Shown here: piece by piece, positions 1-64,000 of the stretch
How the letters are laid out: the number at the start of each line of letters is the position of its first letter
Numbering within the stretch: the stretch's first letter is position 1
Assembly: GCA_950097015.1 (NCBI GenBank)
Contig: CATNEN010000031.1
Coordinates: forward strand, 744,001 to 808,000
Direction: 5' to 3'
Source of the DNA: Macrostomum hystrix
Lineage: Eukaryota; Animalia; Platyhelminthes
Length of the DNA: 64,000 nt
The notes under the pieces: generated by a model
What the model saw: the letters and a program-made list of their open reading frames with translations, nothing else
Database searches by the model: none
What the model was told of the DNA's origin: nothing
Position numbers and translations under genes: made by a program

Positions 1-897
1 CATAATCTCTACTCTCTATTATCCTACACAATCTCTACTCTCTATGACCCCACACAATCTCTACTCTCTCTGATCCCAGACAATCTCTACTCTCAATTAT
101 CCTACATAATCTCTACTCTCTATTATCCCACACAATCTCTACTCTCTCTGATCCCAGACAATCTTTACTCTCCCTGATCCCACACAATCTCTACTCTCTC
201 TGATCCCAGGCAATCTCTGCTCTCAATTATCCTACATAATCTCTACTCTCTATTATCCCACACAATCTCTACTCTCTCTGATCCCAGACAATCTTTACTC
301 TCCCTGATCCCACACAATCTCTACTCTCTCTGATCCCACACAATCTCTACTCTCTCTGATCCCCCACAATCTCTACTCTCTCTGATCCCACACAATCTCT
401 ACTCTCTCTGATCCCACACAATCTCTACTCTCTCTGATCCCACACAATCTCTACTCTCTCTGATCCCAGACAATCTCTACTCTCCCTGATCCCACACAAT
501 CTCTACTCTCTCTGATCCCACACAATCTCTACTCTCTCTGATCCCAGACAATCTCTACTCTCTCTGATCCCAGACAATCTCTACTCTCTCTGATCCCACA
601 CAATCTCTACTCTCTCTGATCCCAGACAATCTCTACTCTCTCTGATCCCAGACAATCTCTACTCTCTCTGATCCCAGACAATCTCTACTCTCTCTGATCC
701 CAGACAATCTCTACTCTCTATTATCCTACACAATCTCTACTCTCTATTATCCTACACAATCTCTACTCTCTATTATCCTACACAATCTCTACTCTCTATG
801 ATCCCAGACAATCTCTACTCTCTCTGATCCCAGACAATCTCTACTCTCTATTATCCTACACAATCTCTACTCTCTATGATCCCACACAATCCCTATT
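1..897. repeat. ~26-bp minisatellite (CACAATCTCTACTCTCTCTGATCCCA variants), runs off the window start
   Basis: Direct tandem repetition of the unit, with cacaca/cagaca and TATT variants. Confidence 0.97.
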
Positions 898-1314
898 CTC
901 AAAGAGTGTTCAATCTCTATTCATTTGTTATTTGGCTAGTTTAGTTGGTTTTGTCTCCTGGATGTAGAGCAGAAAATGACCTAGCAACCGACTAAATTCG
1001 CAAATGAAGACATCCCACTGACCAAATAGGTGACAGTCTGCGGACGCGGCTCAGTGAATCCACCAGTGCAGCGAAATTGCTTAATTCTCTCTTCAAAAGG
1101 CAGCCTTGATAAGCAGGGTTACGCAACTCAGCCACGGGCGATAGCGGGCAATCGGTGGGGCTTATTATTTTAATTGCCCAATCTACTAAGCGATTTCTAC
1201 CAGTCCTCATCACCCAATCAGTCACTTCCGTATTTAGCATCTAAATCTTGAGTCTCACGGTTCTATGCTCAAAATGGTTAAATCTGTCCAGTCAAGGAAA
1301 TTCTGCGTATTATG

Positions 1315-1361
1315 CAGGGACAACTAAAACCCTCTAAAACCCAGGGTTTTAGTTGTCCCTG
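1315..1361. mobile_element. 47-bp minimal MITE/hairpin: two 19-bp TIRs (CAGGGACAACTAAAACCCT) with 8-bp TSD GTATTATG
   Basis: Perfect inverted repeat 1315-1333/1343-1361; GTATTATG at 1307-1314 and 1362-1369; same TIR as the element at 11455-12590. Confidence 0.9.
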
Positions 1362-2290
1362 GTATTATGTTGAACGTACAACTTTGACCATAGAACCCCA
1401 TAAACACCTAAACACCATTCACACCCAATTTATGGCACCCAGTAGTATTATTCATTTATTAGTTTCATGGTAAGCTCATTCCTACATCATAGCATCTATA
1501 TCTACGCGCATCTCTATCTCTTGCCATCTCTCACCACTACATAGATGACAGATTTAGAAGTCCCTGTAGCAAACTATGTTATACTCGCACTCACACTTGA
1601 AACTCGTGTGCGAATCTTTAGGACTTGCAGCTGGAACCATTTGTTGCTGGGGTCATCGAGCTCACTCCACGCGGGCGGTCTGGTTTATTACTTCTCTTGA
1701 GAACAGGTCTGCTACTCTCAGCTCGGGTCACCGCCGGCTGCCCAGATGGCGGAGACTCCAGAGGAAAGCCTTGTTGCTGAGGCACGCGTTTGTGGTTCGA
1801 GGCAGCTGCCGACGCTGAGGGACCGTCTGCTCCCCTCCATGCGGACTGCGAACCCAGCGTGAGAATCCCTCCACCCCAAGGGAGAGAAAGACTCACCCAC
1901 GTGCGGGCGCGGACTGCGGGGTTGGCAGGGGAGGCTCGTGGCGTCCGACGCGACCTCCACCCCCTCCGCCCAGGTGACGCCGGTCCTATGGGAGCGATAG
2001 GGGAGTAGGAATTTCCTAGGCAGGTGTGCGCTCTCCATAGACTTAGTGATATCGCAGTCCATGCCTTGGGGCGCGGGCACCCTGGGAACCACAAAGCCAT
2101 GCGAGGTGGCTGCCGGGCCCGCGGCAGGTGACGGGCCGCCCTAGGCAACCCCCGCTTATTCCCTCTCCAGCATTTATAGGCCTAGTTATTAGTTTCTCCT
2201 GGCAGCTGTCGGCGGCCCAGAGACCGCCCAGCAACCGACTTGAATGAACCTCCCCTCTCCAAGGCCCACAGTGAGATCCCGCTTCGCTCA

Positions 2291-2322
2291 CCAATCGCAG
2301 CGCGTCTCGCCAGGCTATATAA
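2291..2322 (+). promoter_or_regulatory. Putative Pol II promoter of the HLH gene (CCAAT at 2291, TATATAA at 2316)
   Basis: Motifs lie ~85-115 bp upstream of ATG 2406 at the end of a GC-rich stretch (~1620-2500). Confidence 0.5.
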
Positions 2323-2405
2323 TCGAAGCTTCGGGTGGACCTCGAGACTGACAGCTCTGCGAAGTTCCCCACATTTAGCAAGTCCATAGATAGAAACTGA
2401 ACCCC

Positions 2406-4589
2406 ATGGCTCAGCAGCTGCTGCTAGGATCGCCAAGGCTTGAGGAAGTGCGCGAGTGCCGGCGACTGCTGCGAGTGCTGCCCCGTGCCGTGCAGTATGA
2501 CGGACCTCTGGTCGCTGAGACTGCTCAGGTGAGCATGTTGCTGATTTTAGAACGTGAGAATGAAGTGAGTGAGAGAATGGAGTGAGTGAGAGAATGGAGT
2601 GAATGAGAGAAGGGAGTGAGGGAGAGAATGGAGTGAGTGAGAGAATGGAGTGAGTGAGAGAAGGGAGTGAATGAGAGAATGGAGTGAATGATAGAATGGA
2701 GTGAATGATAGAATGGAGTGAGTGAGAGAAGGGAGTGAGGGAGAGAATGGAGTGAGTGAGAGAATGGAGTGAGTGAGAGAAGGGAGTGAGTGAGAGAAGG
2801 GAGTGAATGAGAGAATGGAGTGAATGATAGAATGGAGTGAGTGAGAGAAGGGAGTGAGGGAGAGAATGGAGTGAGTGAGAGAAGGGAGTGAGTGAGAGAA
2901 TGGAGTGAGTGAGAGAAGGGAGTGAGTGAGAGAATGGAGTGAGTGAGAGAATGGAGTGAGTGAGAGAATGGAGTGAGTGAGAGAATGGAGTGAATGAGAG
3001 AATGGAGTGAATGATAGAATGGAGTGAGTGAGAGAAGGGAGTGAGGGAGAGAATGGAGTGAGTGAGAGAAGGGAGTGAGTGAGAGAATGGAGTGAGTGAG
3101 AGAATGGATTGAGTGAGAGAAGGGAATGAACTAGAGAATTCTAGTAGTTGATTTTTATGGTTAGTTCAGCAGGGCATGATCTGGTACTGCCAGTAGGTTG
3201 CTATGAATTTGATGTCGAATGTTTTTGACCACCCTTGCATATAATCGCTAATAATATTTTTTGCAAATCTTCATTTTTAGGTGAATGTCGTGCAACAGGC
3301 GGCAGCGTACATCGACCAGCTGCACAGGGAGCTGCTGGCTCGGTTCTTTCCATGTAAGCGCAACTGAAACTGGTTCAGAAAGTCAGACGTACATTTCATA
3401 GGACCCTCTCTAGCAGATTGCTACGGCTACACGGAGAGTTGCAGACTTTTAAAGGCTGAATAATCTTACCTCCCGAAAGATCTGATCCTTCGACAGTCTC
3501 ACCCTAACAAACTGGTCCTTCGACAGTCTCACCCCCAACAAACTGGTCCTTCGACAGTCTCACCCCCAACAAACTGGTCCTTCGACAGTCTCACCCCCAA
3601 CAAACTGGTCCTTCGACAGTCTCACCCCCAACAAACTGGTCCTTCGACAGTCTCACCCCCAACAAACTGGTCCTTCGACAGTCTCACCCCCAACAAACTG
3701 GTCCTTCGACAGTCTCACCCCCAACAAACTGGTCCTTCGACAGTCTCACCCCCAACAAACTGGTCCTTCGACAGTCTCACCCCCAACAAACTGGTCCTTC
3801 GACAGTCTCACCCCCAACAAACTGATCCTTCGACAGTCTCACCCCCAACAAACTGGTCCGTCGACAGTCTCACCCCCAACAAACTAGTCCTTCGACAGTC
3901 TCACCCCCAACAAACTGGTCCTTCGACAGTCTCACCCCCAACAAACTGATCCTTCGACAGTCTCACCCCCAACAAACTGGTCCTTCGACAGTCTCACCCC
4001 CAACAAACTGATCCTTCGACAGTCTCACCCCCAACAAACTGGTCCGTCGACAGTCTCACCCCCAACAAACTGGTCCTTCGACAGTCTCATTCCCAACAAA
4101 CTCGAATCTAACTGGTCCATCGACAAATTCATCCCAAAAAACGGAACCTTCGCCAATCTCAGACCACACCAGGTTCTGGAATCAGACTAGATCTAACTAC
4201 TATCTAACAGGTAGCTGATTGAAGATGTAATTAGTCATACTGGTAGATAATATGACATGTAGTTCAACAGGTGTGATGTCTAACAGTTCACTGACTCGAG
4301 ACTGTAACAGCACTCGAATGTGACCCTGATGCTGAATCGAATTCAGACCACGTTAATGCAAATATTCCCGCATCCCAATCTGCCAGTTGCCGGTGACACG
4401 CGTGGAGTCCAGACTATCGTGGAGAGCCTACTGCCGGCAGATTTCTTTGCAGCCGCCCTCCAGCAGTCACCGTCGAGCCGATGCCGCGACGCCACAGCGC
4501 GGCGCAGTCGAAAACGCGCAGGCCGCAGTCAGCGGAAGCCGAAGCCAATGCGGACAGCTCGGCCGATGAGGCCAACGAAGCGGATCTGA
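2406..4589 (+). CDS. 3-exon gene for a 132-aa helix-loop-helix protein apparently lacking a basic region (ID/emc-like); exons 2406-2528, 3281-3353, 4387-4589
   Basis: GT-AG sites with matching phases (0, then 1); spliced product MAQQLLLGSPRLEEVRECRRLLRVLPRAVQYDGPLVAETAQVNVVQQAAAYIDQLHRELLARFFP... resembles HLH helix1-loop-helix2 (cf. ID KVEILQHVIDYIxDLQ); total 399 nt. Confidence 0.65.
2560..3130. repeat. 17-bp purine-rich minisatellite (GAGTGAGTGAGAGAATG) in HLH intron 1
   Basis: Direct tandem repeats. Confidence 0.95.
3486..4100. repeat. 31-bp minisatellite (TCCTTCGACAGTCTCACCCCCAACAAACTGG) in HLH intron 2
   Basis: About 20 near-identical direct repeats. Confidence 0.96.
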
Positions 4590-5025
4590 TAGAGGAAACT
4601 GGAAGCTTTCAAATCCCTCAGAATGAAAATTTCCCATGAAAACTTTCCCAGCAGATAGAGCAGTCCATTTCCTGTTTATCAATCTGAAATGCACGGTGTC
4701 CCGCTTGCTAGCGTCTGTCTTAGAAATTGATGTTAGATAAGGCATCATTCTTATGCTTCTCTGTATATAGCTGGCCTCTTCTGCATCTCTCTGATGTAAA
4801 CACAATGTGCCATGTTGCAACTGGTCGAATGCCAATGTACACTGTACAGTGTTGCTTTCCTGTACATTCCTGCCGTTTGATTAATTAAACACAAAACTCT
4901 GCAGAAAGATCGCGTAATAAGACAAAGCCGATTCGTTTACTTTATCGTGTGCTTCTACTTGGAAAAAATGCGGCTGCATTTATTAGAATGCGGGCTTCGC
5001 AGCGCTTTGATGCCGATGTAAATAT

Positions 5026-6101
5026 TTACTGCGATTGTGTTTAGTGATACGCGATATAGAAGTCCAATATATACTGCGATTGTGTTTAGTGATACGCGAT
5101 ATAGAATTCCAATATATACTGCGATTGTGTTTAGTGATACGCGATATAGAAGTCCAATATATACTGCGATTGTGTTTAGTGATACGCGATATAGAAGTCC
5201 AATATATACTGCGATTGTGTTTAGTGATACGCGATATAGAAGTCCAATATATACTGCGATTGTGTTTAGTGATACGCGATATAGAAGTCCAATATATACT
5301 GCGATTGTGTTTAGTGATACGCGATATAGAATTCCAATATATACTGCGATTGTGTTTAGTGATACGCGATATAGAAGTCCAATATATACTGCGATTGTGT
5401 TTAGTGATACGCGATATAGAAGTCCAATATATACTGCGATTGTGTTTAGTGATACGCGATATAGAAGTCCAATATATACTGCGATTGTGTTTAGTGAAAC
5501 GCGATATAGAAGTCCAATATATACTGCGATTGTGTTTAGTGATACGCGATATAGAAGTCCAATATATACTGCGATTGTGTTTAGTGATACGCGATATAGA
5601 AGTCCAATATATACTGCGATTGTGTTTAGTGAAACGCGATATAGAAGTCCAATATATACTGCGATTGTGTTTAGTGATACGCGATATAGAAGTCCAATAT
5701 ATACTGCGATTGTGTTTAGTGAAACGCGATATAGAAGTCCAATATATACTGCGATTGTGTTTAGTGAAACGCGATATAGAAGTCCAATATATACTGCGAT
5801 TGTGTTTAGTGAAACGCGATATAGAAGTCCAATATATACTGCGATTGTGTTTAGTGATACGCGATATAGAAGTCCAATATATACTGCGATTGTGTTTAGT
5901 GATACGCGATATAGAATTCCAATATATACTGCGATTGTGTTTAGTGATACGCGATATAGAAGTCCAATATATACTGCGATTGTGTTTAGTGATACGCGAT
6001 ATAGAATTCCAATATATACTGCGATTGTGTTTAGTGATACGCGATATAGAAGTCCAATATATACTGCGATTGTGTTTAGTGAAACGCGATATAGAAGTCC
6101 A
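5026..6101. repeat. 45-bp minisatellite (ATATACTGCGATTGTGTTTAGTGATACGCGATATAGAAGTCCAAT), ~24 copies
   Basis: Direct repeats; accounts for the 365- and 374-aa repetitive ORFs. Confidence 0.97.
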
Positions 6102-6567
6102 ACTCGAGAAACCTATTTTTCAAGTTTTTTAAAAACTAATGAAATTTATCGAAAGCGTTAGTGCTACAAAATGCTTTCTTTAAGTTCTAATGCGAGCCTT
6201 TATTGTGAGATCAAATTGGTTAATATTATATGTTCATTTTATAAAAAACACTACAATATGGATTCACAAGCGCACAGGAGTACAAAGTGTTGCTAAGCCT
6301 GTCATTTAACATTGTGCATTGTGAGATCATTGCAGAAAAGTTATAATAGACTAATAAGGAATATCTAACATTGCATGTTTAATAAAAATACATAAATACT
6401 TTATTGCAGAAATACTACGGTTAATAACAGGTTTTCTGTTTTGCTTGTTTTAGTGATTTGTACTTTGTTACTAATTTGAGTTTTGAAATTGAGTTTATTT
6501 GAATAGTTTTAAGTCAACACAACCTGTGCGTGGGGTCGCTTCCTGACAAACCCAAACGTCTTTCTGA

Positions 6568-9500
6568 TCAGCTGGGCTCGACATCCTCGCTATCAAGGTG
6601 ACCAACAATGGTCAGGTAGATGGTCTCAGTGCTGTCCGCCAGGTCGGTCTCAGTCAGCTGGCCCTTGACTACAGTTGCGTACTCAACTGGCGGGGTGCTC
6701 TGCAAGTGAACGGTTCAGCGACTCGGTTGAAAAAACTTTTTTACAATGTTATAAGCATCTATTGAACAGGGTCACGTGTTCCTAGGTCCTTGAGAGGTCA
6801 ACGTGTTTGCCCGTGGCAAGGTCCCTGAGCTCGACTCCGCAGTGAGGCGCAGCCGTCTTGTCGTGCAATATGCACCCCTTCGGGCCAACCTCCGAGGCAC
6901 AGTGAAATTGTACACTGCCTAACGATGAGAATTCAGGGCAGATGTACACTGCCTGCATACAGTATGTGTGTGTGTGCTCGGGAGTCAGTGGAATAGGCAG
7001 AATTGCCTGTCGCTTGCTGAGGTCAACTGTCCACCAAATGATGCGCCTAATAGCTCGTAATATAGTTTTCGGTGAAAATCAGCTGCCAGTTTTTGCCAAC
7101 GAAACTAGAGTGCTCTGTCTTTTAAACTACGGTACTAAAAGTCCATCTTCTAGTCGTTGCCTAGCCGGGGTAGTTGCCTAGCTGGGGTTGTAGCCTAGCT
7201 GGGGTTGTAGACTAGCCGGGGTTGTAGCCTAGCTGGGGTTGTAGCCTAGCTGGGGTTGTAGCCTAGCTGGGGTTGTAGCCTAGCTGGGGTTGTAGCCTAG
7301 CTGGGGTTGTAGCCTAGCTGGGGTTGTAGACTAGCCGGGGTTGTAGCCTAGCTGGGGTTGTAGCCTAGCTGGGGTTGTAGCCTAGCTGGGGTTGTAGCCT
7401 AGCTGGGGTTGTAGCCTAGCTGGGGTTGTAGACTAGCCGGGGTTGTAGCCTAGCTGGGGTTGTAGCCTAGCTGGGGTTGTAGCCTAGCTGGGGTTGTAGC
7501 CTAGCTGGGGTTGTAGCCTAGCTGGGGTTGTAGCCTAGCTGGGGTTGTAGCCTAGCTGGGGTTGTAGCCTAGCTGGGGTTGTAGCCTAGCTGGGGTTGTA
7601 GCCTAGCTGGGGTTGTAGCCTAGCTGGGGTTGTAGCCTAGCTGGGGTTGTAGCCTGCTGGGGTTGTAGCCTAGCTGGGGTTGTAGCCTAGCTGGGGTTGT
7701 AGCCTAGCTGGGGTTGTAGCCTAGCTGGGGTTGTAGCCTAGCTGGGGTTGTAGCCTAGCTGGGGTTGTAGACTAGCTGGGGTTGTAGCCTAGCTGGGGTT
7801 GTAGCCTAGCTGGGGTTGTAGCCTAGCTGGGGTTGTAGACTAGCCGGGGTTGTAGCCTAGCCGGGGATGTAGCCTAGCTGGGGTTGTTGCCTAGCTGGGG
7901 TTGTAGCCTAGCCGGGGTTGTTGCCTAGCTGGGGTTGTAGCCTAGCTGGGGTTGTAGCCTAGCCGGGGTCGTTGCCTAGCTGGGGTTGTAGCCTAGCTGG
8001 GGTTGTAGCCTAGCTGGGGTTGTAGCCTAGCTGGGGTCGTAGCCTAGCTGGGGTTGTAGCCTAGCTGGGGTTGTAGCCTAGCTGGGGTTGTAGCCTAGCT
8101 GGGGTTGTAGCCTAGCTGGGGTTGTAGCCTAGCTGGGGTTGTAGCCTAGCCGGGGTTGTAGCCTAGCCGGGGTTGTAGACTAGCTGGGGTTGTAGCCTAG
8201 CCGGGGTTGTAGCCTAGCCGGGGTTGTAGCCTAGCTGGGGTTGTAGCCTTGCCGGGGTTGTAGCCTAGTATTTAGAGAATCGGACTTAAATGTCGGCGGT
8301 TCGATGCCCCGACTCAACTGGAACAATTAGTGTCCTTTAGCAAAGCACTTAACTCTGCATTGCTTCAGTTCACCCAGCTGTTAAATGGGTACCAGCATTA
8401 GCTGGGATAATTGAGGGTGGTTGTGGCGTCCCACCAGCCCATCGACTGTACAGCCGTACGCAGCCTTCAGATGCGCCACGCAATAGCTGAGGCTGTGACA
8501 TCGGCTGCATCTGGCCCAATTGGGACAGGTGGAGTCAATTATTATTATTGCTTTATGCACCCAAAGTGAAGTAGCCGTAATGACTCACTTTATGTAAGAA
8601 CACATGCAAATAATCGGAGCCACACGAGTATAATAATAATAATAAATTTCTGTTTGTTTGCCAAACAGAGGGTTAATAGGCTACCGTGAATAAGTTATGT
8701 GTCCGCATGAACTCGGTCTCCGCGTCCGGCGAACCACTTCGCTTTCGAGTCATCGGACTTGGCGTTTCAATCCGACCCGCGCCGCTGCCGTCCGAATTGC
8801 TGCCTGCAACTTCGCGGCCGCCAATAAATCGGAACCAGAGCCGCAGGAATATACAATTGACCGACACCAGGACGACACCAAAGACCAGCCCCAGTGCCAG
8901 CAGAGATCCGAATGAGGCGAAGAATGCTCCACCCGCTGGGCTCCCGGATGAGTGCGCGGCTTCAAATTCAGGTTCAAGTACTATCGGTAATTTATTGCAA
9001 ATCTACTAGCCTGAATTATCCAAGTGCTTTACAGTATATGTACTTCAAATTTAAAAAAACATTGCAACAAAATATAACAATACTTTACGAAGACTCACAT
9101 GGTGAGGCATATCTAGAAGTAGTAGCCACTGATGATTTGACTTGAAATATGTAGTCATTGTCATCGCGGAATTCCGCAAACTCCTGTGTTACTGAGCAGG
9201 TAATGTTGGCCGTCAGAGAACGCTTGTCGATTTCAACCTGAACCGAGTGCGTGCCGAAGCGGAATCCATCCGAGTTCAATGAACTATTCGAGACCACCGG
9301 CTGAAAAAACGATTTAAAAATGGCATCTATTGGCGATGCATTTTGAAACGCAAAACAGGTTCAAAGGGGTTTGTCGTTTTGAGCTCACGTATCGAATTCC
9401 AGAGTCGGTGAGCAGCGAGCAGTTCACCCGCGGGCTCGGGTTTCCATCGGTCACATTGACGTGAACAAGCACCGTGTTTCCTGACATTGTTGATCCTTTC

Positions 9501-12500
9501 AGATCCACCTGGGACCGGACTGTGACGCAGAAATAAAAAGGAATCAACATGTGCTTTTATGTTGTAATTAAGTAATAATGAAGTTGTTATGAAGTACGAG
9601 TAATTATTACTTCTTGTTCTACGAGAACTCTCACAATCAAACAACTCAATGAAGGCTCAATATGACCGGACTGTCAGGCATAACAAAAAGCCAAGTCTCA
9701 CTTGACCATCATTTGGTAGCCCATAAGATATAATAGTAGTCTGTAGAACATCAAAGCTTCGAGGAAATCGCCTAATTATCTATGATACATATAATAGACT
9801 CAACTTCTCAGCTTAGAAAGCTCCCAATTTCTCAGCTTACCAACGATATTTGGCACTTGGAAAACCTTTGCGTCTGAACTCGCTCCTTGAAGCTTTGATG
9901 TGCACGATATAGATTTTCCGTTTGTATCTGCATTGACGCCGAGATTAAACTCAGAGACGAGGCTCATTTTGTGGCTGCTGGTTGAGCCGTTCAGCAGCTT
10001 CTGTCGATTAAACGATCAATTTTTTTATTACGCTTTTTGCTGATTTGGATTTTTCATTTTCTATGACTTTATAAATCAAGATCGAACGTTGATGATCGCA
10101 ATTCTTCAGGTACTAGTATTTAGAATGTTTTCATGAAGCTACAAATACAAAAGGAGAGGAGTTAAAAATGCAGTCACTCACTTCACATGTGGGAAGCAGA
10201 GCAAGTCCTACAGTATTATTCTTGTTTTGCTTCCCATCCGTCACCAGCCTGCAGGTGTGGCTTGGGATACTAGGACGCGCATCGTTTGTGATGAAGCTGA
10301 ACCGAAACTCTGTTCCTACGTTGCGTGGCTCGATGTATTCTCCACTTGACTTAGCTGAAACAGGTACAAAAAGTGTCGCTAAAGTAAATGAACGAGAAAA
10401 TTAAATAGTGTCGTAATGAAAAAATTTCTTGGCTGTTCAGCTCTGAGTCGCTTGCAGTCTGCAGTCAAAGAAACAGTGACGCACCAATGAAGCCATTGAC
10501 GAATGGTTTGGACCACAGAATATAGAAGCCGTGCTTCTATCACATTGACGAATGGTTTGGACACTCAATATTTACCATAGACAGCGTGCAATAATGCTCC
10601 AGTTAGCGTGCAATAGTACAACATATTAAAGAAGCTACATTGTGTATTCTGTGGTTTGGACACTAGCTGAGACAAAATAATGCCAGGATTTACCATAGAC
10701 AGCGTGAAATAATGCTCGCATGCATTTTGTTGACAAAAATACAATTATCCAACCGTCAGCGTGCAGATAATGTTGAATTATTGCACGCTAACTGGAGCAT
10801 TATTGCACGCTGTCTATGGTAAGTATTGAGTGTCCAAACTATTCGTCAATGTGATAGAAGCACGGCTTTCTCATGCAGCTACGCCATAGATACGAGTGCG
10901 CGAAGCGCACTCAAAAGCCGTGCGCTATCTCTCCATTGCTTGTCTATAGCACGGTTTCGTAGGACATAGTCTATGTTAGTCTGGTAATAAAACTATAAAA
11001 CCTTCATTTCATACCATAGACATAGGTGTATCTACTATATACATACACTTTTTTCTGAAAAATTAATTTTAGCTGGCCATGTTGGGTCGCCGCCCCCACA
11101 TCCCGGAACGGCACTGAACACTACCATAGACAAAACGATAAGAAATCAAGAAAAACTTAAGGACGGCATTGTTGCACGGACAGAAAAACTATGTATCTAT
11201 AGTTACATCATTGTACACTTTTGGAGGGGCTTTTTCCCAGCCACCAATGAAGCCTGATTGTTGCACGCCTTTACTGTCTATGTCCCGAACCCCAGCGGCT
11301 CGTCTCGCTGTCTTACAGCCTTCCCCAAACTAAGTTCTCTTGCTGCCCTAAGTCAGGCGGTCTACTTTTGGACCATAGACATTTCGGGCGTGCACCAATC
11401 GACAAAATAATCGATTGCTGCACGCCCCGCGAGACCGCTGGCTATATCCGCTCCCAGGGACAACTAAAACCCTCGGGACGCGAAACGAGCCAATTCATGG
11501 CAAAAAATCTGAGGGGCTCGCTTAAAAGTATTGTTCTATGGCTTTTTCAAGTCTTCTCTGCTATCAGGCATTAACGGTTAGATTAAATATAAAGCGAGTA
11601 AAGTAAATATAGTAAAGCGAGGCAATGTCAAGGCACCGAAATCGGTGTATGCAGTTTAAATGCACGAATCAGAAAGTTGGGTGAGACAAAAATTCGAACA
11701 GACAGGTCTCCATCTTTATCTAACGTAAACAAGTAAACGTCTTCGTTCAGAATAGCTGTGTTCAGTGCATGTCGAGATACGACATCCGAATTTTTCACCT
11801 CAGCTCGAAAACTTTCCCATGCCGGCAAAAAATCAAGCAGCTGAAAAGCGTCCATCTCATCGATGTCGCCGCACCTCGCGTCAGAAAGAACACCGCGCTT
11901 TTCGGCCTGTCGGTCCTGGTCTAAAAAAAGAGTAAAAATAAAAGTAAGATAATTGTGAGCTAAAAAATCGATATAGACGATAAGTGTTGAGCAATCTTTA
12001 AGTTTCGTACCTTGGTTCTGAACAAAACACGAGCTAGGAACTCCATTAAAAACAGAAGGAGGATTAATTGGCCTTTCGGTAGAGTTTTTCTTGACCATTG
12101 GAGCATCGCTTGGCCAATGCTTTACGCACACGCCCATATTGTCAGTCACTCTCTAAAATTATACATTTTGGGTTTCAAGTTGTTTGGACGAGACTGGCAT
12201 GCAGAATTGAAGCGGAATTATGCAGCAGTAATGACAGCAAATGATCTGGTTTCTTACCTGGAGAATATTTGGCAGCGCCTTTCTCCATCGCTCTCGCTCC
12301 TGTGGATCTCTGGGAAACGCAAATATCCGTGTTCGAACGGCTTCAGAGTTGTAATTTGACGAGCACGGAAATACGCTGCACTTTCTTGGCATTTCATCAA
12401 GTGAATAAAAAATGCTTCTCTTGGTATAGTTCAGCTTAGCTTCACTGCTGGCCGCAGCTAAAGCAATTTTAATTTGCTTGATAGCAGAGAAGACTCGAAA

Positions 12501-14034
12501 AAGCCATAGAACAATACTTTTAAGCGAGCCCCTCAGATTTTTTGCCATGAATTGGCTCGTTTCGCGTCCCGAGGGTTTTAGTTGTCCCTGATCCGCTCCG
12601 TGAGACTGATTGTTGCACGCCCCAACTGTCTGTGGTCCAAAAGTATACAATGCCAGTGATAAACGGCTACGCGCCCTCGGTTAAAAACATTGCAGCACTC
12701 ATAGCCGTTTATTACTATATCAATGCTTTCCATAGCTGTTTCAAATTCGCCACCAGAGCACTCAAGCTGCAGTTCTAGGTGCAAACCTGAACACCGAAAC
12801 TAGCGATCAATTGAGTTTTTGGAGTTAATTGATCAATTAGATTTACCAATTAACCAATTCAAATTTGCAATTGAATAGTTTCAGCTTGAGATTCTCATTC
12901 TAAAATGCTATCACCAGATTAAAAGTGGTCACAACAGCTCATAAAATCTAGCAGCCTAAGGGGCTCACCATTTCTAAAGCATCTGATGCAGTTCCATTCA
13001 AATATGTGATGTGATAGGCAAGCTATTCCTTATCATGGCAAGCTATTCGCTGCAACATGGCTTGAAGGACACAGCTTCATTGAGTATTTGTCACCGCTCT
13101 TTATAACACTAATGAGATTTCCTTCACCAGACAATCTGCGACCTCTGTGATGCTGATTACAGTCAAGAAGTTAAGAAGTTAGTTTTCATAGGCACAGAGT
13201 GGTCACAAATACTGTAAGCTGCAAATTCGTTGCAAATACATACCTACTTCCACTTGGAGCGCTATAAAGTTTAAGAACTTATCGTGAATATTTTCTACAT
13301 TTCTTCTTAGCAGGATGAACTTGGTCATCTGAAATGAAGTGAAGTGACGGTTCAGAAGAGCTCATTCGTGTGTTTTTGCGGACTACAAGCAGACCAACCT
13401 TTGTGCAGTCAGAGTACCCGCAAATCACTCTTTGCATAATCGGGCTTCTCTCACTTGTGGTGACACCGCACTGGGTGAGTGAGCTGTCGGAGGTGTTTGA
13501 GACAGTTGCTATGCAACGGCCGCCAGTCGAGTTCAGCCCAGCAGGCATTTCGTGGCTCAGGGAAATTTCGATGCCCTCAGTTGCAGCTACAAGAAATCAC
13601 AGTAACACAGCCATATATGAGATAATATTACTAACTTTGCAACAGTAGATGCACTGCTCAGTCTCTGAGAACTCACTCGTCTCAGACCTGCCGTACACAG
13701 TGACCGAAAGCACACGCATGGGGCGAGTGAGTTGCATCAGCAGCCATTGGTAGCCGAATCCGTTTGTAGCTCCGAGTGCAGCTCGATCGAGGAAGCACCT
13801 TGATCCATGATCGGAAGACTGCCAGGGCTGAGCCACTTCTTTTTTCGTGATTTTGAATCGCCTAGAATCAACACTTTCATCTTCTGCACTTGCCCGTGTG
13901 TCTGAAAGGAACAAAATTAGTACAAGGGATAGATACAAATTCCAGATGCTTTTATTTGAAGGAATGGAAAACTTACTCAATTCAAATGCGATGAGAGCAG
14001 CGAAGACGGCGCACAACACCTTAAGCAGAGCCAT
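6568..14034 (-). CDS. Receptor gene A: signal peptide, lectin-like (F5/8C-like) domain, >=3 Ig-like domains, TM, ITIM+ITSM tail
   Basis: SP exon 14034-13977 (MALLKVLCAVFAALIAFEL); exon 13901-13677 (...GYQWLLMQLTRPMRVLSVTVYG); Ig half-exons near 10370-10220, 10000-9850, 9520-9385, 9300-9100; TM exon 8959-8685 (GAFFASFGSLLALGLVFGVVLVSVNCIFL); terminal exon 6699-6568 STPPVEYATVVKG...TETIYLTIVGHLD...*. Phases match at the SP, lectin, TM and terminal exons; exons at 13.2-12.7 kb and ~9.7 kb unresolved. Confidence 0.75.
6799..7025. repeat. Copy of a ~300-400 bp dispersed intronic repeat (others at ~19430-19760, 30420-30760 inverted, 41375-41697, 53530-53735, 59575-59897, partial ~56270-56315)
   Basis: Shared core GTACACTGCCTGACGATGAGAAAGTCAGGGCAGATGTAC...GAATTGCCTC, usually with GGTCCCTGAGCTCGA. 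Confidence 0.85.
7154..8268. repeat. 17-bp G-rich minisatellite (GCTGGGGTTGTAGCCTA), ~65 copies, fused to a SINE 5' end
   Basis: Direct repeats; the last unit runs into the SINE head GGTTGTAGCCTAGT. Confidence 0.97.
8256..8550 (+). mobile_element. tRNA-derived SINE (degenerate head)
   Basis: A-box-like TAGCCTAGT, B-box-like GGTTCGATGCC, central block GCAAAGCACTTAACTCTG...CACCCAGCTGTTAAATGGGTACC, (ATT)n tail; homologous to 25778-26075. Confidence 0.85.
10497..11290. mobile_element. Cluster of nested non-autonomous MITE-like elements with (TA)CCATAGAC termini
   Basis: Long inverted repeat ~10524-10620 vs ~10778-10870; repeated CCATAGAC/GTCTATGG ends, mostly flanked by TA. Confidence 0.7.
11363..12645. 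mobile_element. MITE with ~40-bp imperfect TIRs (TACTTTTGGACCATAGAC...GGGCGTGCA) hosting the THAP element
   Basis: Inverted similarity between 11363-11401 and ~12606-12645. Confidence 0.7.
11455..12590 (-). mobile_element. Internally deleted DNA transposon with ~95-bp TIRs, 9-bp TSD (ATCCGCTCC) and a THAP zinc-finger remnant
   Basis: TIRs begin CAGGGACAACTAAAACCCTCGGGACGCG; TSD at 11446-11454 and 12591-12599; minus-strand MPRKCSVFPCSSNY...IFAFPRDPQERERWRKAL...ICCHY matches the THAP signature; no catalytic domain seen. Confidence 0.8.
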
Positions 14035-14296
14035 GCTGCCGAGGCTGAAGGTGCGAGCCGCTGTTCAGGAATGTAATCGCTTAACTGCGGTTTTCAGTGA
14101 GATGAGCTCGAAGAAACGTGTGCCATTTAAGAATATGGCAATTGTATTTAACCCTGAGTCTCCAGCATTCGCCATTGGTGGAATGGATTAGCGTCAATTT
14201 TTCTTGCAGTTTCGTAGTTTCGTAGTTTGCGTAGTTTTCGTACCGGCTTACTTCCGGTTTGTAAGCCGACCAAGCGTGCATAAGTGGCGATCATTT

Positions 14297-14346
14297 GCTA
14301 CTGCTACTACTACTAATACTACGACGACTACTACTACTACTTCTTT

Positions 14347-14411
<65 letters not shown>

Positions 14412-14412
14412 T

Positions 14413-14461
<49 letters not shown>

Positions 14462-14600
14462 GCTACTGCTACTGGTTCTACTACTACTAGTATTCAAGTA
14501 TTCTACTACTACTACTACTCTACTACTCAACTACTACTACTGCTACTACTGCTACTACTGCTACTACTACTATAACAACTAGTTCTACTAATAGTACTAC
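14297..14600. repeat. (CTA)n microsatellite ~260 bp upstream of the gene A start codon
   Basis: Long imperfect CTA tract. Confidence 0.97.
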
Positions 14601-15499
14601 TACGAAAGTAAGTAAGAATGACTGTTTTATTTGAATCTGTTTAGGCAAGGCATAATGTTATGTATTTCGAATTGCCTACGGCAAATTATCAGCATGCAAG
14701 AATCTCAAGACTAAAAAAGCACTTCAACTTTCATACATTAATAGATTAGCATCACTTAACTTTTTCGCACTGTGAATCAAACATTCCGCTTCAAATTCGA
14801 AGACACAATGCGCCCTTTTAGAACAGCATTGACGTTGATACGCGAAATGGCAACGATACTTTTAAACATAATAATTTACGCACTTGACTGCTAGTGTATG
14901 CAGCAAAAAATCTAGCCTGTTAAAATACTCCAGGTCTACTCAAACAGTAATATTCGCTGCTTTACGGGGTAATCTTTTACGGACTCATGCTCATAGCTCA
15001 AAGAAGCAATAAAAATCTGACCGTAGTTTTTTTAAAGTGCACTTTTCTAGGATAATTGTAGGAACCGTAAGAACAAAGCACCAGTACGAACATCAACGGA
15101 CACTGATAGCTGTGCAGGAGTATTCAAAGTGTTAGTGTTAACAAAAATGTCATGCAACACAAGAGTACTCTAGATAGTGAAAACACCTAGATGCTCAGAT
15201 ATGCCGGTGTTAATCGAGAATATAGATCAAGAGTATCTTGCTCATTAATTACTTTTTAAGTTACACAATAATCACAGCTAAAATTAGTAGTGAGAAGTAG
15301 TATAAACTATGTTTTGCTCCCTCATGTCTTCGATTTTGCATTCATGCTACAGGTACTTTGACTTTTTAACTGGCTGCATCAGGTATAGTGTTGGGATGAC
15401 TTTATATTCCGGGCTAATGTCAAGTAACTCATCGCAGGCTTGCAGATGTCAACGAGGACAATCGAAAGTCCTCTTCGTCAGTTCCTTGTTAATTCTCTG

Positions 15500-15850
15500 T
15501 GCCTTTACTTCATTCCTCTTCTTCTTTTTCTTCTCCTGATGCTTATGCTCCTCCTTTCTTTTTCCTCCTTCCTCTTTTCTTCCTCTCCTTCTTCTCCTCT
15601 ACTTCTCCTTCCTCTCCTCCTTCCTCTCCTCCTTCCTCTCCTCCTTCCTCTCCTCCTTCCTCTCCTCCTTCCTCTCCTCCTTCCTCTCCTCCTTCCTCTC
15701 CTCCTTCCTCTCCTCCTTCCTCTCCTCCTTCCTCTCCTCCTTCCTCTCCTCTAATCCTCCTTCCTCTCCTCTAATCCTCCTTCCTCTCCTCTAATCCTCC
15801 TTCCTCTCCTCTAATCCTCCTTCCTCTCCTCTAATCCTCCTTCCTCCTCC
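15500..15850. repeat. Polypyrimidine tract / 12-bp CCTTCCTCTCCT repeat
   Basis: Near-pure C/T strand. Confidence 0.95.
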
Positions 15851-17250
15851 TTTGGATTTGGACTGAAGCTTCTGGGCTCGGGCGGCAACTGAAATATTTC
15901 CCAGTTCAGAATGTGCAACGTCAATGCACTAATTAAGGAACGACAAAGACAATGTTCGAGCGTAAGACTTACACTGGGCTCTGAAAATGAGCTCATATTC
16001 CGGAGTCGAGCACTTGTGAACGTCTTTTCAATTGAAGCATACGTTTCCATCTTAAATGCCGATTTATAAACTTCAATGCACTCTTGCGCTAAAAGGCTAG
16101 ATCCAAAAATATCTGTATATCTTATTATCTATCTGAAAGATAACACAAGGTAAAAAAGAATAATTAGAACCGGCTCACGGGCAAGTAGGAACCGTCTTCA
16201 GCTAGATAAGTGTCAACAGTACTGCTTTCATTTAGTCCTGTCTAAAATTTGCGAATTATAATCAAAGCCTTTGAATCCTAGATGTTAATTTTTGCATATT
16301 AATTCGCAGTTCAAATGCCAATAAAATCTTACCATTAAAATCCTCCCAGTTCTGTCGGGAACTATCTAAAAATAATATTTTGTCATGAATGTTTTGGTAG
16401 GCAAAACTACCAACTGCTTGAATTGCAGCCCATCACAAGAAGTACCATGTACCATGATTCACATGTATTATGTTATATTTTCCATAATGTATATGTTGTT
16501 CTGCATACCATGATTTACATGTACCATGTTCTATTTACCATGATATAAATGTACTAGGCTCTATGTACATAATGTAAATGTACATGTTCTACATATCATG
16601 ATGTACATGTACATGCAAATCGTGATGATTGCTACTTATCAGTAGACAAGCAGGTTAGGAAACAAGTGAACTCAAGCAAAGTGGCTTGAGATTGGCACCA
16701 ACACGCACTGAGCTACAGGACATAACTATTGCACGTCAGGGATGCAAAATTTTTCACCCATTATCATGTCCACAGTCCAGTTAAAACACTTCCATCAAAC
16801 TGATTTGAATCGCTCGCCTAGGGGCTTGCCAGTCCCTAAGAGCTTACATAGGCCTCGTTGTCAGCTGTTACAGAACTCCGATCAGCAGTGCTAGGCCTTT
16901 CTCGTAAGGCACAGTCTGAAATGCAGGCATATGAAACAGAGCCACATAAAATGGTCCAGGGCGACTACTAGATGCACAATGTTGGCATACCGTTGTGTTT
17001 TTCTCAAATATTCCAGCTGTCAAAGTCTCCTCATCGTACTCAGTCTGAAGTGCCAAAAAGCTTGCGATAATGGTTCTGATCAACCGAAACTGAAATCTAG
17101 AAGCACAGCTTTGAGTGACTTACGTTTGGATCCCTATTAGCAGTCCCATGCGCCTGCGGCAGGGTGTTTTCCTCCTCGTATACCGTCTGAAATGTTACAA
17201 TGCTTTTTAGCATATACAACTCAAGCATTGAGTCTGGCATCGTTGTAGGG

Positions 17251-17764
17251 CAGGGGTAGGCAAACTTATTTGCTGGCGGGCCAAAGAGAGAGCCCAAAAG
17301 ACGACAGCGGGCCGCATTGACTGTATAAATATGAGATAGGGGAGAGATTAGACACGGGAGAGATTAGACACGGGAGAGATTAGACACAGGAGAGATTAGA
17401 CACGGGAGAGATTAGACACGGGAGAAATTAGACACGGGAGAGATTAGACACGGGAGAGATTAGACACAGGAGAGATTAGACACGGGAGAGATTAGACACG
17501 GGAGAGATTAGACACGGGAGAGATTAGACACGGGAGAAATTAGACACGGGAGAGATTAGACACGGGAGAGATTAGACACGAGTGAGATTAGACACGGGAG
17601 AAATTAGACACGGGAGAGATTAGACACGGGAGAGATTAGATACAGGAGAGATGAGACGCGAGAGAGATGAAACAGGACACTGTAGATGTCAGAAGGGGCA
17701 ACGGGCCGATTTGGGAGCTTCGAGGGCCGCATCTGGCCCGCGGGCCGGAGTTTGCCGACCCCTG
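17251..17764. mobile_element. hAT (Charlie-like) MITE carrying an internal 16-bp minisatellite (TTAGACACGGGAGAGA, ~17340-17670)
   Basis: TIRs CAGGGGTAGGCAAACT / AGTTTGCCGACCCCTG; 8-bp TSD TTGTAGGG at 17243-17250 and 17765-17772; GGGCCGC subterminal motifs. Confidence 0.92.
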
Positions 17765-18610
17765 TTGTAGGGGGTGGTAGAGGATTTACAAAAGTTATAA
17801 TTTGAACCCCTGAGAAAAAAATTACATTAGGATCTCTCGCTGCGGGCTGCACTAGATTCTCCTCCTCGTAGTAGATAGTCTGAAAAGTGAAGAGCTACGT
17901 GTTTGGCAGCCATAAAGGCAGTCTATGTTTGTTCATGTAATTCAGTACTAACGTTGGGATCTCTCTCGGGATAAAGCTGAACTCCCGCCGACTGATCCTT
18001 AGCTTCCTGCTCAGTAGCAGCTGAAGAACCAGTCCGCTTCAGCAGCCCGATTGCGACGACGACTATGACAACACTGGTGACGGTCACAGCAATGATGGCA
18101 ATAATCAGCCTATCAGTACTAATACCAACAGGGACAGGGGAGTGGGTGTTTTGAATATCCCGAATGCCTCCGTTTGATCCTTTCAGAATGTAATCTGGAT
18201 GATGAACTAGCTTTGAAAAATGCTTCTTGATATATTCCTCAAAGCAAGAAATATTCACCGACTGTTCATGCTTAGGCAGTTGAACAGGGAACGAGTGCAG
18301 GCCTTTAGAAAGCGCGCTGCGTCTCAGCAGTGCCTGCAAATGAAACTAGCCAAATACCATTTCAGAATAAGAAAATGTCTTGCAAAAAGCTTAATGTTGT
18401 ATTAGCGAGTGGAATTTTCGGCAAATACTAACGTTCTGCTGAGCTCCAGATCCCACGAGCACTGAGCAGCTCAAATTCGGTGCGGGATTACCATTTGTCA
18501 CATTGATGCTCACGTTCATTGTTCCATCAGTTTGGAAATGTCCCGAAATGCTCACAGTCGATTCGACTAAAATGAAAGCAGGTCTAATTAGGCGACATTT
18601 AGCAGCGAAT

Positions 18611-18832
18611 CGGAATGCAGAGGAAGAGGTTTCATATTTTTCCATGTGGAAGGCAATAATTAGAGTCTTATAAAACTCTAGGTGTTATTGTTATGGTGTT
18701 ATGGTCAGTCAGAAAGCAACTGAGGTCCTCAAAATTGATTGTCTAGCCTATTTTCTCTTCTATTCGCTTCGAGATTTTAGCTACGGATCAGGAAATAATG
18801 CTAAGAGTTAAAGTGAAATTTCTGTGCAGTTT
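18611..18832. repeat. ~220-bp near-identical inverted duplication, paired with 24772-24992
   Basis: Reverse complement alignment by eye shows only 1-2 differences. Confidence 0.92.
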
Positions 18833-20176
18833 CCCAAAACCTCGTGCGCCTTTCCAGCTCCTAATTAATAATTACGAGAAGCAGCAAACTTACAGCGAAC
18901 TGAAATTCGCATCTGAAAGTGCTCATCCAGATCAGGGAAGCCAGCTTGTGCAACGCGACAAGACACGAATTCGTTGTTCATCTCTCTCTTGGATGCCAAG
19001 CTGAAGTTGGTAACAATCAGCGACTCGGTTTCGGATGCATTAGCAACCAGTTTTGTGTTAGATGTGCTGAGCCAACAGCTATGCTTGGGCTTTGGCTTTC
19101 CACCAACTGAGCTCACTGAGACAGTTAGCAACCAGTTTTGTGTTGGATGTGCTGAGCCAACAGCTATGCTTGGGCTTTGGCTTTCCACCAACTGAGCTCA
19201 CTGAGACAGTTAGCAACTCGCCCTCCTTCACGGCTAGCGATGACACCACAGTGCTGGGACCCTCTTACAGAAAACAGAGAGCGTTTTATTCGCCCAGGAG
19301 TGCAGGCTATCGTCCTGATAGAGCTGGCATGCCAGCTGCCGGTTATTGTACTCTCTGCGCGAGGTCAGCGCAAACATCAATCCACATGAGGATTCTGTTA
19401 CCTGACAAAAATATTTTTTTGGTGTGACTTCATGCGGCGAGGCCACATTCACTTGGGATGCAGCCCCGAAGAGAAGGCTTGAGGGCATGGCTTCGGCTTG
19501 TAATTTAGACTTATGGCGGGCCAACCCCCCAAGACCCAGAGAGGGTGACGACGAGAAATTCAGGGCAGATGTACACACCTGTGTGAGTGTGTACCTGCGT
19601 TACGCGTTTGAATGCGTGTGAGAGCAGTGGTCAGCGGAATGGACAGAATTGCCTCCCCGTTGGTTGCCAGTGTAGCTAAATAACTTGAATGCGTGTGAGA
19701 GCAGTGGTCAGCGGAATGGACAGAATTGCCTCCCCGTTGGTTGCCAGTGTAGCTAAATAACTAATCAGTGCCCACTACTCCCCGAATATCATATAGAGAG
19801 CTCCATACACCTACATTGTCCGCGGACACTCGAGAGTTGCCAAGCCAGCATGTGTAATTGCTAACTGCGGGTCTTCCTCCAGTCGATATGAGTGTCACTT
19901 CGATGCTTTTGCCTTCAATCACGCCACCTGGCGGACTGATGATCATGTAGCTCCACGCGACGTCTGGAAATTGAATGGCTTTTGGTTGCTGAGCAGCGTT
20001 TAATTCAAAATAAACCAGTAAGACAGACTTGTACCTACAATTAACAGTGATATTGATGACTGTGCTGCTGCTGTACGTCTTAGAATAAAGAAAAAGGAGG
20101 CGTGTTTGCACGGCCGTGCAGTTCAGCCTCGTGTCGCGCCAATCCGGTATGAATCTCAGCTTTGTCGAGTACGTAT

Positions 20177-23100
20177 ACCCCTGTATATCTTAGGGTGTTA
20201 TATCCCACCGGAAAATTCTAAATACTACAAAGAAGATATATGGGAGGAGATTAAATATCTCATCCAGCTCTTCTCAAGAGAGGGCTCCGTATTAACAGTA
20301 GGTGACTTCAATGCACGAACTGGCACATTACAGCCCAGCACTAGGGATAAGTTTCCCAGACAGAATCAGGACTCTGAGAAAAACAAGCATGGATTAAGAC
20401 TGATGGAAATGTGCTCCGAGACCAAGAGCACGATTCTGAACGGAATGACTCAGGGTGACATTATGGGAAATTACACGTTTAGTAGCACACTAGGCCGAAG
20501 TACCATAGACTACGCTATTGTATCCATGGATAAAGTGGATATTATAAAAGACTTCTTTATTCATCCTCAAAGCTTTCTGTCCAGACATTGCCCGCTAACA
20601 GTCACTCTGATTTTTCCTGATCATGTCCAACCCGAACACGCAAACCAGGAAAAACATGAATCCTTCCCAATGCCTCCAAGATGGGACACTGAAACGCAGG
20701 GAAGTTACATTGAGGCATTGAATAACAAACAAAGCGAAGAAATAATTAGAAAGTTGCAATCTATCGACGCACACGATGGAAAATCCCTGGAAAATTTGTT
20801 CTCGAGCTTGACCAACCTGCTTAGAGACTCAGTGGCAGAAAGCTGCGCAAAGACAATCATTCCGAACAAGTTCTGGACAAATCGAGACGAGACACTAAGA
20901 AACTTGAGCAAATCATTAAAGTACGTGGCCAGGAAAAAAAGACGTAGACCAACTGACAGCGCGCTGGCATCAGAATATAATGGGCTAGCGAAAAAATACA
21001 AACAACAGCTCAAGAAACTTAAGCAGATGGACATAAATGACTGCATTCAGAAAATGGCGGCTAACGGAACCTCAAAGGGATTCTGGTCCGGTCTTAGAAA
21101 AGCAGAAGAGTTGCTGTTCCCCAGCAGGAGACTTAACAGACCTCAAGCCCCAATCGCTGACATCGCGGACAACCTAACCAAAGTGTTTAACGCACATCCT
21201 TCTTTGGGAACCCAGCCGCATCGCACAGATGAAGCAGTTAGTCCCGAAGATTTAATTAGCTGCGTAGATCTCGATAGAGCAGTTAAAAAGCTAAAGAGAA
21301 GAAAGGCTGCAGGAATAGATGGTATAACAAATGAGCACATTATCTACGGACAAGAGAAGCTAAAACCCGTACTTCTGAAGCTTTTTAACGCAAGCGTAAG
21401 ACTCGGCCAGACTCCTGCACAGTGGTCAAATGCCCTAATCACACCGATTTATAAAAAGGGTTCCCGTAGTGACCCCAAAAACTACAGACCCATAAGCGTG
21501 CTGCCTGCCCTGGCTCGCCTGTTTGCCTCACTTATCTATGAAAAGCTAGAAACTCATATTCGCACCCTCGACTTGCTTTCAGCCAGTCAAATAGGAAATA
21601 GAAAGGGCTACCGAACTTCAGACCACATTGCCACTCTCTTGACGTTGATCCACAACAAAAAGCGTCGCAAAAGGCCATTTCACTTAGTGTTCTTTGACTT
21701 AAAAAGCGCATTTGACATGGTCCACCATCCAACACTTTTCCAACGACTTAGGGAGTTAAAGGTCAGCCCAGAAATAATCGAAGCAATACAAAGCATGTAC
21801 TCAGGAGCTAAATTCCAACTGAAGATCTCAGATGGCCAAGCAACTAAGGCAAGGAGCATAACAAATGGAGTAAGACAAGGCTGTCCCCTATCCCCTCTAC
21901 TCTTCTCACTCTATATAGATCCTTTGAGCACAATGCTAAGGGATTCATTTCGCAGCGACACCTTCATTAAAGATGAACAAATCAACAACTTGCTATACTG
22001 CGATGATTTAGTGATCTTTGGAGAGAATCCTCGAGAGTTGCAGAAGGGCCTCGATAAAGTGTCAGAATTTTGTCAGAGCCACAAGCTAGAAATCAATATG
22101 CAAAAAACTAAGGTTATTAGCTGTTGCCCTGACCCATCAAAGACGGCTAACAAACTATTTCTGCAGGGACAACTGTTAGATAGCGTCAAAGAATGGAAAT
22201 ATCTTGGCTTTCACATCAATGCTAAAGGAACCGTGGATTCCCATGCCACAGAGATTAACAAAAAATGTGGATATCCTATTCTTCTCTTAAGGAAATTAGC
22301 CAGCCATGGGGCGGTCAGATACAACCAGCTCATGCTGTACTGCACAGCAATGATAGAAAGCATAGCTCTGTACGCCTCTGAGGCCTGGGGGGCTTTTGTC
22401 TCGTGGAACCTGGGTCCTTGGGACCGCTGTCTTTTTGAAAGAGTAAACATCAGGTGCTGTAAAGCCATACTACAAGTCAGCCAAAATACGGATGGCAACG
22501 GGGCCCGCTCGGAGTTAGGCAGATTGCCTTTATTATACAACATCCAGAAAAGAAGCATTTCGTACTGGGCCTCCATAACAAGCCGGCCGGACTCCATAAT
22601 TTCCAAGTTATTGGCGGACCAAACATACAGTGATGTTGGAATCAAAGCAAAGACCAACAATGACGTTATGCTGAACTGCAGAGGCATTAGTCCTGCAAAA
22701 GCAATTGGAAACCACAGGAAAAATTTCGTTTCTCAGTTCGATACCCATTGGAGACAAAGGACACAGAACTCAAGCAAGCTAAGTCACTTCTATTACTCCT
22801 TCAAGCAATATTATTCAGCCGAAAAATATTTACAACAAATATACAACCCGGAGTGGAGACGTACCATAGCCTCGTTTAGACTAGGAAACCATAAGCTAGC
22901 TTGCGAAACATTGCGAACTGCGAGACCGAAAATTCCGTATGTTAATAGATTATGTAGTAAGTGCAAAACAGAAGTTGAAAACGAGGTCCACTTCCTTTTT
23001 AAGTGCACTTGGAATAAATATAGCGCAGCACGTTCGAAATTTGAGACGGAAGTTTCTGGGAAAACCCCCAATTTCATATCCTTAACAGCAGAAGAAAAAT

Positions 23101-23446
23101 CTAACTACATAATGGCTCAAGACGATAGGGAAACCGCTGAAGCTTTAGCAAAATACATCATAGAAATATCTAAAATAAGGGAACAGCTGCCCTGAGACTA
23201 CGAGATCTTACTAGCATTCAACAATAGATATTTCATATTTTGTTTTATCCCTGCCGTCCCTTGTGTTTTTACTGCTCTTATTTTTAATACCTTTGCTTTC
23301 CCTTCCCAGCTCGATATTTGATTCCTACTAAACTTCGCTTTTTATGTTGCTTTTCGCTGTTCATTTAAATGTGTTGTTAAAAAAAATATAAAAAAAAAAA
23401 ATCAGCACCCATAGATGGCGTGCGCGTTTTAATAATAATAATAATA
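20177..23446 (+). mobile_element. 5'-truncated non-LTR retrotransposon: partial APE, RT, C-terminal CCHC; ORF to 23195; (TAA)n tail; 6-bp TSD ACGTAT
   Basis: VGDFNAR, TIDY and SRHCP (APE); YRPISVL, FDLKSAFD, GVRQGCPLSPLLF, YCDD (RT); CSKC...HFLFKC; TSD at 20171-20176 and 23447-23452. The first ~24 codons of ORF 20106 are antisense host exon. Clade uncertain (RTE-X/Proto2-like). Confidence 0.95.
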
Positions 23447-25565
23447 ACGTATCATTGGAATGCAGATCCACTGTTGCATTATTTGGCTGAAATTGTTAGG
23501 TGTGTGTGCTTAAGTTGATATACGCTCACATATATATATGATCATGTAGTAGTACTACACACTATTGATTTTGAGCTTACGATTTTACTGAAGTCAGATT
23601 TGCAGCTGTGAGTTACTCTCTGGTTTCTGTGTGCCTGATCCGAACTGACCGTGACTTCGACAGTGCTGTTCTCATAGATTCTGTCGGGTGTAACTTTAAT
23701 GCTAGGAGGATTCGGTTGATCTGGAGTGGGTTTTCAAGTAGCGACAGATGATTGACTTTATCCATTAAAGACATTGAGCCACCCTTATTCTTAATAATCA
23801 AGATAATAATCTATATCGCTAGATTGATAAAGTTATGTGCATAAAAATGTATGCTAATGGCTGAGGTAGGAATGTGGCATAAGTATGCAATCTTGAATAA
23901 CTTTGGAGTCTGGGCTGGCAGCTTGTTCCGTAGAGAATCAGCAAAGTACTCGTAGATTTTGGAGCATTGGGAGTTGGGTTTGTTTGAGACACTTACATGG
24001 ACTGAACAGCTGTACCCCGTGCCTGCACTGGCGGTTAATCTGGCCCAATATGATTAGGTGTCATTTATATTAATTTTTGTAGGTTTAATAATTTTAAATG
24101 TATTTGATTCGTCCTGATCAGATAAAGACAGGGCTTGGATTTCCAATTGCAAGCTGAAAGCCGAGACCATTTTAAAACTAGCAGCACTATACATTATGGC
24201 TAACATATTATGTCGTTCAAAGTTGAGCTGCGGATGATCTGCTCGAATACGATAGTGACATTGTGCCTCTGGACAGCTGTGCAAGATATTTTATGTCTGT
24301 TATGGGCTTGTTCAGGTGCAAATTACTCTTAACTCTTAACTTCAACCATCAGTTGTCATTATTGCAATGTCAAACTCTCACCGAATCCGAGCGGGCACAG
24401 AGAAGTACTGAATACGATCAGCGCAATCAGTATCAGCATGATGGCCGCCGCGTGTTAAACCGGACTGCTCACTACAAAAGCAGAGCTGTTTGAGCAAATT
24501 AGCTTTTAGAGCCTCCTATAGAAATGACGTCCTGTGTGATAAATAGGATAAATTTCGCAGTGCGAAAAATACTAGATTTCGAAAAATGAACATCTAATTG
24601 GCGCAGTGTATTTAAGTAAACTATTTGACAGGATGTAGAGCTCAGTTCTGCAAATAAAAGCTACAAAAAGTCAACAGACAATGAATCCTGGACCTAGTCT
24701 AAAAGCTCTGTAGCAGCTATAAGCCTTACAAATGGCAGGCGTGGATTCTGAAGCTTTCTTGATAAGCAAGAAAACTGCACAGAAATTTCACTTTAACTCT
24801 TAGCATTATTTCCTGATCCGTAGCTAAAATCTCGAAGCGAATAGAAGAGAAAATAGGCTAGACAATCAATTTTGAGGACCTCAGTTGCTTTCTGACTGAC
24901 CATAACACCATAACAATAACACCTTGAGTTTTATAAGACTCTAATTATTGCCTTCCACATGGAAAAATATGAAACCTCTTCCTCTGCATCCGCCTTTTGT
25001 TTATCAGGTAAAATGTGATTTAAGCATGAGTCATAAATGCGCGCTATTAATAAATTAAGAAAATGTTCCACTGAAAAACTTCCAGAATCACAAAACATCA
25101 GCATCGTCGAGATTTCCAACGATTCTAGTAGGGGGTGTCTGGCGGCAAAACCACCATAGGCATAAATGTTTTGCTCACAATACATTCACATTTAAATTAA
25201 TCATTTACGCGTTTCACGGCCCGACCGCTGTGCATATCTATGGAATTCTACCATAGACAACAGCAGAGGTCGGGCTGCCATTAGTTTCAACCTCGTCTCA
25301 ACCTGGATTTGCCATAGAGGTTTATACTGAGCCATGTTTGTTGTCCTTGTCAGCAGGGTCGTCGAAAATAAAATACTAAAAAGTTATTTTAGTATCTATG
25401 GAAAATGCTGAGGCTGGACGGCATTGAAAGTTAGTTCATCGTTAAGGGCGGAAAATTAAATTTGACCCATATGGTGGACTTTCACGGTCCTTCGGTTTGG
25501 GAGCTATCGCGAAGTCGGCAGTGGGTATTTGAAATACCCTGCATGGTCTTTCCCCAGGCAAAAAT

Positions 25566-26462
25566 GGTTTACTCCCGATTCGCCAAATCCCGATTCGCCG
25601 AAATTCCTGACTCGCCGAATTCCCGATTCGCCGAAATTCCTGACTCGAATCCTGATTCGCTGAATCCTGATTCAATACATCTTACTTTATCATAAATTAA
25701 AATTAAACCACATAACCATTGCCCTCTTTGAGTGTTGGTCAAACATTGGAACTCTATTTCTATTGTATTGAAATTAAGGTTGTAGCCTAGTGGTTAGGGC
25801 GTCGGACTCACGACTTGAAGGTCGGGGGTTCGATTCCCGACTCCACTGGAACAATTTGCGTCCTTTAGCAAGACACTTAACTCTGCATTGCTTCAGTTCA
25901 CCCAGCTGTTAAATGGGTACCAGCATCAGCTGGGATAATTGAAGGTGGGTGTGGCGTCCCCCCAGTCCGTGGACTGAACAGCCGTACGCAGCCTTCAGAT
26001 GCGCCGCGCATTAGCTGCGGCTGTGCTGTCGGCTGCACATCTGACCCAATTAGGGCAGGTGTAATCAATTATTATGAATAAATAAAAAAAAAAAATTAAT
26101 AAAAATATATAAATTGAAATTAATTAAAAAAACTAACTTAAATGAAATGCAGTTTCTTAATTAATTAACTTGTAAACTTGCTTCTAAACTTTATTAACTT
26201 TCTGGAACGTACTAATTTATCAAATTTATCATTTATCCTACCTCGTAGATTGAGTGAGCAAAGAAGAACATCACACGTACTTCGGAAAAAGCAAAACTTG
26301 CTGGACATCCTTGTAGAGCCGAAAGTAAAAGTGTAATGAGGTACGGTAGCTCAGCAAAAAATGTTCTTAGGAATTTTTTCGGCAAAGAGGGAATTCGACG
26401 AATCGGGAATCGTCGAATCGGGAATCGGCGAATCGGGAATTTCGGCGAATCGGGAGTAAACC
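25566..26462. mobile_element. Non-autonomous TIR element with CCCGATTCGCCGAAATT subterminal repeats; contains a SINE
   Basis: GGTTTACTCCCGATTCGCC at the left end mirrored by GGCGAATCGGGAGTAAACC at the right. Confidence 0.8.
25778..26075 (+). mobile_element. tRNA-derived SINE, best-preserved copy
   Basis: A-box TAGCCTAGTGG, B-box GGTTCGATTCC, central block resembling the conserved metazoan SINE cores (Deu/Nin or Meta type), (ATT)n tail. Confidence 0.9.
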
Positions 26463-27967
26463 GGTAAAAAAAGAGTGTTGTTTATACTTTTAACACATAA
26501 TCCTTATTCAAACAAAGATTTTTTAATTTTTTTTATAAGAATTAATCAGTATTTTGTATCTTATGTAGAGAATAACAGCATTTCAGCAGGACAACGCTTG
26601 CAGAATATTGTATTATAAAATAATACAATTGTCCGCTCGCCCTACAAATCGCCGAGCCTCTGCAGGATAAAGTCATTCAGTTTTGATTTGATTTGCTTTG
26701 GTTGTCGCTGCGTTGCCCGATTTTCATTGGTATGCTTAATGTTAAAAGAACTGTGACAAATAGGTTGACAAGTTGACCTTTCTGTGCTTGAAATAAAAGT
26801 GACTTATTTTTTTAAGTTGTTAAAAATTTATTATCAGTTCTGAGTAAAGAACCAAAGAAGAACTTTACTCAGAATGAGGACAAAGTGGCATTATTGGGAC
26901 TGCTAAAGTCTCTGCGACGACAAATTGACTAAGAAATTGAATGAGTAGACAAATCAGTAGCATATTGTCATGCAGTTTGGGGAAATTTTATTCGAGAGTT
27001 AAGATCCACAAGAATTATGGCTAGCAGCGGTGTGAATACGAGAATTTCGTAAAATATCGTTTAGTAGCAATAGAATAAATTGTTTAACACGACACAAGAG
27101 CGCACTACAGTTAAAATTTCTACTACTTATGCAGTATGCACTGTACTTTACTGTACTGCAATGTTATGAAATGTAATGTATGAATGTAATATAATTTGTG
27201 ATCAAATTTAATGAAGTGCATTGCATATAAATGTAGAATACATTTATCCTACCTCACAAGAGCATGACAACAATAAGCCACATAGTGCGGTTGGCTGTAC
27301 GCATTTAGTCATTCAGTTTTTTGTCAACTACCGCATTAGACAACATAAATAAACTTAATAGATGGTTTTGTTTCAGAGCGACACACATTCTATGAAAACT
27401 TCCATTATACGCTCGTAATATTGACTGCAGAAATCGAATCTACGCATTAATCTGAATCTAAAAGAAAGTGTCTAGCATCAACCCTCGGCTTGCGGAAACA
27501 TCAGGTCGAATCTTCATTCCGGTTAGTCGACAGCTGCAAAGATTCGGTCAACGATGAAAACTACACTTCAAATAGAGTGCTTGCACGGATTTTTCATATT
27601 ATTTCGTTTCATTTCAGGTAGCAGTAATGAGAGTACCAGCATCTGCTGAGATGGAACTTTACGATGGAATTGAGATGGCCAACAACAACAACAACAACAG
27701 CAAGAATGTACCCTGGCAAGATAAAAAAATACAGCATCAATGGGCGCGCTTCAGAGCCTGAGCGCGAACGAAAGACGCCATAAAGTTCGGGGCCCCAGCG
27801 ACAGCCATCAGGCAAACAATCAAACGCCGAGGTCGGGCTTGGCCGCGCCGGCGCCTTCCTGCAGCGTGAGCAGCAGCACCTTCTGAACCGGCTGTGGGCA
27901 GGCCACGGACTGATGGCCCACAGAATGAGCGTGACCATCAAAACAGAACAGCAGCTGAGAATCAAGT

Positions 27968-35401
<7,434 letters not shown>

Positions 35402-37017
35402 GGCGAAAGGGGGAGTGAGTTCATGCAGCAACATAGACTGCTTACTCTTGGCGCTTTTGTTGAGGCAGAAGACAAAGCGCAACGGGAAGCAACTTCTCTT
35501 CCAGTTTTCTGCTAATGATGGTTTAAAAAACTACTGACACGGCTTTTCACCAATCCGAAAGTCGCCAGTTTAGTAGGTTCCATGCAATTACGGTCTCCAG
35601 GCAGCGATGCTGGCACTGGGTGCTTGTCAAAGATTAACCTAGAGATAGCTAGCAGCGCATTTCCAAGAAATTTTGCGCTCGCACAGACTGTCTTACAATG
35701 AAACGTGGCATTAGATTAACATACAGTTTTATATAGCTTAGGCATGTTGTGGGCTCTGAATTTCCAAGAAATAGCATTATCATTCAGCATCGCAAAGTGC
35801 GCACAATTTCCAACGTGCAAGTTCATGAGTCTAAATTGCAAAATCAAAGACATAATTGTAACATTTACACAAAGCGTATTTTCTGTGTAAAAAGCGAATT
35901 TTTCGTTCCTTTATTTATTAGAAACAAAAATATTATAGTATTTTCGTCAATGCATTGACCATATAAAGAAAAAATCGTAAACTTCAATCATTAGTACGCA
36001 CACTAATCCCTACTGCGAGTATCTAGTAATCAATATCGCGGATGCACAGCTCACCAGACCTCGTTGAACATCGTGACCGCCATGTTCTCGCTTCCAGCTT
36101 GTCTGTTCACTCTTCTTTGCCATGCCTGAGATTTAGAGCATGTGCCATTTCGTAGACCTTCTGTACTGCCCTATCAATTTTACCTGTAAGAATCAGATCG
36201 CTAGAAATGATACTTATTAGCTAGCTCATGTCGTGATCACTCTACAAGCAAGATGAGCGCAAATCATCTAACCTATGAGACTTCATAATAATTTTCGCGT
36301 AGCTAGTTCATGCCTCTCCTGCTCAAAGTATCACCTGTTGTCCCGTGATTCCCGTCGCCTCTCTCAACACACAGTACACCAATAATATTATAATTTACAT
36401 TAGGCATTTAGCCACGCGATTCGGTTTGCATATTTTAGACTTCAATTTGCTAAAGTTGGACACGACTAGGGTGGTGCATAGCTAATCTGATAGTGTCTGA
36501 TAGTGAAACAGCATCATCCTGAATTGAACAAATCAACAGGCTTTGTATATCAGCTACACAAACTAGCCCCTCAATGCCCGATTACTTCCGGCGCGGCGTA
36601 ACTTCGAGAATCAGCATTCGATTCTTGAGAGATCACATAGTTAGCAAGCTGCATAAATACACAGGCAATACCAGGTTATGCATAGTAAATTACTGAATTG
36701 GCACGCATTAGATGCTGCAGGAAGTTGATTAAATCCCCAGAAAAATATTGCTGCTAAAATGGTGCAAACCACATATTTAAGGGGATGACCGAAAGTTGCG
36801 GATATTTCAAAGCCGAATTTGTCTTGTGCAGTTTATTTTATACTTTTAAGAGCGAAATGAAAAGTGAGTATAGGTTGATGAAAATTCAGGTGTGAGGTGT
36901 TGTGTCGTGTGTTAGAGCGGTAGGGGCATCGAAGTGGTGAGGTGTGTCAGGGAGTATTGTAGCACTGTATGACCGCGGCATCTCTAATGCTTACATCTTT
37001 TTGCAGGCAATTATTCG

Positions 37018-37327
37018 ATAATAATTTGATTGATTACAGCTGCCCAATGGAGCCAGATGCGCAGCCGACAACATAGCCTCACCTATTGCTCGGCGCATCT
37101 GATGGCAGCGTACGGCTGTTCAGTCCAAGGACTGGGACTCCCCACCCTAAATTACCTAAATTACCAATCACCCCAGCTAATGTTGCTACCCATTTAACAG
37201 CTGGGTGAACTGAAGCAGTGCAGATTTTAGTACTTTTCTAAAGGGTACAAATTGTTCCAGTGGAGTCGGGAATCGAACCCCGGACCTTCAAGTCGGGAGT
37301 CCAAAGCTCTAACCACTAGACCACGGA
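37018..37327 (-). mobile_element. tRNA-derived SINE copy
   Basis: Reverse-complement homolog of 25778-26075, including the B-box (GGAATCGAACC on +). Confidence 0.85.
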
Positions 37328-38226
37328 CCCACTCGGAGTCAGCAGAGGTGTAGTAGACGGTGGTAGCCATGTAAAATAGGATTTCGGAAATCGGGTCCTG
37401 TGCTACTCAATGCTATATTCATGATTAGAGATAGACAAACTAATAATAACAAAATCCAATAAATATACGGCCTTGCTTTTCTCATACTCTGAGCGTAAAT
37501 TTTGTGTATATTAAGTAGTTAGCACTTTTATTTAAATGCTTGAATAAATAAACAAATAAAACAACATCACAATTTTGATAAACATTTTAGCGTAAAAATA
37601 CGTTTTAGAAAATAGCTTCGCATATTATAAAATATAAGAAATTTTATTGGAATTGAAAAGTTCATCGCTTTATTAAAAGCTGCAATATCAACACTAAACA
37701 ATGTCAGTCAGTTATCACTAAGGATTCTAAAGCTTGAAATAGAATACCTTGCTGTGTAGCTCTTGACAGGAATAAACAACGAAATAATTCATCCGGATTC
37801 ATTCCAACCGAAAAGCAGGGATATGCATTAATTATTCGTGAGCATCGACAGTGGTTCAACCTGTGCTTCCCCAGGGTGCAGCTCTAAATATGGAGAAACT
37901 AAAATAGCGATAGAAACACTGGAAATTAAATCCTTATATTCAGAATATTTCACAATTTAAACACGGGATTATAAACAAAAAATTGTCTAATCATAGCGAG
38001 TCATCTAGAATAAGTTCTAGAATAAGCCATCTATGACGAACTCAACAGGAATGATAACAGTTTCCTGAACAATTCTTTGAAGTCAAGTCTTCAGCGTGAG
38101 AGCTATTAGAGCTACATTCGGTGTACTTCAGTATGCTCAGCAACTTCCAGTTGAAATAACAGAAAGTCCATGTCCGTATTTCATCCATAAACATAACTCG
38201 AATTTCTAATTTTAAAGCACTCGCCA

Positions 38227-41200
38227 CTACATCTGGCCCTCTTGATGGACACCTCCAATCGAATCAAACGGCTGGCGTATGACTCGTCCGTTGCAGTCGC
38301 AGCTGACAAATGTCCTACCGTCGGTGTCAATGTGACCCACAATGTCTGTGTACAAGGTGAGGCTGCTCTCGGAGAGCTCTGCTGGCGGAAACTGACTGGA
38401 TGCCCCCGGTTCTGGTTTCACCACTTGCACGTAAACATCACCGGAGTCTGCGTAAGAGGTACCAGGCATGATTAGTGGCAGGGCAGGTGCGACAGACTTA
38501 GCCGCATTGTCATGTGTCGCTAGTGTGCCTGTTTTGCTAGGTATTGCCAGCTTTGTAGATTTGCCACTTGCGCCACATTTTGTTGGCTTAGCAGATTTGC
38601 TGAGAGAAGCACGTTTAGCATTAGAGGCTCGATCAGATCTGGGGCGCGAGGCGGATTTGGCCGTTGACAGCGGTCGGACTCGTCTCCCAACAGCCAGTTC
38701 AGAGACTCTGCGGCCAGTGGCGCCCGTCGGCTTGCGGCGGCTGCGTGCGATGCAGAGAGCCACAATGAGACCCAGGGTGAGCAGCGAGGCCGTTGTTGTC
38801 GAGATGCCAATTCCCACTGATATGAAGAACAGATGGCTGGGCTCAGTTGAAGAGCCTCCGGGAATCAAAGTGGTGGCCATTCGAATTGCAGTAGCTGAAA
38901 GTTTAAATCGATCAATGAGAATTATAAATTTAATTTCAGCTTTTTGTATGGCAGAAAAACAGCAGATTTAAATCAAATATATATATAATAAATCTGTGTC
39001 AAATCATTCTAAATGTCAGAAAAAATAGGATAGGGGAAACGTAAATTACTGTATGATATAAAGGCTAAGGCAAAAATTCAACATTTTTATTTTGGCTTGC
39101 CTATAACTCCCATACAAATACGGCAGTTTTATCAGTCAATTGACTTACTTATTATACTAATGAATACAACACTATGTGCTCACAATCAGCTGTAAGGCTT
39201 TCTACGAGCGTGAATTAAAAACAAGGCCTAAATTTTTCTCTCCGTGGCAATGGCTGGCTGGCTTAGAATATCTATGGTCTATTTCACATGGGGAACCACT
39301 CCGATAATGTTTTTGCTAAAATTTCGTCTTTTAAGCTTGCAAGTTAAAGGCATTGTGCAAACAGAGAGAAGACTACAGAACGGGATGCTCAATTGCAAGG
39401 ATACCAGTCTAATACACCCATTGTCCTACAGACAAATAATCGTTTCATTGGTCTGAGGCAGAGCTGGCGCATGCGTCAACTTGCAACCGTCAAGACGGAA
39501 GTTAGAATTTAAAAATATATTTTACAAGTTAGAAAACTTAGAAAAGCTGTTCAACCGACAATCGCATGAACTGAATAATTGTTGGATAAGCTAGCTAGCA
39601 CTGCATTAACTCAATTTAATAATCATTGACGACTCAATAGCTACCCAAAGTAAAAAGCGATCGCAATGAGCTTAGCTTAGCATTTCGCATGTACAATGTA
39701 CTTACTTAACTCACTGCAGTTAAATGAATGCTCTGTTCGATTGAGCACATTCTTGCCAGCTGCAGTTTGATTCACCTGGCAGACTATCAGGACATGGCTT
39801 GTAGCTTGGCATTGCTGCTGTGAAATCTCGAGAATCGTACCATTTTCAACTGGTAAAAGTTTCGGCACTGACACACTGGATTCGCTCTGCAAAGTTGGGG
39901 TCGCGTTCTCAGTTTCGGAAGACTTGTGAGGGTGGACACGTCAGGCCCGACAGCAGCGCACGGATGCTTGAGAATTTGAGAATAAAAGACGTGAACGAAA
40001 GTCAGGAAGGGAGCAGAAGACGGAAATTAGGAAGCTAGAATACGCTTGTATTGACATAACAAAGCTGATACGAGCGAATCTGACAAGGACAATAATGAGA
40101 TAGGATGATTGGCAAAGTGAACGATTGTACTGAAATATTTCAATGAATATAAGCAAAACTTGTAGCATAAAAGGACAACGAATTCCAAACCTATATGAAG
40201 AAATGCACTCACTGAATTCATCGAACACATTGTACTTGGCTTTGGATTCGCTTCCGAAACTGAAACTTCCACTGACACGTGCCTTTGGTTCAGTCGATGA
40301 AGCTTGACGCTAACCCGAGGCTGATCTACCCGAGGTAAATCAATAACAGAAACTGGTAATTGGATGATGATGACAAATAGATAAGAACTATTCTGTATCT
40401 CTCACAAAATACGCTGACGTTTTGAACAAGCTGATCAGCTCTCCTTGAGCACGGGTGATTAGCGATGCACACCAGTTTGGAGCCGTGCATCGATCGACGC
40501 GCTGCGATGCGGAACGCGGACTGGCCGTTCGATTCAGCAATATTCTCTAGTGAGATGTTCTCCTGCAAAGCAGTTCGTTCAAGAATTTTGTGCTTATGCC
40601 ATTCCTATATGCCAATAAAGCTATTGAAAACCTACAGATGGGAGTTTAGTCATGAGTAGCAGCCAGCATTGGTGCTTCACTTGAGGGCTGTCACTGACTG
40701 AGCTGACATTGACAGAAATGCCGTCGCCCTCCCAAACACTGACAGTCTGCGTTGCAGTCCATCTGCTTTCTGGCTGCTCTAAAACGGAATAATTATAACA
40801 TCAAGAACACGAAACGTAAACGAATCCGCCTCAGTGCGCAGTGTCATCAGGCGAGACGCTGGGTTGTCTACTACGAGTATTTTTCCTCAGCCTAATGTAG
40901 AGTGCAGAATTGCGGTAATATTTATTTTAACCAATCATGCGCTAGCTACTCTACTCAACCGCTTAGTAGTAGTTTTTAAAATGCGAACCAGAAAACATAC
41001 AAGTACAGCATGTGATTCATTTTAACAAAAAGGAGAAACGAATCAATCAAAAGTCATGTGACTACTATTAATAGTATCAAATCATTACGTTGTTTAGCGC
41101 TGTTTTGCGCTACTAAACAGAAAAATTCCGCAACCCAACCACAATGACTCCTGCAAGGCTCTGAAAGCAACCGACTTGCGCTCAATGGAGCTCATTCACT

Positions 41201-44200
41201 GTGCATGCGGACCTTTTCCTAAGTGCAATAGCTCGACACACTAGCGAATACTTTTTCACCTGCCCCCAAGGCATACGATCAAAGTTATTAGGACACGGCC
41301 CATGCCGCACGTCGCAACGAATGCATACAGCACACTATAAAGCTGTTTTGGAAGGGGGTCGGTGCCAGAGCGGTAAACGCGTTTGCCTCTCGCACCACGG
41401 TCCCTGAGCTCGATTCCACGGCGAGGCCACATTTATTTGGGACGCAGCCGCGCAAAGAAGGCTTGGGGCTTGTCGTGCAATTTACGCCCTTGAGGGCCAA
41501 CCTCCAAGGCACAGTGAAGTGTACACTGCCTGACGATGAGAAAGTCAGGGCAGATGTACGCACCTGTGTGAGTGTATGCCTTCGTACGATATTTGTGTGC
41601 GCGTGTGCTCAGGAGTCAGCGAATTGCCTCCTCGCGGGCTGCGGGTCTAGTGTCACAGAATGATTTGCCACTGCCTGCAGCACTCCTGCAATTATTTTTA
41701 TTATAAGCTTTTTCGACTTACGAGTCAAACCAAAATACACTCACAACACACAATTCAGGCTAAACTTATTTATGCTTATACGAAGGGTGTACTGAAAGTT
41801 TTGAGATGCACCAAAACCAAAAAAGTCTGAGGCAAATTTTCTGTCACTAGTTTTCTATGTAGTTGCCACCAGCTTGTACACATTTCCTCATTCGGTGAAA
41901 CCACTGCGTCCAGGCTCCAGCCCACTGTTCTTCAGGCACTGCTGAAACCACCCGCTCGAACTCGATTCTTGCTGCTTCAGGGCTCTCAAACCGAGTGCCA
42001 TGCAGTTGGTTCTTCACCAAAGGGAAGAGAAAGAAGTCGCAGGGTGCCATATCGCGCGAATATGCAGGATGCGTCACCAGCTGGACTCCATTCTCGGCCA
42101 GAAATGCCAATGTTGCAGCAGCCGTGTGCGCACTGGCATTGTCGTGGTGCAGCAGCAGGCCACAAAGTTGCGCGACCGGCGTCTGCGCCACGCTTCGAAC
42201 ACCAGCCAGCGGCAGGCACTGGTTGATATACCAGTCGGCATTGACTTACGCCTGTCTTGGAGCGCTACAGTCGCCAGGTGCCCAGCCTGGCTGAAGAAAG
42301 TCCCCACCATCTGCTTCCCGACGCTGCGGGCCCGCTTGACCTTCGTTGGAGTGGCATCATCCGGAAGGAGCCAAACTGCCGACTGCTGCTTGGTTTCCGG
42401 GTCGTACTGGTAGACCCAGGTCTCGTCGCCGGTGACAATCTCCCAGCATCGCTTCGAGATGCCAGAGCCGAATCTTTCGAGCATGAATTCGCACTAACGC
42501 ACCCTCTCCGCTTTCTGGTCCTCCGTCAGGTTGTGGGGCACCCATTGGGCACATCGTTTGGAGGCTCACAGCTTGTCGTGTAGGATGGTCGTAACCGCTG
42601 CCGATCCAATGCCAAGAGCCTCTTTGAACTCGCCACAGGTCATTCGCCGGTCTTCGTCGATCATTCTCCGGACGGCAGCGATGTTTTCATCCGTGACAGC
42701 GGAAGCTGGACGTCCCGACCGAGGCTCGGTCATCAAGGCTGCTCCGGCCCCACTTGCATTGGCTGTCCCACCGAAAAACGGTGGCACGTGGCTTGGTCTC
42801 CAAAGGCAGCACGTAAACTTTCAACGCATTGCTCTTGTGTGAGACCTTTACGCTGGTCGTAAACTATCATGGCACGAAAGTCGCGGTTTGTCAACTCCAT
42901 TGGAGCGAGTACAGTTTGGTAGGGGGTATTGACCTTGAAGAGTGATTGTGAAAAATTGCCAAGAGTGCAAAGGCTAAAATTTATACTTAATCATTTTTAA
43001 GGAGGTATAGTATGTACATTAAAAGGCGTGCAGCTGAGACATTTGAGTCAGACGTATCTCAAAACTTTCAAAACGATCCTCGCACGATGTGTAATATGTA
43101 TGCATGTATAAATTCACACCGAAACTCAAGCTTCTCTGAAAGGTATGCATCTCAGAGCAATGAACGAGAAATACTCACTTCGCACGTTAATTCTGCTGCT
43201 GTTGAACACTGCCGCATTGGCACCCGAGAAATTTTGCTTCATTCTGCAGCTAATCACCTTCCCACTGTCCTCCAATGACATGTTGAAACTGAAGGAAAAG
43301 CCACCCTGGACCACTTTCTGCTAAAATGTAACAGTGGTATTTTAAGACTTCTCCTTAAGCAATCGCATGTTACTTATTGGTTAGCTGATGTTGAGGCTAC
43401 AGTGATTTAAGCATTTTGTACTTGGCCTCACATTGCGTGACTCTGAAAATGTGCCAGCGAAAGTGCAGCTGACAAATGAGGCTTCAGGATTTCCAAGGTC
43501 GGTCACATTGAGGCGGAAATGTGCAGTGAAGCCGTGACACAAGACTGGGGACAGCCGCTGTACTGTTGCAGCTGGCCGGTCTACAAAGGAGTAACCGTAT
43601 TTAGCTTGTGTATGACACTTGCAATCTGTTTCTGACTGCTTATTTTAAAAGAGAGAATGCCAGTATGAACTTTTCAGTAAACTCACAGTACACAGGTGGA
43701 GCATTTATAGACTCGTTCCTTTCACAGCCGAGTCCCGGCTGGCTCACAGAGCACCGGATGCGGGTTGAAGAGCCCCATCGTCTGGATGCGTGACCGGTGA
43801 AAGACTCGCTTGCGACTGACTTCTGCAGAAATAAAGCCATGAAATCAGCGACCATTACTCATGAAGGTGGCTCAAAATGTCCCACTAAAGAAGGCATGTG
43901 CCTTCAAATTTCCCATTATTGCTTAGAAAGCTGCTTGTGATAGAAATATTGGACATTCTACAATCTTTCATGAACTACTTACAGAGAGGCTTCTCATTGT
44001 TTCTTCTCCATGCTGGGTGAGCACAGAGCAATGATAGCTGGTGTGAAACGGCCAGTTGCTGCTTGTTGAGTTCGCTGTGACACTGACGACTGATCCTTCC
44101 AGCCAGTAGCTGCCGGGTGACAGTTAGATGCGAGCCTCACAGGGGTCTGAAGTGCACGCAGGGTGTAAGCAAAGATAATGATTCGCTTATCACAATGGCT

Positions 44201-46641
44201 TCAAATATTTCTATCTAAGTTTTGAAACGTATCAGCTTACAAACTAACGGAGGAATTTTCAGTGGTAACTTTTTAGTTTCAGTTGAATGAGAATTTTGTT
44301 CACAAAAAATCCAGCGGTTCTCCAGGGATGAGCTCACATCCAACCTGAACTCGTAGACCCCGCTTAGACAGAAGTGGCACGAGCTGGTGCTTTTGGTTTC
44401 CACTTTCTGAAAATTTCGGCAACGAGTATATTTGGTCCGATTCATTGCTAAATAGGACTGCCATGTACTAGCTGTGTTACATTCACTCACCACGAGCTTC
44501 CTTTGTATTTCGTATGTTGAGTAGTTCTTACATTTGTTAATCTCCTCCAAGCCGTTGCAAACTCTACAGGCAATCAATGTCACAGGAAATCCGGCATCAC
44601 TGGTGACGCTGAAGTTGACGGATCTTCCTTCTACCCAGAACTGGCGCCCACCGCTTTGAAGACCGGAGTCGTTGAAGTTGGATTTGCAAGTCTTTGGCTT
44701 TCTCTGAGTGCATTGAGGGCATTCTTAATTATAGCTCATTTTATGGCATGCACAAACAACATGAAAATCAACGAACAAGTGGCCCCGCTCTGTATACAAA
44801 TGGAATCAAAAATATAATATTTTGTTTTAGTAATCCTAGGAATGCAATCGGCTACCATTGTGCAACCGTCAGTCTAATTGACCCGAACCTAGCGGGGCCG
44901 CCGCATGCTGAAGGCAGCTAATCTGAGAGCTCTCTGATTCGGAGAGCTAATCTGAGGTGAGCAACGATTTGATCCGCTGAGTTCATTCAATCTCTCTTGT
45001 TTTCATCGTGAGCAAAGTAAACAAATCAGTAAAAAGCATATCGAGAACTCAGTACCATCGAGTTGCAGCCTTGTCGAGGCCCTGCGGGTTGAGTTGTCGC
45101 AGCTGAATTCACACAGGAGAACCCAATCGAACAGACTGTTCACTGGTTTGAATTCCAGCAAAAAGTCCCATGCCTCAGGCTTCAAAACTTTCTGGAATAA
45201 GAGAAAATCACCACTCAGTGCTTGCTGACAGGCAAAACTGATCAACCAAGGTGAATGGTCAGCTCAGGACTTACCAATGTCCCATTCCACTGCTCGCCAG
45301 CCTGAGATCTGATGCTGCAGCTGGGCTGTCTGCCGGAATCCATTCGGCACAGCAGAGACACGTTCACATGGACTGAATCATCGCTTTTCAAATGTTTCAG
45401 CCCAGGTTTGCATCGCTCAATCTTGTTCGAGACGGAGGCACAAGTAGAAAAATAAGCATGGTTTGCTTCTGCAAAGGAGTGATAGATGCCCAGTGTTTTA
45501 GAGAGTAGAACAAGTCCATATTACAAGTAAAAAAACATTCGATTCAGAATATTACGAGCGAATAAAAATGTTAAGGCTCGAGCAAAGATCAATGAGAAAC
45601 GAAAGCTCACCTTCTGTGATATCCAAGCCGTTGAAGGATGAGAATGAACTGCCTCGACGCTGCCGAATGAGAATGTGCTCAGTCGGCTGCAATGTGAGTT
45701 GTGATGCATGTGCTTAGAAAAGTCATCTGATCAATCTGGACTCTCAGTCGAATCAGTGGAGAGTGCAGTTACCAGTGGAATGGCGGTCCTGTTGCACTGC
45801 ACGAAGAACTCCGCAGTCGAGCCGGCTGAGACGCCTCCCCAGCCGCAGGAGGACAGAGCGGTCGAGTCGTGTCTGAGCACGGCAAGGCAGTTCGAGTCAG
45901 CCGCGAACGCTTCGGGTGGCAACCAGCTGCCGAGGAGAACCTGCAAGCCACTGCCTCCAGCTGAAATTGCAAAGCGGCTGCCTTGACAACAACGAACTGA
46001 CTCTGAGCTCAGCTGGGACTCACCTGCGTGCACAGTGACTGACAGCACTCGGACTTCTCTGACCAGCTTCAGCAGCAGCCAGTGGTAGCCGTCAGAGTCA
46101 GCGACTCTCCCGAGGCTCCAGGACCGCTCGCTGAGCTGGGACTCGCTGACGCAGCTCGGAGAACTGGCATCGCCGGACTGCCAAGCGGCAGCCACGTCCG
46201 CGCTGGAGACGCGGAACGTCTGGCTGTCAGCCGTGGAGGCTTCAGCCACGCCAGCCAGTAGGCCTGAGGGTGGTCGAATGGCTGTATGAGCTGACGCAAT
46301 TGTAGCCAATTGCAAATCGCATCAGTTGCCAAGGCAACACGAGCAGGGTCGAATTAAAGCATGCAGTTACGGTATATTAATGTTTCTTGGAGTAAGTAAG
46401 CGAAAATGGCTTGGGTCTGAAATCTCCTCTCCAAAGAATACACAGCTGTTTAATAAATCCTTGAACGAGTTGCTGGTTTGTAAGTCGGTTAGGTTGTCCT
46501 TCCTTTCTTGTTTGAGCTCTTGTGATCGAGGATAAAATTAAGTATCGCAGCATTCTTACCACACAAGTAGCAGCAGCAGCAGCAGCAGAGCCAGGACCAC
46601 AAGAAGCTCTGCAAGGAAAACAGTTGACACATGCTCGGCAT
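38227..46641 (-). CDS. Receptor gene D: signal peptide, lectin-like domain, ~6 Ig-like domains, TM, long tail with ITIM-like + ITSM motifs; one in-frame TAA (possible pseudogene)
   Basis: Exons 46641-46560, 46290-46024 (GYHWLLLKLVREVRVLSVTV), 45960-45773, ~45684-45609; Ig half-exons from 45.4 to 39.7 kb; terminal exon 38894-38227 with TM LFFISVGIGISTTTASLLTLGLIVALCIA and DVYVQVVK...TLYTDIVGHID; TAA at 44126-44124; exon phases at 44.9-44.5 kb unresolved. Confidence 0.75.
41781..43082 (-). mobile_element. Decayed mariner (D,D34D) transposon in an intron of gene D
   Basis: 1302 bp; imperfect TIRs CGA(A)GG...TGAAAGTTTTGAGAT; ATG at 42900 (MELTNRDFRAM); WVPHNL, TGDETW, HHDNASAH, HPAYSRDMAPCD motifs; frameshifts and a stop. 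Confidence 0.95.
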
Positions 46642-47643
46642 ATTCCTTTGCAGCTAGTGAATGTGCTACTCGTGCTTCTGCAGCTAATTAAGAAATTCGG
46701 CCTTGTGTTTTAGTCAAACTGCCTTTTATATTTTGATCCGTCAAAGGTAGGATATGGAAAGCAACCCTTTCAGCTATTGCTGCTAAATACCGTTTTGGTC
46801 CATCGGTGTGCCGATTTTGGCTGTTATAATGGACTGTTATAAGAGCTAGCGTGTATTGTAAACAATGATTCTGCCAGCAACGGGGCACAGAACCTCAGCT
46901 GAAATCAGCTCCGTCGTAGCTTTGCGTTCGGCCTCTCAAAGCCATTTTTCGTTGTGTTGAAACAGGACAGAGAAAGAAGAAATGCAGGAAGAGACAATTC
47001 AATTCTGGAAACACTTCACATCCTTGCTGATCTATATTTCATTTAGCTAATCGTAAAGTATTCTTGTCTTGAATTTTTGCCTTAAATAATTCACTTTGAC
47101 AATTCCTGTGTAAGCAAACAGGCAAACATAAAGTGAGAGGGCTTGTTCAGTGAGAGCGCTAGTACTAACTAAAATATAGTTTATATTCGGATATAGTTTC
47201 ATGCAAGAACTGATGGTTATTGACAAGTCCTAAGCTGGAATTTCGCATGGCTTAGCTCTAGCAGTCAGCGCGAGAGTGCCTTCTGAGTCAAGCCATGGTG
47301 ACTATGTTTTCTGACACGTTTTAACTTTGATACCTGTCAACTAGTTTTATTCGATGTCTAAGAACCATTCGGCCATTATGCAATGTAAATTCTGGAGCAT
47401 CAAAGCAGAATAAAACGCACATGATCCTGTAGTTATCCTGTGCTGCAGCATTCAGACTTGAAGTTGACCGGTATTGCAGTTTGGAAATGGAAGAGTCAAT
47501 TGTTGTCACTGCTTCTATGAAAGCCTATAGGGGCTAAAGTGACCAGCAATCGATATGATGCAGGCAAGGACTTGTCAAAACTAATAAAAAACTTGAGTTT
47601 TTTATCGTCGTGAGAAGCGGAGGATTGCGGTACTACTAATATA

Positions 47644-47859
47644 CCATAAAAATTGTTAGATTGACCAAGTGAGCGAGGCGAGAGAGCGAGGCGACTCCAT
47701 TTCGCTCGTCATCATTGCGCTTTTCACTCCATTTAGACTCTTCTCATTCCGTGAAAAAATAAGAATTGTTGATGATAATATATGACTAATTTTTTGAATA
47801 GTGAGAAGATGGTTCTCCGCTCGCCTCGCTCACTTGGTCAATCTAACAATTTTGTATGG
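47644..47859. mobile_element. MITE with ~40-bp TIRs (CCATAAAAATTGTTAGATTGACCAAGTGAGCGAGGCG) and TA flanks
   Basis: Inverted ends with TA on both sides; a partial further copy at ~49888-49930. Confidence 0.8.
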
Positions 47860-47979
47860 TAGCAAATAAAAATTTCCACACTCAATCGCACCCAATGATA
47901 TTTTAATGTTTCGTGAATATCACAAAAGAACAATACGACAGACTCGGGTATTGACCTGAACACACAAAAGGAGCTGGGT

Positions 47980-49880
47980 CAGGGTCGCTGCTTGGCTCAG
48001 TAGGGAATATAGTAAAATACAATCTACCTTGAATTACACTTAGCAGGAGCAGCAGCAGGTTCTACTCGTATAGCTACAGCTGTGAAAGGAGGTATTGACG
48101 CAGCAATAGCAGCTGAAGAGTTAAAAAACTCAAAGATTATAATCAAACTCTAGAGTTGCTCAAAGTTATAAAATACTTTAAAACAGAGCCGAAAGAAGAC
48201 ACAAAACTAACTACTACTACTGTTAGTAAGGAGGCAATGAAAAATTTCGAAGATCAACTTCTAGAACTAAAAGGTGAAAAGGAGTTAAAGACATTTTAAA
48301 ACTAATAAAATGAGTTCGGAAAAGCTTACACAAAAGGATAAAATACTAATCGATTTTCTAGAAGGTCTTATTGGATATTTTGATACGAATAATAAGGGTG
48401 ATTTATCTATTCTAAAACATCTAGATAGATTCGCAAAAGTTGACTAAAACACATATTTATAAAAACTTGGTTTCTCATATGCCCAACAAGGACATCCAAT
48501 AACATTAAGACATAATAATAAAAGCTAACGTTTAACAGATTCAGACATAATTTTTAATTGTCATTTCATGTTAAAAAGGATGGTGGTCTTCTTCCACTAG
48601 TACCAATCCTCCTCGGTCTCACGGCAGCAGGTGCAACAGCTTTAGCAGCAAAACGAACTAATGATAATCACAAGCAACTAGAAGAACTCAAAACTAAACT
48701 TCCGCTTCTAACGCTTTTACCACTTAAATTTGGTGGATTAGCAGCAGCTGGTGGTTTTGCAGGTGGAGCAGCAGGAATCGCAAAAGCTGTTAATGACAAA
48801 AAAGCTGCAGATGAAGCCGCAATCAGAGATGCTGAGTTCAACAAATGAATAATGACGCATAATTTAAACAAAAACTTATTGATACTCTAAATATTACTTC
48901 TGCTTCTGAATCAGATAAAGCAGCACCTCTAAAAAGTTGAATGGATCTGGTCTTATCTTACAAGGATCGAATCAAGGTCAAGGCCTTATCTTACAAGGCT
49001 CTGTCACAGGTCAAGGCCTTATCTTACAAGGCTCTGTCACAGGTCAAGGCCTTATCTTACAAGGCTCTGTCACAGGTCAAGGCCTTATCTTACAAGGCTC
49101 TGTCACAGGTCAAGGTCTTATCTTACAAGGATCGAATCAAGGTCAAGGCCTTATCTTACAAGGCTCTGTCACAGGTCAAGGCCTTATCTTACAAGGCTCT
49201 GTCACAGGTCAAGGCCTTATCTTACAAGGCTCTGTCACAGGTCAAGGCCTTATCTTACAAGGCTCTGTCACAGGTCAAGGCCTTATCTTACAAGGCTCTG
49301 TCACAGGTCAAGGCCTTATCTTACAAGGATCGAATCAAGGTCAAGGCCTTATCTTACAAGGCTCTGTCACAGGTCAAGGCCTTATCTTACAAGGCTCTGT
49401 CACAGGTCAAGGCCTTATCTTACAAGGCTCTGTCACAGGTCAAGGCCTTATCTTACAAGGCTCTGTCACAGGTCAAGGCCTTATCTTACAAGGCTCTGTC
49501 ACAGGTCAAGGCCTTATCTTACAAGGATCGAAACAAGATCAAGGCTTTATCTTATATAAGGCTCTGTCACAGGTCAAGGTCTTATTCTAGAGTCTACAAA
49601 TGTTGGATCCGGAGTAGCTGCCGATAAACTACAAGAATCGAAAGGAAAGATGGAAGTGGGTTCAATATAGAAATGCGTGCTAAAGTAGGTTCTGGAATCT
49701 TTCTTAAAGGAAGTAACACTGGGCAGGGTCTAATTCTCGAAAAATCAAGCTGCCAATGTTACAAATTTTATCATATTAATTATTTCCTATAAAATGAATC
49801 AAAGAAAAGTCCGCGATGCTAGAAAACGAGTTGAGCAAAGAAGACGCGATGAGCAAAGAAGGACCTATTAGAGAAGAACT
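47980..49880 (+). mobile_element. Degenerate Maverick/Polinton (adintovirus-like) fragment encoding Gly/Ala-rich virion-type ORF remnants
   Basis: GGLLPLVPILLGL, GGLAAAGGFAGGAAGIAKAVND and repeated GxGL/IxL motifs (GSGIFLKGSNTGQGLIL), which I recall from Polinton structural ORFs; AT-rich, intronless, broken frames; no polB, integrase or capsid seen. Confidence 0.6.
48940..49575. repeat. 33-bp minisatellite (GTCAAGGCCTTATCTTACAAGGCTCTGTCACAG), ~19 copies, reading GQGLILQGSVT
   Basis: Direct repeats, with a GSNQ variant recurring about every 5-6 units. Confidence 0.96.
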
Positions 49881-50384
49881 AAATTGCCAGATTGACCAAG
49901 TCAGCGAGGCAAGCGTAAAACCATCTTCTCAGAATGTTAATCTATGGAGAATCTAACTACGTTATTTCTAATCTCTTGTTCTAATAAAAAATGTTACATT
50001 TTTGGGGGTGTCGCGACTTTCGTCTCTGCCTTCTGTCCTCTATTCACACTTTCGTTCTCTGCACTTTTCTTGTTTACATCGTCCAGTTCAATCTAGTTCT
50101 TTCTCTCTCGTTATCTCTGCGGCTGATCTCTCATTCTATATCCTTTCTTTCTTTCCTCCTTTCTGATTGGTCCGCCGCTCACGTTCTAGCCTCCTCTCCT
50201 ACCCTCAGTCGCGCACTCTTGTTATCGTACCGCCAACCCCCCTTCCTTATCGCTCTTTTCTCAGAGCAGGTTCTTGAATAGGATGATAGACCTATCAGGC
50301 ATCTCAATGCTAATACAAAGGACTGTATTACTTTGTGTACTTTAGTCTTGACAGAAATATTAAAAGCAACACCTATTCTAGTTG

Positions 50385-50620
50385 GGCCAGTTGTATAGCC
50401 AGTGGCTACTGCATGACGCTTCCAAAAGCTGTGTACAGTTGTTCAGTCCGTGGACTGGGCATACAACAACACCTACCCAAATTTCTACCTTAGATTCTTC
50501 TGGTACGCATTTTACAGCTGGGTGAACGGAAGCACTCATGAAGCGTCTCCTTCTGTGCCATACATAGCCTCTTGTCGACTGAAGTTTAACCCCCAAACCT
50601 ATCATACAGGAGTCTGGTGT
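50385..50620 (-). mobile_element. Old degenerate SINE copy
   Basis: Minus strand TCACCCAGCTGTAAAATGCGTACCAG...CCCAGTCCACGGACTGAAC matches the SINE body. Confidence 0.6.
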
Positions 50621-50766
50621 TCTAACCAGTGGGATAGAAGCTTCCTTCATCCATCATGCACTATTTTTCATACATTGTTCAAACAAAAATCATACTATAG
50701 AACTGTTCCAATCATACTGACATACCGGAAATTATGAATCAATTCTGCACTTTAGAACTAAAGCTA

Positions 50767-51341
50767 CGAGGGCTGTCCCAAAAGTAGTGTTACTTTTGAT
50801 TATATCTTTTGTTCTGATGGTTCAAATAACGTGATTTTACACAGTCTTATAGCGGCAAGTCTCTTCTTTATATTAATTCAAATCTTTTTTCTAACAGACT
50901 AGGGAAATAGAAGTTATCAACGAAAAACTAACAGGACCTCAAACATAGACTTACAGTAAATCAACAAGCTATCGGAATGCTACGAAAGTGCTTTCGACTG
51001 AAGTCACTCTTTCAACCAAAATTTCTCAATTTCTCAATCCGCGACAAAGATATGTCTCTGGAAAAATCATAATGAAGTTATAATTTGAAAGTTGTCTCTG
51101 GAAAAGATGGAATGAAATCTTCATATCTCTCACTGGGACTTGGCTTCAGTACGAGCATGTTTGTTCTCATTTCTTGCTGTGCTAAAGTTGATAACTTCTG
51201 TTTCCCTAGTCTGTTAGAAAAAAGATTTGAATTAATATAAAGAAGAGACTTGCCGCTATAAGACTGTGTAAAATCACGTTATTTGAACCATCAGAACAAA
51301 AGATATAATCAAAAGTAACACTACTTTTGGGACAGCCCTCG
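50767..51341. mobile_element. Tc1/mariner-type MITE with 155-bp TIRs and TA TSD
   Basis: TIRs 50767-50921 / 51187-51341 with one mismatch; CGAGGGCTGTCC ends; TA on both flanks. Confidence 0.93.
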
Positions 51342-51499
51342 TAAATAGATTCCATCGCGTCAGAACGCAACAACAGCTTTGATCCGCTTTTTATTGATGT
51401 GATCTAATGCGTGAAATTCACAATCCAGCCAACGGTTCGCACTATGCCATTTGATATGCAATGTTCGCAATAAAAAAATATATCAAAACCGCAATACTC

Positions 51500-53470
51500 T
51501 GAAGTAGCCTTGAGTTGGGAGAGCATCAGGTCGAATCTTCATTTTGGTTCGACAACTGCAAAGATTCGGTCAACAATGGAGATGTCAGTTAAGGTAAACT
51601 ATAGCTAAACTATTAAGCTAGGCTATAGTTAGTAAAGTATAATAAGATTAACAGTTAACCTGAGCAGTGTTTGTATAAACTGATATCGGTACAAAAAGGC
51701 CTGAAGGCTCATTCGTACCGCGTATGCCGTTCGTGAGATGCATCGTAGATTGCCCTCCGATTCAAGGCTCTTCATGCACTCGCGTTCCCTCACCTGAACT
51801 TAGAATCATTGCATTATGCCAGTAGCATGAGCATCAAGAACTCACGCTGCTGAGTTCTGGTGCCTCCTCCTGCTCTCTCTCTCTCTCTCTGCACCGCGCG
51901 CCCCAAAGTCAGCGAACTGCGAGGGGCGGGGACGTCAGAGACGCCCCAGTCTGCGAAGGAGATGCAGCACCGCCGCCGTGTCCGTGAGGATGTCGGCTCC
52001 ATCACTAGGCCGAGCCGAGTCGCCTCTGGGGCACGTGCGGAGGATGTGCTGCTCGGTGTCCGGGTTCCCGCAGTCCGGGCACTCGGGGTCATCGGACAGT
52101 CCGAGACGGTGGCGCGTGGCTGCTGCGAGGACGCTGCAACCCGCGCGCAGTTGGTTGATGAGGACCTCGTGCTTCCTCGGGAGCGCAGGAAGGCGAGGCC
52201 ACGAAGTGCCGCGGCGGAAGTCGAGGTCTCATTAAGCTCTGAGCCGACGAAGGTGGGCGTTGGCGGCCGACAGGGTGATCGCCCGGGCGCGCTGATGGGC
52301 CGTACAGAGGTTAGCGGCCCGGTCAGCCCGTTCGTTGAGCTCGATGCCGCAGTGGGCTGGGACCCAGGTCAGCCGGATGCAGGACCCGAGCTGGCTGGCG
52401 GTAGTCCAGATTTCCGATAGCGTGGGTTCGCCAGAGCAGGGGCCCCTCGCTATGGAGAGGATGGCCGCCTGAGAGTCCTTGAAGATGTCGATAGGCGAGG
52501 GCTCGCGTCCGGGGCCCGTGTCGATGAAGGTCCGGAGGGCGAGCAGGATAGCCTGAAGTTCGGCCTGCGTGCTACTGCAGATGGTTCCTGCCGCGTCGGT
52601 GACCACCCGGCCCCAGCGCGGCGTGATGACGATGGCCGCACTGGTTCGGTTGGCAGTTCCGCCCCGGACCGAGCCGTCCGTCCAGGCTGAGTTCTGGAAG
52701 GAGCCGCGTTCTGCCAGGTACTCCGTCGCTGCTGTGCTGCGGAGGCTTGGTGGTTGGTTTCGGCTGCAAAGTTGCGCTAGGCTGAGGTCGAGGGTGATGT
52801 CGGCTCTGGGCTCCCAGGGTGGGAGAGGCACATTGGCGTCCTCCCTGGGGAGGCTATCGAGCAGGCCATCGCTGTCAAGTTCCTGGCTGACTCGGCGCCA
52901 GCAACCCCGAAACTCACGGTGAAAGTCCAGCAGATGTCGTCCAGATTCCGCTGGTGTCTCTGGTAGCTCTCGTAGGCCCGGTTCTTAAGGCGTGGGGTGA
53001 CGTCCCTCAGAGCTATCTGGCGGGTAGGCGTATTCGCCGGAAGGCGGAGGACCCGTTCCCTGAGCATGGCGCTCCGTTGGAGGATCAGGTGTCCGAAGGT
53101 CGGAAGGTCCGCCACGGCGAGCAAGTCTTGTGTGTGGGTCAGCTGCAGACAGCCGGTAATGATTCGGGCGCAGCTGTGCTGCTGTCTGTCGATGAGGAGC
53201 TTGGTGCTTGGCGCCGCGAAAGCTCCCCAGACGCCGCAGGCATAGTCTGCCACGGATCTCACAGTGGCGATGTAGGCCATCCGGAGGATGTTGCTGTCGG
53301 CCCCGGCTGCTCTCGTGGCGAGTGCAGCAAGCGGTCGTCGGCGGGCTGCCATCTTCTTGCGAATATTAGTGGCCTTCTCCTGCTGCTGCCGCTGCTGCAG
53401 CAGATTCAGACGGGCAACTCGCAGCTGAATGGCCACCAGCTTGAAGCTCAACCGCGATCCGCTCAGTTGA
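51500..53470 (-). pseudogene. Relic E: 3' fragment of a gene-C-type receptor (post-TM tail exon plus downstream flank), split by a LINE
   Basis: KLVAIQLRVARLNLLQQRQQQE | EAPELSS + GTGAGT matches gene C QLVAIPLRVARLNSQQ...EDASELNS + GTGAGT; ~51525-51580 matches ~27500-27555. Confidence 0.8.
51875..53376 (-). mobile_element. 5'-truncated I-group LINE (RT C-terminus, RNase H, CCHC; Ingi/Nimb-like) with (GA)n tail and 8-bp TSD
   Basis: WTDGS, TQAELQAI, DSQAAI, WVPAHCGIELNERAD (RNase H); CPDCGNPDTEQHILRTCP; TSD CTCCTGCT at 51867-51874 and 53377-53384; frameshifted. Confidence 0.92.
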
Positions 53471-56400
53471 AAGCAAGCGTTTATTTGTGAGAAATACTGT
53501 TGGCTTAGTTAAGTGGGGTAAAGGACTGTATTGAGCGAGGACAGTGAAGTAAACACTGCAAGACGATGAGAAAGTCAGGGCAGATGTACACACTTATCCG
53601 TGAGCGTATCCCTGCGTACAGTATCCGTGTGCGTGTGTGCTCAGGAATTAGCGAAATGGGTAGAATTGCCTCACCTCGCTGGCTGCGGGTCTAGCGTCAC
53701 CAAATGATATGACATTGCCCGCAGCCCTTCTGCAAATATTTTTAATTATGATTTTGATTCCGATATTCCAATTTGGATATTATTAATTATTTAGTAATTG
53801 TTGTTTAACCTCGGCAATAAAACCTCGACAAGCAAACTTAGACTAATAATCCTCGGCTATCAAACAGTTTCACAGCAAAAATTGCGTGAATTCCGGCTCT
53901 GCGTGAGCGTTGCCTGAAGCCTGAAGACATGCCTGATTACAGTTGGTGCCACGAAAGGCGCAACTTTATAGTTTTGCTTTTAATTGCACTGGAAAATTGC
54001 ATTGAAAATTGCACTTCAGGCTGGTATATTTATTTATGCTTTCATCAAACGCAACAAATCGATTTCTTGAATAAATGGCTACGCATGTTATAGCTCGTTT
54101 TTCTCATTACTTCATTCGAAATCAACTACAATAGTGCAGTGCTGGCACTCAGTCTCCAGTCTCACTTGATGCACGCGAAACAGCTGGGAGACAATTCACA
54201 AAAAACATAATAAATACTCGTAGTTTGATGCATGCAGTACAGCTCAGAAAGATTATATCAGAAAGTCTGTTGTTTTTATTAAAGTTGCCACAAGCATCAG
54301 AATATTTCGCATATGGAACGAGAAATCTAGAATATGGAAGCAAAACTATTGGGAGTTCATGGCTGGCATGCACACAATTTATTGGGGATAACTAACTCCT
54401 GATAATACGAGCTCGAAGAACAAGTGATTGAAGCCTTTTGGTAATTGTAAGGAACAGGAATACGATTGAAATTTTATTAAGCAAAGCATAATATGATTAA
54501 AAAATCACACACAGTTTTCAGCTCACTCTACAAACAGTTTTTTAGCTTTATCAGCACAGCAAAAAATGGCTACTAGTTGAACCAAGTCTCATAACCTCGG
54601 TCGCTAGGTATAAGTTATCACCCACTTTTTTAATTTATTTTGGCCGGGAACGGCTGAGGACTCGTTTATTGGCCGAGGCGAAGCCGAGGCCATGAAACGA
54701 TGTCCGAAGACGTTTTCGGCCATAGATAAGTCAAACAAGTGGGTGATAATGTATTTATTCCACAGTTGAAGCCAGATAATTGTCACCGGACCAGATAAAT
54801 GTTTATCTGTCCCGGCCAGATAAATTTCAACGGCCAAATAAATACATTTATCTGGTCTATGGGCCAATCCAACTGGGGAATAATTAAAATTCAGAGTCTA
54901 ATAAGTGCTAAGTGCGGCACTCAATGTAATTGACAGACACGTTTTTATTTAAATTTCTTTTTTCGAATTTCGGCAGTAAAAACTTTTCCATCCTTCCGTC
55001 CTCCAATGACAGTTCTGCAGATCTCATGAAAAAGCAAGACACTGCGAGCTTGACGAAAGTCAGTTCACGTAAGTCCCAGTCGGTCCTCCGTCAGCATATT
55101 CGTACATGGTCTGAAATGCGGAAAAGACCAGACATTGTGGAAGCAGATGTAGGTCGCATGCGGAAATATGTACCGACAAAATGAGCTTCCGTACTCACGT
55201 TCGGGTCTCTGAAAGCTGTGGCAGGTGCCAGTGGTGGCTGTGAAGAGTTCTCCTCGTAGTAGATGGTCTGGAATCGCAGTTCAATGTGGTATGTCGTGTC
55301 ACAACTTGTTAAAGTTAAGGATCAAGGTAGCATATTACAAACTGCTTTGGCATCGCTAAATGCTAAGACAGGAACTACGCAGTATGCATAATCTGGTTTC
55401 GTAAAAAACTGAAACAGTTCAAGACATGTGCTTGCATTGGGATCTCTCTCAGCTCCGCTAAGAGGCATGCCAGGTCTCACTGAGTTCAGCTCGCTTGGCA
55501 TGCTCTAAAATGTCAGTGGAATTGAACCATGAGAAGGGTGATAAAAATGCCACAGAAATTCTATGAAGACAGAGCTTAGACCTACAATTGGATTTCTGTC
55601 AGCTGGCGATGAAACAAGCGGGATTGCTGCCGGATGACTTTGGGATTCCTGAGTCGCAGCAGCACAGGAGCAGCTCCGCCTCCAGACAGAAATCGAGACA
55701 ACGACGCCAAGCACGATTGAGAACAGCACGGCAGCCACCAGCAGGAGTCGATGCTCTGGCACTGAAGCGTCAGATTTGACAATCACAGAGTAGATTCCGA
55801 GCATTCCGATCCTCTGATGGCGCTGCTCCACGGAACACGAAACATTGACTGACTGCTCAGGCCTTCGCAAGTCGAATACTGTGTGGCGACGACCAGTTGA
55901 TGTGGGGTCACAGTTGCAGATGCTCACATTCTTAAAAAGTGCGATTCGTTGTCCTTTAAATTTGATTGAGTATCAGGCATCTCAATGAAATGATTTGGCT
56001 CACATGCCGGGTCCCAGAGCTCGTGAGCAGCGAGCATTTCATTCCTGATATCCAGCCCCCTTCTTTCACACGGATGCTGATGACAAGCAGTGTTCCCGAG
56101 ATCCTTGAGTCGGACAGATCCAACAAGTCCACTGCGGAATGAGCTAAAATGAGAGTTGCTTTGACATTTGGTTTGATAGGACTTTTGATCTCATTGTTCG
56201 GAGTATAGATTATGGCTGCTAGACAAAAGACAAACAAGCGCTTGTGTTCGCCGAGAGGAAACAAAGCTTGGCGGCTTGTCGCACAATTTACGATGAGAGC
56301 CAGCTCCCTAAACATAATTGGATTGTATACTGTCTTTTAATGAGAAAGTATGGCAGATGAGTTCACAATGAGAAGTGAGCACATCGGCATTTGTGTGTTC

Positions 56401-57849
56401 GTGTTTGTATTGTGACGTACAAGCCTGGGAATCTAAATTGCTATGAAAATAAGGCTGCGTCCCAATTAGTGGTTAGACGAAGGTCAGAACTCAGTCAGGA
56501 TAATGAGAGAGCAGTTGTATTTCTTGAATAAAGGAAAGATTCGTTACGAATGAGGGGCAACACTTATAAAGCTTTGGGGAAACATTAAATCTTTAGTCTA
56601 TGTCCAGGGCGCGAGTATTTTTAAGACTGAGACTGATGTCAGTTTGGGTATCTGCGGAATAAGCAAAGTTTTCTCTTGCTGGATGGAGGTCTACTGTCAC
56701 GAAATGATACGCCACTGCCCACAGCAAATGCTGATTAAGATTTGAGACTTGTTCGAGTGTCTCATAAAGTCCGATAGACCTATTTGCAAGCGTAGAAGTA
56801 GAAACTCTCCATTGAGTCTATCTTCAACCAAGTGACGGATGGACCAGCCAAGAAATGTCCTCAAGGCCAAGACCTAGTCACGCGTAAGAGTTTTCCAGGT
56901 TCCTAGACCCTGACACTGGGGCAAGAGCTTACTCAAAATTTCAATCGATATCTGCAGCAAAGCACCACAGGCGAGAACGAAACGACCGTGATGGAAATTA
57001 CAGACTGCGACAAATAACCAGCTGCTACACAGATGGATTAGAGAGCCTCTTGATTGCTAAATTGTCCCAACAGGAGCGCACTCAACAGAACGTTAATGGG
57101 CTGCCGGAGTACAACTCCGAATGGGGCTCGACATCAGCCAATTAAGAAGACACTCAAGACAATCAAAAGCGTAGGTCATAGGAAAAAAGTTTATTGCAAG
57201 GAGATTTTTGTAACAAATTCATTTGTCGAACGGATGTACTTTCAAGGGGTCTCAGAGAGTGCTGACGCATGCGTCAACTGACCAAGGTCATGACCGAAGT
57301 TTCCATATTGTCAATACTTCGCCCTTTCTATCTGCCTCTGTGTCGGTTTTTGCGCGCAATCTTACTCCGCTTTATCCTGTGTCCCTCCGTCTGTTTAAAT
57401 TCTTGAATAGCCTTTATTTCTCTCTCGTCTTGGATTGGCTCGATGTGCGTCCTTTTCTCACTCTCACCCTCCTCCATTCATCTCTTACCCAACCCCAATT
57501 CTCTTACCCTCCAGCCCCCTCAGTATTATTATTATTAAATCTCGTGTTATATAAATAAATGGACTCTCGGCCTAGGGGCTTACACACGCTCTTCCTATAC
57601 GTTTTCAGAGTCGTACATTCGGTCTCTGACTGCAAAGACAATCTATTGCGGGATATCCATGGAAAATTATTAAAAATATCTAACAGAAAACAAGGTCCTT
57701 TAAAAAGAATCATGTAATCTACAATCGAATGAACTAGTTAATTGTTACGATTAGATAAGCTAGCTAACCTTCTCTGCAATCAATTGAATAATCTATGAGT
57801 ACTCAATATCGAAAAAAGTAATTTGGCAATTATGTCGGAATGCGCTCAC

Positions 57850-60800
57850 GCTTAGCACTACTCATACACGAAGTACTTACGTAACTGACTGCAGTCAATC
57901 GAATGCTCGGTACGGCTGAGCACATTCTTGCCAGCTGCAGTTTGATTCACCTGGCAGACTATCAGGACATGGCTTGTAGCTTGGCATTGCTGCTGTGAAA
58001 TCTCGAGAATCGTACCATTTTCAACTGGTAAAAGTTTCGGCACTGACCCAATGGATTCACTCTGCAAAGTTAGGGTCGCTCTCTCGGTTTCCGAAGACTC
58101 GTGAGAGGATGGAAACGTCAGGCACGTAAGCAGCACATGAGAAAGCAGAATGCTTGAGAATTTGAGAAGAAAAGACGTGAACGAAAGTCGGGAAGGGAGC
58201 AGAAGGCGGAAATTAGGAAGTTCTTCATAAGCGATAGAATACGCTTGTATTGACATAACAAAGCAGAGACGAGCGAATCTGACAAGGACAATAATGAGAT
58301 AGGATGATTGGCAAAGTGAACGATTGTACTGAAATATTTCAATAAATATAAGCATAACTTGTAGCATAAAAGGACAACGAATTCCAAACCTATATGAAGA
58401 AATGCACTCACTGAATTCATCGAACACATTGTACTTGGCTTTGGATTCGCTTCCGAAACTGAAACTTCCACTGACACGTGCCTTTGGTTGAGTCGATGAA
58501 GCTTGACGCTAACCCGAGGCTGATCTACCCGAGGTAAATCAATAACAGAAACTGGTAATTGGATGATGATGACAAATAGATAAGAACTATTCTGTATCTC
58601 TCACAAAATACGCTGACGTTTTGAACAAGCTGATCAGCTCTCCTTGAGCACGGGTGATTAGCGATGCACACCAGTTTGGAGCCGTGCATCGATCGACGCG
58701 CTGCGATGCGGAACGCGGACTGGCCGTTCGATTCAGCAATATTCTCTAGTGAGATGTTCTCCTGCAAAGCAGTTCGTTCAAGAATTTTGTGCTTATGCGA
58801 TTCCTAAATGCCAATAAAGCTATTGAAAACCTACAGATGGGTGTTTAGTCTTGAGTAGCAGCCAGCATTGGTACTTCACTTGAGGGCTGTCACTGACTGG
58901 GCTGACATTGACAGAAATGCCGTCGCCCTCCCAAACACTGACAGTCTGCGTTGCAGTCCATCTGCTTTCTGGCTGCTCTAAAACGAAATAAGTTTATCAT
59001 CAAGAACACGAAACGTAAACGAATCCGCCTCAGTGCGCAGTGTCATCAGGCGAGACACTGGGTTGTCTACTACGAGTATTTTTCCTCAGCCTAATGTAGA
59101 GTGCAGAATTACGGTAATATTTATTTTAACCAATCATGCGCTAGCTACTCTACTCATCCGCTCAATAGTATTTTTTTTAAATGCGAACCAAAAAACATAC
59201 AAGTACAGCATGTGATTCATTTTAACAAAAAGGAGAAACGAATCAATCAAAAGTCATGTGACTACTATTAATAGTATCAAATCATTACGTTGTTTAGCGC
59301 TGTTTTGCACTACTAAACAGAAAAATTCCGCAACCCAACCACAATGACTCCTGCAAGGCTCTGAAAGCAACCGACTTGCGCTCAATGGAGCTCATTCACT
59401 GTGCATGCGGACCTTTTCCTAAGTGCAATAGCTCGACACACTAGCGAATACTTTTTCACCTGCCCCCAAGGCATACGATCAAAGTTATTAGGACACGGCC
59501 CATGCCGCACGTCGCAACGAATGCATACAGCACACTATAAAGCTGTTTTGGAAGGGGGTCGGTGCCAGAGCGGTAAACGCGTTTGCCTCTCGCACCACGG
59601 GCCCTGAGCTCGATTCCACGGCGAGGCCACATTTATTTGGGACGCAGCCGCGCAAAGAAGGCTTGGGGCTTGTCGTGCAATTTACGCCCTTGAGGGCCAA
59701 CCTCCAAGGCACAGTGAAGTGTACACTGCCTGACAATGAGAAAGTCAGGGCAGATGTACGCACCTGTGTGAGTGTATGCCTTCGTACGATATTTGTGTGG
59801 GCGTGTGCTCAGGAGTCAGCGAATTGCCTCCTCGCGGGCTGCGGGTCTAGTGTCACAGAATGATTTGCCACTGCCTGCAGCCCTCCTGCAACTATTTTTA
59901 TTATAAGCTTTTTTGACTTACGAGTCAAACCAAAATACACTCACAACACACAATTCAGGCTAAACTTATTTATGCTTATACGAAGGGTGTACTGAAAGTT
60001 TTGAGATGCACCAAAACCAAAAAAGTCTGAGGCAAATTTTCTGTCACTAGTTTTCTATGTAGTTGCCACCAGCTTGTACAAATTTCCTCATTCGGTGAAA
60101 CCACTGCGTCCAGGCTCCAGCCCACTGTTCTTCAGGCACTGCTGAAACCACCCGCTCGAACTCGATTCTTGCTGCTTCAAGGCTCTCAAACCGAGTGCCA
60201 TGCAGTTGGTTCTTCACCAAAGGGAAGAGAAAGAAGTCGCAGGGTGCCATATCGCGCGAATATGCAGGATGCGTCACCAGCTGGACTCCATTCTCGGCCA
60301 GAAATGCCAATGTTGCAGCAGCCGTGTGCGCACTGGCATTGTCGTGGTGCAGCAGCAGGCCACAAAGTTGCGCGACCGGCGTCTGCGCCACGCTTCGAAC
60401 AGCAGCCAGCGGCAGGCACTGGTTGATATACCAGTCGGCATTGACTTACGCCTGTCTTGGAGCGCTACAGTCGCCAGGTGGCCAGCCTGGCTGAAGAAAG
60501 TCCCCACCATCTGCTTCCCGACGCTGCGGGCCCGCTTGACCTTCGTTGGAGTGGCATCATCCGGAAGGAGCCAAACTGCCGACTGCTGCTTGGTTTCCGG
60601 GTCGTACTGGTAGACCCAGGTCTCGTCGCCGGTGACAATCTCCCAGCATCGATTCGAGATGCCAGAGCCGAATCTTTCGAGCATGAATTCGCACTAACGC
60701 ACCCTCTCCGCTTTCTGGTCCTCCGTCAGGTTGTGGGGCACCCATTGGGCACATCGTTTGGAGGCTCACAGCTTGTCGTGTAGGATGGTCGTAACCGCTG

Positions 60801-61885
60801 CCGATCCAATGCCAAGAGCCTCTTTGAACTCGCCACAGGTCATTCGCCGGTCTTCGTCGATCATTCTCCGGACGGCAGCGATGTTTTCATCCGTGACAGC
60901 GGAAGCTGGACGTCCCGACCGAGGCTCGGTCATCAAGGCTGCTCCGGCCCCACTTGCATTGGCTGTCCCACCGAAAAACGGTGGCACGTGGCTTGGTCTC
61001 CAAAGGCAGCACGTAAACTTTCAACGCATTGCTCTTGTGTGAGACCTTTACGCTGGTCGTAAACTATCATGGCACGAAAGTCGCGGTTTGTCAACTCCAT
61101 TGGAGCGAGTACAGTTTGGTAGGGGGTATTGACTTTGAAGAGTGATTGTGAAAAATTGCCAAGAGCGCAAAGGCTGAAATTTATACTTAATCATTTTTAA
61201 GGAGGTAGAGTATGTACATTAAAAGGCGTGCAGCTGAGACATTTGAGTCAGCCGTATCTCAAAACTTTCAAAACGATCCTCGCACGATGTGTAATATGTA
61301 TGCATGTATAAATTCACACCGAAACTCAAGCTTCTCTGAAAGGTATGCATCTCAGAGCAATGAACGAGAAATACTCACTTCGCACGTTAATTCTGCTGCT
61401 GTTGAACACTGCCGCATTGGCACCCGAGAAATTTTGCTTCATTCTGCAGCTAATCACCTTCCCACTGTCCTCCAATGACATGTTGAAACTGAAGGAAAAG
61501 CCACCCTGGACCACTTTCTGCTAAAATGTAACAATGGTATTTCAAGACTTCTCCTTAAGCAATCGCATGTTACTTATTGGTTAGCTGATGTTGAGGCTAC
61601 AGTGATTTAAGCATTTTGTACTTGGCCTCACATTGCGTGACTCTGAAAATGTGCCAGCGAAAGTGCAGCTGACAAATGAGGCTTCAGGATTTCCAAGGTC
61701 GGTCACATTGAGGCGGAAATGTGCAGTGAAGCTGTGACACAAGACTGGGGACAGCTGCTGTACTGTTGCAGCTGGCCGGTCTACAAAGGAGTAACCGTAT
61801 TTAGCTTGTGTATGACACTTGCAATCTGTTTCTGACTGCTTATTTTAAAAGAGAGAATGCCAGTATGAACTTTTCAGTAAACTCA
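57850..61885. repeat. Segmental duplication of 39690-43685 (offset ~18.2 kb)
   Basis: Near-identical from 58235 to 61885 including the mariner; visibly more diverged at 57850-58234. Confidence 0.97.
59981..61282 (-). mobile_element. Decayed mariner, duplicate of 41781-43082
   Basis: Same flanks and same lesions, so it inserted before the segmental duplication. Confidence 0.95.
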
Positions 61886-62161
61886 GGGAGGAAAAACCTC
61901 AGTAAAACGGAGACTATTGGCCTAGACCGAGGGCTTTGAGCAGATATAATCTGGAAATATACGTCTGGAAGTGTTAGTTGGACTCTGTCAGAGTCTGAAA
62001 TTTAACAAAAGAAGGCTTGAAATTCATGCAATGGTGTCTATATATTCGTATGCGCACTGACCGCTAACACGAACTGCTCAGAAACATCTTTTCTTACGTT
62101 GAGTGGCTTCTTGTAAGTAATGTGGCAGAGACACGTCATAGTCACATGGAAAGTAGGAAGT

Positions 62162-63368
62162 AGGAACCGTGGATTCCCATGCCACAGAGATTAACAAAAA
62201 ATGTGGATACCCTATTCTTCTCTTAAGGAAATTAGCTAGCCATGGGGCGGTCAGATACAATCAGCTCATGCTGTACTGCACAGCAATGATAGAAAGCATA
62301 GCTCTGTACGCCTCCGAGGCCTGGGGGGCTTTTGTCTCGTGGAACCTGGGTCCTTGGGACCGCTGTCTTGTGGAAAGGGTAAACATCAGGTGCTGTAAAG
62401 CCATACTACAAGTCAGCCAAAATACGGATGGCAACGGGGCCCGCTCGGAGTTAGGCAGATTGCCTTTATTATACAACATCCAGAAAAGAAGCATTTCGTA
62501 CTGGGCCTCCATAACAAGCCGGCCGGACTCCATAATTTTCAAGTTATTGGCGGACCAAACATACAGTGATGTTGGAATCAAAGCAAAGACCAACAATGAC
62601 GTTATGCTGAACTGCAGAGGCATTAGTCCCGCAAAAGCAATTGGAAACCACAGGAAAAATTTCGTTTCTCAGTTTGATACCCATTGGAGACAAAGGACAC
62701 AGAACTCAAGCAAGCTAAGACACTTCTATTACTCCTTCAAGCAATATTATTCAGCCGAAAAATATTTACAGCAAGTATACAACCCGGAGTTGAGACGTAC
62801 CATATCCTCGTTTAGACTAGGAAACCATAAGCTAGCTTGCGAAACATTGCGAACTGCAAGACCGAAAATTCCGTATGAGAACAGATTATGTAGTAAGTGC
62901 AAAACAGAAGTTGAAAACGAGGTCCACTTCCTTTTTAAGTGCAGTTGGAATATGTATAGCGCAGCACGTTCGAATTTTGAGAAGGAAATTTCTGGGAAAA
63001 CTCCCAATTTCATATCCTTAACAGCAGAAGAGAAATCTAACTACATAATGGCTCAAGACGATAGGGAAACCAATGAAGCTTTAGCAAAATACATCATAGA
63101 TATCTCTAAAATAAGGGAACAGCTGCCCTGAGACTACAAGCTCGCATTAACATTTAACAATATATATATTGTTTTATTCGTGGCGTCCCTTGTGTTTTTA
63201 CTGCTCTTATTTTTAATACCTTTGCTTTTGCTTTTCCCTTCCCAGCTCGATAGTGGAATCCTACAAAACTTCGCCTTTTATGTTATGTTTTTCGTTGTCC
63301 ATTAAAATATTTGTCAACAAAAATATATAAAGAAAAAAAAATCAGCACCCATAGATGGCGTGCGCGTT

Positions 63369-63399
<31 letters not shown>
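62162..63399 (+). mobile_element. Heavily 5'-truncated LINE of the same family as 20177-23446
   Basis: Matches ~22226-23446; ends ATCAGCACCCATAGATGGCGTGCGCGTTTT(AAT)n; no TSD found. Confidence 0.95.
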
Positions 63400-63400
<1 letters not shown>

Positions 63401-63790
63401 CAGGCAAACATAAACATCACTGATTCAAGTTTAACTTATAATAATTAACTTATTAACCAGACAATTATTCATCTGCTATCAGACTCGGATATAGTTTCAT
63501 CCAACAACTGAACGGTTATTGACAAGTTTAAACTGGAATTTCGCATGGCTTTGGACTAGCAGTCAGCGCGAGAGCGCCATGGGTCAAGCTTAGAATTTGA
63601 GTACAAAACACACAGGATCCTGGAGTTATCCTATGCTGCAGCATTCAGACTTGAAGTTGAGCGGTATTGCAGTTTGGAAATGGTTATTGTTGTCACTGCT
63701 TCTTGGAAAGCCTAGGGCTAAAGTGACCGACTCAATCGGTATGATGCAGACTTGTCAAAACAAATCTAGCAACGTGAGTTTGGATACTGT
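63400..63790. repeat. Diverged paralog of the region upstream of gene D (~47115-47640)
   Basis: Shared blocks AAACAGGCAAACATAAA, CGGATATAGTTTCAT, GCTGCAGCATTCAGACTTGAAGTTGA. Confidence 0.8.
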
Positions 63791-64000
63791 CATGAGAAAC
63801 AGGGATTGCGGTATTTTGAACTCATGAAGAGTAATCGACCATTTTCATTAGCTCGTTCTAGAGCTCTTTGCTTTTGTCTCTCTATTTCTTCTCATTACAT
63901 GATTCACTCGAGCCGTAGCCTCAAAGCCGCCGTAGACAATAATGGGGAATACCGATACCCCTAATGAGCACTGATGCAAAAGTCTATTCAAAGTTAGTCA

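Follow-up and report, generated by a model that had tools for sequence, protein, structure and literature searches.

A tandem cluster of candidate receptor genes with lectin-type heads and Ig stalks in Macrostomum hystrix

Introduction

Does this locus of the flatworm Macrostomum hystrix encode a family of membrane receptors, from which parts are they built, and what might they recognize? To our knowledge, almost no surface recognition receptors of free-living flatworms have been described; another member of the genus, M. lignano, is genetically tractable. Here we analysed a stretch of 64,000 nt (the window; positions are counted from its first letter). With a probability of roughly 60% we read it as a Macrostomum-restricted cluster in which genes for type-I membrane receptors are arranged in tandem and which arose by repeated duplication, exon shuffling and remodelling by transposable elements (TEs).

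Results

Five receptor loci on the minus strand

Models from a dynamic-programming gene finder were amended by RNA junctions and TE masks. Five loci with a transmembrane (TM) segment, A, B, C, D and F, were found on the minus strand. Gene A spans 6568-14067 (RNA contigs for the 5' exons and an open-frame model with GT-AG sites), gene B 16868 to about 23733 (RNA junctions and Ig HMM matches) and gene C 27968-35434 (RNA junctions and covered exons). Gene D at 38227-46641 is a prediction only, made from a splice-aware model and HMM matches. Gene F at 55060-61780 is based on the same two kinds of evidence and on a duplication of a block of D. All HMM matches, i.e. Ig half-exons and the lectin exon, were on the minus strand and within these loci, which bears out the head-to-tail paralogous array proposed in the initial annotation. 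Its count of at least six loci had to be lowered to five. The family HMMs for first Ig halves, second Ig halves and lectin domains found nothing outside the five; one weak match lies in B at 23685. Between the loci, at 24.3-27.5 kb, 35.5-38.2 kb and 46.7-55 kb, TE remnants were the only content, and Ig, lectin or TM exons are absent. A sixth locus was considered at 46.7-55 kb and discarded, as splice-aware modelling gave nothing there except LINE and RNase H remnants. Comparison with RNA junctions and TE masks also removed places where the gene finder had over-split exons or read through them, namely 34208-33789 of C, mariner sequence taken as exons of D and a THAP element taken as an exon of A.

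The predicted proteins carry zero, one or two membrane-distal jelly rolls, 2-6 Ig domains, one TM helix and a short cytoplasmic tail. The proposed plan of signal peptide, lectin domain, Ig domains, TM helix and tail holds for its parts (jelly roll, Ig stalk, TM helix and a tail with tyrosine motifs), but not every gene has every part. Three to six Ig domains in every gene, as had been claimed, is incorrect because gene A has two. Signal peptides were identified in A, C and D only; F has none inside the window. As described earlier, the domains are split over short exons. Each Ig domain comes from two of them; the intron inside it is in phase 0, and those that separate one domain from the next are in phase 1. 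Similarity among paralogues was indeed very low, with mean identities of 17-22% for Ig half-domains and 23-33% for lectin domains. Joining of the exons by transcripts had been named beforehand as a check: in A, B and C, RNA contigs connect the modelled exons via GT-AG introns. Their depths of 2-40 correspond to low expression.

Transcribed genes A, C and B

Gene A has ten exons. Exons 1-5 are at 14034-13977, 13901-13677, 13586-13399, 13328-13244 and 10354-10182 (minus strand; RNA and GT-AG model), exons 6-10 at 10000-9841, 9519-9389, 9300-9099, 8980-8685 and 6699-6568 (minus strand; GT-AG sites and open frame). RNA contigs X5 and X8 contain the junctions 13977|13901, 13677|13586 and 13399|13328, and a loose contig end at 13244 continues directly into the exon starting at 10354. 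The predicted product of 549 amino acids consists of a signal peptide, one F-type-lectin-like (FTLD-like) domain, two Ig domains, the TM helix and a tail with VEYATV, an ITIM, and TIYLTI, an ITSM. Its FTLD-like jelly roll is encoded by three exons at 13244-13901 (minus strand), located by a motif regular expression and the family profile. A THAP element resides in an intron of A.

Gene C has 19 exons and codes for 1163 amino acids: a signal peptide, a tandem pair of FTLD-like domains (35220-34357 and 34208-33249, minus strand, motif and HMM), six Ig-like domains, a TM helix and a short tail which is rich in polyQ and has no tyrosine motif. RNA junctions were obtained at 35323|35220, 34990|34752, 34556|34468, 33987|33607 and 30846|30257. 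RNA contigs also cover the exons 33327-33249 (79 nt), 33069-32867, 29942-29785 and 29645-29522. Bases 28006-28099 of the tail share 83% identity with the remnant of a LINE ORF (53373-53466), and by this match the signalling tail of C appears to have been lost to a LINE-derived polyQ segment.

Gene B has no lectin domain and about four Ig domains, whose first halves were located near 23685, 19952, 19258 and 18567. In the first of these domains, one half is set apart from the other by a LINE at 20106-23195 (plus strand). Neither splice-aware modelling nor HMMs detected a start or 5' end. The TM exon at about 18333-17953 (minus strand) is modelled, with an RNA junction at 17953. It is followed by four tail micro-exons, 17879-17826, 17186-17124, 17044-16991 and 16915-16868 (minus strand; RNA junctions and translation), which encode the cassettes TIYYEEE, TVYEEE and TEYDEE, each with an RDPN end. 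The junctions 18894|18566, 17953|17879, 17826|17186, 17124|17044 and 16991|16915 were present, and the 3' exons were correctly spliced in three RNA runs. A highly expressed 16-nt repeat in an intron of B had no match in Rfam.

Part of gene F derives from a segmental duplication of gene D

D and F are predictions. A search for RNA runs over 43000-46400, within D, listed none, whereas runs were listed when gene C was searched for runs of any kind. D was modelled with GT-AG sites, HMM matches and an alignment of its tail. The predicted product of about 900 amino acids has a signal peptide (exon 46641-46560, minus strand, splice-aware GT-AG model), one FTLD-like domain (46281-46024, 45960-45773 and 45686-45611, minus strand, splice-aware model and HMM), about six Ig-like domains and a TM helix with tail. 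The last two are encoded by the last exon, 38894-38227 (minus strand), which carries DVYVQV and TLYTDIVGH. Part of an apparent lectin exon of D is actually an intron, 46023-45961, which is 63 nt long, in frame and located at the conserved intron position of the family. A mariner element occupies about 41850-43000 in another stretch of intron.

In gene F, three D-derived Ig domains have exons within 61780-57888. One unique Ig domain has its first half at 56131-56004 and is completed within the TM exon, 55855-55586. Tail cassettes of the kind TIYYEEN...RDPN are at 55267-55199 and 55110-55060. Modelling and HMMs revealed neither a signal peptide nor a lectin exon of F inside the window. Self-BLAST aligned 39558-43685 in D with 57721-61885 in F at 96.4% identity, a copy of the mariner element included. 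Accordingly, F is a predicted partial or chimeric locus in which a copy of the 3' Ig block of D is joined to a B-type TM segment and tail. Between the copies, exons diverged by 1.9% (17/880), introns by 5.2% (75/1439) and the mariner elements by 0.8%. The 2.7-fold lower divergence of exons compared to introns argues that coding sequence was maintained. A pN/pS of about 0.55 was calculated from 13 changes, too few to judge positive selection.

These data bear on the question whether much of the array is decaying, with A and C working and B, D and F being TE-riddled pseudogenes of low transcription. The LINE in B, the mariner elements in D and F, the THAP element in A, the LINE-derived tail of C, the absent 5' exons of F and the missing start of B would all fit, as would a stop codon, W72*, within the motif of gene A in one RNA contig of low depth. 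However, all TE insertions that could be placed are intronic, every predicted exon is open, D and F exons were maintained as noted and the 3' exons of B are properly spliced. General decay is therefore quite improbable; individually B, with no defined 5' end, or F, with no signal peptide, may be a pseudogene.

The head is probably a divergent relative of F-type lectins

The initial annotation noted a conserved motif, [GE]Y[QH]W[LF]L..L.R..R.L. The motif is real, yet a regular-expression search located only four copies (minus strand), in A (13755), C (35065 and 34056) and D (46090). Each FTLD-like domain, i.e. that of A, both of C and that of D, carries the extended form WQSS...C...GY[QH]W[LF]L..L.R..R.LSV. 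Pfam had no match to ten raw stop-free pieces of the window, because the domains are too divergent and split by introns; in most relatives no family reached the threshold either, and F5_F8_type_C and F5_F8_type_C_2 gave sub-threshold scores only. When PDB sequences were searched with the family profile, it matched FBP32 (3cqo) across both its domains (E 4e-7) and eel agglutinin AAA (1k12; E 0.0045). The AF2 model of the head (pLDDT 70.5, pTM 0.76) resembled lectinolysin, AAA and FBP32 F-lectins, CBM32, muskelin discoidin, FTP-domain proteins and oyster bindin in Foldseek. TM-scores by target were 0.56-0.64 for lectinolysin and AAA and similar for CBM32, muskelin and SUN, so structure alone settles the superfold only. 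Thus, the earlier designation F5/8C-like was right for the superfold, but the profile match to FBP32 marks F-type lectins as the closer family.

The fucose-binding motif of F-type lectins is HX24RXDX4(R/K) (PMC5712786). Strict and relaxed regular expressions for it did not match A, C, D, P0003, P0006, P0007, P0008, P0010 or P0017, and the column of AAA His52 is not His in any family member. The calcium motif h2DGx, searched as [VAI][VAI]DG[NDS], was absent in every member checked. We conclude from the profile that the head domain is probably homologous to F-type lectin domains and lacks their canonical fucose and calcium motifs; sugar binding consequently is not assured. A 'CC' behind the motif in D and CCK in A were considered as the Cys-Cys pair of F-lectins. 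Both are intronic, since D has the 63-nt in-frame intron and the true donor of A is at 13677 according to RNA.

An Ig stalk of probable C2-set type with a displaced Cys pair

A language-model search assigned an Ig domain to PF08205 (C2-set_2) with 0.97 and 196 shared features, and the Ig profile matched nectin-4 D2 (E 0.0019). Pfam PF08205 itself was exactly at the cut-off in the relative P0003 (21.0 bits) and absent in other relatives. AF2 modelled 31531-31863 of the gene C exon 31865-31530 (minus strand) as an Ig fold with 8 strands (pLDDT 92.8); the best Foldseek matches were SYG-1 D2, RAGE C1 and SYG-2 D4, also Necl-4, with TM-scores by query of 0.63-0.69. Both folds, the jelly roll and the Ig sandwich, were thus predicted, and the structural check suggested beforehand turned out positive. 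The canonical B-F disulfide and the C-strand Trp are absent; in essentially every family domain strand B has no Cys. The invariant C38 and C90 are in the third strand of the model (C, at the usual Trp position) and the F strand. A Cys pair on the C and F strands is also present in domain 2 of CD4. Going by the models, these are probably nectin/Kirre-type C2-set domains with a predicted Cys pair on strands C and F.

Three kinds of cytoplasmic tails

The tails are of three kinds. A and D, like relatives in M. lignano, have a conserved YxxV...TxYxxIV pair, B and F have TxY(Y)EEE cassettes encoded by micro-exons, and C has the LINE-derived polyQ. An alignment of A, D, P0006, P0014 and P0010 shows no exchange at the residues Y, V, S, T, Y, I and V. 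YxxV and TxYxxIV are spaced by 19-26 residues. ITIM-like strings are frequent by chance. The combination of [ILVS]xYxx[ILV] and TxYxx[VI] was found in A (VEYATV and TIYLTI) and in M. lignano P0006 (VVYAQV and TEYTEI). In D, DVYVQV has a non-canonical Asp at -2, and the ITSM, TLYTDI, is kept. The tails of B, F and C contain no ITIM and ITSM pair, hence among the window genes the canonical pair is confined to A.

Relatives were seen in Macrostomum only

A search of 1.84 billion (1.84e9) proteins with the lectin profile yielded 13 representatives, 12 from Macrostomum lignano and a marginal bacterial match as the 13th. A word-based search with the full-length relative P0006 (PAA49974.1) retrieved itself only. 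Its annotated M. lignano gene has 13 exons with the same intron positions as the exon plan of the window. The M. lignano relatives are annotated merely as "uncharacterized" or "Ig-like domain-containing". The best per-exon identity with M. lignano proteins was 64-93%, reached by gene C only, and no M. lignano protein is identical to any window gene. The family thus appears to be restricted to Macrostomum, the only genus in which it was seen.

Are these genes adhesion molecules of the epidermis, gonad or nervous system like nectin, Kirre or nephrin, with tail tyrosines for scaffold binding? The Ig fold and profile are closest to nectin-4 D2, SYG-1/Kirre D2, SYG-2/nephrin D4 and Necl-4, and the adhesion molecule PECAM-1 bears ITIM and ITSM motifs too. 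One-to-one orthology to nephrin, Kirre or discoidin adhesion genes, which the initial annotation wanted to see excluded, was not found; apart from the marginal bacterial match the lectin profile matched M. lignano proteins only, and the search with P0006 retrieved P0006 only. Furthermore, paralogue identities of 17-33% and tail swapping are unusual for core adhesion genes, and the membrane-distal position is taken by a lectin-type jelly roll and not by a V-set or I-set interaction domain. A function in adhesion is rather unlikely.

Sequence variation

Variants in the RNA and DNA contigs were mostly non-synonymous (about 16 against 6), and a single lectin loop of gene C contains a cluster of four. 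Sexual selection and conflict are well documented in Macrostomum. Possibly the genes encode reproductive recognition proteins acting between sperm and egg, sperm and female tract or partners, and evolve fast for this reason. The variants would agree with this, as would oyster sperm bindin, which has F-lectin repeats, as a structural neighbour of the head. Of the four RNA runs, X6 had no contigs of A and B and could represent a gonad-less stage or tissue; at depths of 2-14 such absence is weak evidence. Reproduction-related genes of the genus evolve fast (PMC7336406). On the other hand, paired tyrosine motifs in TM receptors are untypical of gamete-surface lectins, and we consider a reproductive role unlikely.

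Macrostomum is solitary and is not known to fuse or to form chimeras in nature, so that allorecognition ranks as the least probable role. A polymorphic complex like Hydractinia Alr or Botryllus fuhc/fester could be suspected from the clustered divergent Ig genes with ITIM-like tails, cf. the Alr complex (PMC9546547), and from the partly clustered non-synonymous variation. Yet RNA contigs and genome of gene A differ by about 0.5-0.7%, no sign of extreme allelic polymorphism was obtained, and variants may derive from paralogues in a duplicated genome. This explanation is very improbable.

Discussion

How would such receptors work? The head domain would bind an extracellular ligand, a glycan or a protein, and occupancy would lead to tyrosine phosphorylation of the tail. 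The YxxV...TxYxxIV pair of the A/D type may then dock a tandem-SH2 phosphatase and be inhibitory like ITIM/ITSM signalling. The acidic TxY(Y)EEE cassettes of the B/F type may dock other SH2 proteins. In the C type, with LINE-derived polyQ in its place, the signalling tail would be gone. We tentatively propose that flatworms independently evolved a 'paired receptor' system. One cluster would comprise inhibitory ITIM/ITSM members, putatively activating members with acidic YEEE cassettes assembled from shuffled micro-exons, and tail-less members; in all of them an F-type-lectin head, put to a new use, would be presented by an Ig stalk with C-F disulfides. It might be an analogue of Siglec, KIR and SIRP in self/non-self or microbe sensing, a possibility which we hold with considerable doubt. 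The immune/allorecognition, Siglec-like label of the initial annotation would apply to the cluster by analogy only. As a guess at the role, two parts in five would go to immune or microbe sensing, a quarter each to reproduction or mate recognition and to adhesion, and one tenth to others.

With a head of the F-lectin type, Ig domains carrying a C-F Cys pair and a conserved tail with two tyrosines, these proteins are candidates for immune-type or mate-recognition signalling. If true, Siglec-like logic would have been assembled convergently from other parts. Further, the cluster displays routes of diversification: segmental duplication from D to F, exchange of tails, by which the B type came to follow D-type Ig domains, the use of micro-exons as cassettes, and capture of a LINE as the tail of gene C.

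A search of the literature with gene identifiers and the architecture of FTLD, Ig and ITIM returned no description of such receptors; neither the F-lectin review nor literature searches on lectin-Ig receptors revealed an FTLD with Ig stalk and ITIM/ITSM-type tail. How do the genes then compare with known systems? F-type lectins share the sequence profile and the jelly-roll fold of the head, their domains are commonly duplicated in tandem, as in gene C, and membrane-anchored chimeras are known, e.g. Drosophila furrowed (PMC5712786); the window genes have neither the fucose or calcium motif nor the adjacent Cys-Cys pair. The C2-set_2 domains of nectin, Necl, Kirre (SYG-1), nephrin (SYG-2) and RAGE are the best fold and profile matches of the stalk, which differs by loss of the B-strand Cys and replacement of the C-strand Trp by Cys and has no orthology to them. 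Biomphalaria FREP, CREP and GREP are similar as lophotrochozoan, lineage-specific, diversified fusions of IgSF and lectin-type domains. Yet FREP-type proteins are secreted, with IgSF domains N-terminal and the lectin C-terminal, and have no TM helix or tyrosine tail; their lectin domains are of the fibrinogen, C-type or galectin kind, unlike the F-type-like head reported here. The Hydractinia Alr family (PMC9546547) likewise is an IgSF cluster with Ig domains lacking canonical residues and with signalling motifs in the tails; it differs by V-set-like distal domains, the lack of a lectin head and proven allorecognition in a colonial animal. Finally, the vertebrate Siglec, PECAM-1, SIRP, KIR and LILR are type-I receptors with a C2-set Ig stalk and, in the tail, proximal YxxV and distal TxYxxI/V motifs at a distance of about 20-27 residues. 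Their sequence relationship to the window genes is limited to the Ig fold, and ligands are bound via a V-set Ig domain where the window receptors would use the lectin jelly roll. These vertebrate receptors also form tandem clusters which diverge fast, and 'paired receptor' families combine members with differing tails and tail-less members in one cluster, as here.

Five receptor genes on the minus strand

The cluster is securely described as a set of type-I receptors restricted to Macrostomum, in which an F-lectin-like head sits on an Ig stalk and the tails bear tyrosine motifs. It lies in eukaryotic, transposon-rich DNA carrying a plus-strand LINE (20106-23195), a LINE/RNase H remnant (51.8-53.5 kb), two mariner copies, one THAP-domain ORF and several satellites. 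HMMs for the first and second halves of the Ig domain were trained on the window's own exons, and a lectin HMM was built from alignment A2 of the jelly-roll domain family. They matched minus-strand pieces only, confined to five loci: genes A (6568-14067), B (16868-about 23733), C (27968-35434), D (38227-46641, a predicted model) and F (55060-61780). The initial annotation had proposed at least six minus-strand loci. Strand and clustering were borne out, yet the number is five; the family HMMs and modelling found no family exon of a sixth locus in 46.7-55 kb, 35.5-38.2 kb or 24.3-27.5 kb. The conserved motif it had listed is real: a pattern search located [GE]Y[QH]W[LF]L exactly four times in the window, always on the minus strand (46090, 35065, 34056 and 13755). 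To judge by a direct duplication, 96.4% identical and including a mariner element (39558-43685 in D, 57721-61885 in F), the Ig block of F is a recent copy of that of D.

Gene models and transcripts

A small splice-aware model was trained on the exons of the Macrostomum lignano relative P0006 (PAA49974.1), whose 13-exon gene was recovered on its genomic locus by exact peptide matching, and was then corrected with RNA junctions. Gene A gave a clean 549-aa ORF with signal peptide, one three-exon jelly roll, two Ig domains, TM and tail, the last exon encoding ...VEYATV...TIYLTIVGH.... Gene C (1163 aa) has a signal peptide, two jelly rolls, six Ig-like domains, a TM and a short polyQ tail. Gene D is predicted to comprise a signal peptide, one jelly roll and about six Ig-like domains, with TM and tail in a single exon. 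The gene B model, incomplete at the 5' end, comprises about four Ig domains, one TM helix and 3-4 micro-exon tail cassettes; gene F combines three D-derived Ig domains and a unique one with a B-like TM and tail. A phase-0 intron interrupts each Ig domain and phase-1 introns separate the domains, in line with the earlier statement that all domains are split across short exons and hidden in the ORF view. Gene A, gene D, the two domains of C and P0006 all keep an intron after the motif strand of the lectin domain. The GT-AG intron that D has at this conserved family position (46023-45961) is 63 nt long, in frame and stop-free and therefore concealed in the ORF view. A single lectin exon in D with a coding 'CC' dipeptide was rejected; the 'CC' lies within this intron.

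Logan contigs of public RNA runs, placed on the A, B and C regions, joined the predicted exons. Contigs from runs X5, X7 and the more divergent X9 connected 35323|35220, 34990|34752, 34556|34468, 33987|33607 and 30846|30257 in gene C. Exons 33069-32867, 29942-29785 and 29645-29522 were covered, and the sole possible AG...GT exon for a gap of exactly 79 nt is 33327-33249. In gene A, contigs 1382 and 1507 nt long span 13977|13901, 13677|13586 and 13399|13328, and from 13244 their loose end continues directly into the Ig exon beginning at 10354; the 2.9-kb THAP-bearing intron is thus spliced out. Gene B junctions were 18894|18566, 17953|17879, 17826|17186, 17124|17044 and 16991|16915. Every junction reads CT..AC on the plus strand, i.e. 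GT-AG on the minus strand; contig depth was low (2-40).

Contigs of genes A and B (13230-19229) were present in X5, X7 and X8 and entirely missing from X6. Because all four runs had similar depth on the repeat at 17331-17677, the absence may reflect a difference in stage or condition. That repeat, a (GGGAGAGATTAGACAC)n array with flanking GC-rich arms in a gene B tail intron, had a summed RNA contig depth of about 40,000 and no Rfam match; probably it is a high-copy MITE-like repeat transcribed elsewhere. Between A and B (14660-16180), low-depth minus-strand spliced contigs with GT-AG junctions 15973|15888 and 16179|16050 match none of the models; they could belong to B as further 3' exons, to A as 5' exons, or to a small gene of their own. 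Minus-strand ORFs (11631-12680) that open with a THAP-type zinc finger (MPRKCSVFPCSS...) lie in the 2.9-kb gene A intron and are probably what is left of a P-element or THAP transposon. A gene B intron piece (18615-18832) has a 218-nt inverted copy, 99.5% identical, about 6 kb upstream (24772-24989).

Ig domains and cytoplasmic tails

The Ig assignment was upheld by structure prediction. The RNA-supported gene C exon 31531-31863 folded in AF2 as an Ig domain (pLDDT 92.8), with SYG-1 D2, RAGE C1, SYG-2 D4, Rst and Necl-4 as best structural matches. The family Ig profile matched nectin-4 D2 (E 0.0019), and in a language-model search the complete single-exon Ig domain of gene B scored 0.97 (196 shared features) to CD80-like C2-set clusters. 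In an alignment of 12 sequences only two cysteines were invariant. One follows a "P.P..H.C" motif and occupies, in the third strand (C) of the model, the place where Trp is usual; the other is in strand F. Strand B is without Cys in alignment and model. A disulfide would thus be predicted to join strands C and F. Part of the first-half Ig exon 19045-19258 of gene B is tandemly duplicated: the GGKPKPKHSCWLSTSNTKLVAN segment recurs after about 70 nt in another reading frame.

When the C-termini of A, D, P0006 and two further M. lignano relatives, P0014 and P0010, are aligned, Y..V and S..T.Y..IV are invariant, with 19-26 residues between them. The A and P0006 tails fit ITIM plus ITSM exactly; the first motif of D has Asp at -2. 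The B and F tails carry TxY(Y)EEE cassettes, acidic and encoded by exons of 54-63 nt; those of gene B are TIYYEEE...RDPN, TVYEEE...RDPN and TEYDEE..., and three gene B cassette exons were RNA-confirmed. Over 94 nt, a segment of the polyQ tail of gene C (28006-28099) shares 83% identity with part of a LINE ORF remnant on the minus strand (53373-53466); the tail looks like exonised transposon sequence that has taken the place of a tyrosine-motif tail.

Divergence and possible roles

Very low similarity between paralogs had been claimed, and within the window Ig half-domains averaged 17-22% and lectin domains 23-33% identity. D and F differ by 1.9% in exons, 5.2% in introns and 0.8% in the mariner element. 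The pN/pS ratio, based on 13 changes, is about 0.55. The coding sequence looks maintained, and this comparison gave no sign of positive selection. Changes in variant contigs are mostly non-synonymous, about 16 against 6 synonymous ones. Four of them, S137P, H138Y, S141L and A144T, cluster in a loop of the first gene C lectin domain (34666-34687); they were present in X5 and X7 and absent from the assembly-matching DNA run. Allelic variation, differences between strains or paralogy may explain them. One X7 contig (depth 2.2) has C>T at 13745, turning the gene A motif Trp into a stop (W72*); this could be explained by a null allele, by a paralog or by error.

The lectin-domain profile retrieved 13 representatives among 1.84 billion proteins, 12 of them from M. 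lignano, and full-length P0006 retrieved only its own cluster; one-to-one orthology to conserved adhesion genes was not found. All relatives found were from M. lignano, none identical to a window gene, and the best per-exon identities (64-93%) concerned gene C only; the window thus probably represents a sister species or a paralogous region lacking annotation. A literature search found no paper on the family or its head-Ig-tail architecture, in agreement with the initial annotation, which could match no described family. By analogy and motif conservation we favor a mechanism in which the head would bind a ligand and SH2-based signaling from the tails would follow. Immune sensing, reproduction-related recognition and adhesion are possible roles. 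Allorecognition is the least likely because Macrostomum animals are solitary.

The head is related to F-type lectins

The head had been termed F5/8C-like. Pfam gave only sub-threshold F5/8C matches on the relatives, and the language-model search a weak F5/8C lead. The AF2 model of the P0006 head is a jelly roll (pLDDT 70.5, pTM 0.76); Foldseek neighbors were lectinolysin, AAA (eel agglutinin), FBP32 (striped bass), CBM32, muskelin discoidin, SUN and APC10, and, in the AlphaFold DB, FTP-domain proteins, F5/8C proteins and oyster bindin. The A2 profile of 17 family sequences, run against all PDB sequences, matched only FBP32 (E 4e-7, both tandem domains) and AAA (E 0.0045), both F-type lectins. 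Therefore, F5/8C is right as superfold, but by sequence the head is nearest to the F-type lectin domain family. The fucose motif HX24RXDX4(R/K) that defines F-type lectins and their calcium motif (PMC5712786) were both absent from every Macrostomum member tested, and the column of AAA His52 is not His. From these residues, sugar binding cannot be assumed. The Macrostomum head thus resembles F-type lectins in profile and fold, yet differs from them in being devoid of the fucose and calcium motifs.

Follow-up and report, generated by a model that had tools for sequence, protein, structure and literature searches.

Results

The 64,000-nucleotide window that we analyzed, a stretch of the Macrostomum hystrix genome, holds a tandem cluster of related genes, within which gene A is a multi-exon gene on the minus strand at roughly 14034-6353 (exon coordinates are given in the direction of transcription). 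Joined at their AG..GT borders, six exons give one open frame of 357 residues with a stop at its end only; it comprises two split Ig-like domains, a stalk, a transmembrane (TM) helix and a 96-residue tail. The two halves of Ig-like domain 1 lie at 10354-10182 (…NDARPSIPSHTCRL…, similar to gene B 19913-19842) and 10000-9841 (similar to gene C 31653-31576), and those of domain 2 at 9519-9389 (…VTDGNPSPRVNCSLL…, similar to genes B, C, D and F) and 9300-9099 (…LTANITCSV…, with AG/GT borders and a continuous frame, similar to gene B 18303-18244). The TM exon (8959-8685; phase 1 at its start, phase 0 at its end) encodes the stalk, the TM helix and, beyond it, the initial 53 residues of the tail (...GGAFFASFGSLLALGLVFGVVLVSVNCIFLRLWFRF...THNLFT), and is followed by GT at 8684-8683. 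The TM segment is hydrophobic over 27-30 residues and precedes RLWFRF, with NxS/T sites on its N-terminal side. A separate terminal exon supplies the tail's remaining 43 residues.

Three tentative 5' exons occupy 14034-13399. The first (14034-13977) encodes a candidate signal peptide, MALLKVLCAVFAALIAFEL, and the second and third (13901-13677 and 13586-13399) tentatively encode a discoidin/F5-8C-like module. The core of this module is similar to the modules of genes C and D, and Atlas features suggest F5/8 type C for the N-terminal module of gene D (score 0.91). As drawn, the join from the third exon to 10354 is mismatched in phase; a donor at 13395 would fit. The TM helix, the basic residues after it, the 96-residue C-terminal tail and the candidate signal peptide are features of type I topology, and the orientation that makes the tail cytoplasmic depends on the signal-peptide exon and the discoidin-like module, both of them tentative.

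The half-domain exons of gene A are similar to a paralogous single-exon Ig domain that Atlas features assign to the CD80-like C2-set (score 0.97, 197 shared features). Confirmation of the Ig and lectin folds did not come from Pfam, PDB or AlphaFold: Pfam returned only noise for ten of the cluster's exons or ORFs, the gene B Ig exon and a ten-row profile found no match in the PDB, and the AlphaFold models of the gene B Ig exon with its in-window alignment (pLDDT 41) and of the gene D N-terminal module as a single sequence (pLDDT 32) were too poor for a fold search. One Ig alignment (A2) was discarded because its second-half exons sat on the cysteine of the first half. The cluster also contains a LINE reverse transcriptase, the best protein match of which is 60% identical (a metagenome contig), with the others at 31% or less.

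The terminal coding exon (6699-6568, phase 0) consists of 43 codons plus a stop at 6570-6568 and translates as STPPVEYATVVKGQLTETDLADSTETIYLTIVGHLDSEDVEPS followed by the stop, exactly the peptide that an earlier note on this DNA had given. Its acceptor AG, at 6701-6700, is preceded by a pyrimidine-rich tract. The exon is absent from the ORF list, as that note had remarked, because it lacks a start codon and is short. The 3' untranslated region (6567-6353) has AATAAA at 6499-6494 and 6405-6400, and transcript contigs reach down to 6353-6421. Two tyrosine motifs lie in the exon: VEYATV (6687-6670, Tyr codon 6681-6679), which fits the ITIM consensus (S/I/V/L)xYxx(I/V/L), and TIYLTI (6624-6607, Tyr codon 6618-6616), which fits the ITSM consensus TxYxx(V/I) and is directly followed by VGHLD. 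The former is membrane-proximal and the latter distal within the cytoplasmic tail; 15 residues separate the hexamers. Counted along the exon, the tyrosines stand at residues 7 and 28, a distance of 21, which falls within the 20-30 or so expected of PD-1/Siglec-type inhibitory receptors. Both consensus fits, the ITIM-then-ITSM order and the spacing of 21 residues, all proposed previously, hold on the translation. An ITAM (YxxL/I, 6-12 residues, YxxL/I) was rejected, since 17 residues lie between YATV and YLTI and position +3 of the first motif is V.

The splice join is documented by transcript-type contigs from three public runs (X2, X3 and X4) of M. hystrix, the species of the window. The contigs, 556 nt long in X2, 1456 nt in X3 and 470 nt in X4, align from 6353, 6421 and 6407, respectively, to 6700 with 0-1 mismatches; the matches stop at the acceptor, and depth over 6706-6792 is zero in all three runs. 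The X2 and X4 contigs run on past the acceptor with 30 letters, GTGAATAAGTTATGTGTCCGCATGAACTCG, that match the window once and without mismatch, at 8686-8715, the last bases of the TM exon. The comparison covered 6300-7158, beside a tandem array, and the join shows in the letters at the loose ends. Because the contigs continue with letters unique to the end of the TM exon, mature RNA joins this exon to the terminal one at 8685|6699. The contigs and the exon frame together bear out the earlier proposal of an exact, phase 0 join to the TM exon, and both motifs are present in expressed transcripts (spliced contigs, three runs, join 8685 to 6699).

The intron so removed, the last of gene A (8684-6700, GT at 8684-8683 and AG at 6701-6700), contains 65 copies of a 17-bp unit in tandem (7159-8268) and, at 8297-8510, a dispersed repeat. 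Read-through of the TM exon past this GT would end the protein at TVAY*. The earlier note had named such an ending in all transcripts as an outcome that would refute its observation; this is not the case, since spliced forms occur in three runs. A read-through isoform that lacks the motif module may coexist with the spliced one, because contigs lose rare isoforms. The transcript-backed exon corrects gene models that otherwise end the protein at TVAY*.

A counterpart of the module is found in the paralog gene D (38460-38320, minus strand, …GDVYVQVVKPEPGASSQFPPAELSESSLTLYTDIVGHIDTD; tblastn E = 2e-4 against the gene A module), in one open frame with the gene D TM segment (38227-38880). The three runs contain 0.35 of the words of 38150-38900. 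The tails of A and D can be aligned over the motif module alone (E = 2e-4), so that by sequence comparison the module is a conserved island within otherwise unalignable tails. Their alignment, A1, has 14 invariant positions, which include Y7, V10, V11, K12, T26, Y28, I31, V32, G33, H34 and D36, and the shared pattern is Y..VVK ... T.Y..IVGH.D. The second motif of gene D, TLYTDI, is an ITSM, and the gene D tyrosines are 27 apart. The first, DVYVQV, keeps its tyrosine and has D at -2, which is not an ITIM. The feature conserved in the family is thus YxxVVK plus TxYxxIVGH.D, and canonical ITIM status is not conserved even within the cluster: the 'canonical ITIM' label of the earlier note suits gene A and does not extend to its paralog. 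A stretch of gene C that looks alike, VVVVVVGHLNS (27698-27666), lies within a hydrophobic run and was dismissed as a chance resemblance.

A profile of A1 retrieved no relative from 1.84 billion protein representatives, a search that missed even the window's own protein, the proteins of this species being apparently absent from the library; tail conservation is therefore shown with one paralog. The top of two matches (P0001) proved artefactual, arising from a fish-type Ig protein with repeats, and the second (P0002) had E 6.6e-4 and a length of 6407 aa.

Short degenerate motifs are frequent, and the consensus fits could be chance matches, devoid of specific function, in a fast-evolving disordered tail. 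Among random 64-kb windows of the same dinucleotide content, 30% hold at least one ITIM-then-ITSM pair (mean 0.36) when any frame is allowed and the motifs lie 10-40 residues apart with no stop, so that the pair is unremarkable when position is ignored. It was, moreover, picked out by a reader scanning many genes, and the absence of relatives beyond the window among the 1.84 billion representatives is in keeping with chance. Within the real gene A tail, however, residue shuffles of the 96 residues give a pair probability of 2.6e-4, the module is the only stretch over which the tails of A and D align, neither tyrosine varies between them, and in gene A the module is retained as a terminal exon that is expressed. 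We consider chance a very unlikely explanation.

Discussion

By analogy with PD-1, we give about an even chance (roughly 0.5) to the reading that the gene A tail recruits a SHP-2/Corkscrew-type phosphatase via both phosphotyrosines and so dampens an activating signal. Ligand engagement would lead a Src-family kinase to phosphorylate both tyrosines; the doubly phosphorylated tail would bind the tandem SH2 domains of the phosphatase in the bidentate manner of PD-1, for which the model is that the ITSM recruits via the C-SH2 and the ITIM opens the N-SH2; and the receptor would then damp a nearby activating tyrosine-kinase signal. The resemblance of the motifs, on which the earlier note's suggestion of SHP-1/SHP-2-type recruitment also rests, makes SH2-domain phosphatase binding plausible.

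In PD-1 (PDCD1), full SHP2 activation requires both motifs on one chain, and their tyrosines, Y223 and Y248, are 25 residues apart (PMC7078208, PMC6994217). The spacing of 21 in gene A leaves a linker long enough for bidentate tandem-SH2 binding (PMC7078208, PMC6994217). Both proteins are single-pass and, tentatively for gene A, type I, with a proximal ITIM and a distal ITSM on one chain, and the string EYAT[VI] that gene A has in its first motif recurs locally in PD-1, whose motifs are VDYGEL (ITIM, Y223) and TEYATI (ITSM, Y248). The ectodomain of PD-1 is one V domain, whereas gene A has two C2-like Ig domains and, tentatively, a discoidin-like module, and the gene A motifs sit in a separate terminal exon. 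Several observations count against the phosphatase reading: the first motif of gene D is not an ITIM, the VGH.D conserved after the second motif in A and D lies outside every SH2 consensus, both gene A motifs also match the generic YxxPhi sorting signal, the profile of the tails retrieved no relative from 1.84 billion representatives, and Pfam, PDB and AlphaFold gave no confirmation of the Ig fold.

YxxPhi signals are recognized by AP-2 mu2, and YATV and YLTI might accordingly direct endocytosis or lysosomal delivery through AP-2 or other clathrin adaptors, with no phosphotyrosine signaling. The gene A motifs and YVQV and YTDI of gene D all fit Yxx(bulky hydrophobic), a fit that comes trivially and does not separate the readings. 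A sorting signal leaves unexplained why the second motif keeps T at -2, why VVK and VGH.D are conserved beside the motifs, and why two motifs are maintained 21-27 residues apart, and we regard this role as quite unlikely.

CD33-related Siglecs and receptors of the PECAM-1 type have a lectin-plus-Ig ectodomain, occur in tandem clusters, and carry a proximal ITIM with a distal ITIM-like motif or ITSM. Gene A shares with them the order of the motifs, the logic of the ectodomain, and membership of a multigene tandem cluster whose members differ in their tails. Siglecs differ in their V-set sialic-acid-binding domain, the candidate lectin module of gene A being F5/8C-like. No sequence homology between gene A and PD-1 or Siglecs was detected, so the likeness is at the motif level, and no activating partner with a charged TM segment was seen in this cluster.

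Inhibition is one of several outcomes that such tyrosines could have. ITSMs, known from SLAM-family receptors, are switch motifs by definition, and the gene A tyrosines could dock other SH2 proteins (a SAP/EAT-2-like adaptor, a Src-family kinase or Csk, SHIP, or Crk/Nck/Grb2-type adaptors), which would make the tail a switch or an activating scaffold instead of a phosphatase-recruiting brake. The first motif conserved in the family, YxxVVK with D/E before the tyrosine, fits such docking, and Atlas features of the gene D TM segment and tail are nearest to the tyrosine-phosphorylated single-pass adaptors SCIMP, LIME1, GAPT and vaccinia A36R, at a recognition of 1666, below the reliability mark of 2300. 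In these proteins, too, a single TM helix leads into a disordered tail along which tyrosine motifs are spaced; the proteins differ in having almost no ectodomain, and the match in language-model features is weak. DVYVQV of gene D also fits the core-2 motif, [A/D]VYxxV, of Botryllus schlosseri FcoR, partners of which are linked to activating receptors (PMC12582321). Against docking of this sort, both gene A motifs follow inhibitory consensuses in the order and spacing of bidentate SHP binding (PMC6994217). We judge it unlikely.

Receptors of the gene A kind are already known in other invertebrates. The FcoR genes of B. schlosseri form a lineage-restricted, rapidly diversifying Ig-superfamily cluster, as the genes here may do, with canonical ITIMs in their tails beside further tyrosine cores such as [A/D]VYxxV, and with motif content altered by exon choice or intron retention, which is comparable to the possible TVAY* read-through of gene A (PMC12582321). 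FcoR proteins differ in combining Ig-like with Sushi domains and in being paired with Fester-family genes, neither of which was seen here, and no conserved module of the ITSM type is described for them (PMC12582321). The exons scanned by Pfam gave no Sushi match, and gene A has no sequence similarity to FcoR that would place it in that family; every gene seen in the cluster belongs to a single lectin-plus-Ig type, and the likeness to FcoR is confined to the motif level (DVYVQV of gene D).

The phosphatase reading of the gene A tail has a counterpart at the level of the cluster, which we offer as a doubtful extension. The cluster might be a lineage-restricted, fast-evolving set of lectin-plus-Ig receptors and an independently evolved counterpart of paired inhibitory/activating clusters such as KIR/LILR, the Siglecs and Botryllus FF/FcoR, and a candidate recognition system, for self/non-self or pathogens, with a convergent SHP-recruiting device. 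The module-bearing genes A and D would then stand beside B and F, which have quite different, cassette-built tyrosine tails, and the cluster would have been remodeled by LINE insertion and segmental duplication.

The exact, transcript-supported exon and its peptide are now at hand for binding or chimeric-receptor work. The host belongs to a poorly sampled animal lineage, in which even transposons are without a close match in public protein sets. If the tail recruits an SH2-domain phosphatase, bidentate ITIM-plus-ITSM inhibition would be in use by a receptor family without detectable relatives. This, if so, would be a further, independent instance of what has been argued from Botryllus: that signaling through conserved tyrosine motifs lets new recognition receptors arise fast.

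The terminal exon of gene A

Gene A, a minus-strand, multi-exon receptor gene (roughly 14034-6353) in a tandem cluster of related genes, carries an expressed tail with ITIM- and ITSM-type motifs in proximal-distal order. Translated on the minus strand, 6699-6568 reads STPPVEYATVVKGQLTETDLADSTETIYLTIVGHLDSEDVEPS and then a stop; the acceptor is an AG at 6701-6700, with a pyrimidine-rich tract before it. VEYATV (6687-6670, minus strand), the proximal motif, fits the ITIM consensus (S/I/V/L)xYxx(I/V/L), and TIYLTI (6624-6607, minus strand), the distal one, fits the ITSM consensus TxYxx(V/I). The hexamers are separated by 15 residues, and the tyrosines, exon residues 7 and 28, lie 21 apart. Being short and lacking a start codon, the exon does not appear in a plain ORF list. 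Its sequence, both consensus fits and the tyrosine spacing agree with an earlier note on this DNA.

In its true frame, the transmembrane (TM) exon (8959-8685) encodes a stalk, the hydrophobic segment GGAFFASFGSLLALGLVFGVVLVSVNCIFL, RLWFRF and 47 further residues, the last being THNLFT. It ends in phase 0 with a donor GT at 8684-8683; read-through of this donor gives TVAY and a stop. A search of public sequencing runs with 6300-7150 placed four of them (X1-X4) on 6300-7158, beside a 17-bp x 65 array (7159-8268). Assembled contigs from three runs of the same species, X2 (556 nt), X3 (1456 nt) and X4 (470 nt), match 6353-6700, 6421-6700 and 6407-6700, respectively, with 0-1 mismatches, and all three runs have zero depth on the intron side of the acceptor (6706-6792). 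The X2 and X4 contigs extend beyond 6700 with GTGAATAAGTTATGTGTCCGCATGAACTCG, whose single match in the window (8686-8715, 0 mismatches) is the reverse complement of the TM exon's last 30 bases but one. Since the same base stands at 6700 and 8685 and the borders are GT-AG, the joint is 8685|6699, exactly the phase-0 join that had been proposed; with spliced contigs present in X2-X4, the TM exon does not end at TVAY* in all transcripts. X2, X3 and X4 have no RNA label. We read them as transcript assemblies because the exon is covered, the adjacent intron skipped and the spliced form carried, and because runs of this type hold a 0.35 share of the words of 38150-38900, versus 0.6-0.97 of a comparable stretch in DNA-labelled runs of the same species. 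The observation of an ITIM/ITSM exon is confirmed and strengthened by this transcript evidence. As assembled contigs lose rare variants, a minor read-through (TVAY*) isoform may accompany the spliced form.

Separate contigs of opposite orientation in X1, X3 and X4 cover 6300 to ~6400 (6300-6418) and continue past the stretch, so gene A may have a longer 3' UTR, or a second transcript may lie directly against it. X1, labelled as another organism, shows 0 mismatches over 108 nt within 6300-6418.

Exon structure and extracellular domains

Six minus-strand exons of gene A (10354-10182, 10000-9841, 9519-9389, 9300-9099, the TM exon 8959-8685 and, with an AG border and the terminal stop, 6699-6568), all AG/GT-bordered, make a single 357-residue frame whose only stop is terminal. 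The ectodomain has two repeats, each divided by a phase-0 intron and flanked as a whole by phase 1 on both sides; the first half bears the signature G-N-P-x-P-x-x-x-C and the second half the second cysteine (e.g., ANITCSV). Beyond the terminal exon, the X3 contig has another 1176 nt on the upstream side, which suffices for the five upstream exons (941 nt) and ~235 nt more.

The 5' part, on the same strand, is tentative, because the join 13399 to 10354 as drawn has a phase mismatch; the phase would agree with a weaker donor at 13395. It comprises a candidate signal-peptide exon (MALLKVLCAVFAALIAFEL, 14034-13977) and candidate 5' exons at 13901-13677 and 13586-13399, whose core GYQWLLMQLTRPMRVLSVTVYGRS is common to modules of genes C and D of the cluster. 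Type I orientation, and hence cytoplasmic placement of the tail, rests on that signal-peptide exon and is equally tentative. The long intron between these 5' exons and 10354 holds two ORFs of 173 and 163 residues (11628-12650, minus strand) with a C..C...FAFP signature, which by eye look like THAP-type zinc-finger transposon remnants.

Pfam recognized none of ten cluster exons or ORFs, PDB sequences searched with a paralogous single-exon repeat and a ten-row profile gave no match, and AlphaFold without a deep alignment returned unusable models (pLDDT 32 and 41). Language-model features, the sole positive evidence on domain identity, place the single-exon repeat of cluster member gene B beside CD80-like C2-set Ig clusters (score 0.97, 197 shared features, recognition above the reliability mark) and the N-terminal module of gene D beside F5/8 type C (discoidin) clusters (score 0.91, recognition just under the mark). 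From these neighbors, the gene A ectodomain is probably a discoidin-like module followed by two C2-like Ig domains.

Chance and constraint

Blind to position, the motif pair is not beyond chance: when sequences were randomized at the dinucleotide composition of the window, 30% contained an ITIM followed by an ITSM at least once in one frame or another, and the real DNA contains exactly one such pair. Once it is taken into account that an expressed single-pass protein has the exon's 43 residues at the end of its cytoplasmic tail, the pair is beyond chance, because shuffles of the 96-residue tail produce one with a probability of 2.6e-4. That the motif fits arose by chance we consider very unlikely.

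A tblastn search of the whole window with the gene A tail found one other place, 38433-38320 in the paralogue gene D (E = 2e-4). The alignment is invariant at Y7, V10, V11, K12, Q14, L20, S23, T26, Y28, I31, V32, G33, H34 and D36, forming two islands, Y-x-x-V-V-K and T-x-Y-x-x-I-V-G-H-x-D, joined by a linker of variable length and sequence; outside this module the tails do not align at all. Judged from this alignment, the pattern is that expected for short linear motifs under constraint. In gene D the second motif, TLYTDI, is an ITSM, and the first, DVYVQV, is not an ITIM because it has D at -2; it fits the 'core-2 [A/D]VYxxV' of Botryllus FcoR (PMC12582321). The gene D hexamers are separated by 21 residues, and its module shares one open frame with its TM segment. 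Gene D appears at least partly expressed, since the RNA-type runs hold 0.35 of the words of 38150-38900.

The tail search of the whole window found no copy of the module in gene C, and in genes B and F the tails differ from it. Those tails (16870-17960, 55180-55510) contain repeated short coding pieces ending ...RDPN, then GTGAGT; the 'DPNVST' recurring in ORF listings is this exon end read into the conserved donor site. Some pieces have tyrosines, such as QLYPERDPN and TIYYEEEN.

Repeats and duplications

The last intron of gene A is mostly filled by ~65 copies of the 17-bp unit GCCTAGCTGGGGTTGTA (7159-8268), and the window is unusually rich in minisatellites, with units of 26 bp (4-900), 17 bp (2556-3129), 31 bp (3482-4102), 45 bp (5021-6102), 16 bp (17340-17668) and 33 bp (48952-49585). 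The same intron holds two dispersed repeats. One, of ~210 bp (8297-8510, and again at 25835-26038, ~80% alike at the translated level), may be a SINE; the other (6817-7008) has copies near 41460-41585, 59660-59785 and 53613-53672, and RNA-type contigs contain many related copies that are 85-95% alike (word depth up to ~600).

A LINE at 20106-23195 has a 1029-residue open frame with reverse transcriptase, and its relatives carry RVT_1 and endonuclease domains. Its start (20106) coincides with the end of a gene B Ig-like exon ORF (19761-20111), and close to the window end there is a second, partial copy (62169-63131). The closest public relative, on a metagenome contig, is 60% identical. A gene B Ig-like exon contains a tandem duplication of an 85-bp unit (19040-19217, 2.1 copies, 98% alike) that shifts the reading frame. 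A segmental duplication (39900-43300 and 57850-61500) carried Ig-like exons of gene D and a mariner-like transposase copy into gene F; the transposase ORFs (41847-42787 and 60047-60987) are nearly identical.

Proposed signaling and relation to known receptors

In PD-1, ITIM Y223 and ITSM Y248 (PMC7078208) act together: the ITSM recruits through C-SH2 and the ITIM displaces N-SH2, and activation is complete only when the two motifs sit on the same chain, joined by a linker of ~40 angstroms (PMC6994217). By analogy, both gene A tail tyrosines would become phosphorylated, and an SHP-2/Corkscrew-type phosphatase would bind the tail bidentately through its tandem SH2 domains, a reading to which we give a probability of about 0.5. 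With 15 (A) and 21 (D) residues between hexamers, both linkers are long enough. The tyrosines might instead dock other SH2 proteins in a switch or activating function, which we regard as unlikely; the TM and tail of gene D fall nearest single-pass tyrosine-phosphorylated adaptors by language-model features, a hint of low recognition value. Quite unlikely, too, is that the motifs are plain YxxPhi sorting signals. The earlier note's interpretation of the tail, which likens the motif order to that of PD-1 and Siglecs, is partly supported.

Gene A resembles PD-1, CD33-type Siglecs and PECAM-1 in its topology and in the grammar of its motifs; the likeness is not one of ancestry. When 1.84 billion protein representatives were searched with a profile of the A and D tails, no true relative emerged, and even the window's own protein was missing; because of this, and because the LINE has no relative above 60% identity, M. 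hystrix and its kin seem hardly present in public protein sets. Among invertebrates, Ig-superfamily receptors with ITIMs are already known, the closest published parallel being Botryllus FcoR, with canonical ITIMs, other tyrosine cores and splicing-based motif swapping (PMC12582321). The traits of gene A's own are its predicted discoidin-like head, its split Ig exons and its conserved C-terminal ITSM-VGH.D module.

Follow-up and report, generated by a model that had tools for sequence, protein, structure and literature searches.

The window, i.e. the whole stretch of 64,000 nucleotides that was analysed, carries a cluster of receptor genes. Gene B, on the minus strand, is predicted to encode a type I membrane receptor with Ig-like domains, one of a family specific to flatworms. 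The Ig assignment is a putative one and derives from two sequence hallmarks, GGxPxP..CW and N....C.V, that recur across nine paralog exons. Searches with the spliced model of gene B took one exon at a time. For ten exon-level ORFs, Pfam returned no significant match and, for Ig, none at E ≤ 1; a match to Cadherin_C_2 over the transmembrane (TM) helix of gene B was dismissed (E 0.037, 15 bits vs a cut-off of 31.5). A profile search of the PDB reached at best an E value of about 0.5, to IgG Fc and nectin-4. The AF2 model of one Ig exon was all-beta with a pLDDT of 56, and Foldseek returned only weak, non-significant matches to Ig-like sandwiches. The TM exon yielded zero matches in a word-based protein search, the query itself included. 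A profile search with the TM exons of gene B, gene F and the copy of gene F on contig C2 against 1.84 billion representatives found 0 matches at E ≤ 0.001 and no relative beyond this genome, which is weak evidence of absence because the query is short and fast-evolving. An Rfam search of positions 16000-20300 gave no match.

The TM exon of gene B (18333-17953, minus strand) completes the last Ig-like domain by encoding its second half and also codes for the TM helix and a basic stop-transfer stretch (LKR); its last codons spell ERDPN in phase 0, with a gt donor behind them at 17952-17951. The tail after this exon is predicted to be cytoplasmic from the glycosylation-rich Ig-like exons on its upstream side and the basic residues behind the helix, in line with the positive-inside rule. 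Tyrosine sulfation and N-glycosylation of N-T-x were rejected on account of this cytoplasmic location, and N-T-[IVE] is no sequon.

Four short exons on the minus strand, termed cassettes, follow the TM exon. Cassette 1 (17879-17826, 54 nt) reads TIYYEEE...RDPN, cassette 2 (17186-17124, 63 nt) reads TVYEEEN...RDPN and cassette 3 (17044-16991, 54 nt) reads TEYDEE...KNTT, the RDPN end being gone from the last. All three are in phase 0 at both ends, with only frame 0 open, and each lies between a pyrimidine-rich ...cag and a gt. The intron between cassettes 1 and 2 (17825-17187, 639 nt, minus strand) owes its inflated length to a hAT-type MITE of 514 bp (17251-17764), which carries TIRs and has an 8-bp target duplication, CCCTACAA, and to a 16-bp minisatellite (17340-17668). 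Cassette 4 (16915-16848, 68 nt) has decayed. In frame 0 it reads TVPYEKG... up to a TAA at 16870-16868, whereas its +2 frame is open up to a gtaagc donor. It can be aligned to the cassettes of gene F, which have 69 nt, and is shorter by one base. From this alignment, the lacking base and the open +2 frame, cassette 4 is best read as a 69-nt cassette copy that has decayed and shifted frame and in which the reading frame of gene B now stops. An assembly error as the source of the frameshift was ruled out, the RNA contigs matching the genome at this site without an indel. The stop codon is followed by an intron of 482 nt (16847-16366, minus strand) and by the beginning of one more exon, in the 3' UTR (16365-16333, with 16333 as a possible donor only).

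Splicing of this tail was followed in RNA contigs from two small public runs, X1 and X2, at the gene B locus; the run type is unstated in the record. The contigs omit nine introns at GT..AG borders on the strand of gene B and are therefore transcript-derived. The TM exon is joined to cassette 1 (17953/17879; the slash marks a splice junction here and below) in contigs of both runs, cassette 1 to cassette 2 (17826/17186) in X2 with omission of the 639-nt intron, cassette 2 to cassette 3 (17124/17044) in both runs and cassette 3 to cassette 4 (16991/16915) in X1, all at GT..AG borders. The 482-nt intron is spliced out in one X1 contig (joint 16848/16365), and other contigs (16754-16877 and 16685-16848) read through this last donor unspliced, so that two 3' forms exist. 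The first-pass annotation, made from the DNA sequence, had placed cassettes 1-3 at exactly these coordinates, after a TM exon ending with ERDPN, and the RNA joints agree with it. Its proposal that phase-0 cassettes are spliced in, thereby creating repeated DPN-TxY(Y)-acidic junctions, is borne out by the consecutive joints in X1 and X2, and the frameshift suspected in the exon TVPYEKG... is real (68 vs 69 nt, with the stop named above). The start of that exon had been given correctly as 16915. Its end, however, had been set at 16872, whereas it runs to 16848 and is then spliced to 16365. The term micro-exon was likewise not apt, as the tail exons of 54-68 nt exceed the limits by which micro-exons are usually defined (at most about 27-51 nt). 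The further idea that symmetric exons are added or skipped to tune the number of tyrosines stood in one part: cassettes 1-3 do have phase 0 at both ends, but joints that skip a cassette were absent among the X1 and X2 contigs, at a depth of only 2-9 and in contigs that lose rare forms.

Gene F repeats this architecture. Its TM exon (55930-55586) is followed on the minus strand by cassette F2 (55504-55436, 69 nt), which has no tyrosine, ends with ERDPN and uses a GC donor, by cassette F3 (55267-55199, 69 nt; TIYYEEN...RDPN) and by a terminal coding exon (55110-55060; TMYEYADGG...TYVN, then stop). The copy of gene F on contig C2 is ~90% identical (about 10% divergence) and keeps the whole build of the tail, including the GC donor of F2; the two copies of cassette F3 have 3 differences, all synonymous. 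A genome search with one of the Ig exons of gene B led, at 36-45% identity, to further clusters on contigs C3 (8.02-8.05 Mb) and C7 (0.53-0.60 Mb), whose genes are also the best matches to the Ig exons of gene B (35-45% identity). The TM exons of these paralogs end with ADPN/ or PDPN/, and 70-83 nt further on stands cag/TVYYYEE, cag/TVYYDA or cag/TVYYEA, each followed directly by a stop codon. This terminal-exon pattern, cag/TVYY(Y)[DE][EA]-stop, had 5 matches genome-wide vs 0 in the control. The pattern is most unlikely to be due to chance. Within the window, exon starts of the form AG/T-x(1-2)-Y(Y)-[DE][DE] occur only four times on either strand, three times in gene B and once in gene F. The full cassette pattern, defined as cag, T-x-Y, two acidic codons, 12-66 nt, DPN and G, had 4 matches in the 220-Mb genome vs 0 for a reversed-pattern control; the pattern DPN/GT alone is too short to inform (1045 matches vs 1212 in the control).

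The conserved unit in these tails is D-P-N/T-x-Y, split by a phase-0 intron in all members of the family, and not a tyrosine followed by acidic residues. Eleven of the 13 junctions, from eight genes in the 220-Mb genome, have it: five paralogs have one copy each at the very C-terminus, gene F and its C2 copy have two, and gene B has three. The comparison of cassette numbers across paralogs that the first-pass annotation had suggested thus reveals a difference, with three motif junctions in gene B, two in gene F and one in the short-tail paralogs, and the tyrosines, whose loss from paralogs had been named as a refutation, are kept both in gene F and at other loci of the genome. Cassette copy number differs among the paralogs through duplication, and not through splicing seen in the RNA contigs. 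At the 11 motif junctions, D, P, N, T and Y are invariant, though they are encoded by 2, 4, 2, 3 and 1 codons, respectively, and the TM exons of genes B and F are only ~30% identical; this invariance despite codon variation and diverged TM exons is a signature of selection on the peptide. Variable are the residue before D (R, A or P), the residue between T and Y (I, V, E, M or R) and those on the C-terminal side of the tyrosine, which are loosely acidic or Tyr-rich. The pattern YY or YYY followed by D or E is found at 8 of the 11 junctions. DPN/T-x-Y-Y-acidic is an undescribed conserved motif in a lineage-specific family of flatworm receptors. The neighbouring genes A and D in the window bear ITIM/ITSM-like tails, and genes B and F the DPN/TxY type. 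None of the established immunoreceptor motifs, i.e. ITIM ([SIVL]xYxx[IVL]), ITSM (TxYxx[VI]) or ITAM (two YxxL/I 6-8 residues apart), is present in the tail of gene B, where T-x-Y occurs and Y+3 is never I, V or L.

The multiplied tails would have arisen from the simple form that five paralogs keep, a TM exon ending with DPN plus a very small final coding exon that reads TVYYYEE, TVYYDA or TVYYEA up to the stop. In the lineage of genes B and F, a tandem duplication may have spanned the intron, taking in the end of the TM exon on one side and the beginning of the last exon on the other. Such a duplication would fuse these two pieces, the last-exon piece first, into a self-contained cassette, T-x-Y-acidic...R-D-P-N, which would stay in frame at every recurrence. 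Repetition of this step would give three intact motifs plus one decayed, frameshifted cassette providing the stop in gene B, and two motifs in gene F. In their 3' ends or halves, the cassettes are similar to the 3' ends of the TM exons, and their acceptors stand in similar contexts; homology from intron to intron among the cassettes is weak, the introns being too diverged to establish the route. Because of this divergence, the proposed route is read from the exon ends only. Overall, the exon structure, the splicing and the duplication history of the cassette tail are held with high confidence. A duplication across a single intron would convert a C-terminal motif into a repeatable, always in-frame exon, an RNA-backed case of a receptor tail gaining signalling sites.

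Short tail exons with tyrosine motifs are known for Ig-family receptors, namely from PECAM-1, CEACAM1 and the allorecognition receptors of invertebrates. As the principle of short-exon tyrosine tails is already known, the advance is modest; new are the junction-spanning motif and the clear duplication history in a modular, short-exon tail of the Ig-family type. PECAM-1 (CD31) is an Ig-family type I receptor whose tail, like that of gene B, is assembled from several short exons (exons 9-16), several of them with one tyrosine each, and its exon content sets signalling and adhesive behaviour (PMC2132561). The tail of gene B is built in this manner, from RNA-supported exons of 54, 63, 54 and 68 nt. 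In contrast to gene B, the exons of PECAM-1 are not mutual repeats, its tyrosines are of the ITIM type and alternative splicing has been demonstrated, whereas the tail exons of gene B stem from one unit duplicated in tandem, the motif spans the junction and no skipping was seen in the contigs. Fester and FcoR of Botryllus (PMC11507803) and Alr of Hydractinia (PMC9546547) are, like the present cluster, clustered and fast-diverging receptors with mixed tyrosine-motif tails, the content of which shifts between paralogs and alleles. Unlike genes B and F, they use canonical ITIM, hemITAM or ITSM motifs, with no report of an intron-split motif multiplied as an exon-sized repeat.

Of the known motifs, the juxtamembrane sequence RDNVYYYDEE of E-cadherin, a ligand of the Numb PTB domain, the Hakai HYB domain and p120, appears closest, a lead from about ten residues. 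It shares R-D-(P)-N, V/I-Y-Y-(Y) and the acidic run with the flatworm motif (PMC3507883, PMC3164458). Both are situated in the inner tail of an adhesion-type receptor, with N upstream of the tyrosine; the flatworm receptors differ in being Ig-like and not cadherins, in a spacing that is one residue off (N-T-V-Y vs N-V-Y) and in having no GGG p120 core. A likeness over such a span could be due to chance. In E-cadherin, unphosphorylated NVYYY is bound by the PTB domain of Numb and Src-phosphorylated NVYYY by the HYB domain of Hakai, the latter requiring an acidic flank (PMC3507883, PMC3164458).

The DPN/TxY junction is accordingly proposed as a putative NxxY-type docking site with a phosphotyrosine switch, multiplied per receptor; this function is tentative and rated rather below probable. 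At 11 of the 13 junctions, the tyrosine has asparagine at -3 (N-T-x-Y). PTB domains recognise the stretch N-terminal to the tyrosine, usually NPxY (PMC3507883), and because the invariant residues precede the tyrosine, with N at -3, a PTB-type reader would be likelier than a Src SH2 domain. The canonical proline at -2 is replaced by threonine, with proline at -4; this order, in which P precedes N (PNTxY), differs from NPxY and counts against a PTB reading. The switch would consist in phosphorylation of the I/V-Y-Y-acidic tyrosines, as for the E-cadherin motif, and duplication would raise the number of docking sites per receptor. Candidate readers are present, as they would be in any animal genome: there are matches to PID/PTB (at least 12) and to SH2 (77) and a single zinc finger of the Hakai type (48.8 bits). 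Taken as one proposal that blends structure, history and function, the motif-split tail of duplicated exons as a set of NxxY-type docking sites comes out as marginally probable. A wider reading, by which coding of the motif across the splice junction lets any set of cassettes recreate DPN/TxY, makes the number of docking sites freely adjustable and turns genes B and F into functional counterparts of the ITIM/ITSM-tailed genes A and D, a paired flatworm receptor system with a previously undescribed motif, is quite improbable. The DPN/T-x-Y-Y-acidic motif yields short peptides that are directly assayable for kinases and adaptors.

Two other functions of the motif compete with docking of the NxxY type. 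The tyrosines could be Src-family substrates and pYEEI-like docking sites for SH2 domains, on exons whose symmetry permits alternative splicing and thereby tuning of the phosphosite number, as the first-pass annotation had it. The tyrosine of the motif does follow I or V (-1) and precede acidic residues (+1 and +2), a context favoured by acid-preferring tyrosine kinases; the three intact cassettes are in phase 0 at both ends, so that any combination would recreate DPN/TxY; many SH2 domains are encoded in the genome; and gene F ends with TYVN, a Grb2-type pYxN site. However, what is common to the motif and to the Src SH2 ligand pYEEI is the tyrosine with two acidic residues, and the hydrophobic residue at pY+3 (I, L or V) that Src-type SH2 domains bury (PMC7337045) is missing in every motif copy, all 11 intact junctions having E, N, A, Y or D at this position. 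Variable residues follow the tyrosine and invariant ones precede it, which is not how SH2 domains read their ligands. The presence of only consecutive joints in the two runs also speaks against this reading, albeit weakly, as contigs lose rare forms. The Src/SH2 explanation is therefore considered unlikely. Even less probable is that the motif serves as a phosphorylation-independent sorting or anchoring signal near the C-terminus, a PDZ-type ligand or an endocytic signal, with the internal copies in genes B and F as by-products of duplication. It is the extreme C-terminus in five paralogs (YYEA, YYDA, YYYEE), and some adhesion molecules end in Tyr-rich PDZ ligands. Endings with E-E, however, fit no PDZ class, the hydrophobic residue at Y+3 required by YxxPhi is absent, and the internal motifs are intact in genes B and F with synonymous-only change, which argues for a value of the motif independent of a free C-terminus.

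A different alternative concerns the state of gene B itself: it might be a transcribed but decaying copy, its cassettes untranslated relics and its tail without present function in this strain. This is a serious possibility, though one that falls somewhat short of probable. Upstream of the TM exon, the Ig exon at 19233-18894 contains an 85-nt tandem duplication (19040-19217, minus strand; 2.1 copies, 98% identical) which, like the intron after cassette 4, had been overlooked in the earlier reading. The exon thereby measures 340 nt instead of 255 nt, its frame breaks and a stop follows 14 codons after the first copy. The duplication is also transcribed, as an X1 contig (19061-19175, no mismatch) fits only across the junction of the copies. 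Because of this upstream break of frame, the assembled and transcribed allele of gene B may not translate the cassette tail. Between this exon and the TM exon lies a phase-0 intron of 99 nt (18432-18334, minus strand) at the same position as an intron of the C7 paralog; it has two in-frame stops, and a spliced joint over it was found in neither X1 nor X2, though contigs of both runs cover the intron. Decay is further suggested by the loss of the RDPN end from cassette 3, the frameshift of cassette 4 and insertions into introns, namely the MITE and, in another intron, a 5'-truncated LINE on the plus strand (about 20.2-23.45 kb), past which a further exon of gene B lies at about 23721-23557. The assembly holds no second copy, allele or haplotig of gene B, and a haplotig copy was rejected for this reason. 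With the frame broken and no second copy assembled, gene B may have been disabled only recently, or the assembled sequence may represent a null allele. On the other hand, the duplication is young, as judged by its 98% identical copies, and may be confined to a single allele; an acceptor inside the second 85-nt copy would, from the sequence, keep the frame; insertions inside introns are harmless; and the transcript is spliced, with the splice sites of the tail and its three motif junctions intact, so that any loss of gene B is probably recent. Decay of gene B would be compatible with the docking-site explanation for the family as a whole.

The short-tail paralogs of gene B, the minus-strand receptor gene with the tyrosine cassettes, lie on two contigs of the genome (G000 C3:8029632-8044768 and C7:549863-572869). 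In all five of these receptor genes (loci L050-L054) the tail consists of a TM exon ending in DPN and a terminal coding exon of 6 or 7 codons, which reads TVYYYEE, TVYYDA or TVYYEA. For gene F, a further cassette-tailed gene in the window, the TM-exon acceptor was compared with that of an F-like copy (L019, G000 C2:542340-545412). In L019 the upstream AG potentially usable by the TM exon of gene F has been lost, and the corresponding extension of this exon contains a TAA; both points support ttttaag/AAT, the downstream acceptor, as the real TM-exon acceptor in gene F and L019.

Two neighbours on the minus strand have tails of another type: gene A terminates in the ITIM/ITSM-like pair VEYATV...TIYLTIV (6500-6760), gene D in the pair DVYVQV...TLYTDIV (38250-38500). 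Thus, two kinds of tyrosine tail are mixed within one cluster.

The intron between cassettes 1 and 2 of gene B harbors a hAT-type MITE of 514 bp (17251-17764). Its terminal inverted repeats are CAGGGGTCGGCAAACT and CAGGGGTAGGCAAACT, its target duplication is the 8-bp sequence CCCTACAA, and a 16-bp minisatellite occupies positions 17340-17668 in its interior. The genome contains at least 80 copies of this element, and RNA contigs cover its sequence at very high depth.

Within an Ig-domain exon, the reading frame of gene B is broken by an 85-nt tandem duplication (19040-19217, copies 98% identical), which was also found in one RNA contig. A 218-bp inverted duplicate (18615-18832 and 24772-24989, 99.5% identical) occurs in the genome in these two copies only; the approximately 6 kb between them contain the Ig exons of gene B and a LINE. 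The pair could mediate an inversion or could mark a composite insertion. In a gene B intron, a 77-bp unit is present exactly twice (19608-19762), and the adjoining stretch 19516-19649 is part of an abundant repeat, as indicated by an RNA-contig depth of about 2900. The LINE (~20200-23450, plus strand) is 5'-truncated, lies antisense within a gene B intron and retains an open reading frame of 1029 aa comprising an endonuclease remnant and a reverse transcriptase. A second copy of its 3' part (62162-63387, 94% identical) is located close to the window end.

Follow-up and report, generated by a model that had tools for sequence, protein, structure and literature searches.

Our results revealed that two neighboring genes, A and D, of the window (the whole 64,000-nucleotide stretch of Macrostomum hystrix DNA analyzed here) retain, judged by sequence, not two independent tyrosine motifs but a single homologous cytoplasmic-tail cassette, approximately 38 to 40 residues long and differing by a 6-residue indel. 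Specifically, a six-frame scan placed DVYVQVVK (38416–38439) and TLYTDIVGHID (38326–38358) in D, and VEYATVVK (6664–6687) and TIYLTIVGHLD (6592–6624) in A, all on the minus strand. Relative to the consensus definitions of the ITIM, [SIVL]-x-Y-x-x-[IVL], and the ITSM, T-x-Y-x-x-[VI] (PMC8631942), the first motif of A (VEYATV) is a canonical ITIM, whereas that of D is ITIM-like (Y-x-x-V) and fails at −2, where it has Asp (DVYVQV; DVYLQV in close relatives). The second motif is a canonical ITSM in both genes (TLYTDI and TIYLTI), against a chance expectation of 0.03 ITSMs in a 172-aa tail. Further, in both genes the first tyrosine is followed by VVK (+3 to +5) and the second by VGH-x-D (+4 to +8), and the cassette houses all of the tyrosines of the A tail and two of the three in D; the third, Tyr 98 of the D tail (TSYADS), lies at the spacer end and has no hydrophobic residue at +3. 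The original prediction, that the tails have a two-tyrosine signature in common, lying within 38320–38440 in D, with 27 residues between the tyrosines in D and 21 in A and a non-canonical −2 position in the first D motif, was thus borne out in each of these particulars, the distances having been recounted from the translations.

The two genes present this cassette in different exon contexts. In D, a terminal exon (38227–38894, minus strand; delimited by its open reading frame and contigs of a close relative) encodes the end of the ectodomain, the transmembrane (TM) helix, a 172-aa cytoplasmic tail, and the stop codon (38227–38229). Inspection of the translation placed the hydrophobic, 29-aa TM segment, LFFISVGIGISTTTASLLTLGLIVALCIA, at 38745–38831, followed by the basic stop-transfer sequence RSRRK. 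Then come a membrane-proximal spacer of approximately 100 aa (38446–38744) that is rich in Ser, Ala, Arg, Lys, and Pro and has a net charge of +19; the 39-aa cassette as aligned to A, from the first tyrosine to three residues beyond the second motif (38317–38433; BLASTP, alignments A3/A5), in which PEPGAS is a 6-aa insertion not present in A; and a C-terminal extension, RTFVSCDCNGRVIRQPFDSIGGVHQEGQM (38230–38316), that has no counterpart in A. The extension begins at a donor-like ACG/GTAGGA, through which the relative's contigs read. The 5′ end of the exon is either 38894, at a strong acceptor in this genome (tttcag/CT, phase 1), or 38858, the joint in the relative's contigs. Contigs from runs X3 and X6 of a close relative jump from 38857 to 39705 and are unbroken from 38857 down to 37607, so the D TM segment, tail, stop codon, and 3′ UTR form one exon, as expected from the earlier claim that D encodes the cassette in its TM exon. 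The companion claim, that A uses a separate exon, also agrees with the gene structure predicted here: the 3′ part of the A TM exon (8685–8963, minus strand), with the TM helix FFASFGSLLALGLVFGVVLVSVNCIFL and a 53-aa proximal tail without tyrosine, ends at 8685 in a putative donor (ACG/gtagcc), and a putative acceptor (cag/AGC) then opens the cassette exon at 6699, 1985 bases further downstream. This last coding exon of A, STPPVEYATVVKGQLTETDLADSTETIYLTIVGHLDSEDVEPS (6571–6699, minus strand; 43 codons, phase 0; 86 bits to the cassette HMM), is followed by the stop codon at 6568–6570. By inspection, the motifs are predicted to be cytoplasmic in both proteins, in A from the TM exon plus the spliced tail exon, and in D from the position of the single TM helix, which predicts a type I receptor, albeit without a located signal peptide.

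Chance resemblance of the cassettes was ruled out by shuffles and expected counts. The pattern T.Y..IVGH.D occurs twice in the 128,002 six-frame residues of the window, at 38326–38358 (D) and 6592–6624 (A) only, against 2.2e-5 occurrences expected, and IVGH is absent from the rest of the window; within the window, the second motif is therefore far above background. The shorter Y..VVK occurs three times on the minus strand (38416–38433 in D, 6664–6681 in A, and an unrelated 3224–3241), with 0.48 expected, so the match at 3224 is background. Aligned with the A tail exon, the D terminal exon has 14/38 identities with one 6-residue gap (BLASTP, E 1e-5), and this single indel accounts for the spacing of 27 versus 21. 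The Smith-Waterman score of the D and A cassettes was 62, against 24.8 ± 4.5 for shuffled sequences, of which 0/5000 reached 62. The membrane-proximal tails of D (104 aa) and A (53 aa), in contrast, showed no similarity (18, with shuffles at 23.9 ± 4.2). The original suggestion that only the motifs are shared stood in part: these proximal regions are unalignable, but a Q, an L, and an S between the motifs are also identical, and [ED]L[SA][ED]S precedes the second motif in both genes, the inter-motif stretch alone being marginal (17 versus 12.0 ± 2.5 for shuffles, p 0.054). Taken over the cassette, 14 of the 33 aligned positions are identical. Six of these 14 residues use different, synonymous codons, and nucleotide identity is 61/111 (55%), so the sharing is old and was held at the protein level, and we rejected a recent conversion of one gene by the other. 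A cassette HMM run over all six frames of the window found D (101 bits) and A (86 bits) only, and nothing further, intact or decayed, behind B, C, and F; since these family genes lack the cassette, it marks one tail type and is not a family-wide signature.

Searches beyond the window added no further copies. A word search of a 5.8-billion-protein collection with the D terminal and N-terminal exons gave no match, with length limits that exclude full-length relatives, and a metagenome scan with the cassette alignment gave 64 pattern matches, 0 of them confirmed. HMMER, run on 1.84 billion representatives with the D exon aligned to the A cassette, returned no true relative and a single match, P0001, a 615-aa tandem-Ig protein that we rejected as a repeat artefact: its repeated VNVTAVKPKPELRSS matched the D spacer/cassette junction five times, and the protein has neither tyrosine motif. 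With two cassette copies and no wider relative, the conservation described here is that within a single pair of paralogues and among very close relatives.

Those relatives nonetheless allow the rate of change along the D terminal exon to be compared, using transcript contigs from runs X2, X3, and X6. Among the differences listed, the final 216 coding bases, covering the cassette and the C-terminal extension, have two: one is synonymous, and the other replaces V with L at Y+1 (base 38430 is A in all three runs, giving DVYLQVVK). On the same basis, 38230–38397 is unchanged, the second motif has no change in X2, X3, or X6, and most of the differences sit in the membrane-proximal spacer. Elsewhere in the exon, approximately 23/412 positions differ, so the cassette end has approximately 6-fold fewer differences (Fisher p 0.004), with both values relying partly on summary counts. 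The exon was found in spliced contigs of the relatives and is thus transcribed and spliced there. These patterns bear on whether the shared residues could be a functionless leftover of common descent in a drifting D tail, with a working cassette in A only, which we judge quite improbable. The Asp at −2, the odd build of the D tail, with its 100-aa low-complexity spacer and unrelated C-terminal extension, and the restriction of the comparison to D and A would all suit a leftover; however, the other tail parts have diverged past recognition while the cassette identities persist, six of them through synonymous codons, the cassette end changes less than the exon remainder between close relatives, and D continues to be expressed in them. 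Hence, the sequence comparisons support retention of the cassette under constraint. The original argument from selective retention to function holds for the constraint (the cassette is the sole alignable part of the tail, is conserved through synonymous codons, and lies in the more slowly changing end of the exon), while the function itself is what we infer: the cassette is probably a working signaling site, and of a known kind.

The remainder of D places this site in a receptor-like protein. Contig joints from runs X2, X3, and X6 delimit four Ig-type exons within 39706–40778 on the minus strand (40635–40778, 40406–40561, 40215–40325, and 39706/39715–39886), for which the nearly identical copies in gene F are a possible alternative source of the contigs. 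All four are open in frame and bordered by AG/GT, with introns of 73, 80, and 328 bases, and their RNA-supported sequences include KLVCIANH, resembling an F strand, and a C-strand HQCW. Pfam gave nothing over threshold across ten D exons; a C2-set_2 Ig match on exon 40329–40604 was sub-threshold (E 0.007, 16.8 bits against a cut-off of 21). The N-terminal exon of D (45734–46321) had no Ig or other Pfam match at E up to 1 and aligns with its counterparts in A and C, which are also non-Ig, with 36% identity over 95 aa between A and D (alignment A4). An AlphaFold model of this exon from a 4-row alignment had a pLDDT of 32.8 and is unusable for fold assignment; its WQSS...C...GYHWLLL.L..V..L.V pattern presumably resembles the F-type lectin family. 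As part of the explanation that we favor overall, and with the same modest confidence, A and D would be diverged paralogues within one family of single-pass receptors.

Under that explanation, which we consider somewhat better supported than not by the sequences at hand, the cassette would be an ITIM-like plus ITSM phosphotyrosine docking site for a tandem-SH2 phosphatase. In both A and D, a common N-terminal domain and an Ig-type stalk would be followed by a TM helix and by a disordered tail that ends in the cassette, in which an ITIM-type tyrosine (degenerate in D) is followed 21 to 27 residues on by an ITSM-type T-[IL]-Y-x-x-I. Receptor engagement would lead a Src-type kinase to phosphorylate both tyrosines, and the phosphotyrosine pair would then recruit either an SHP/Corkscrew-type phosphatase, through its two SH2 domains, or an SH2 adaptor that recognizes ITSMs. 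Docking would damp or switch signaling, presumably with an inhibitory sign, as in PD-1, BTLA, PECAM-1, and SIRP-alpha. Given the Asp at −2, D may dock through its ITSM only, or its first site may be decaying. Retention of VVK and VGH-x-D beyond the textbook consensus suggests that the epitope recognized by the partner extends past the minimal motifs. Protein-atlas language-model look-alikes of the D exon were SCIMP, LIME1, and poxvirus A36R, all tyrosine-phosphorylated TM adaptors, at similarities of 0.81–0.87, below the reliable 0.9.

Known receptors offer parallels to the proposed docking site. PD-1, BTLA, PECAM-1, SIRP-alpha, the CD33-type Siglecs, and G6b-B have the same order, a membrane-distal ITIM-type motif and then T-x-Y-x-x-[VI], at the tail end of a single-pass IgSF receptor, and the A and D spacings of 21 and 27 bracket the 25-residue spacing in PD-1 and BTLA, a distance thought to permit bivalent tandem-SH2 binding (PMC8631942). 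Relatedness to these vertebrate tails is nevertheless limited to the short motifs, as judged by the HMMER search of 1.84 billion representatives: VVK and VGH-x-D lie outside the vertebrate consensus, D has Asp at −2, and the A and D ectodomains start with a non-Ig domain. If that domain is a lectin, the design would follow the logic of Siglecs and CD22 (lectin head, Ig stalk, ITIM/ITSM tail), but the D head is not a V-set Ig, the domain by which Siglecs bind sialic acid, and has no Pfam Ig match, and D is not a member of the Siglec family.

The same comparison raises the question of which SH2 protein would dock. SLAM receptors have several ITSMs and no ITIM and bind SAP/EAT-2 and SHP-2, and both TIYLTI of A and TLYTDI of D fit the ITSM consensus. 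The cassette could accordingly be imagined to dock a SAP-like single-SH2 adaptor, Csk, or a Src-family kinase, and so to form a switch or activating module rather than an inhibitory one. The T-I-Y-x-x-I of A is the very form bound by SAP/EAT-2 in the SLAM family (PMC8631942), and, of the two motifs, it is the ITSM that is better preserved, the ITIM −2 residue having been lost in D. We nevertheless think such a partner unlikely, as A retains a canonical ITIM upstream, at a spacing typical for docking of tandem-SH2 phosphatases.

We give similarly little credence to the possibility that the conserved tyrosines are unphosphorylated sorting signals, recognized by AP-2 or AP-1 through the mu subunit in endocytosis or trafficking rather than in SH2 signaling. 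All four (YATV, YLTI, YVQV, and YTDI) do fit Y-x-x-hydrophobic, and sorting signals accept any residue at −2, which would account for the Asp in D. A single signal would be enough for sorting, however, leaving two tyrosines at an immunoreceptor-like spacing unexplained, along with the unvarying Thr two residues before the second tyrosine, VGH-x-D, and VVK. Moreover, sorting and SH2 signaling are not mutually exclusive, CTLA-4 combining the two. A more elaborate version of the docking model is tentative and, in our view, doubtful: VVK and VGH-x-D would define a lineage-specific bipartite docking cassette with a dedicated reader, as one of several interchangeable tail modules within a flatworm receptor cluster, and D and F would be true paired receptors. 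F has an Ig block 98% identical to that of D, with a different TM segment and a tyrosine micro-exon tail.

Among invertebrates, the closest parallels to the docking cassette that we favor come from other phyla. The Hydractinia Alr genes, in whose genome SHP and SHIP homologues are present, are likewise clustered, fast-diverging receptor genes with unalignable tails that carry ITIM-type motifs (PMC9546547). Clustering, fast divergence, and ITIM-type tails also characterize fester and uncle fester of Botryllus (PMC12582321, PMC11507803), and an amphioxus LRR receptor has ITIM/ITSM tail motifs (PMC8211107), although the ectodomains of all these receptors, Alr included, are unrelated to those described here. 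Compared with such invertebrate IgSF receptors with ITIM/ITAM tails, A and D keep the whole ITIM-ITSM pair as one cassette, placed in differing exon contexts. A 2025 review describes platyhelminth IgSF work as mainly identifying molecules, with limited functional insight (PMC11999971). Our loose literature search on flatworm terms returned no paper on flatworm ITIM-type receptors, and none containing ITIM among those listed, and a search for the architecture of F-type lectin, Ig, and ITIM returned general reviews only.

ITIM/ITSM signaling is well studied in vertebrates, with invertebrate reports from cnidarian, tunicate, amphioxus, and mollusc receptors. The A and D cassette leaves the general picture of how these motifs act unchanged; a flatworm receptor cluster that keeps the ITIM-ITSM pair as a unit amid divergence would be an added spiralian case. 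Macrostomum species serve as laboratory models, and a bisphosphorylated cassette peptide of approximately 40 residues would be a concrete reagent for an SH2 partner search, while the residues common to A and D, as the two genes compared, mark positions worth mutating. Finally, if the more doubtful reading of D and F as paired receptors were true, the pair would represent an independent spiralian invention of the paired inhibitory/activating design of KIRs, SIRPs, and Siglecs.

The tails of receptor genes A and D share a cassette of about 40 residues carrying a first motif (Y..VVK) and a second (T.Y..IVGH.D), and the match is beyond chance. Across the 128,002 six-frame residues of the window, the second motif is expected 2.2e-5 times and was seen twice; the first is expected 0.48 times and was seen three times, the match at 3224 being background. 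BLASTP of the D exon against the A exon aligned 38 residues with 14 identities and one 6-residue gap (E 1e-5), and the local alignment score of 62 was reached in 0 of 5000 shuffles of the A exon (24.8 +/- 4.5). A 6-residue indel directly after VVK explains the predicted tyrosine spacings of 27 residues in D and 21 in A, which we recovered. The original prediction also held that only the motifs are shared, which is nearly right: the proximal tails have no similarity, but in the stretch between the motifs Q, L, and S also match ([ED]L[SA][ED]S; marginal when taken alone, p 0.054). Given these additional residues and the unrelated proximal tails, the retained unit is best described as one homologous cassette.

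In D, a minus-strand open frame at 38230-38967, closed by a stop at 38227-38229, encodes a hydrophobic segment (LFFISVGIGISTTTASLLTLGLIVALCIA), the basic stop-transfer RSRRK, a Ser/Ala/Arg/Lys-rich spacer of about 100 residues (net charge +19), the cassette region (SYADSGDVYVQVVKPEPGASSQFPPAELSESSLTLYTDIVGHIDTDG), and a 29-residue extension. A six-frame pattern scan placed motif 1 at 38416-38439 and motif 2 at 38326-38358, both inside the predicted 38320-38440. Exon structure was read from contigs of three sequencing runs, X2, X3, and X6, the latter two from organism C (~93-96% identical); none of the listed runs is annotated as RNA. These contigs have intron-less joints at 40561/40635, 40325/40406, and 39886/40215, bordered by GT-AG in minus-strand orientation, and therefore derive from spliced RNA. 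Further, one contig per run (X3 and X6) spans 38857 to 37607 joint-free and then jumps to 39705. A single exon, spliced to the last Ig exon, therefore holds the D transmembrane (TM) segment, the tail, the stop, and at least 620 bases of 3'UTR. The unbroken relative contigs thus bear out the claim that D encodes its motifs in the TM exon. The 5' end of this exon may differ between close relatives: the relative joint lies at 38858, where the window reads CG, not AG, and the window has a strong acceptor (tttcag/CT) at 38896-38895, both being compatible with phase 1. The last Ig exon ends in tandem in-phase donors 9 bases apart (39704-39715; GTGAGT after 39715, GTAAGT after 39706; both phase 1), the distal of which is used in the relative contig. 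Inside the following intron lies a 200-base X2 contig at 39451-39650 (depth 16.6, one difference), which may stem from a repeat, from unspliced RNA, or from DNA present in X2.

Judged by splice signals and phase, the counterpart in A occupies a separate exon, as had been claimed. Specifically, the last A exon (6571-6699, minus strand; 43 codons, STPPVEYATVVKGQLTETDLADSTETIYLTIVGHLDSEDVEPS) follows an acceptor, cag/AGC, and lies 1985 bases downstream of the TM exon donor (ACG/gtagcc after 8685). Within the D exon, on the minus strand, an acceptor-like CCTCTTACGCAG/AC lies at 38447-38449, 14 bases upstream of the first tyrosine codon, and a donor-like ACG/GTAGGA at 38317-38320, three codons past motif 2, has ACG/GTAG in common with the real A donor. 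These signals bracket the D cassette (129 bases, phase 1-1) and are read through in the relative contigs; they could be the relic of a formerly separate cassette exon, or chance.

The sharing is, judged from sequence comparison, an old retention, not recent copying. The codons of the 14 identical residues are the same in 8 cases and synonymous in 6, the aligned cassettes agree at 61/111 nucleotides, and elsewhere A and D have in common the N-terminal exon only (36% identity over 95 residues). Between the window and the relative contig, the 216 bases of cassette and extension (38230-38445) hold two of the differences listed: a synonymous one at 38398 and, at 38430, a Val to Leu change at Y+1 of motif 1, present also in X2. 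The Asp at -2 of this motif is unchanged in every run covering the site. Five of the differences listed fall in 38446-38595 (S to N, A to S, S to T, and two synonymous), and 38106-38857 has 28 in total, 3 of them in the 3'UTR, which leaves about 23 for spacer and TM (412 bases). The contrast of 2/216 vs 23/412 gives a Fisher p of 0.004 with a count built partly on the total for the piece, from contigs, and 0.13 when restricted to the part listed in full; its direction, which is supportive only, is toward constraint on the C-terminal end of the D exon. The earlier argument that selective retention makes the motifs functional is reasonable, considering codon usage, the unrelated proximal tails, and the direction of this contrast, with the functional role itself staying putative; that the D cassette is a functionless remnant appears very improbable.

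A cassette HMM run over all six frames of the window scored A at 86 bits and D at 101 bits, with the next best at 5.8 bits, and found no cassette in the other family genes there; the tails of B and F consist of QTIYYEEEN and ERDPNVS units, and that of C is polyQ. The cassette thus marks one type of tail and is not a family-wide signature. The B (16871-17894) and F (55094-55504) tails, on the minus strand, repeat T-[IV]-Y-(Y)-E-E-(E)-N units followed by RDPNV(S), an acidic Y-E-E type of tyrosine motif that differs from the A/D cassette and may dock a different SH2 class. The D Ig-exon block (39680-43860), including introns and a mariner copy (41850-42990 in D, 60050-61190 in F), is duplicated in F at 57861-62001 (~98% identity, minus strand), past which F has a TM exon of the B type (55508-55972) and, where D has its cassette, a tail built of QTIYYEEN / ERDPNVS units. 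In combining near-identical ectodomain exons with different signaling tails, D and F resemble paired receptors.

The window is animal DNA and carries short GT-AG introns (73-80 bases), copies of mariner and LINE elements, and satellite arrays. Between and beside the receptor genes run long arrays of tandem satellites and microsatellites that are open in more than one frame (700-6130, 14190-14580, 15430-15770, and 48920-49620). The RNA-supported D Ig half-exons (40406-40778, minus strand) read ...SPQVKHQCWLLL... and ...SKLVCIANHP..., with no Cys apparent upstream of HQCW in the first, which fits a C-strand/F-strand cysteine pattern. An N-terminal domain common to A, C (twice), and D has invariant W-Q-S...C...Y.W.L..L (minus-strand copies at 13600-14064, 33541-34329, 34928-35245, and 45734-46321); the D copy, which was the one scanned, had no Pfam match, and its AlphaFold model was unusable. 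An F-type lectin identity of this domain found no support, as Pfam and a word search with the D N-terminal exon were blank and the model had pLDDT 33, and a Siglec identity was rejected, since the D head is not a V-set domain.

By consensus definitions (PMC8631942), the A pair is a textbook ITIM (VEYATV) and ITSM (TIYLTI), and the D pair is an ITIM-like DVYVQV, without a hydrophobic or Ser residue at -2, and a canonical ITSM (TLYTDI); the -2 Asp places D motif 1 outside the ITIM consensus, as predicted. The cassette contains all tyrosines of the A tail and two of the three in the D tail. In PD-1 and BTLA, the ITIM-ITSM tyrosines are 25 residues apart, a value that the A and D spacings bracket, and comparable spacing in many receptors is proposed to let SHP1/SHP2 bind bivalently through their tandem SH2 domains (PMC8631942). 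The cassette is most likely, in a reading we hold with moderate confidence, a phosphotyrosine docking module: its tyrosines would be phosphorylated and would then dock a phosphatase of the SHP/Corkscrew type or an adaptor that reads ITSMs, with partner and signal sign both presumptive. Conservation of VVK and VGH-x-D hints at recognition of a longer epitope. It is unlikely that a different SH2 protein reads the cassette, with a switch or activating outcome, and Y-x-x-hydrophobic sorting signals seem an equally doubtful account of it.

Among known systems, the nearest in function are the ITIM-ITSM tails of vertebrates and the ITSMs of SLAM type. The closest invertebrate cases include the Hydractinia Alr genes, whose tails are too diverse to align and keep ITIM/ITAM motifs (PMC9546547), Botryllus fester-family receptors (PMC12582321, PMC11507803), and an amphioxus ITIM/ITSM LRR receptor (PMC8211107); no sequence relationship of A/D to the vertebrate, Hydractinia, Botryllus, or amphioxus receptors was found. 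All searches were run exon by exon. The sole match of an exhaustive HMMER search was rejected as a repeat artefact, and protein and metagenome collections, all of them without this animal's proteins and hence uninformative on paralogues in its genome, returned no relative. A loose literature search that required a flatworm term found no publication on ITIM/ITSM receptors in flatworms, and a 2025 review describes platyhelminth IgSF work as mainly molecule identification with limited functional insight (PMC11999971). In kind, the ITIM-like/ITSM cassette of A and D is a known one; the lineage and the gene family that carry it are new.
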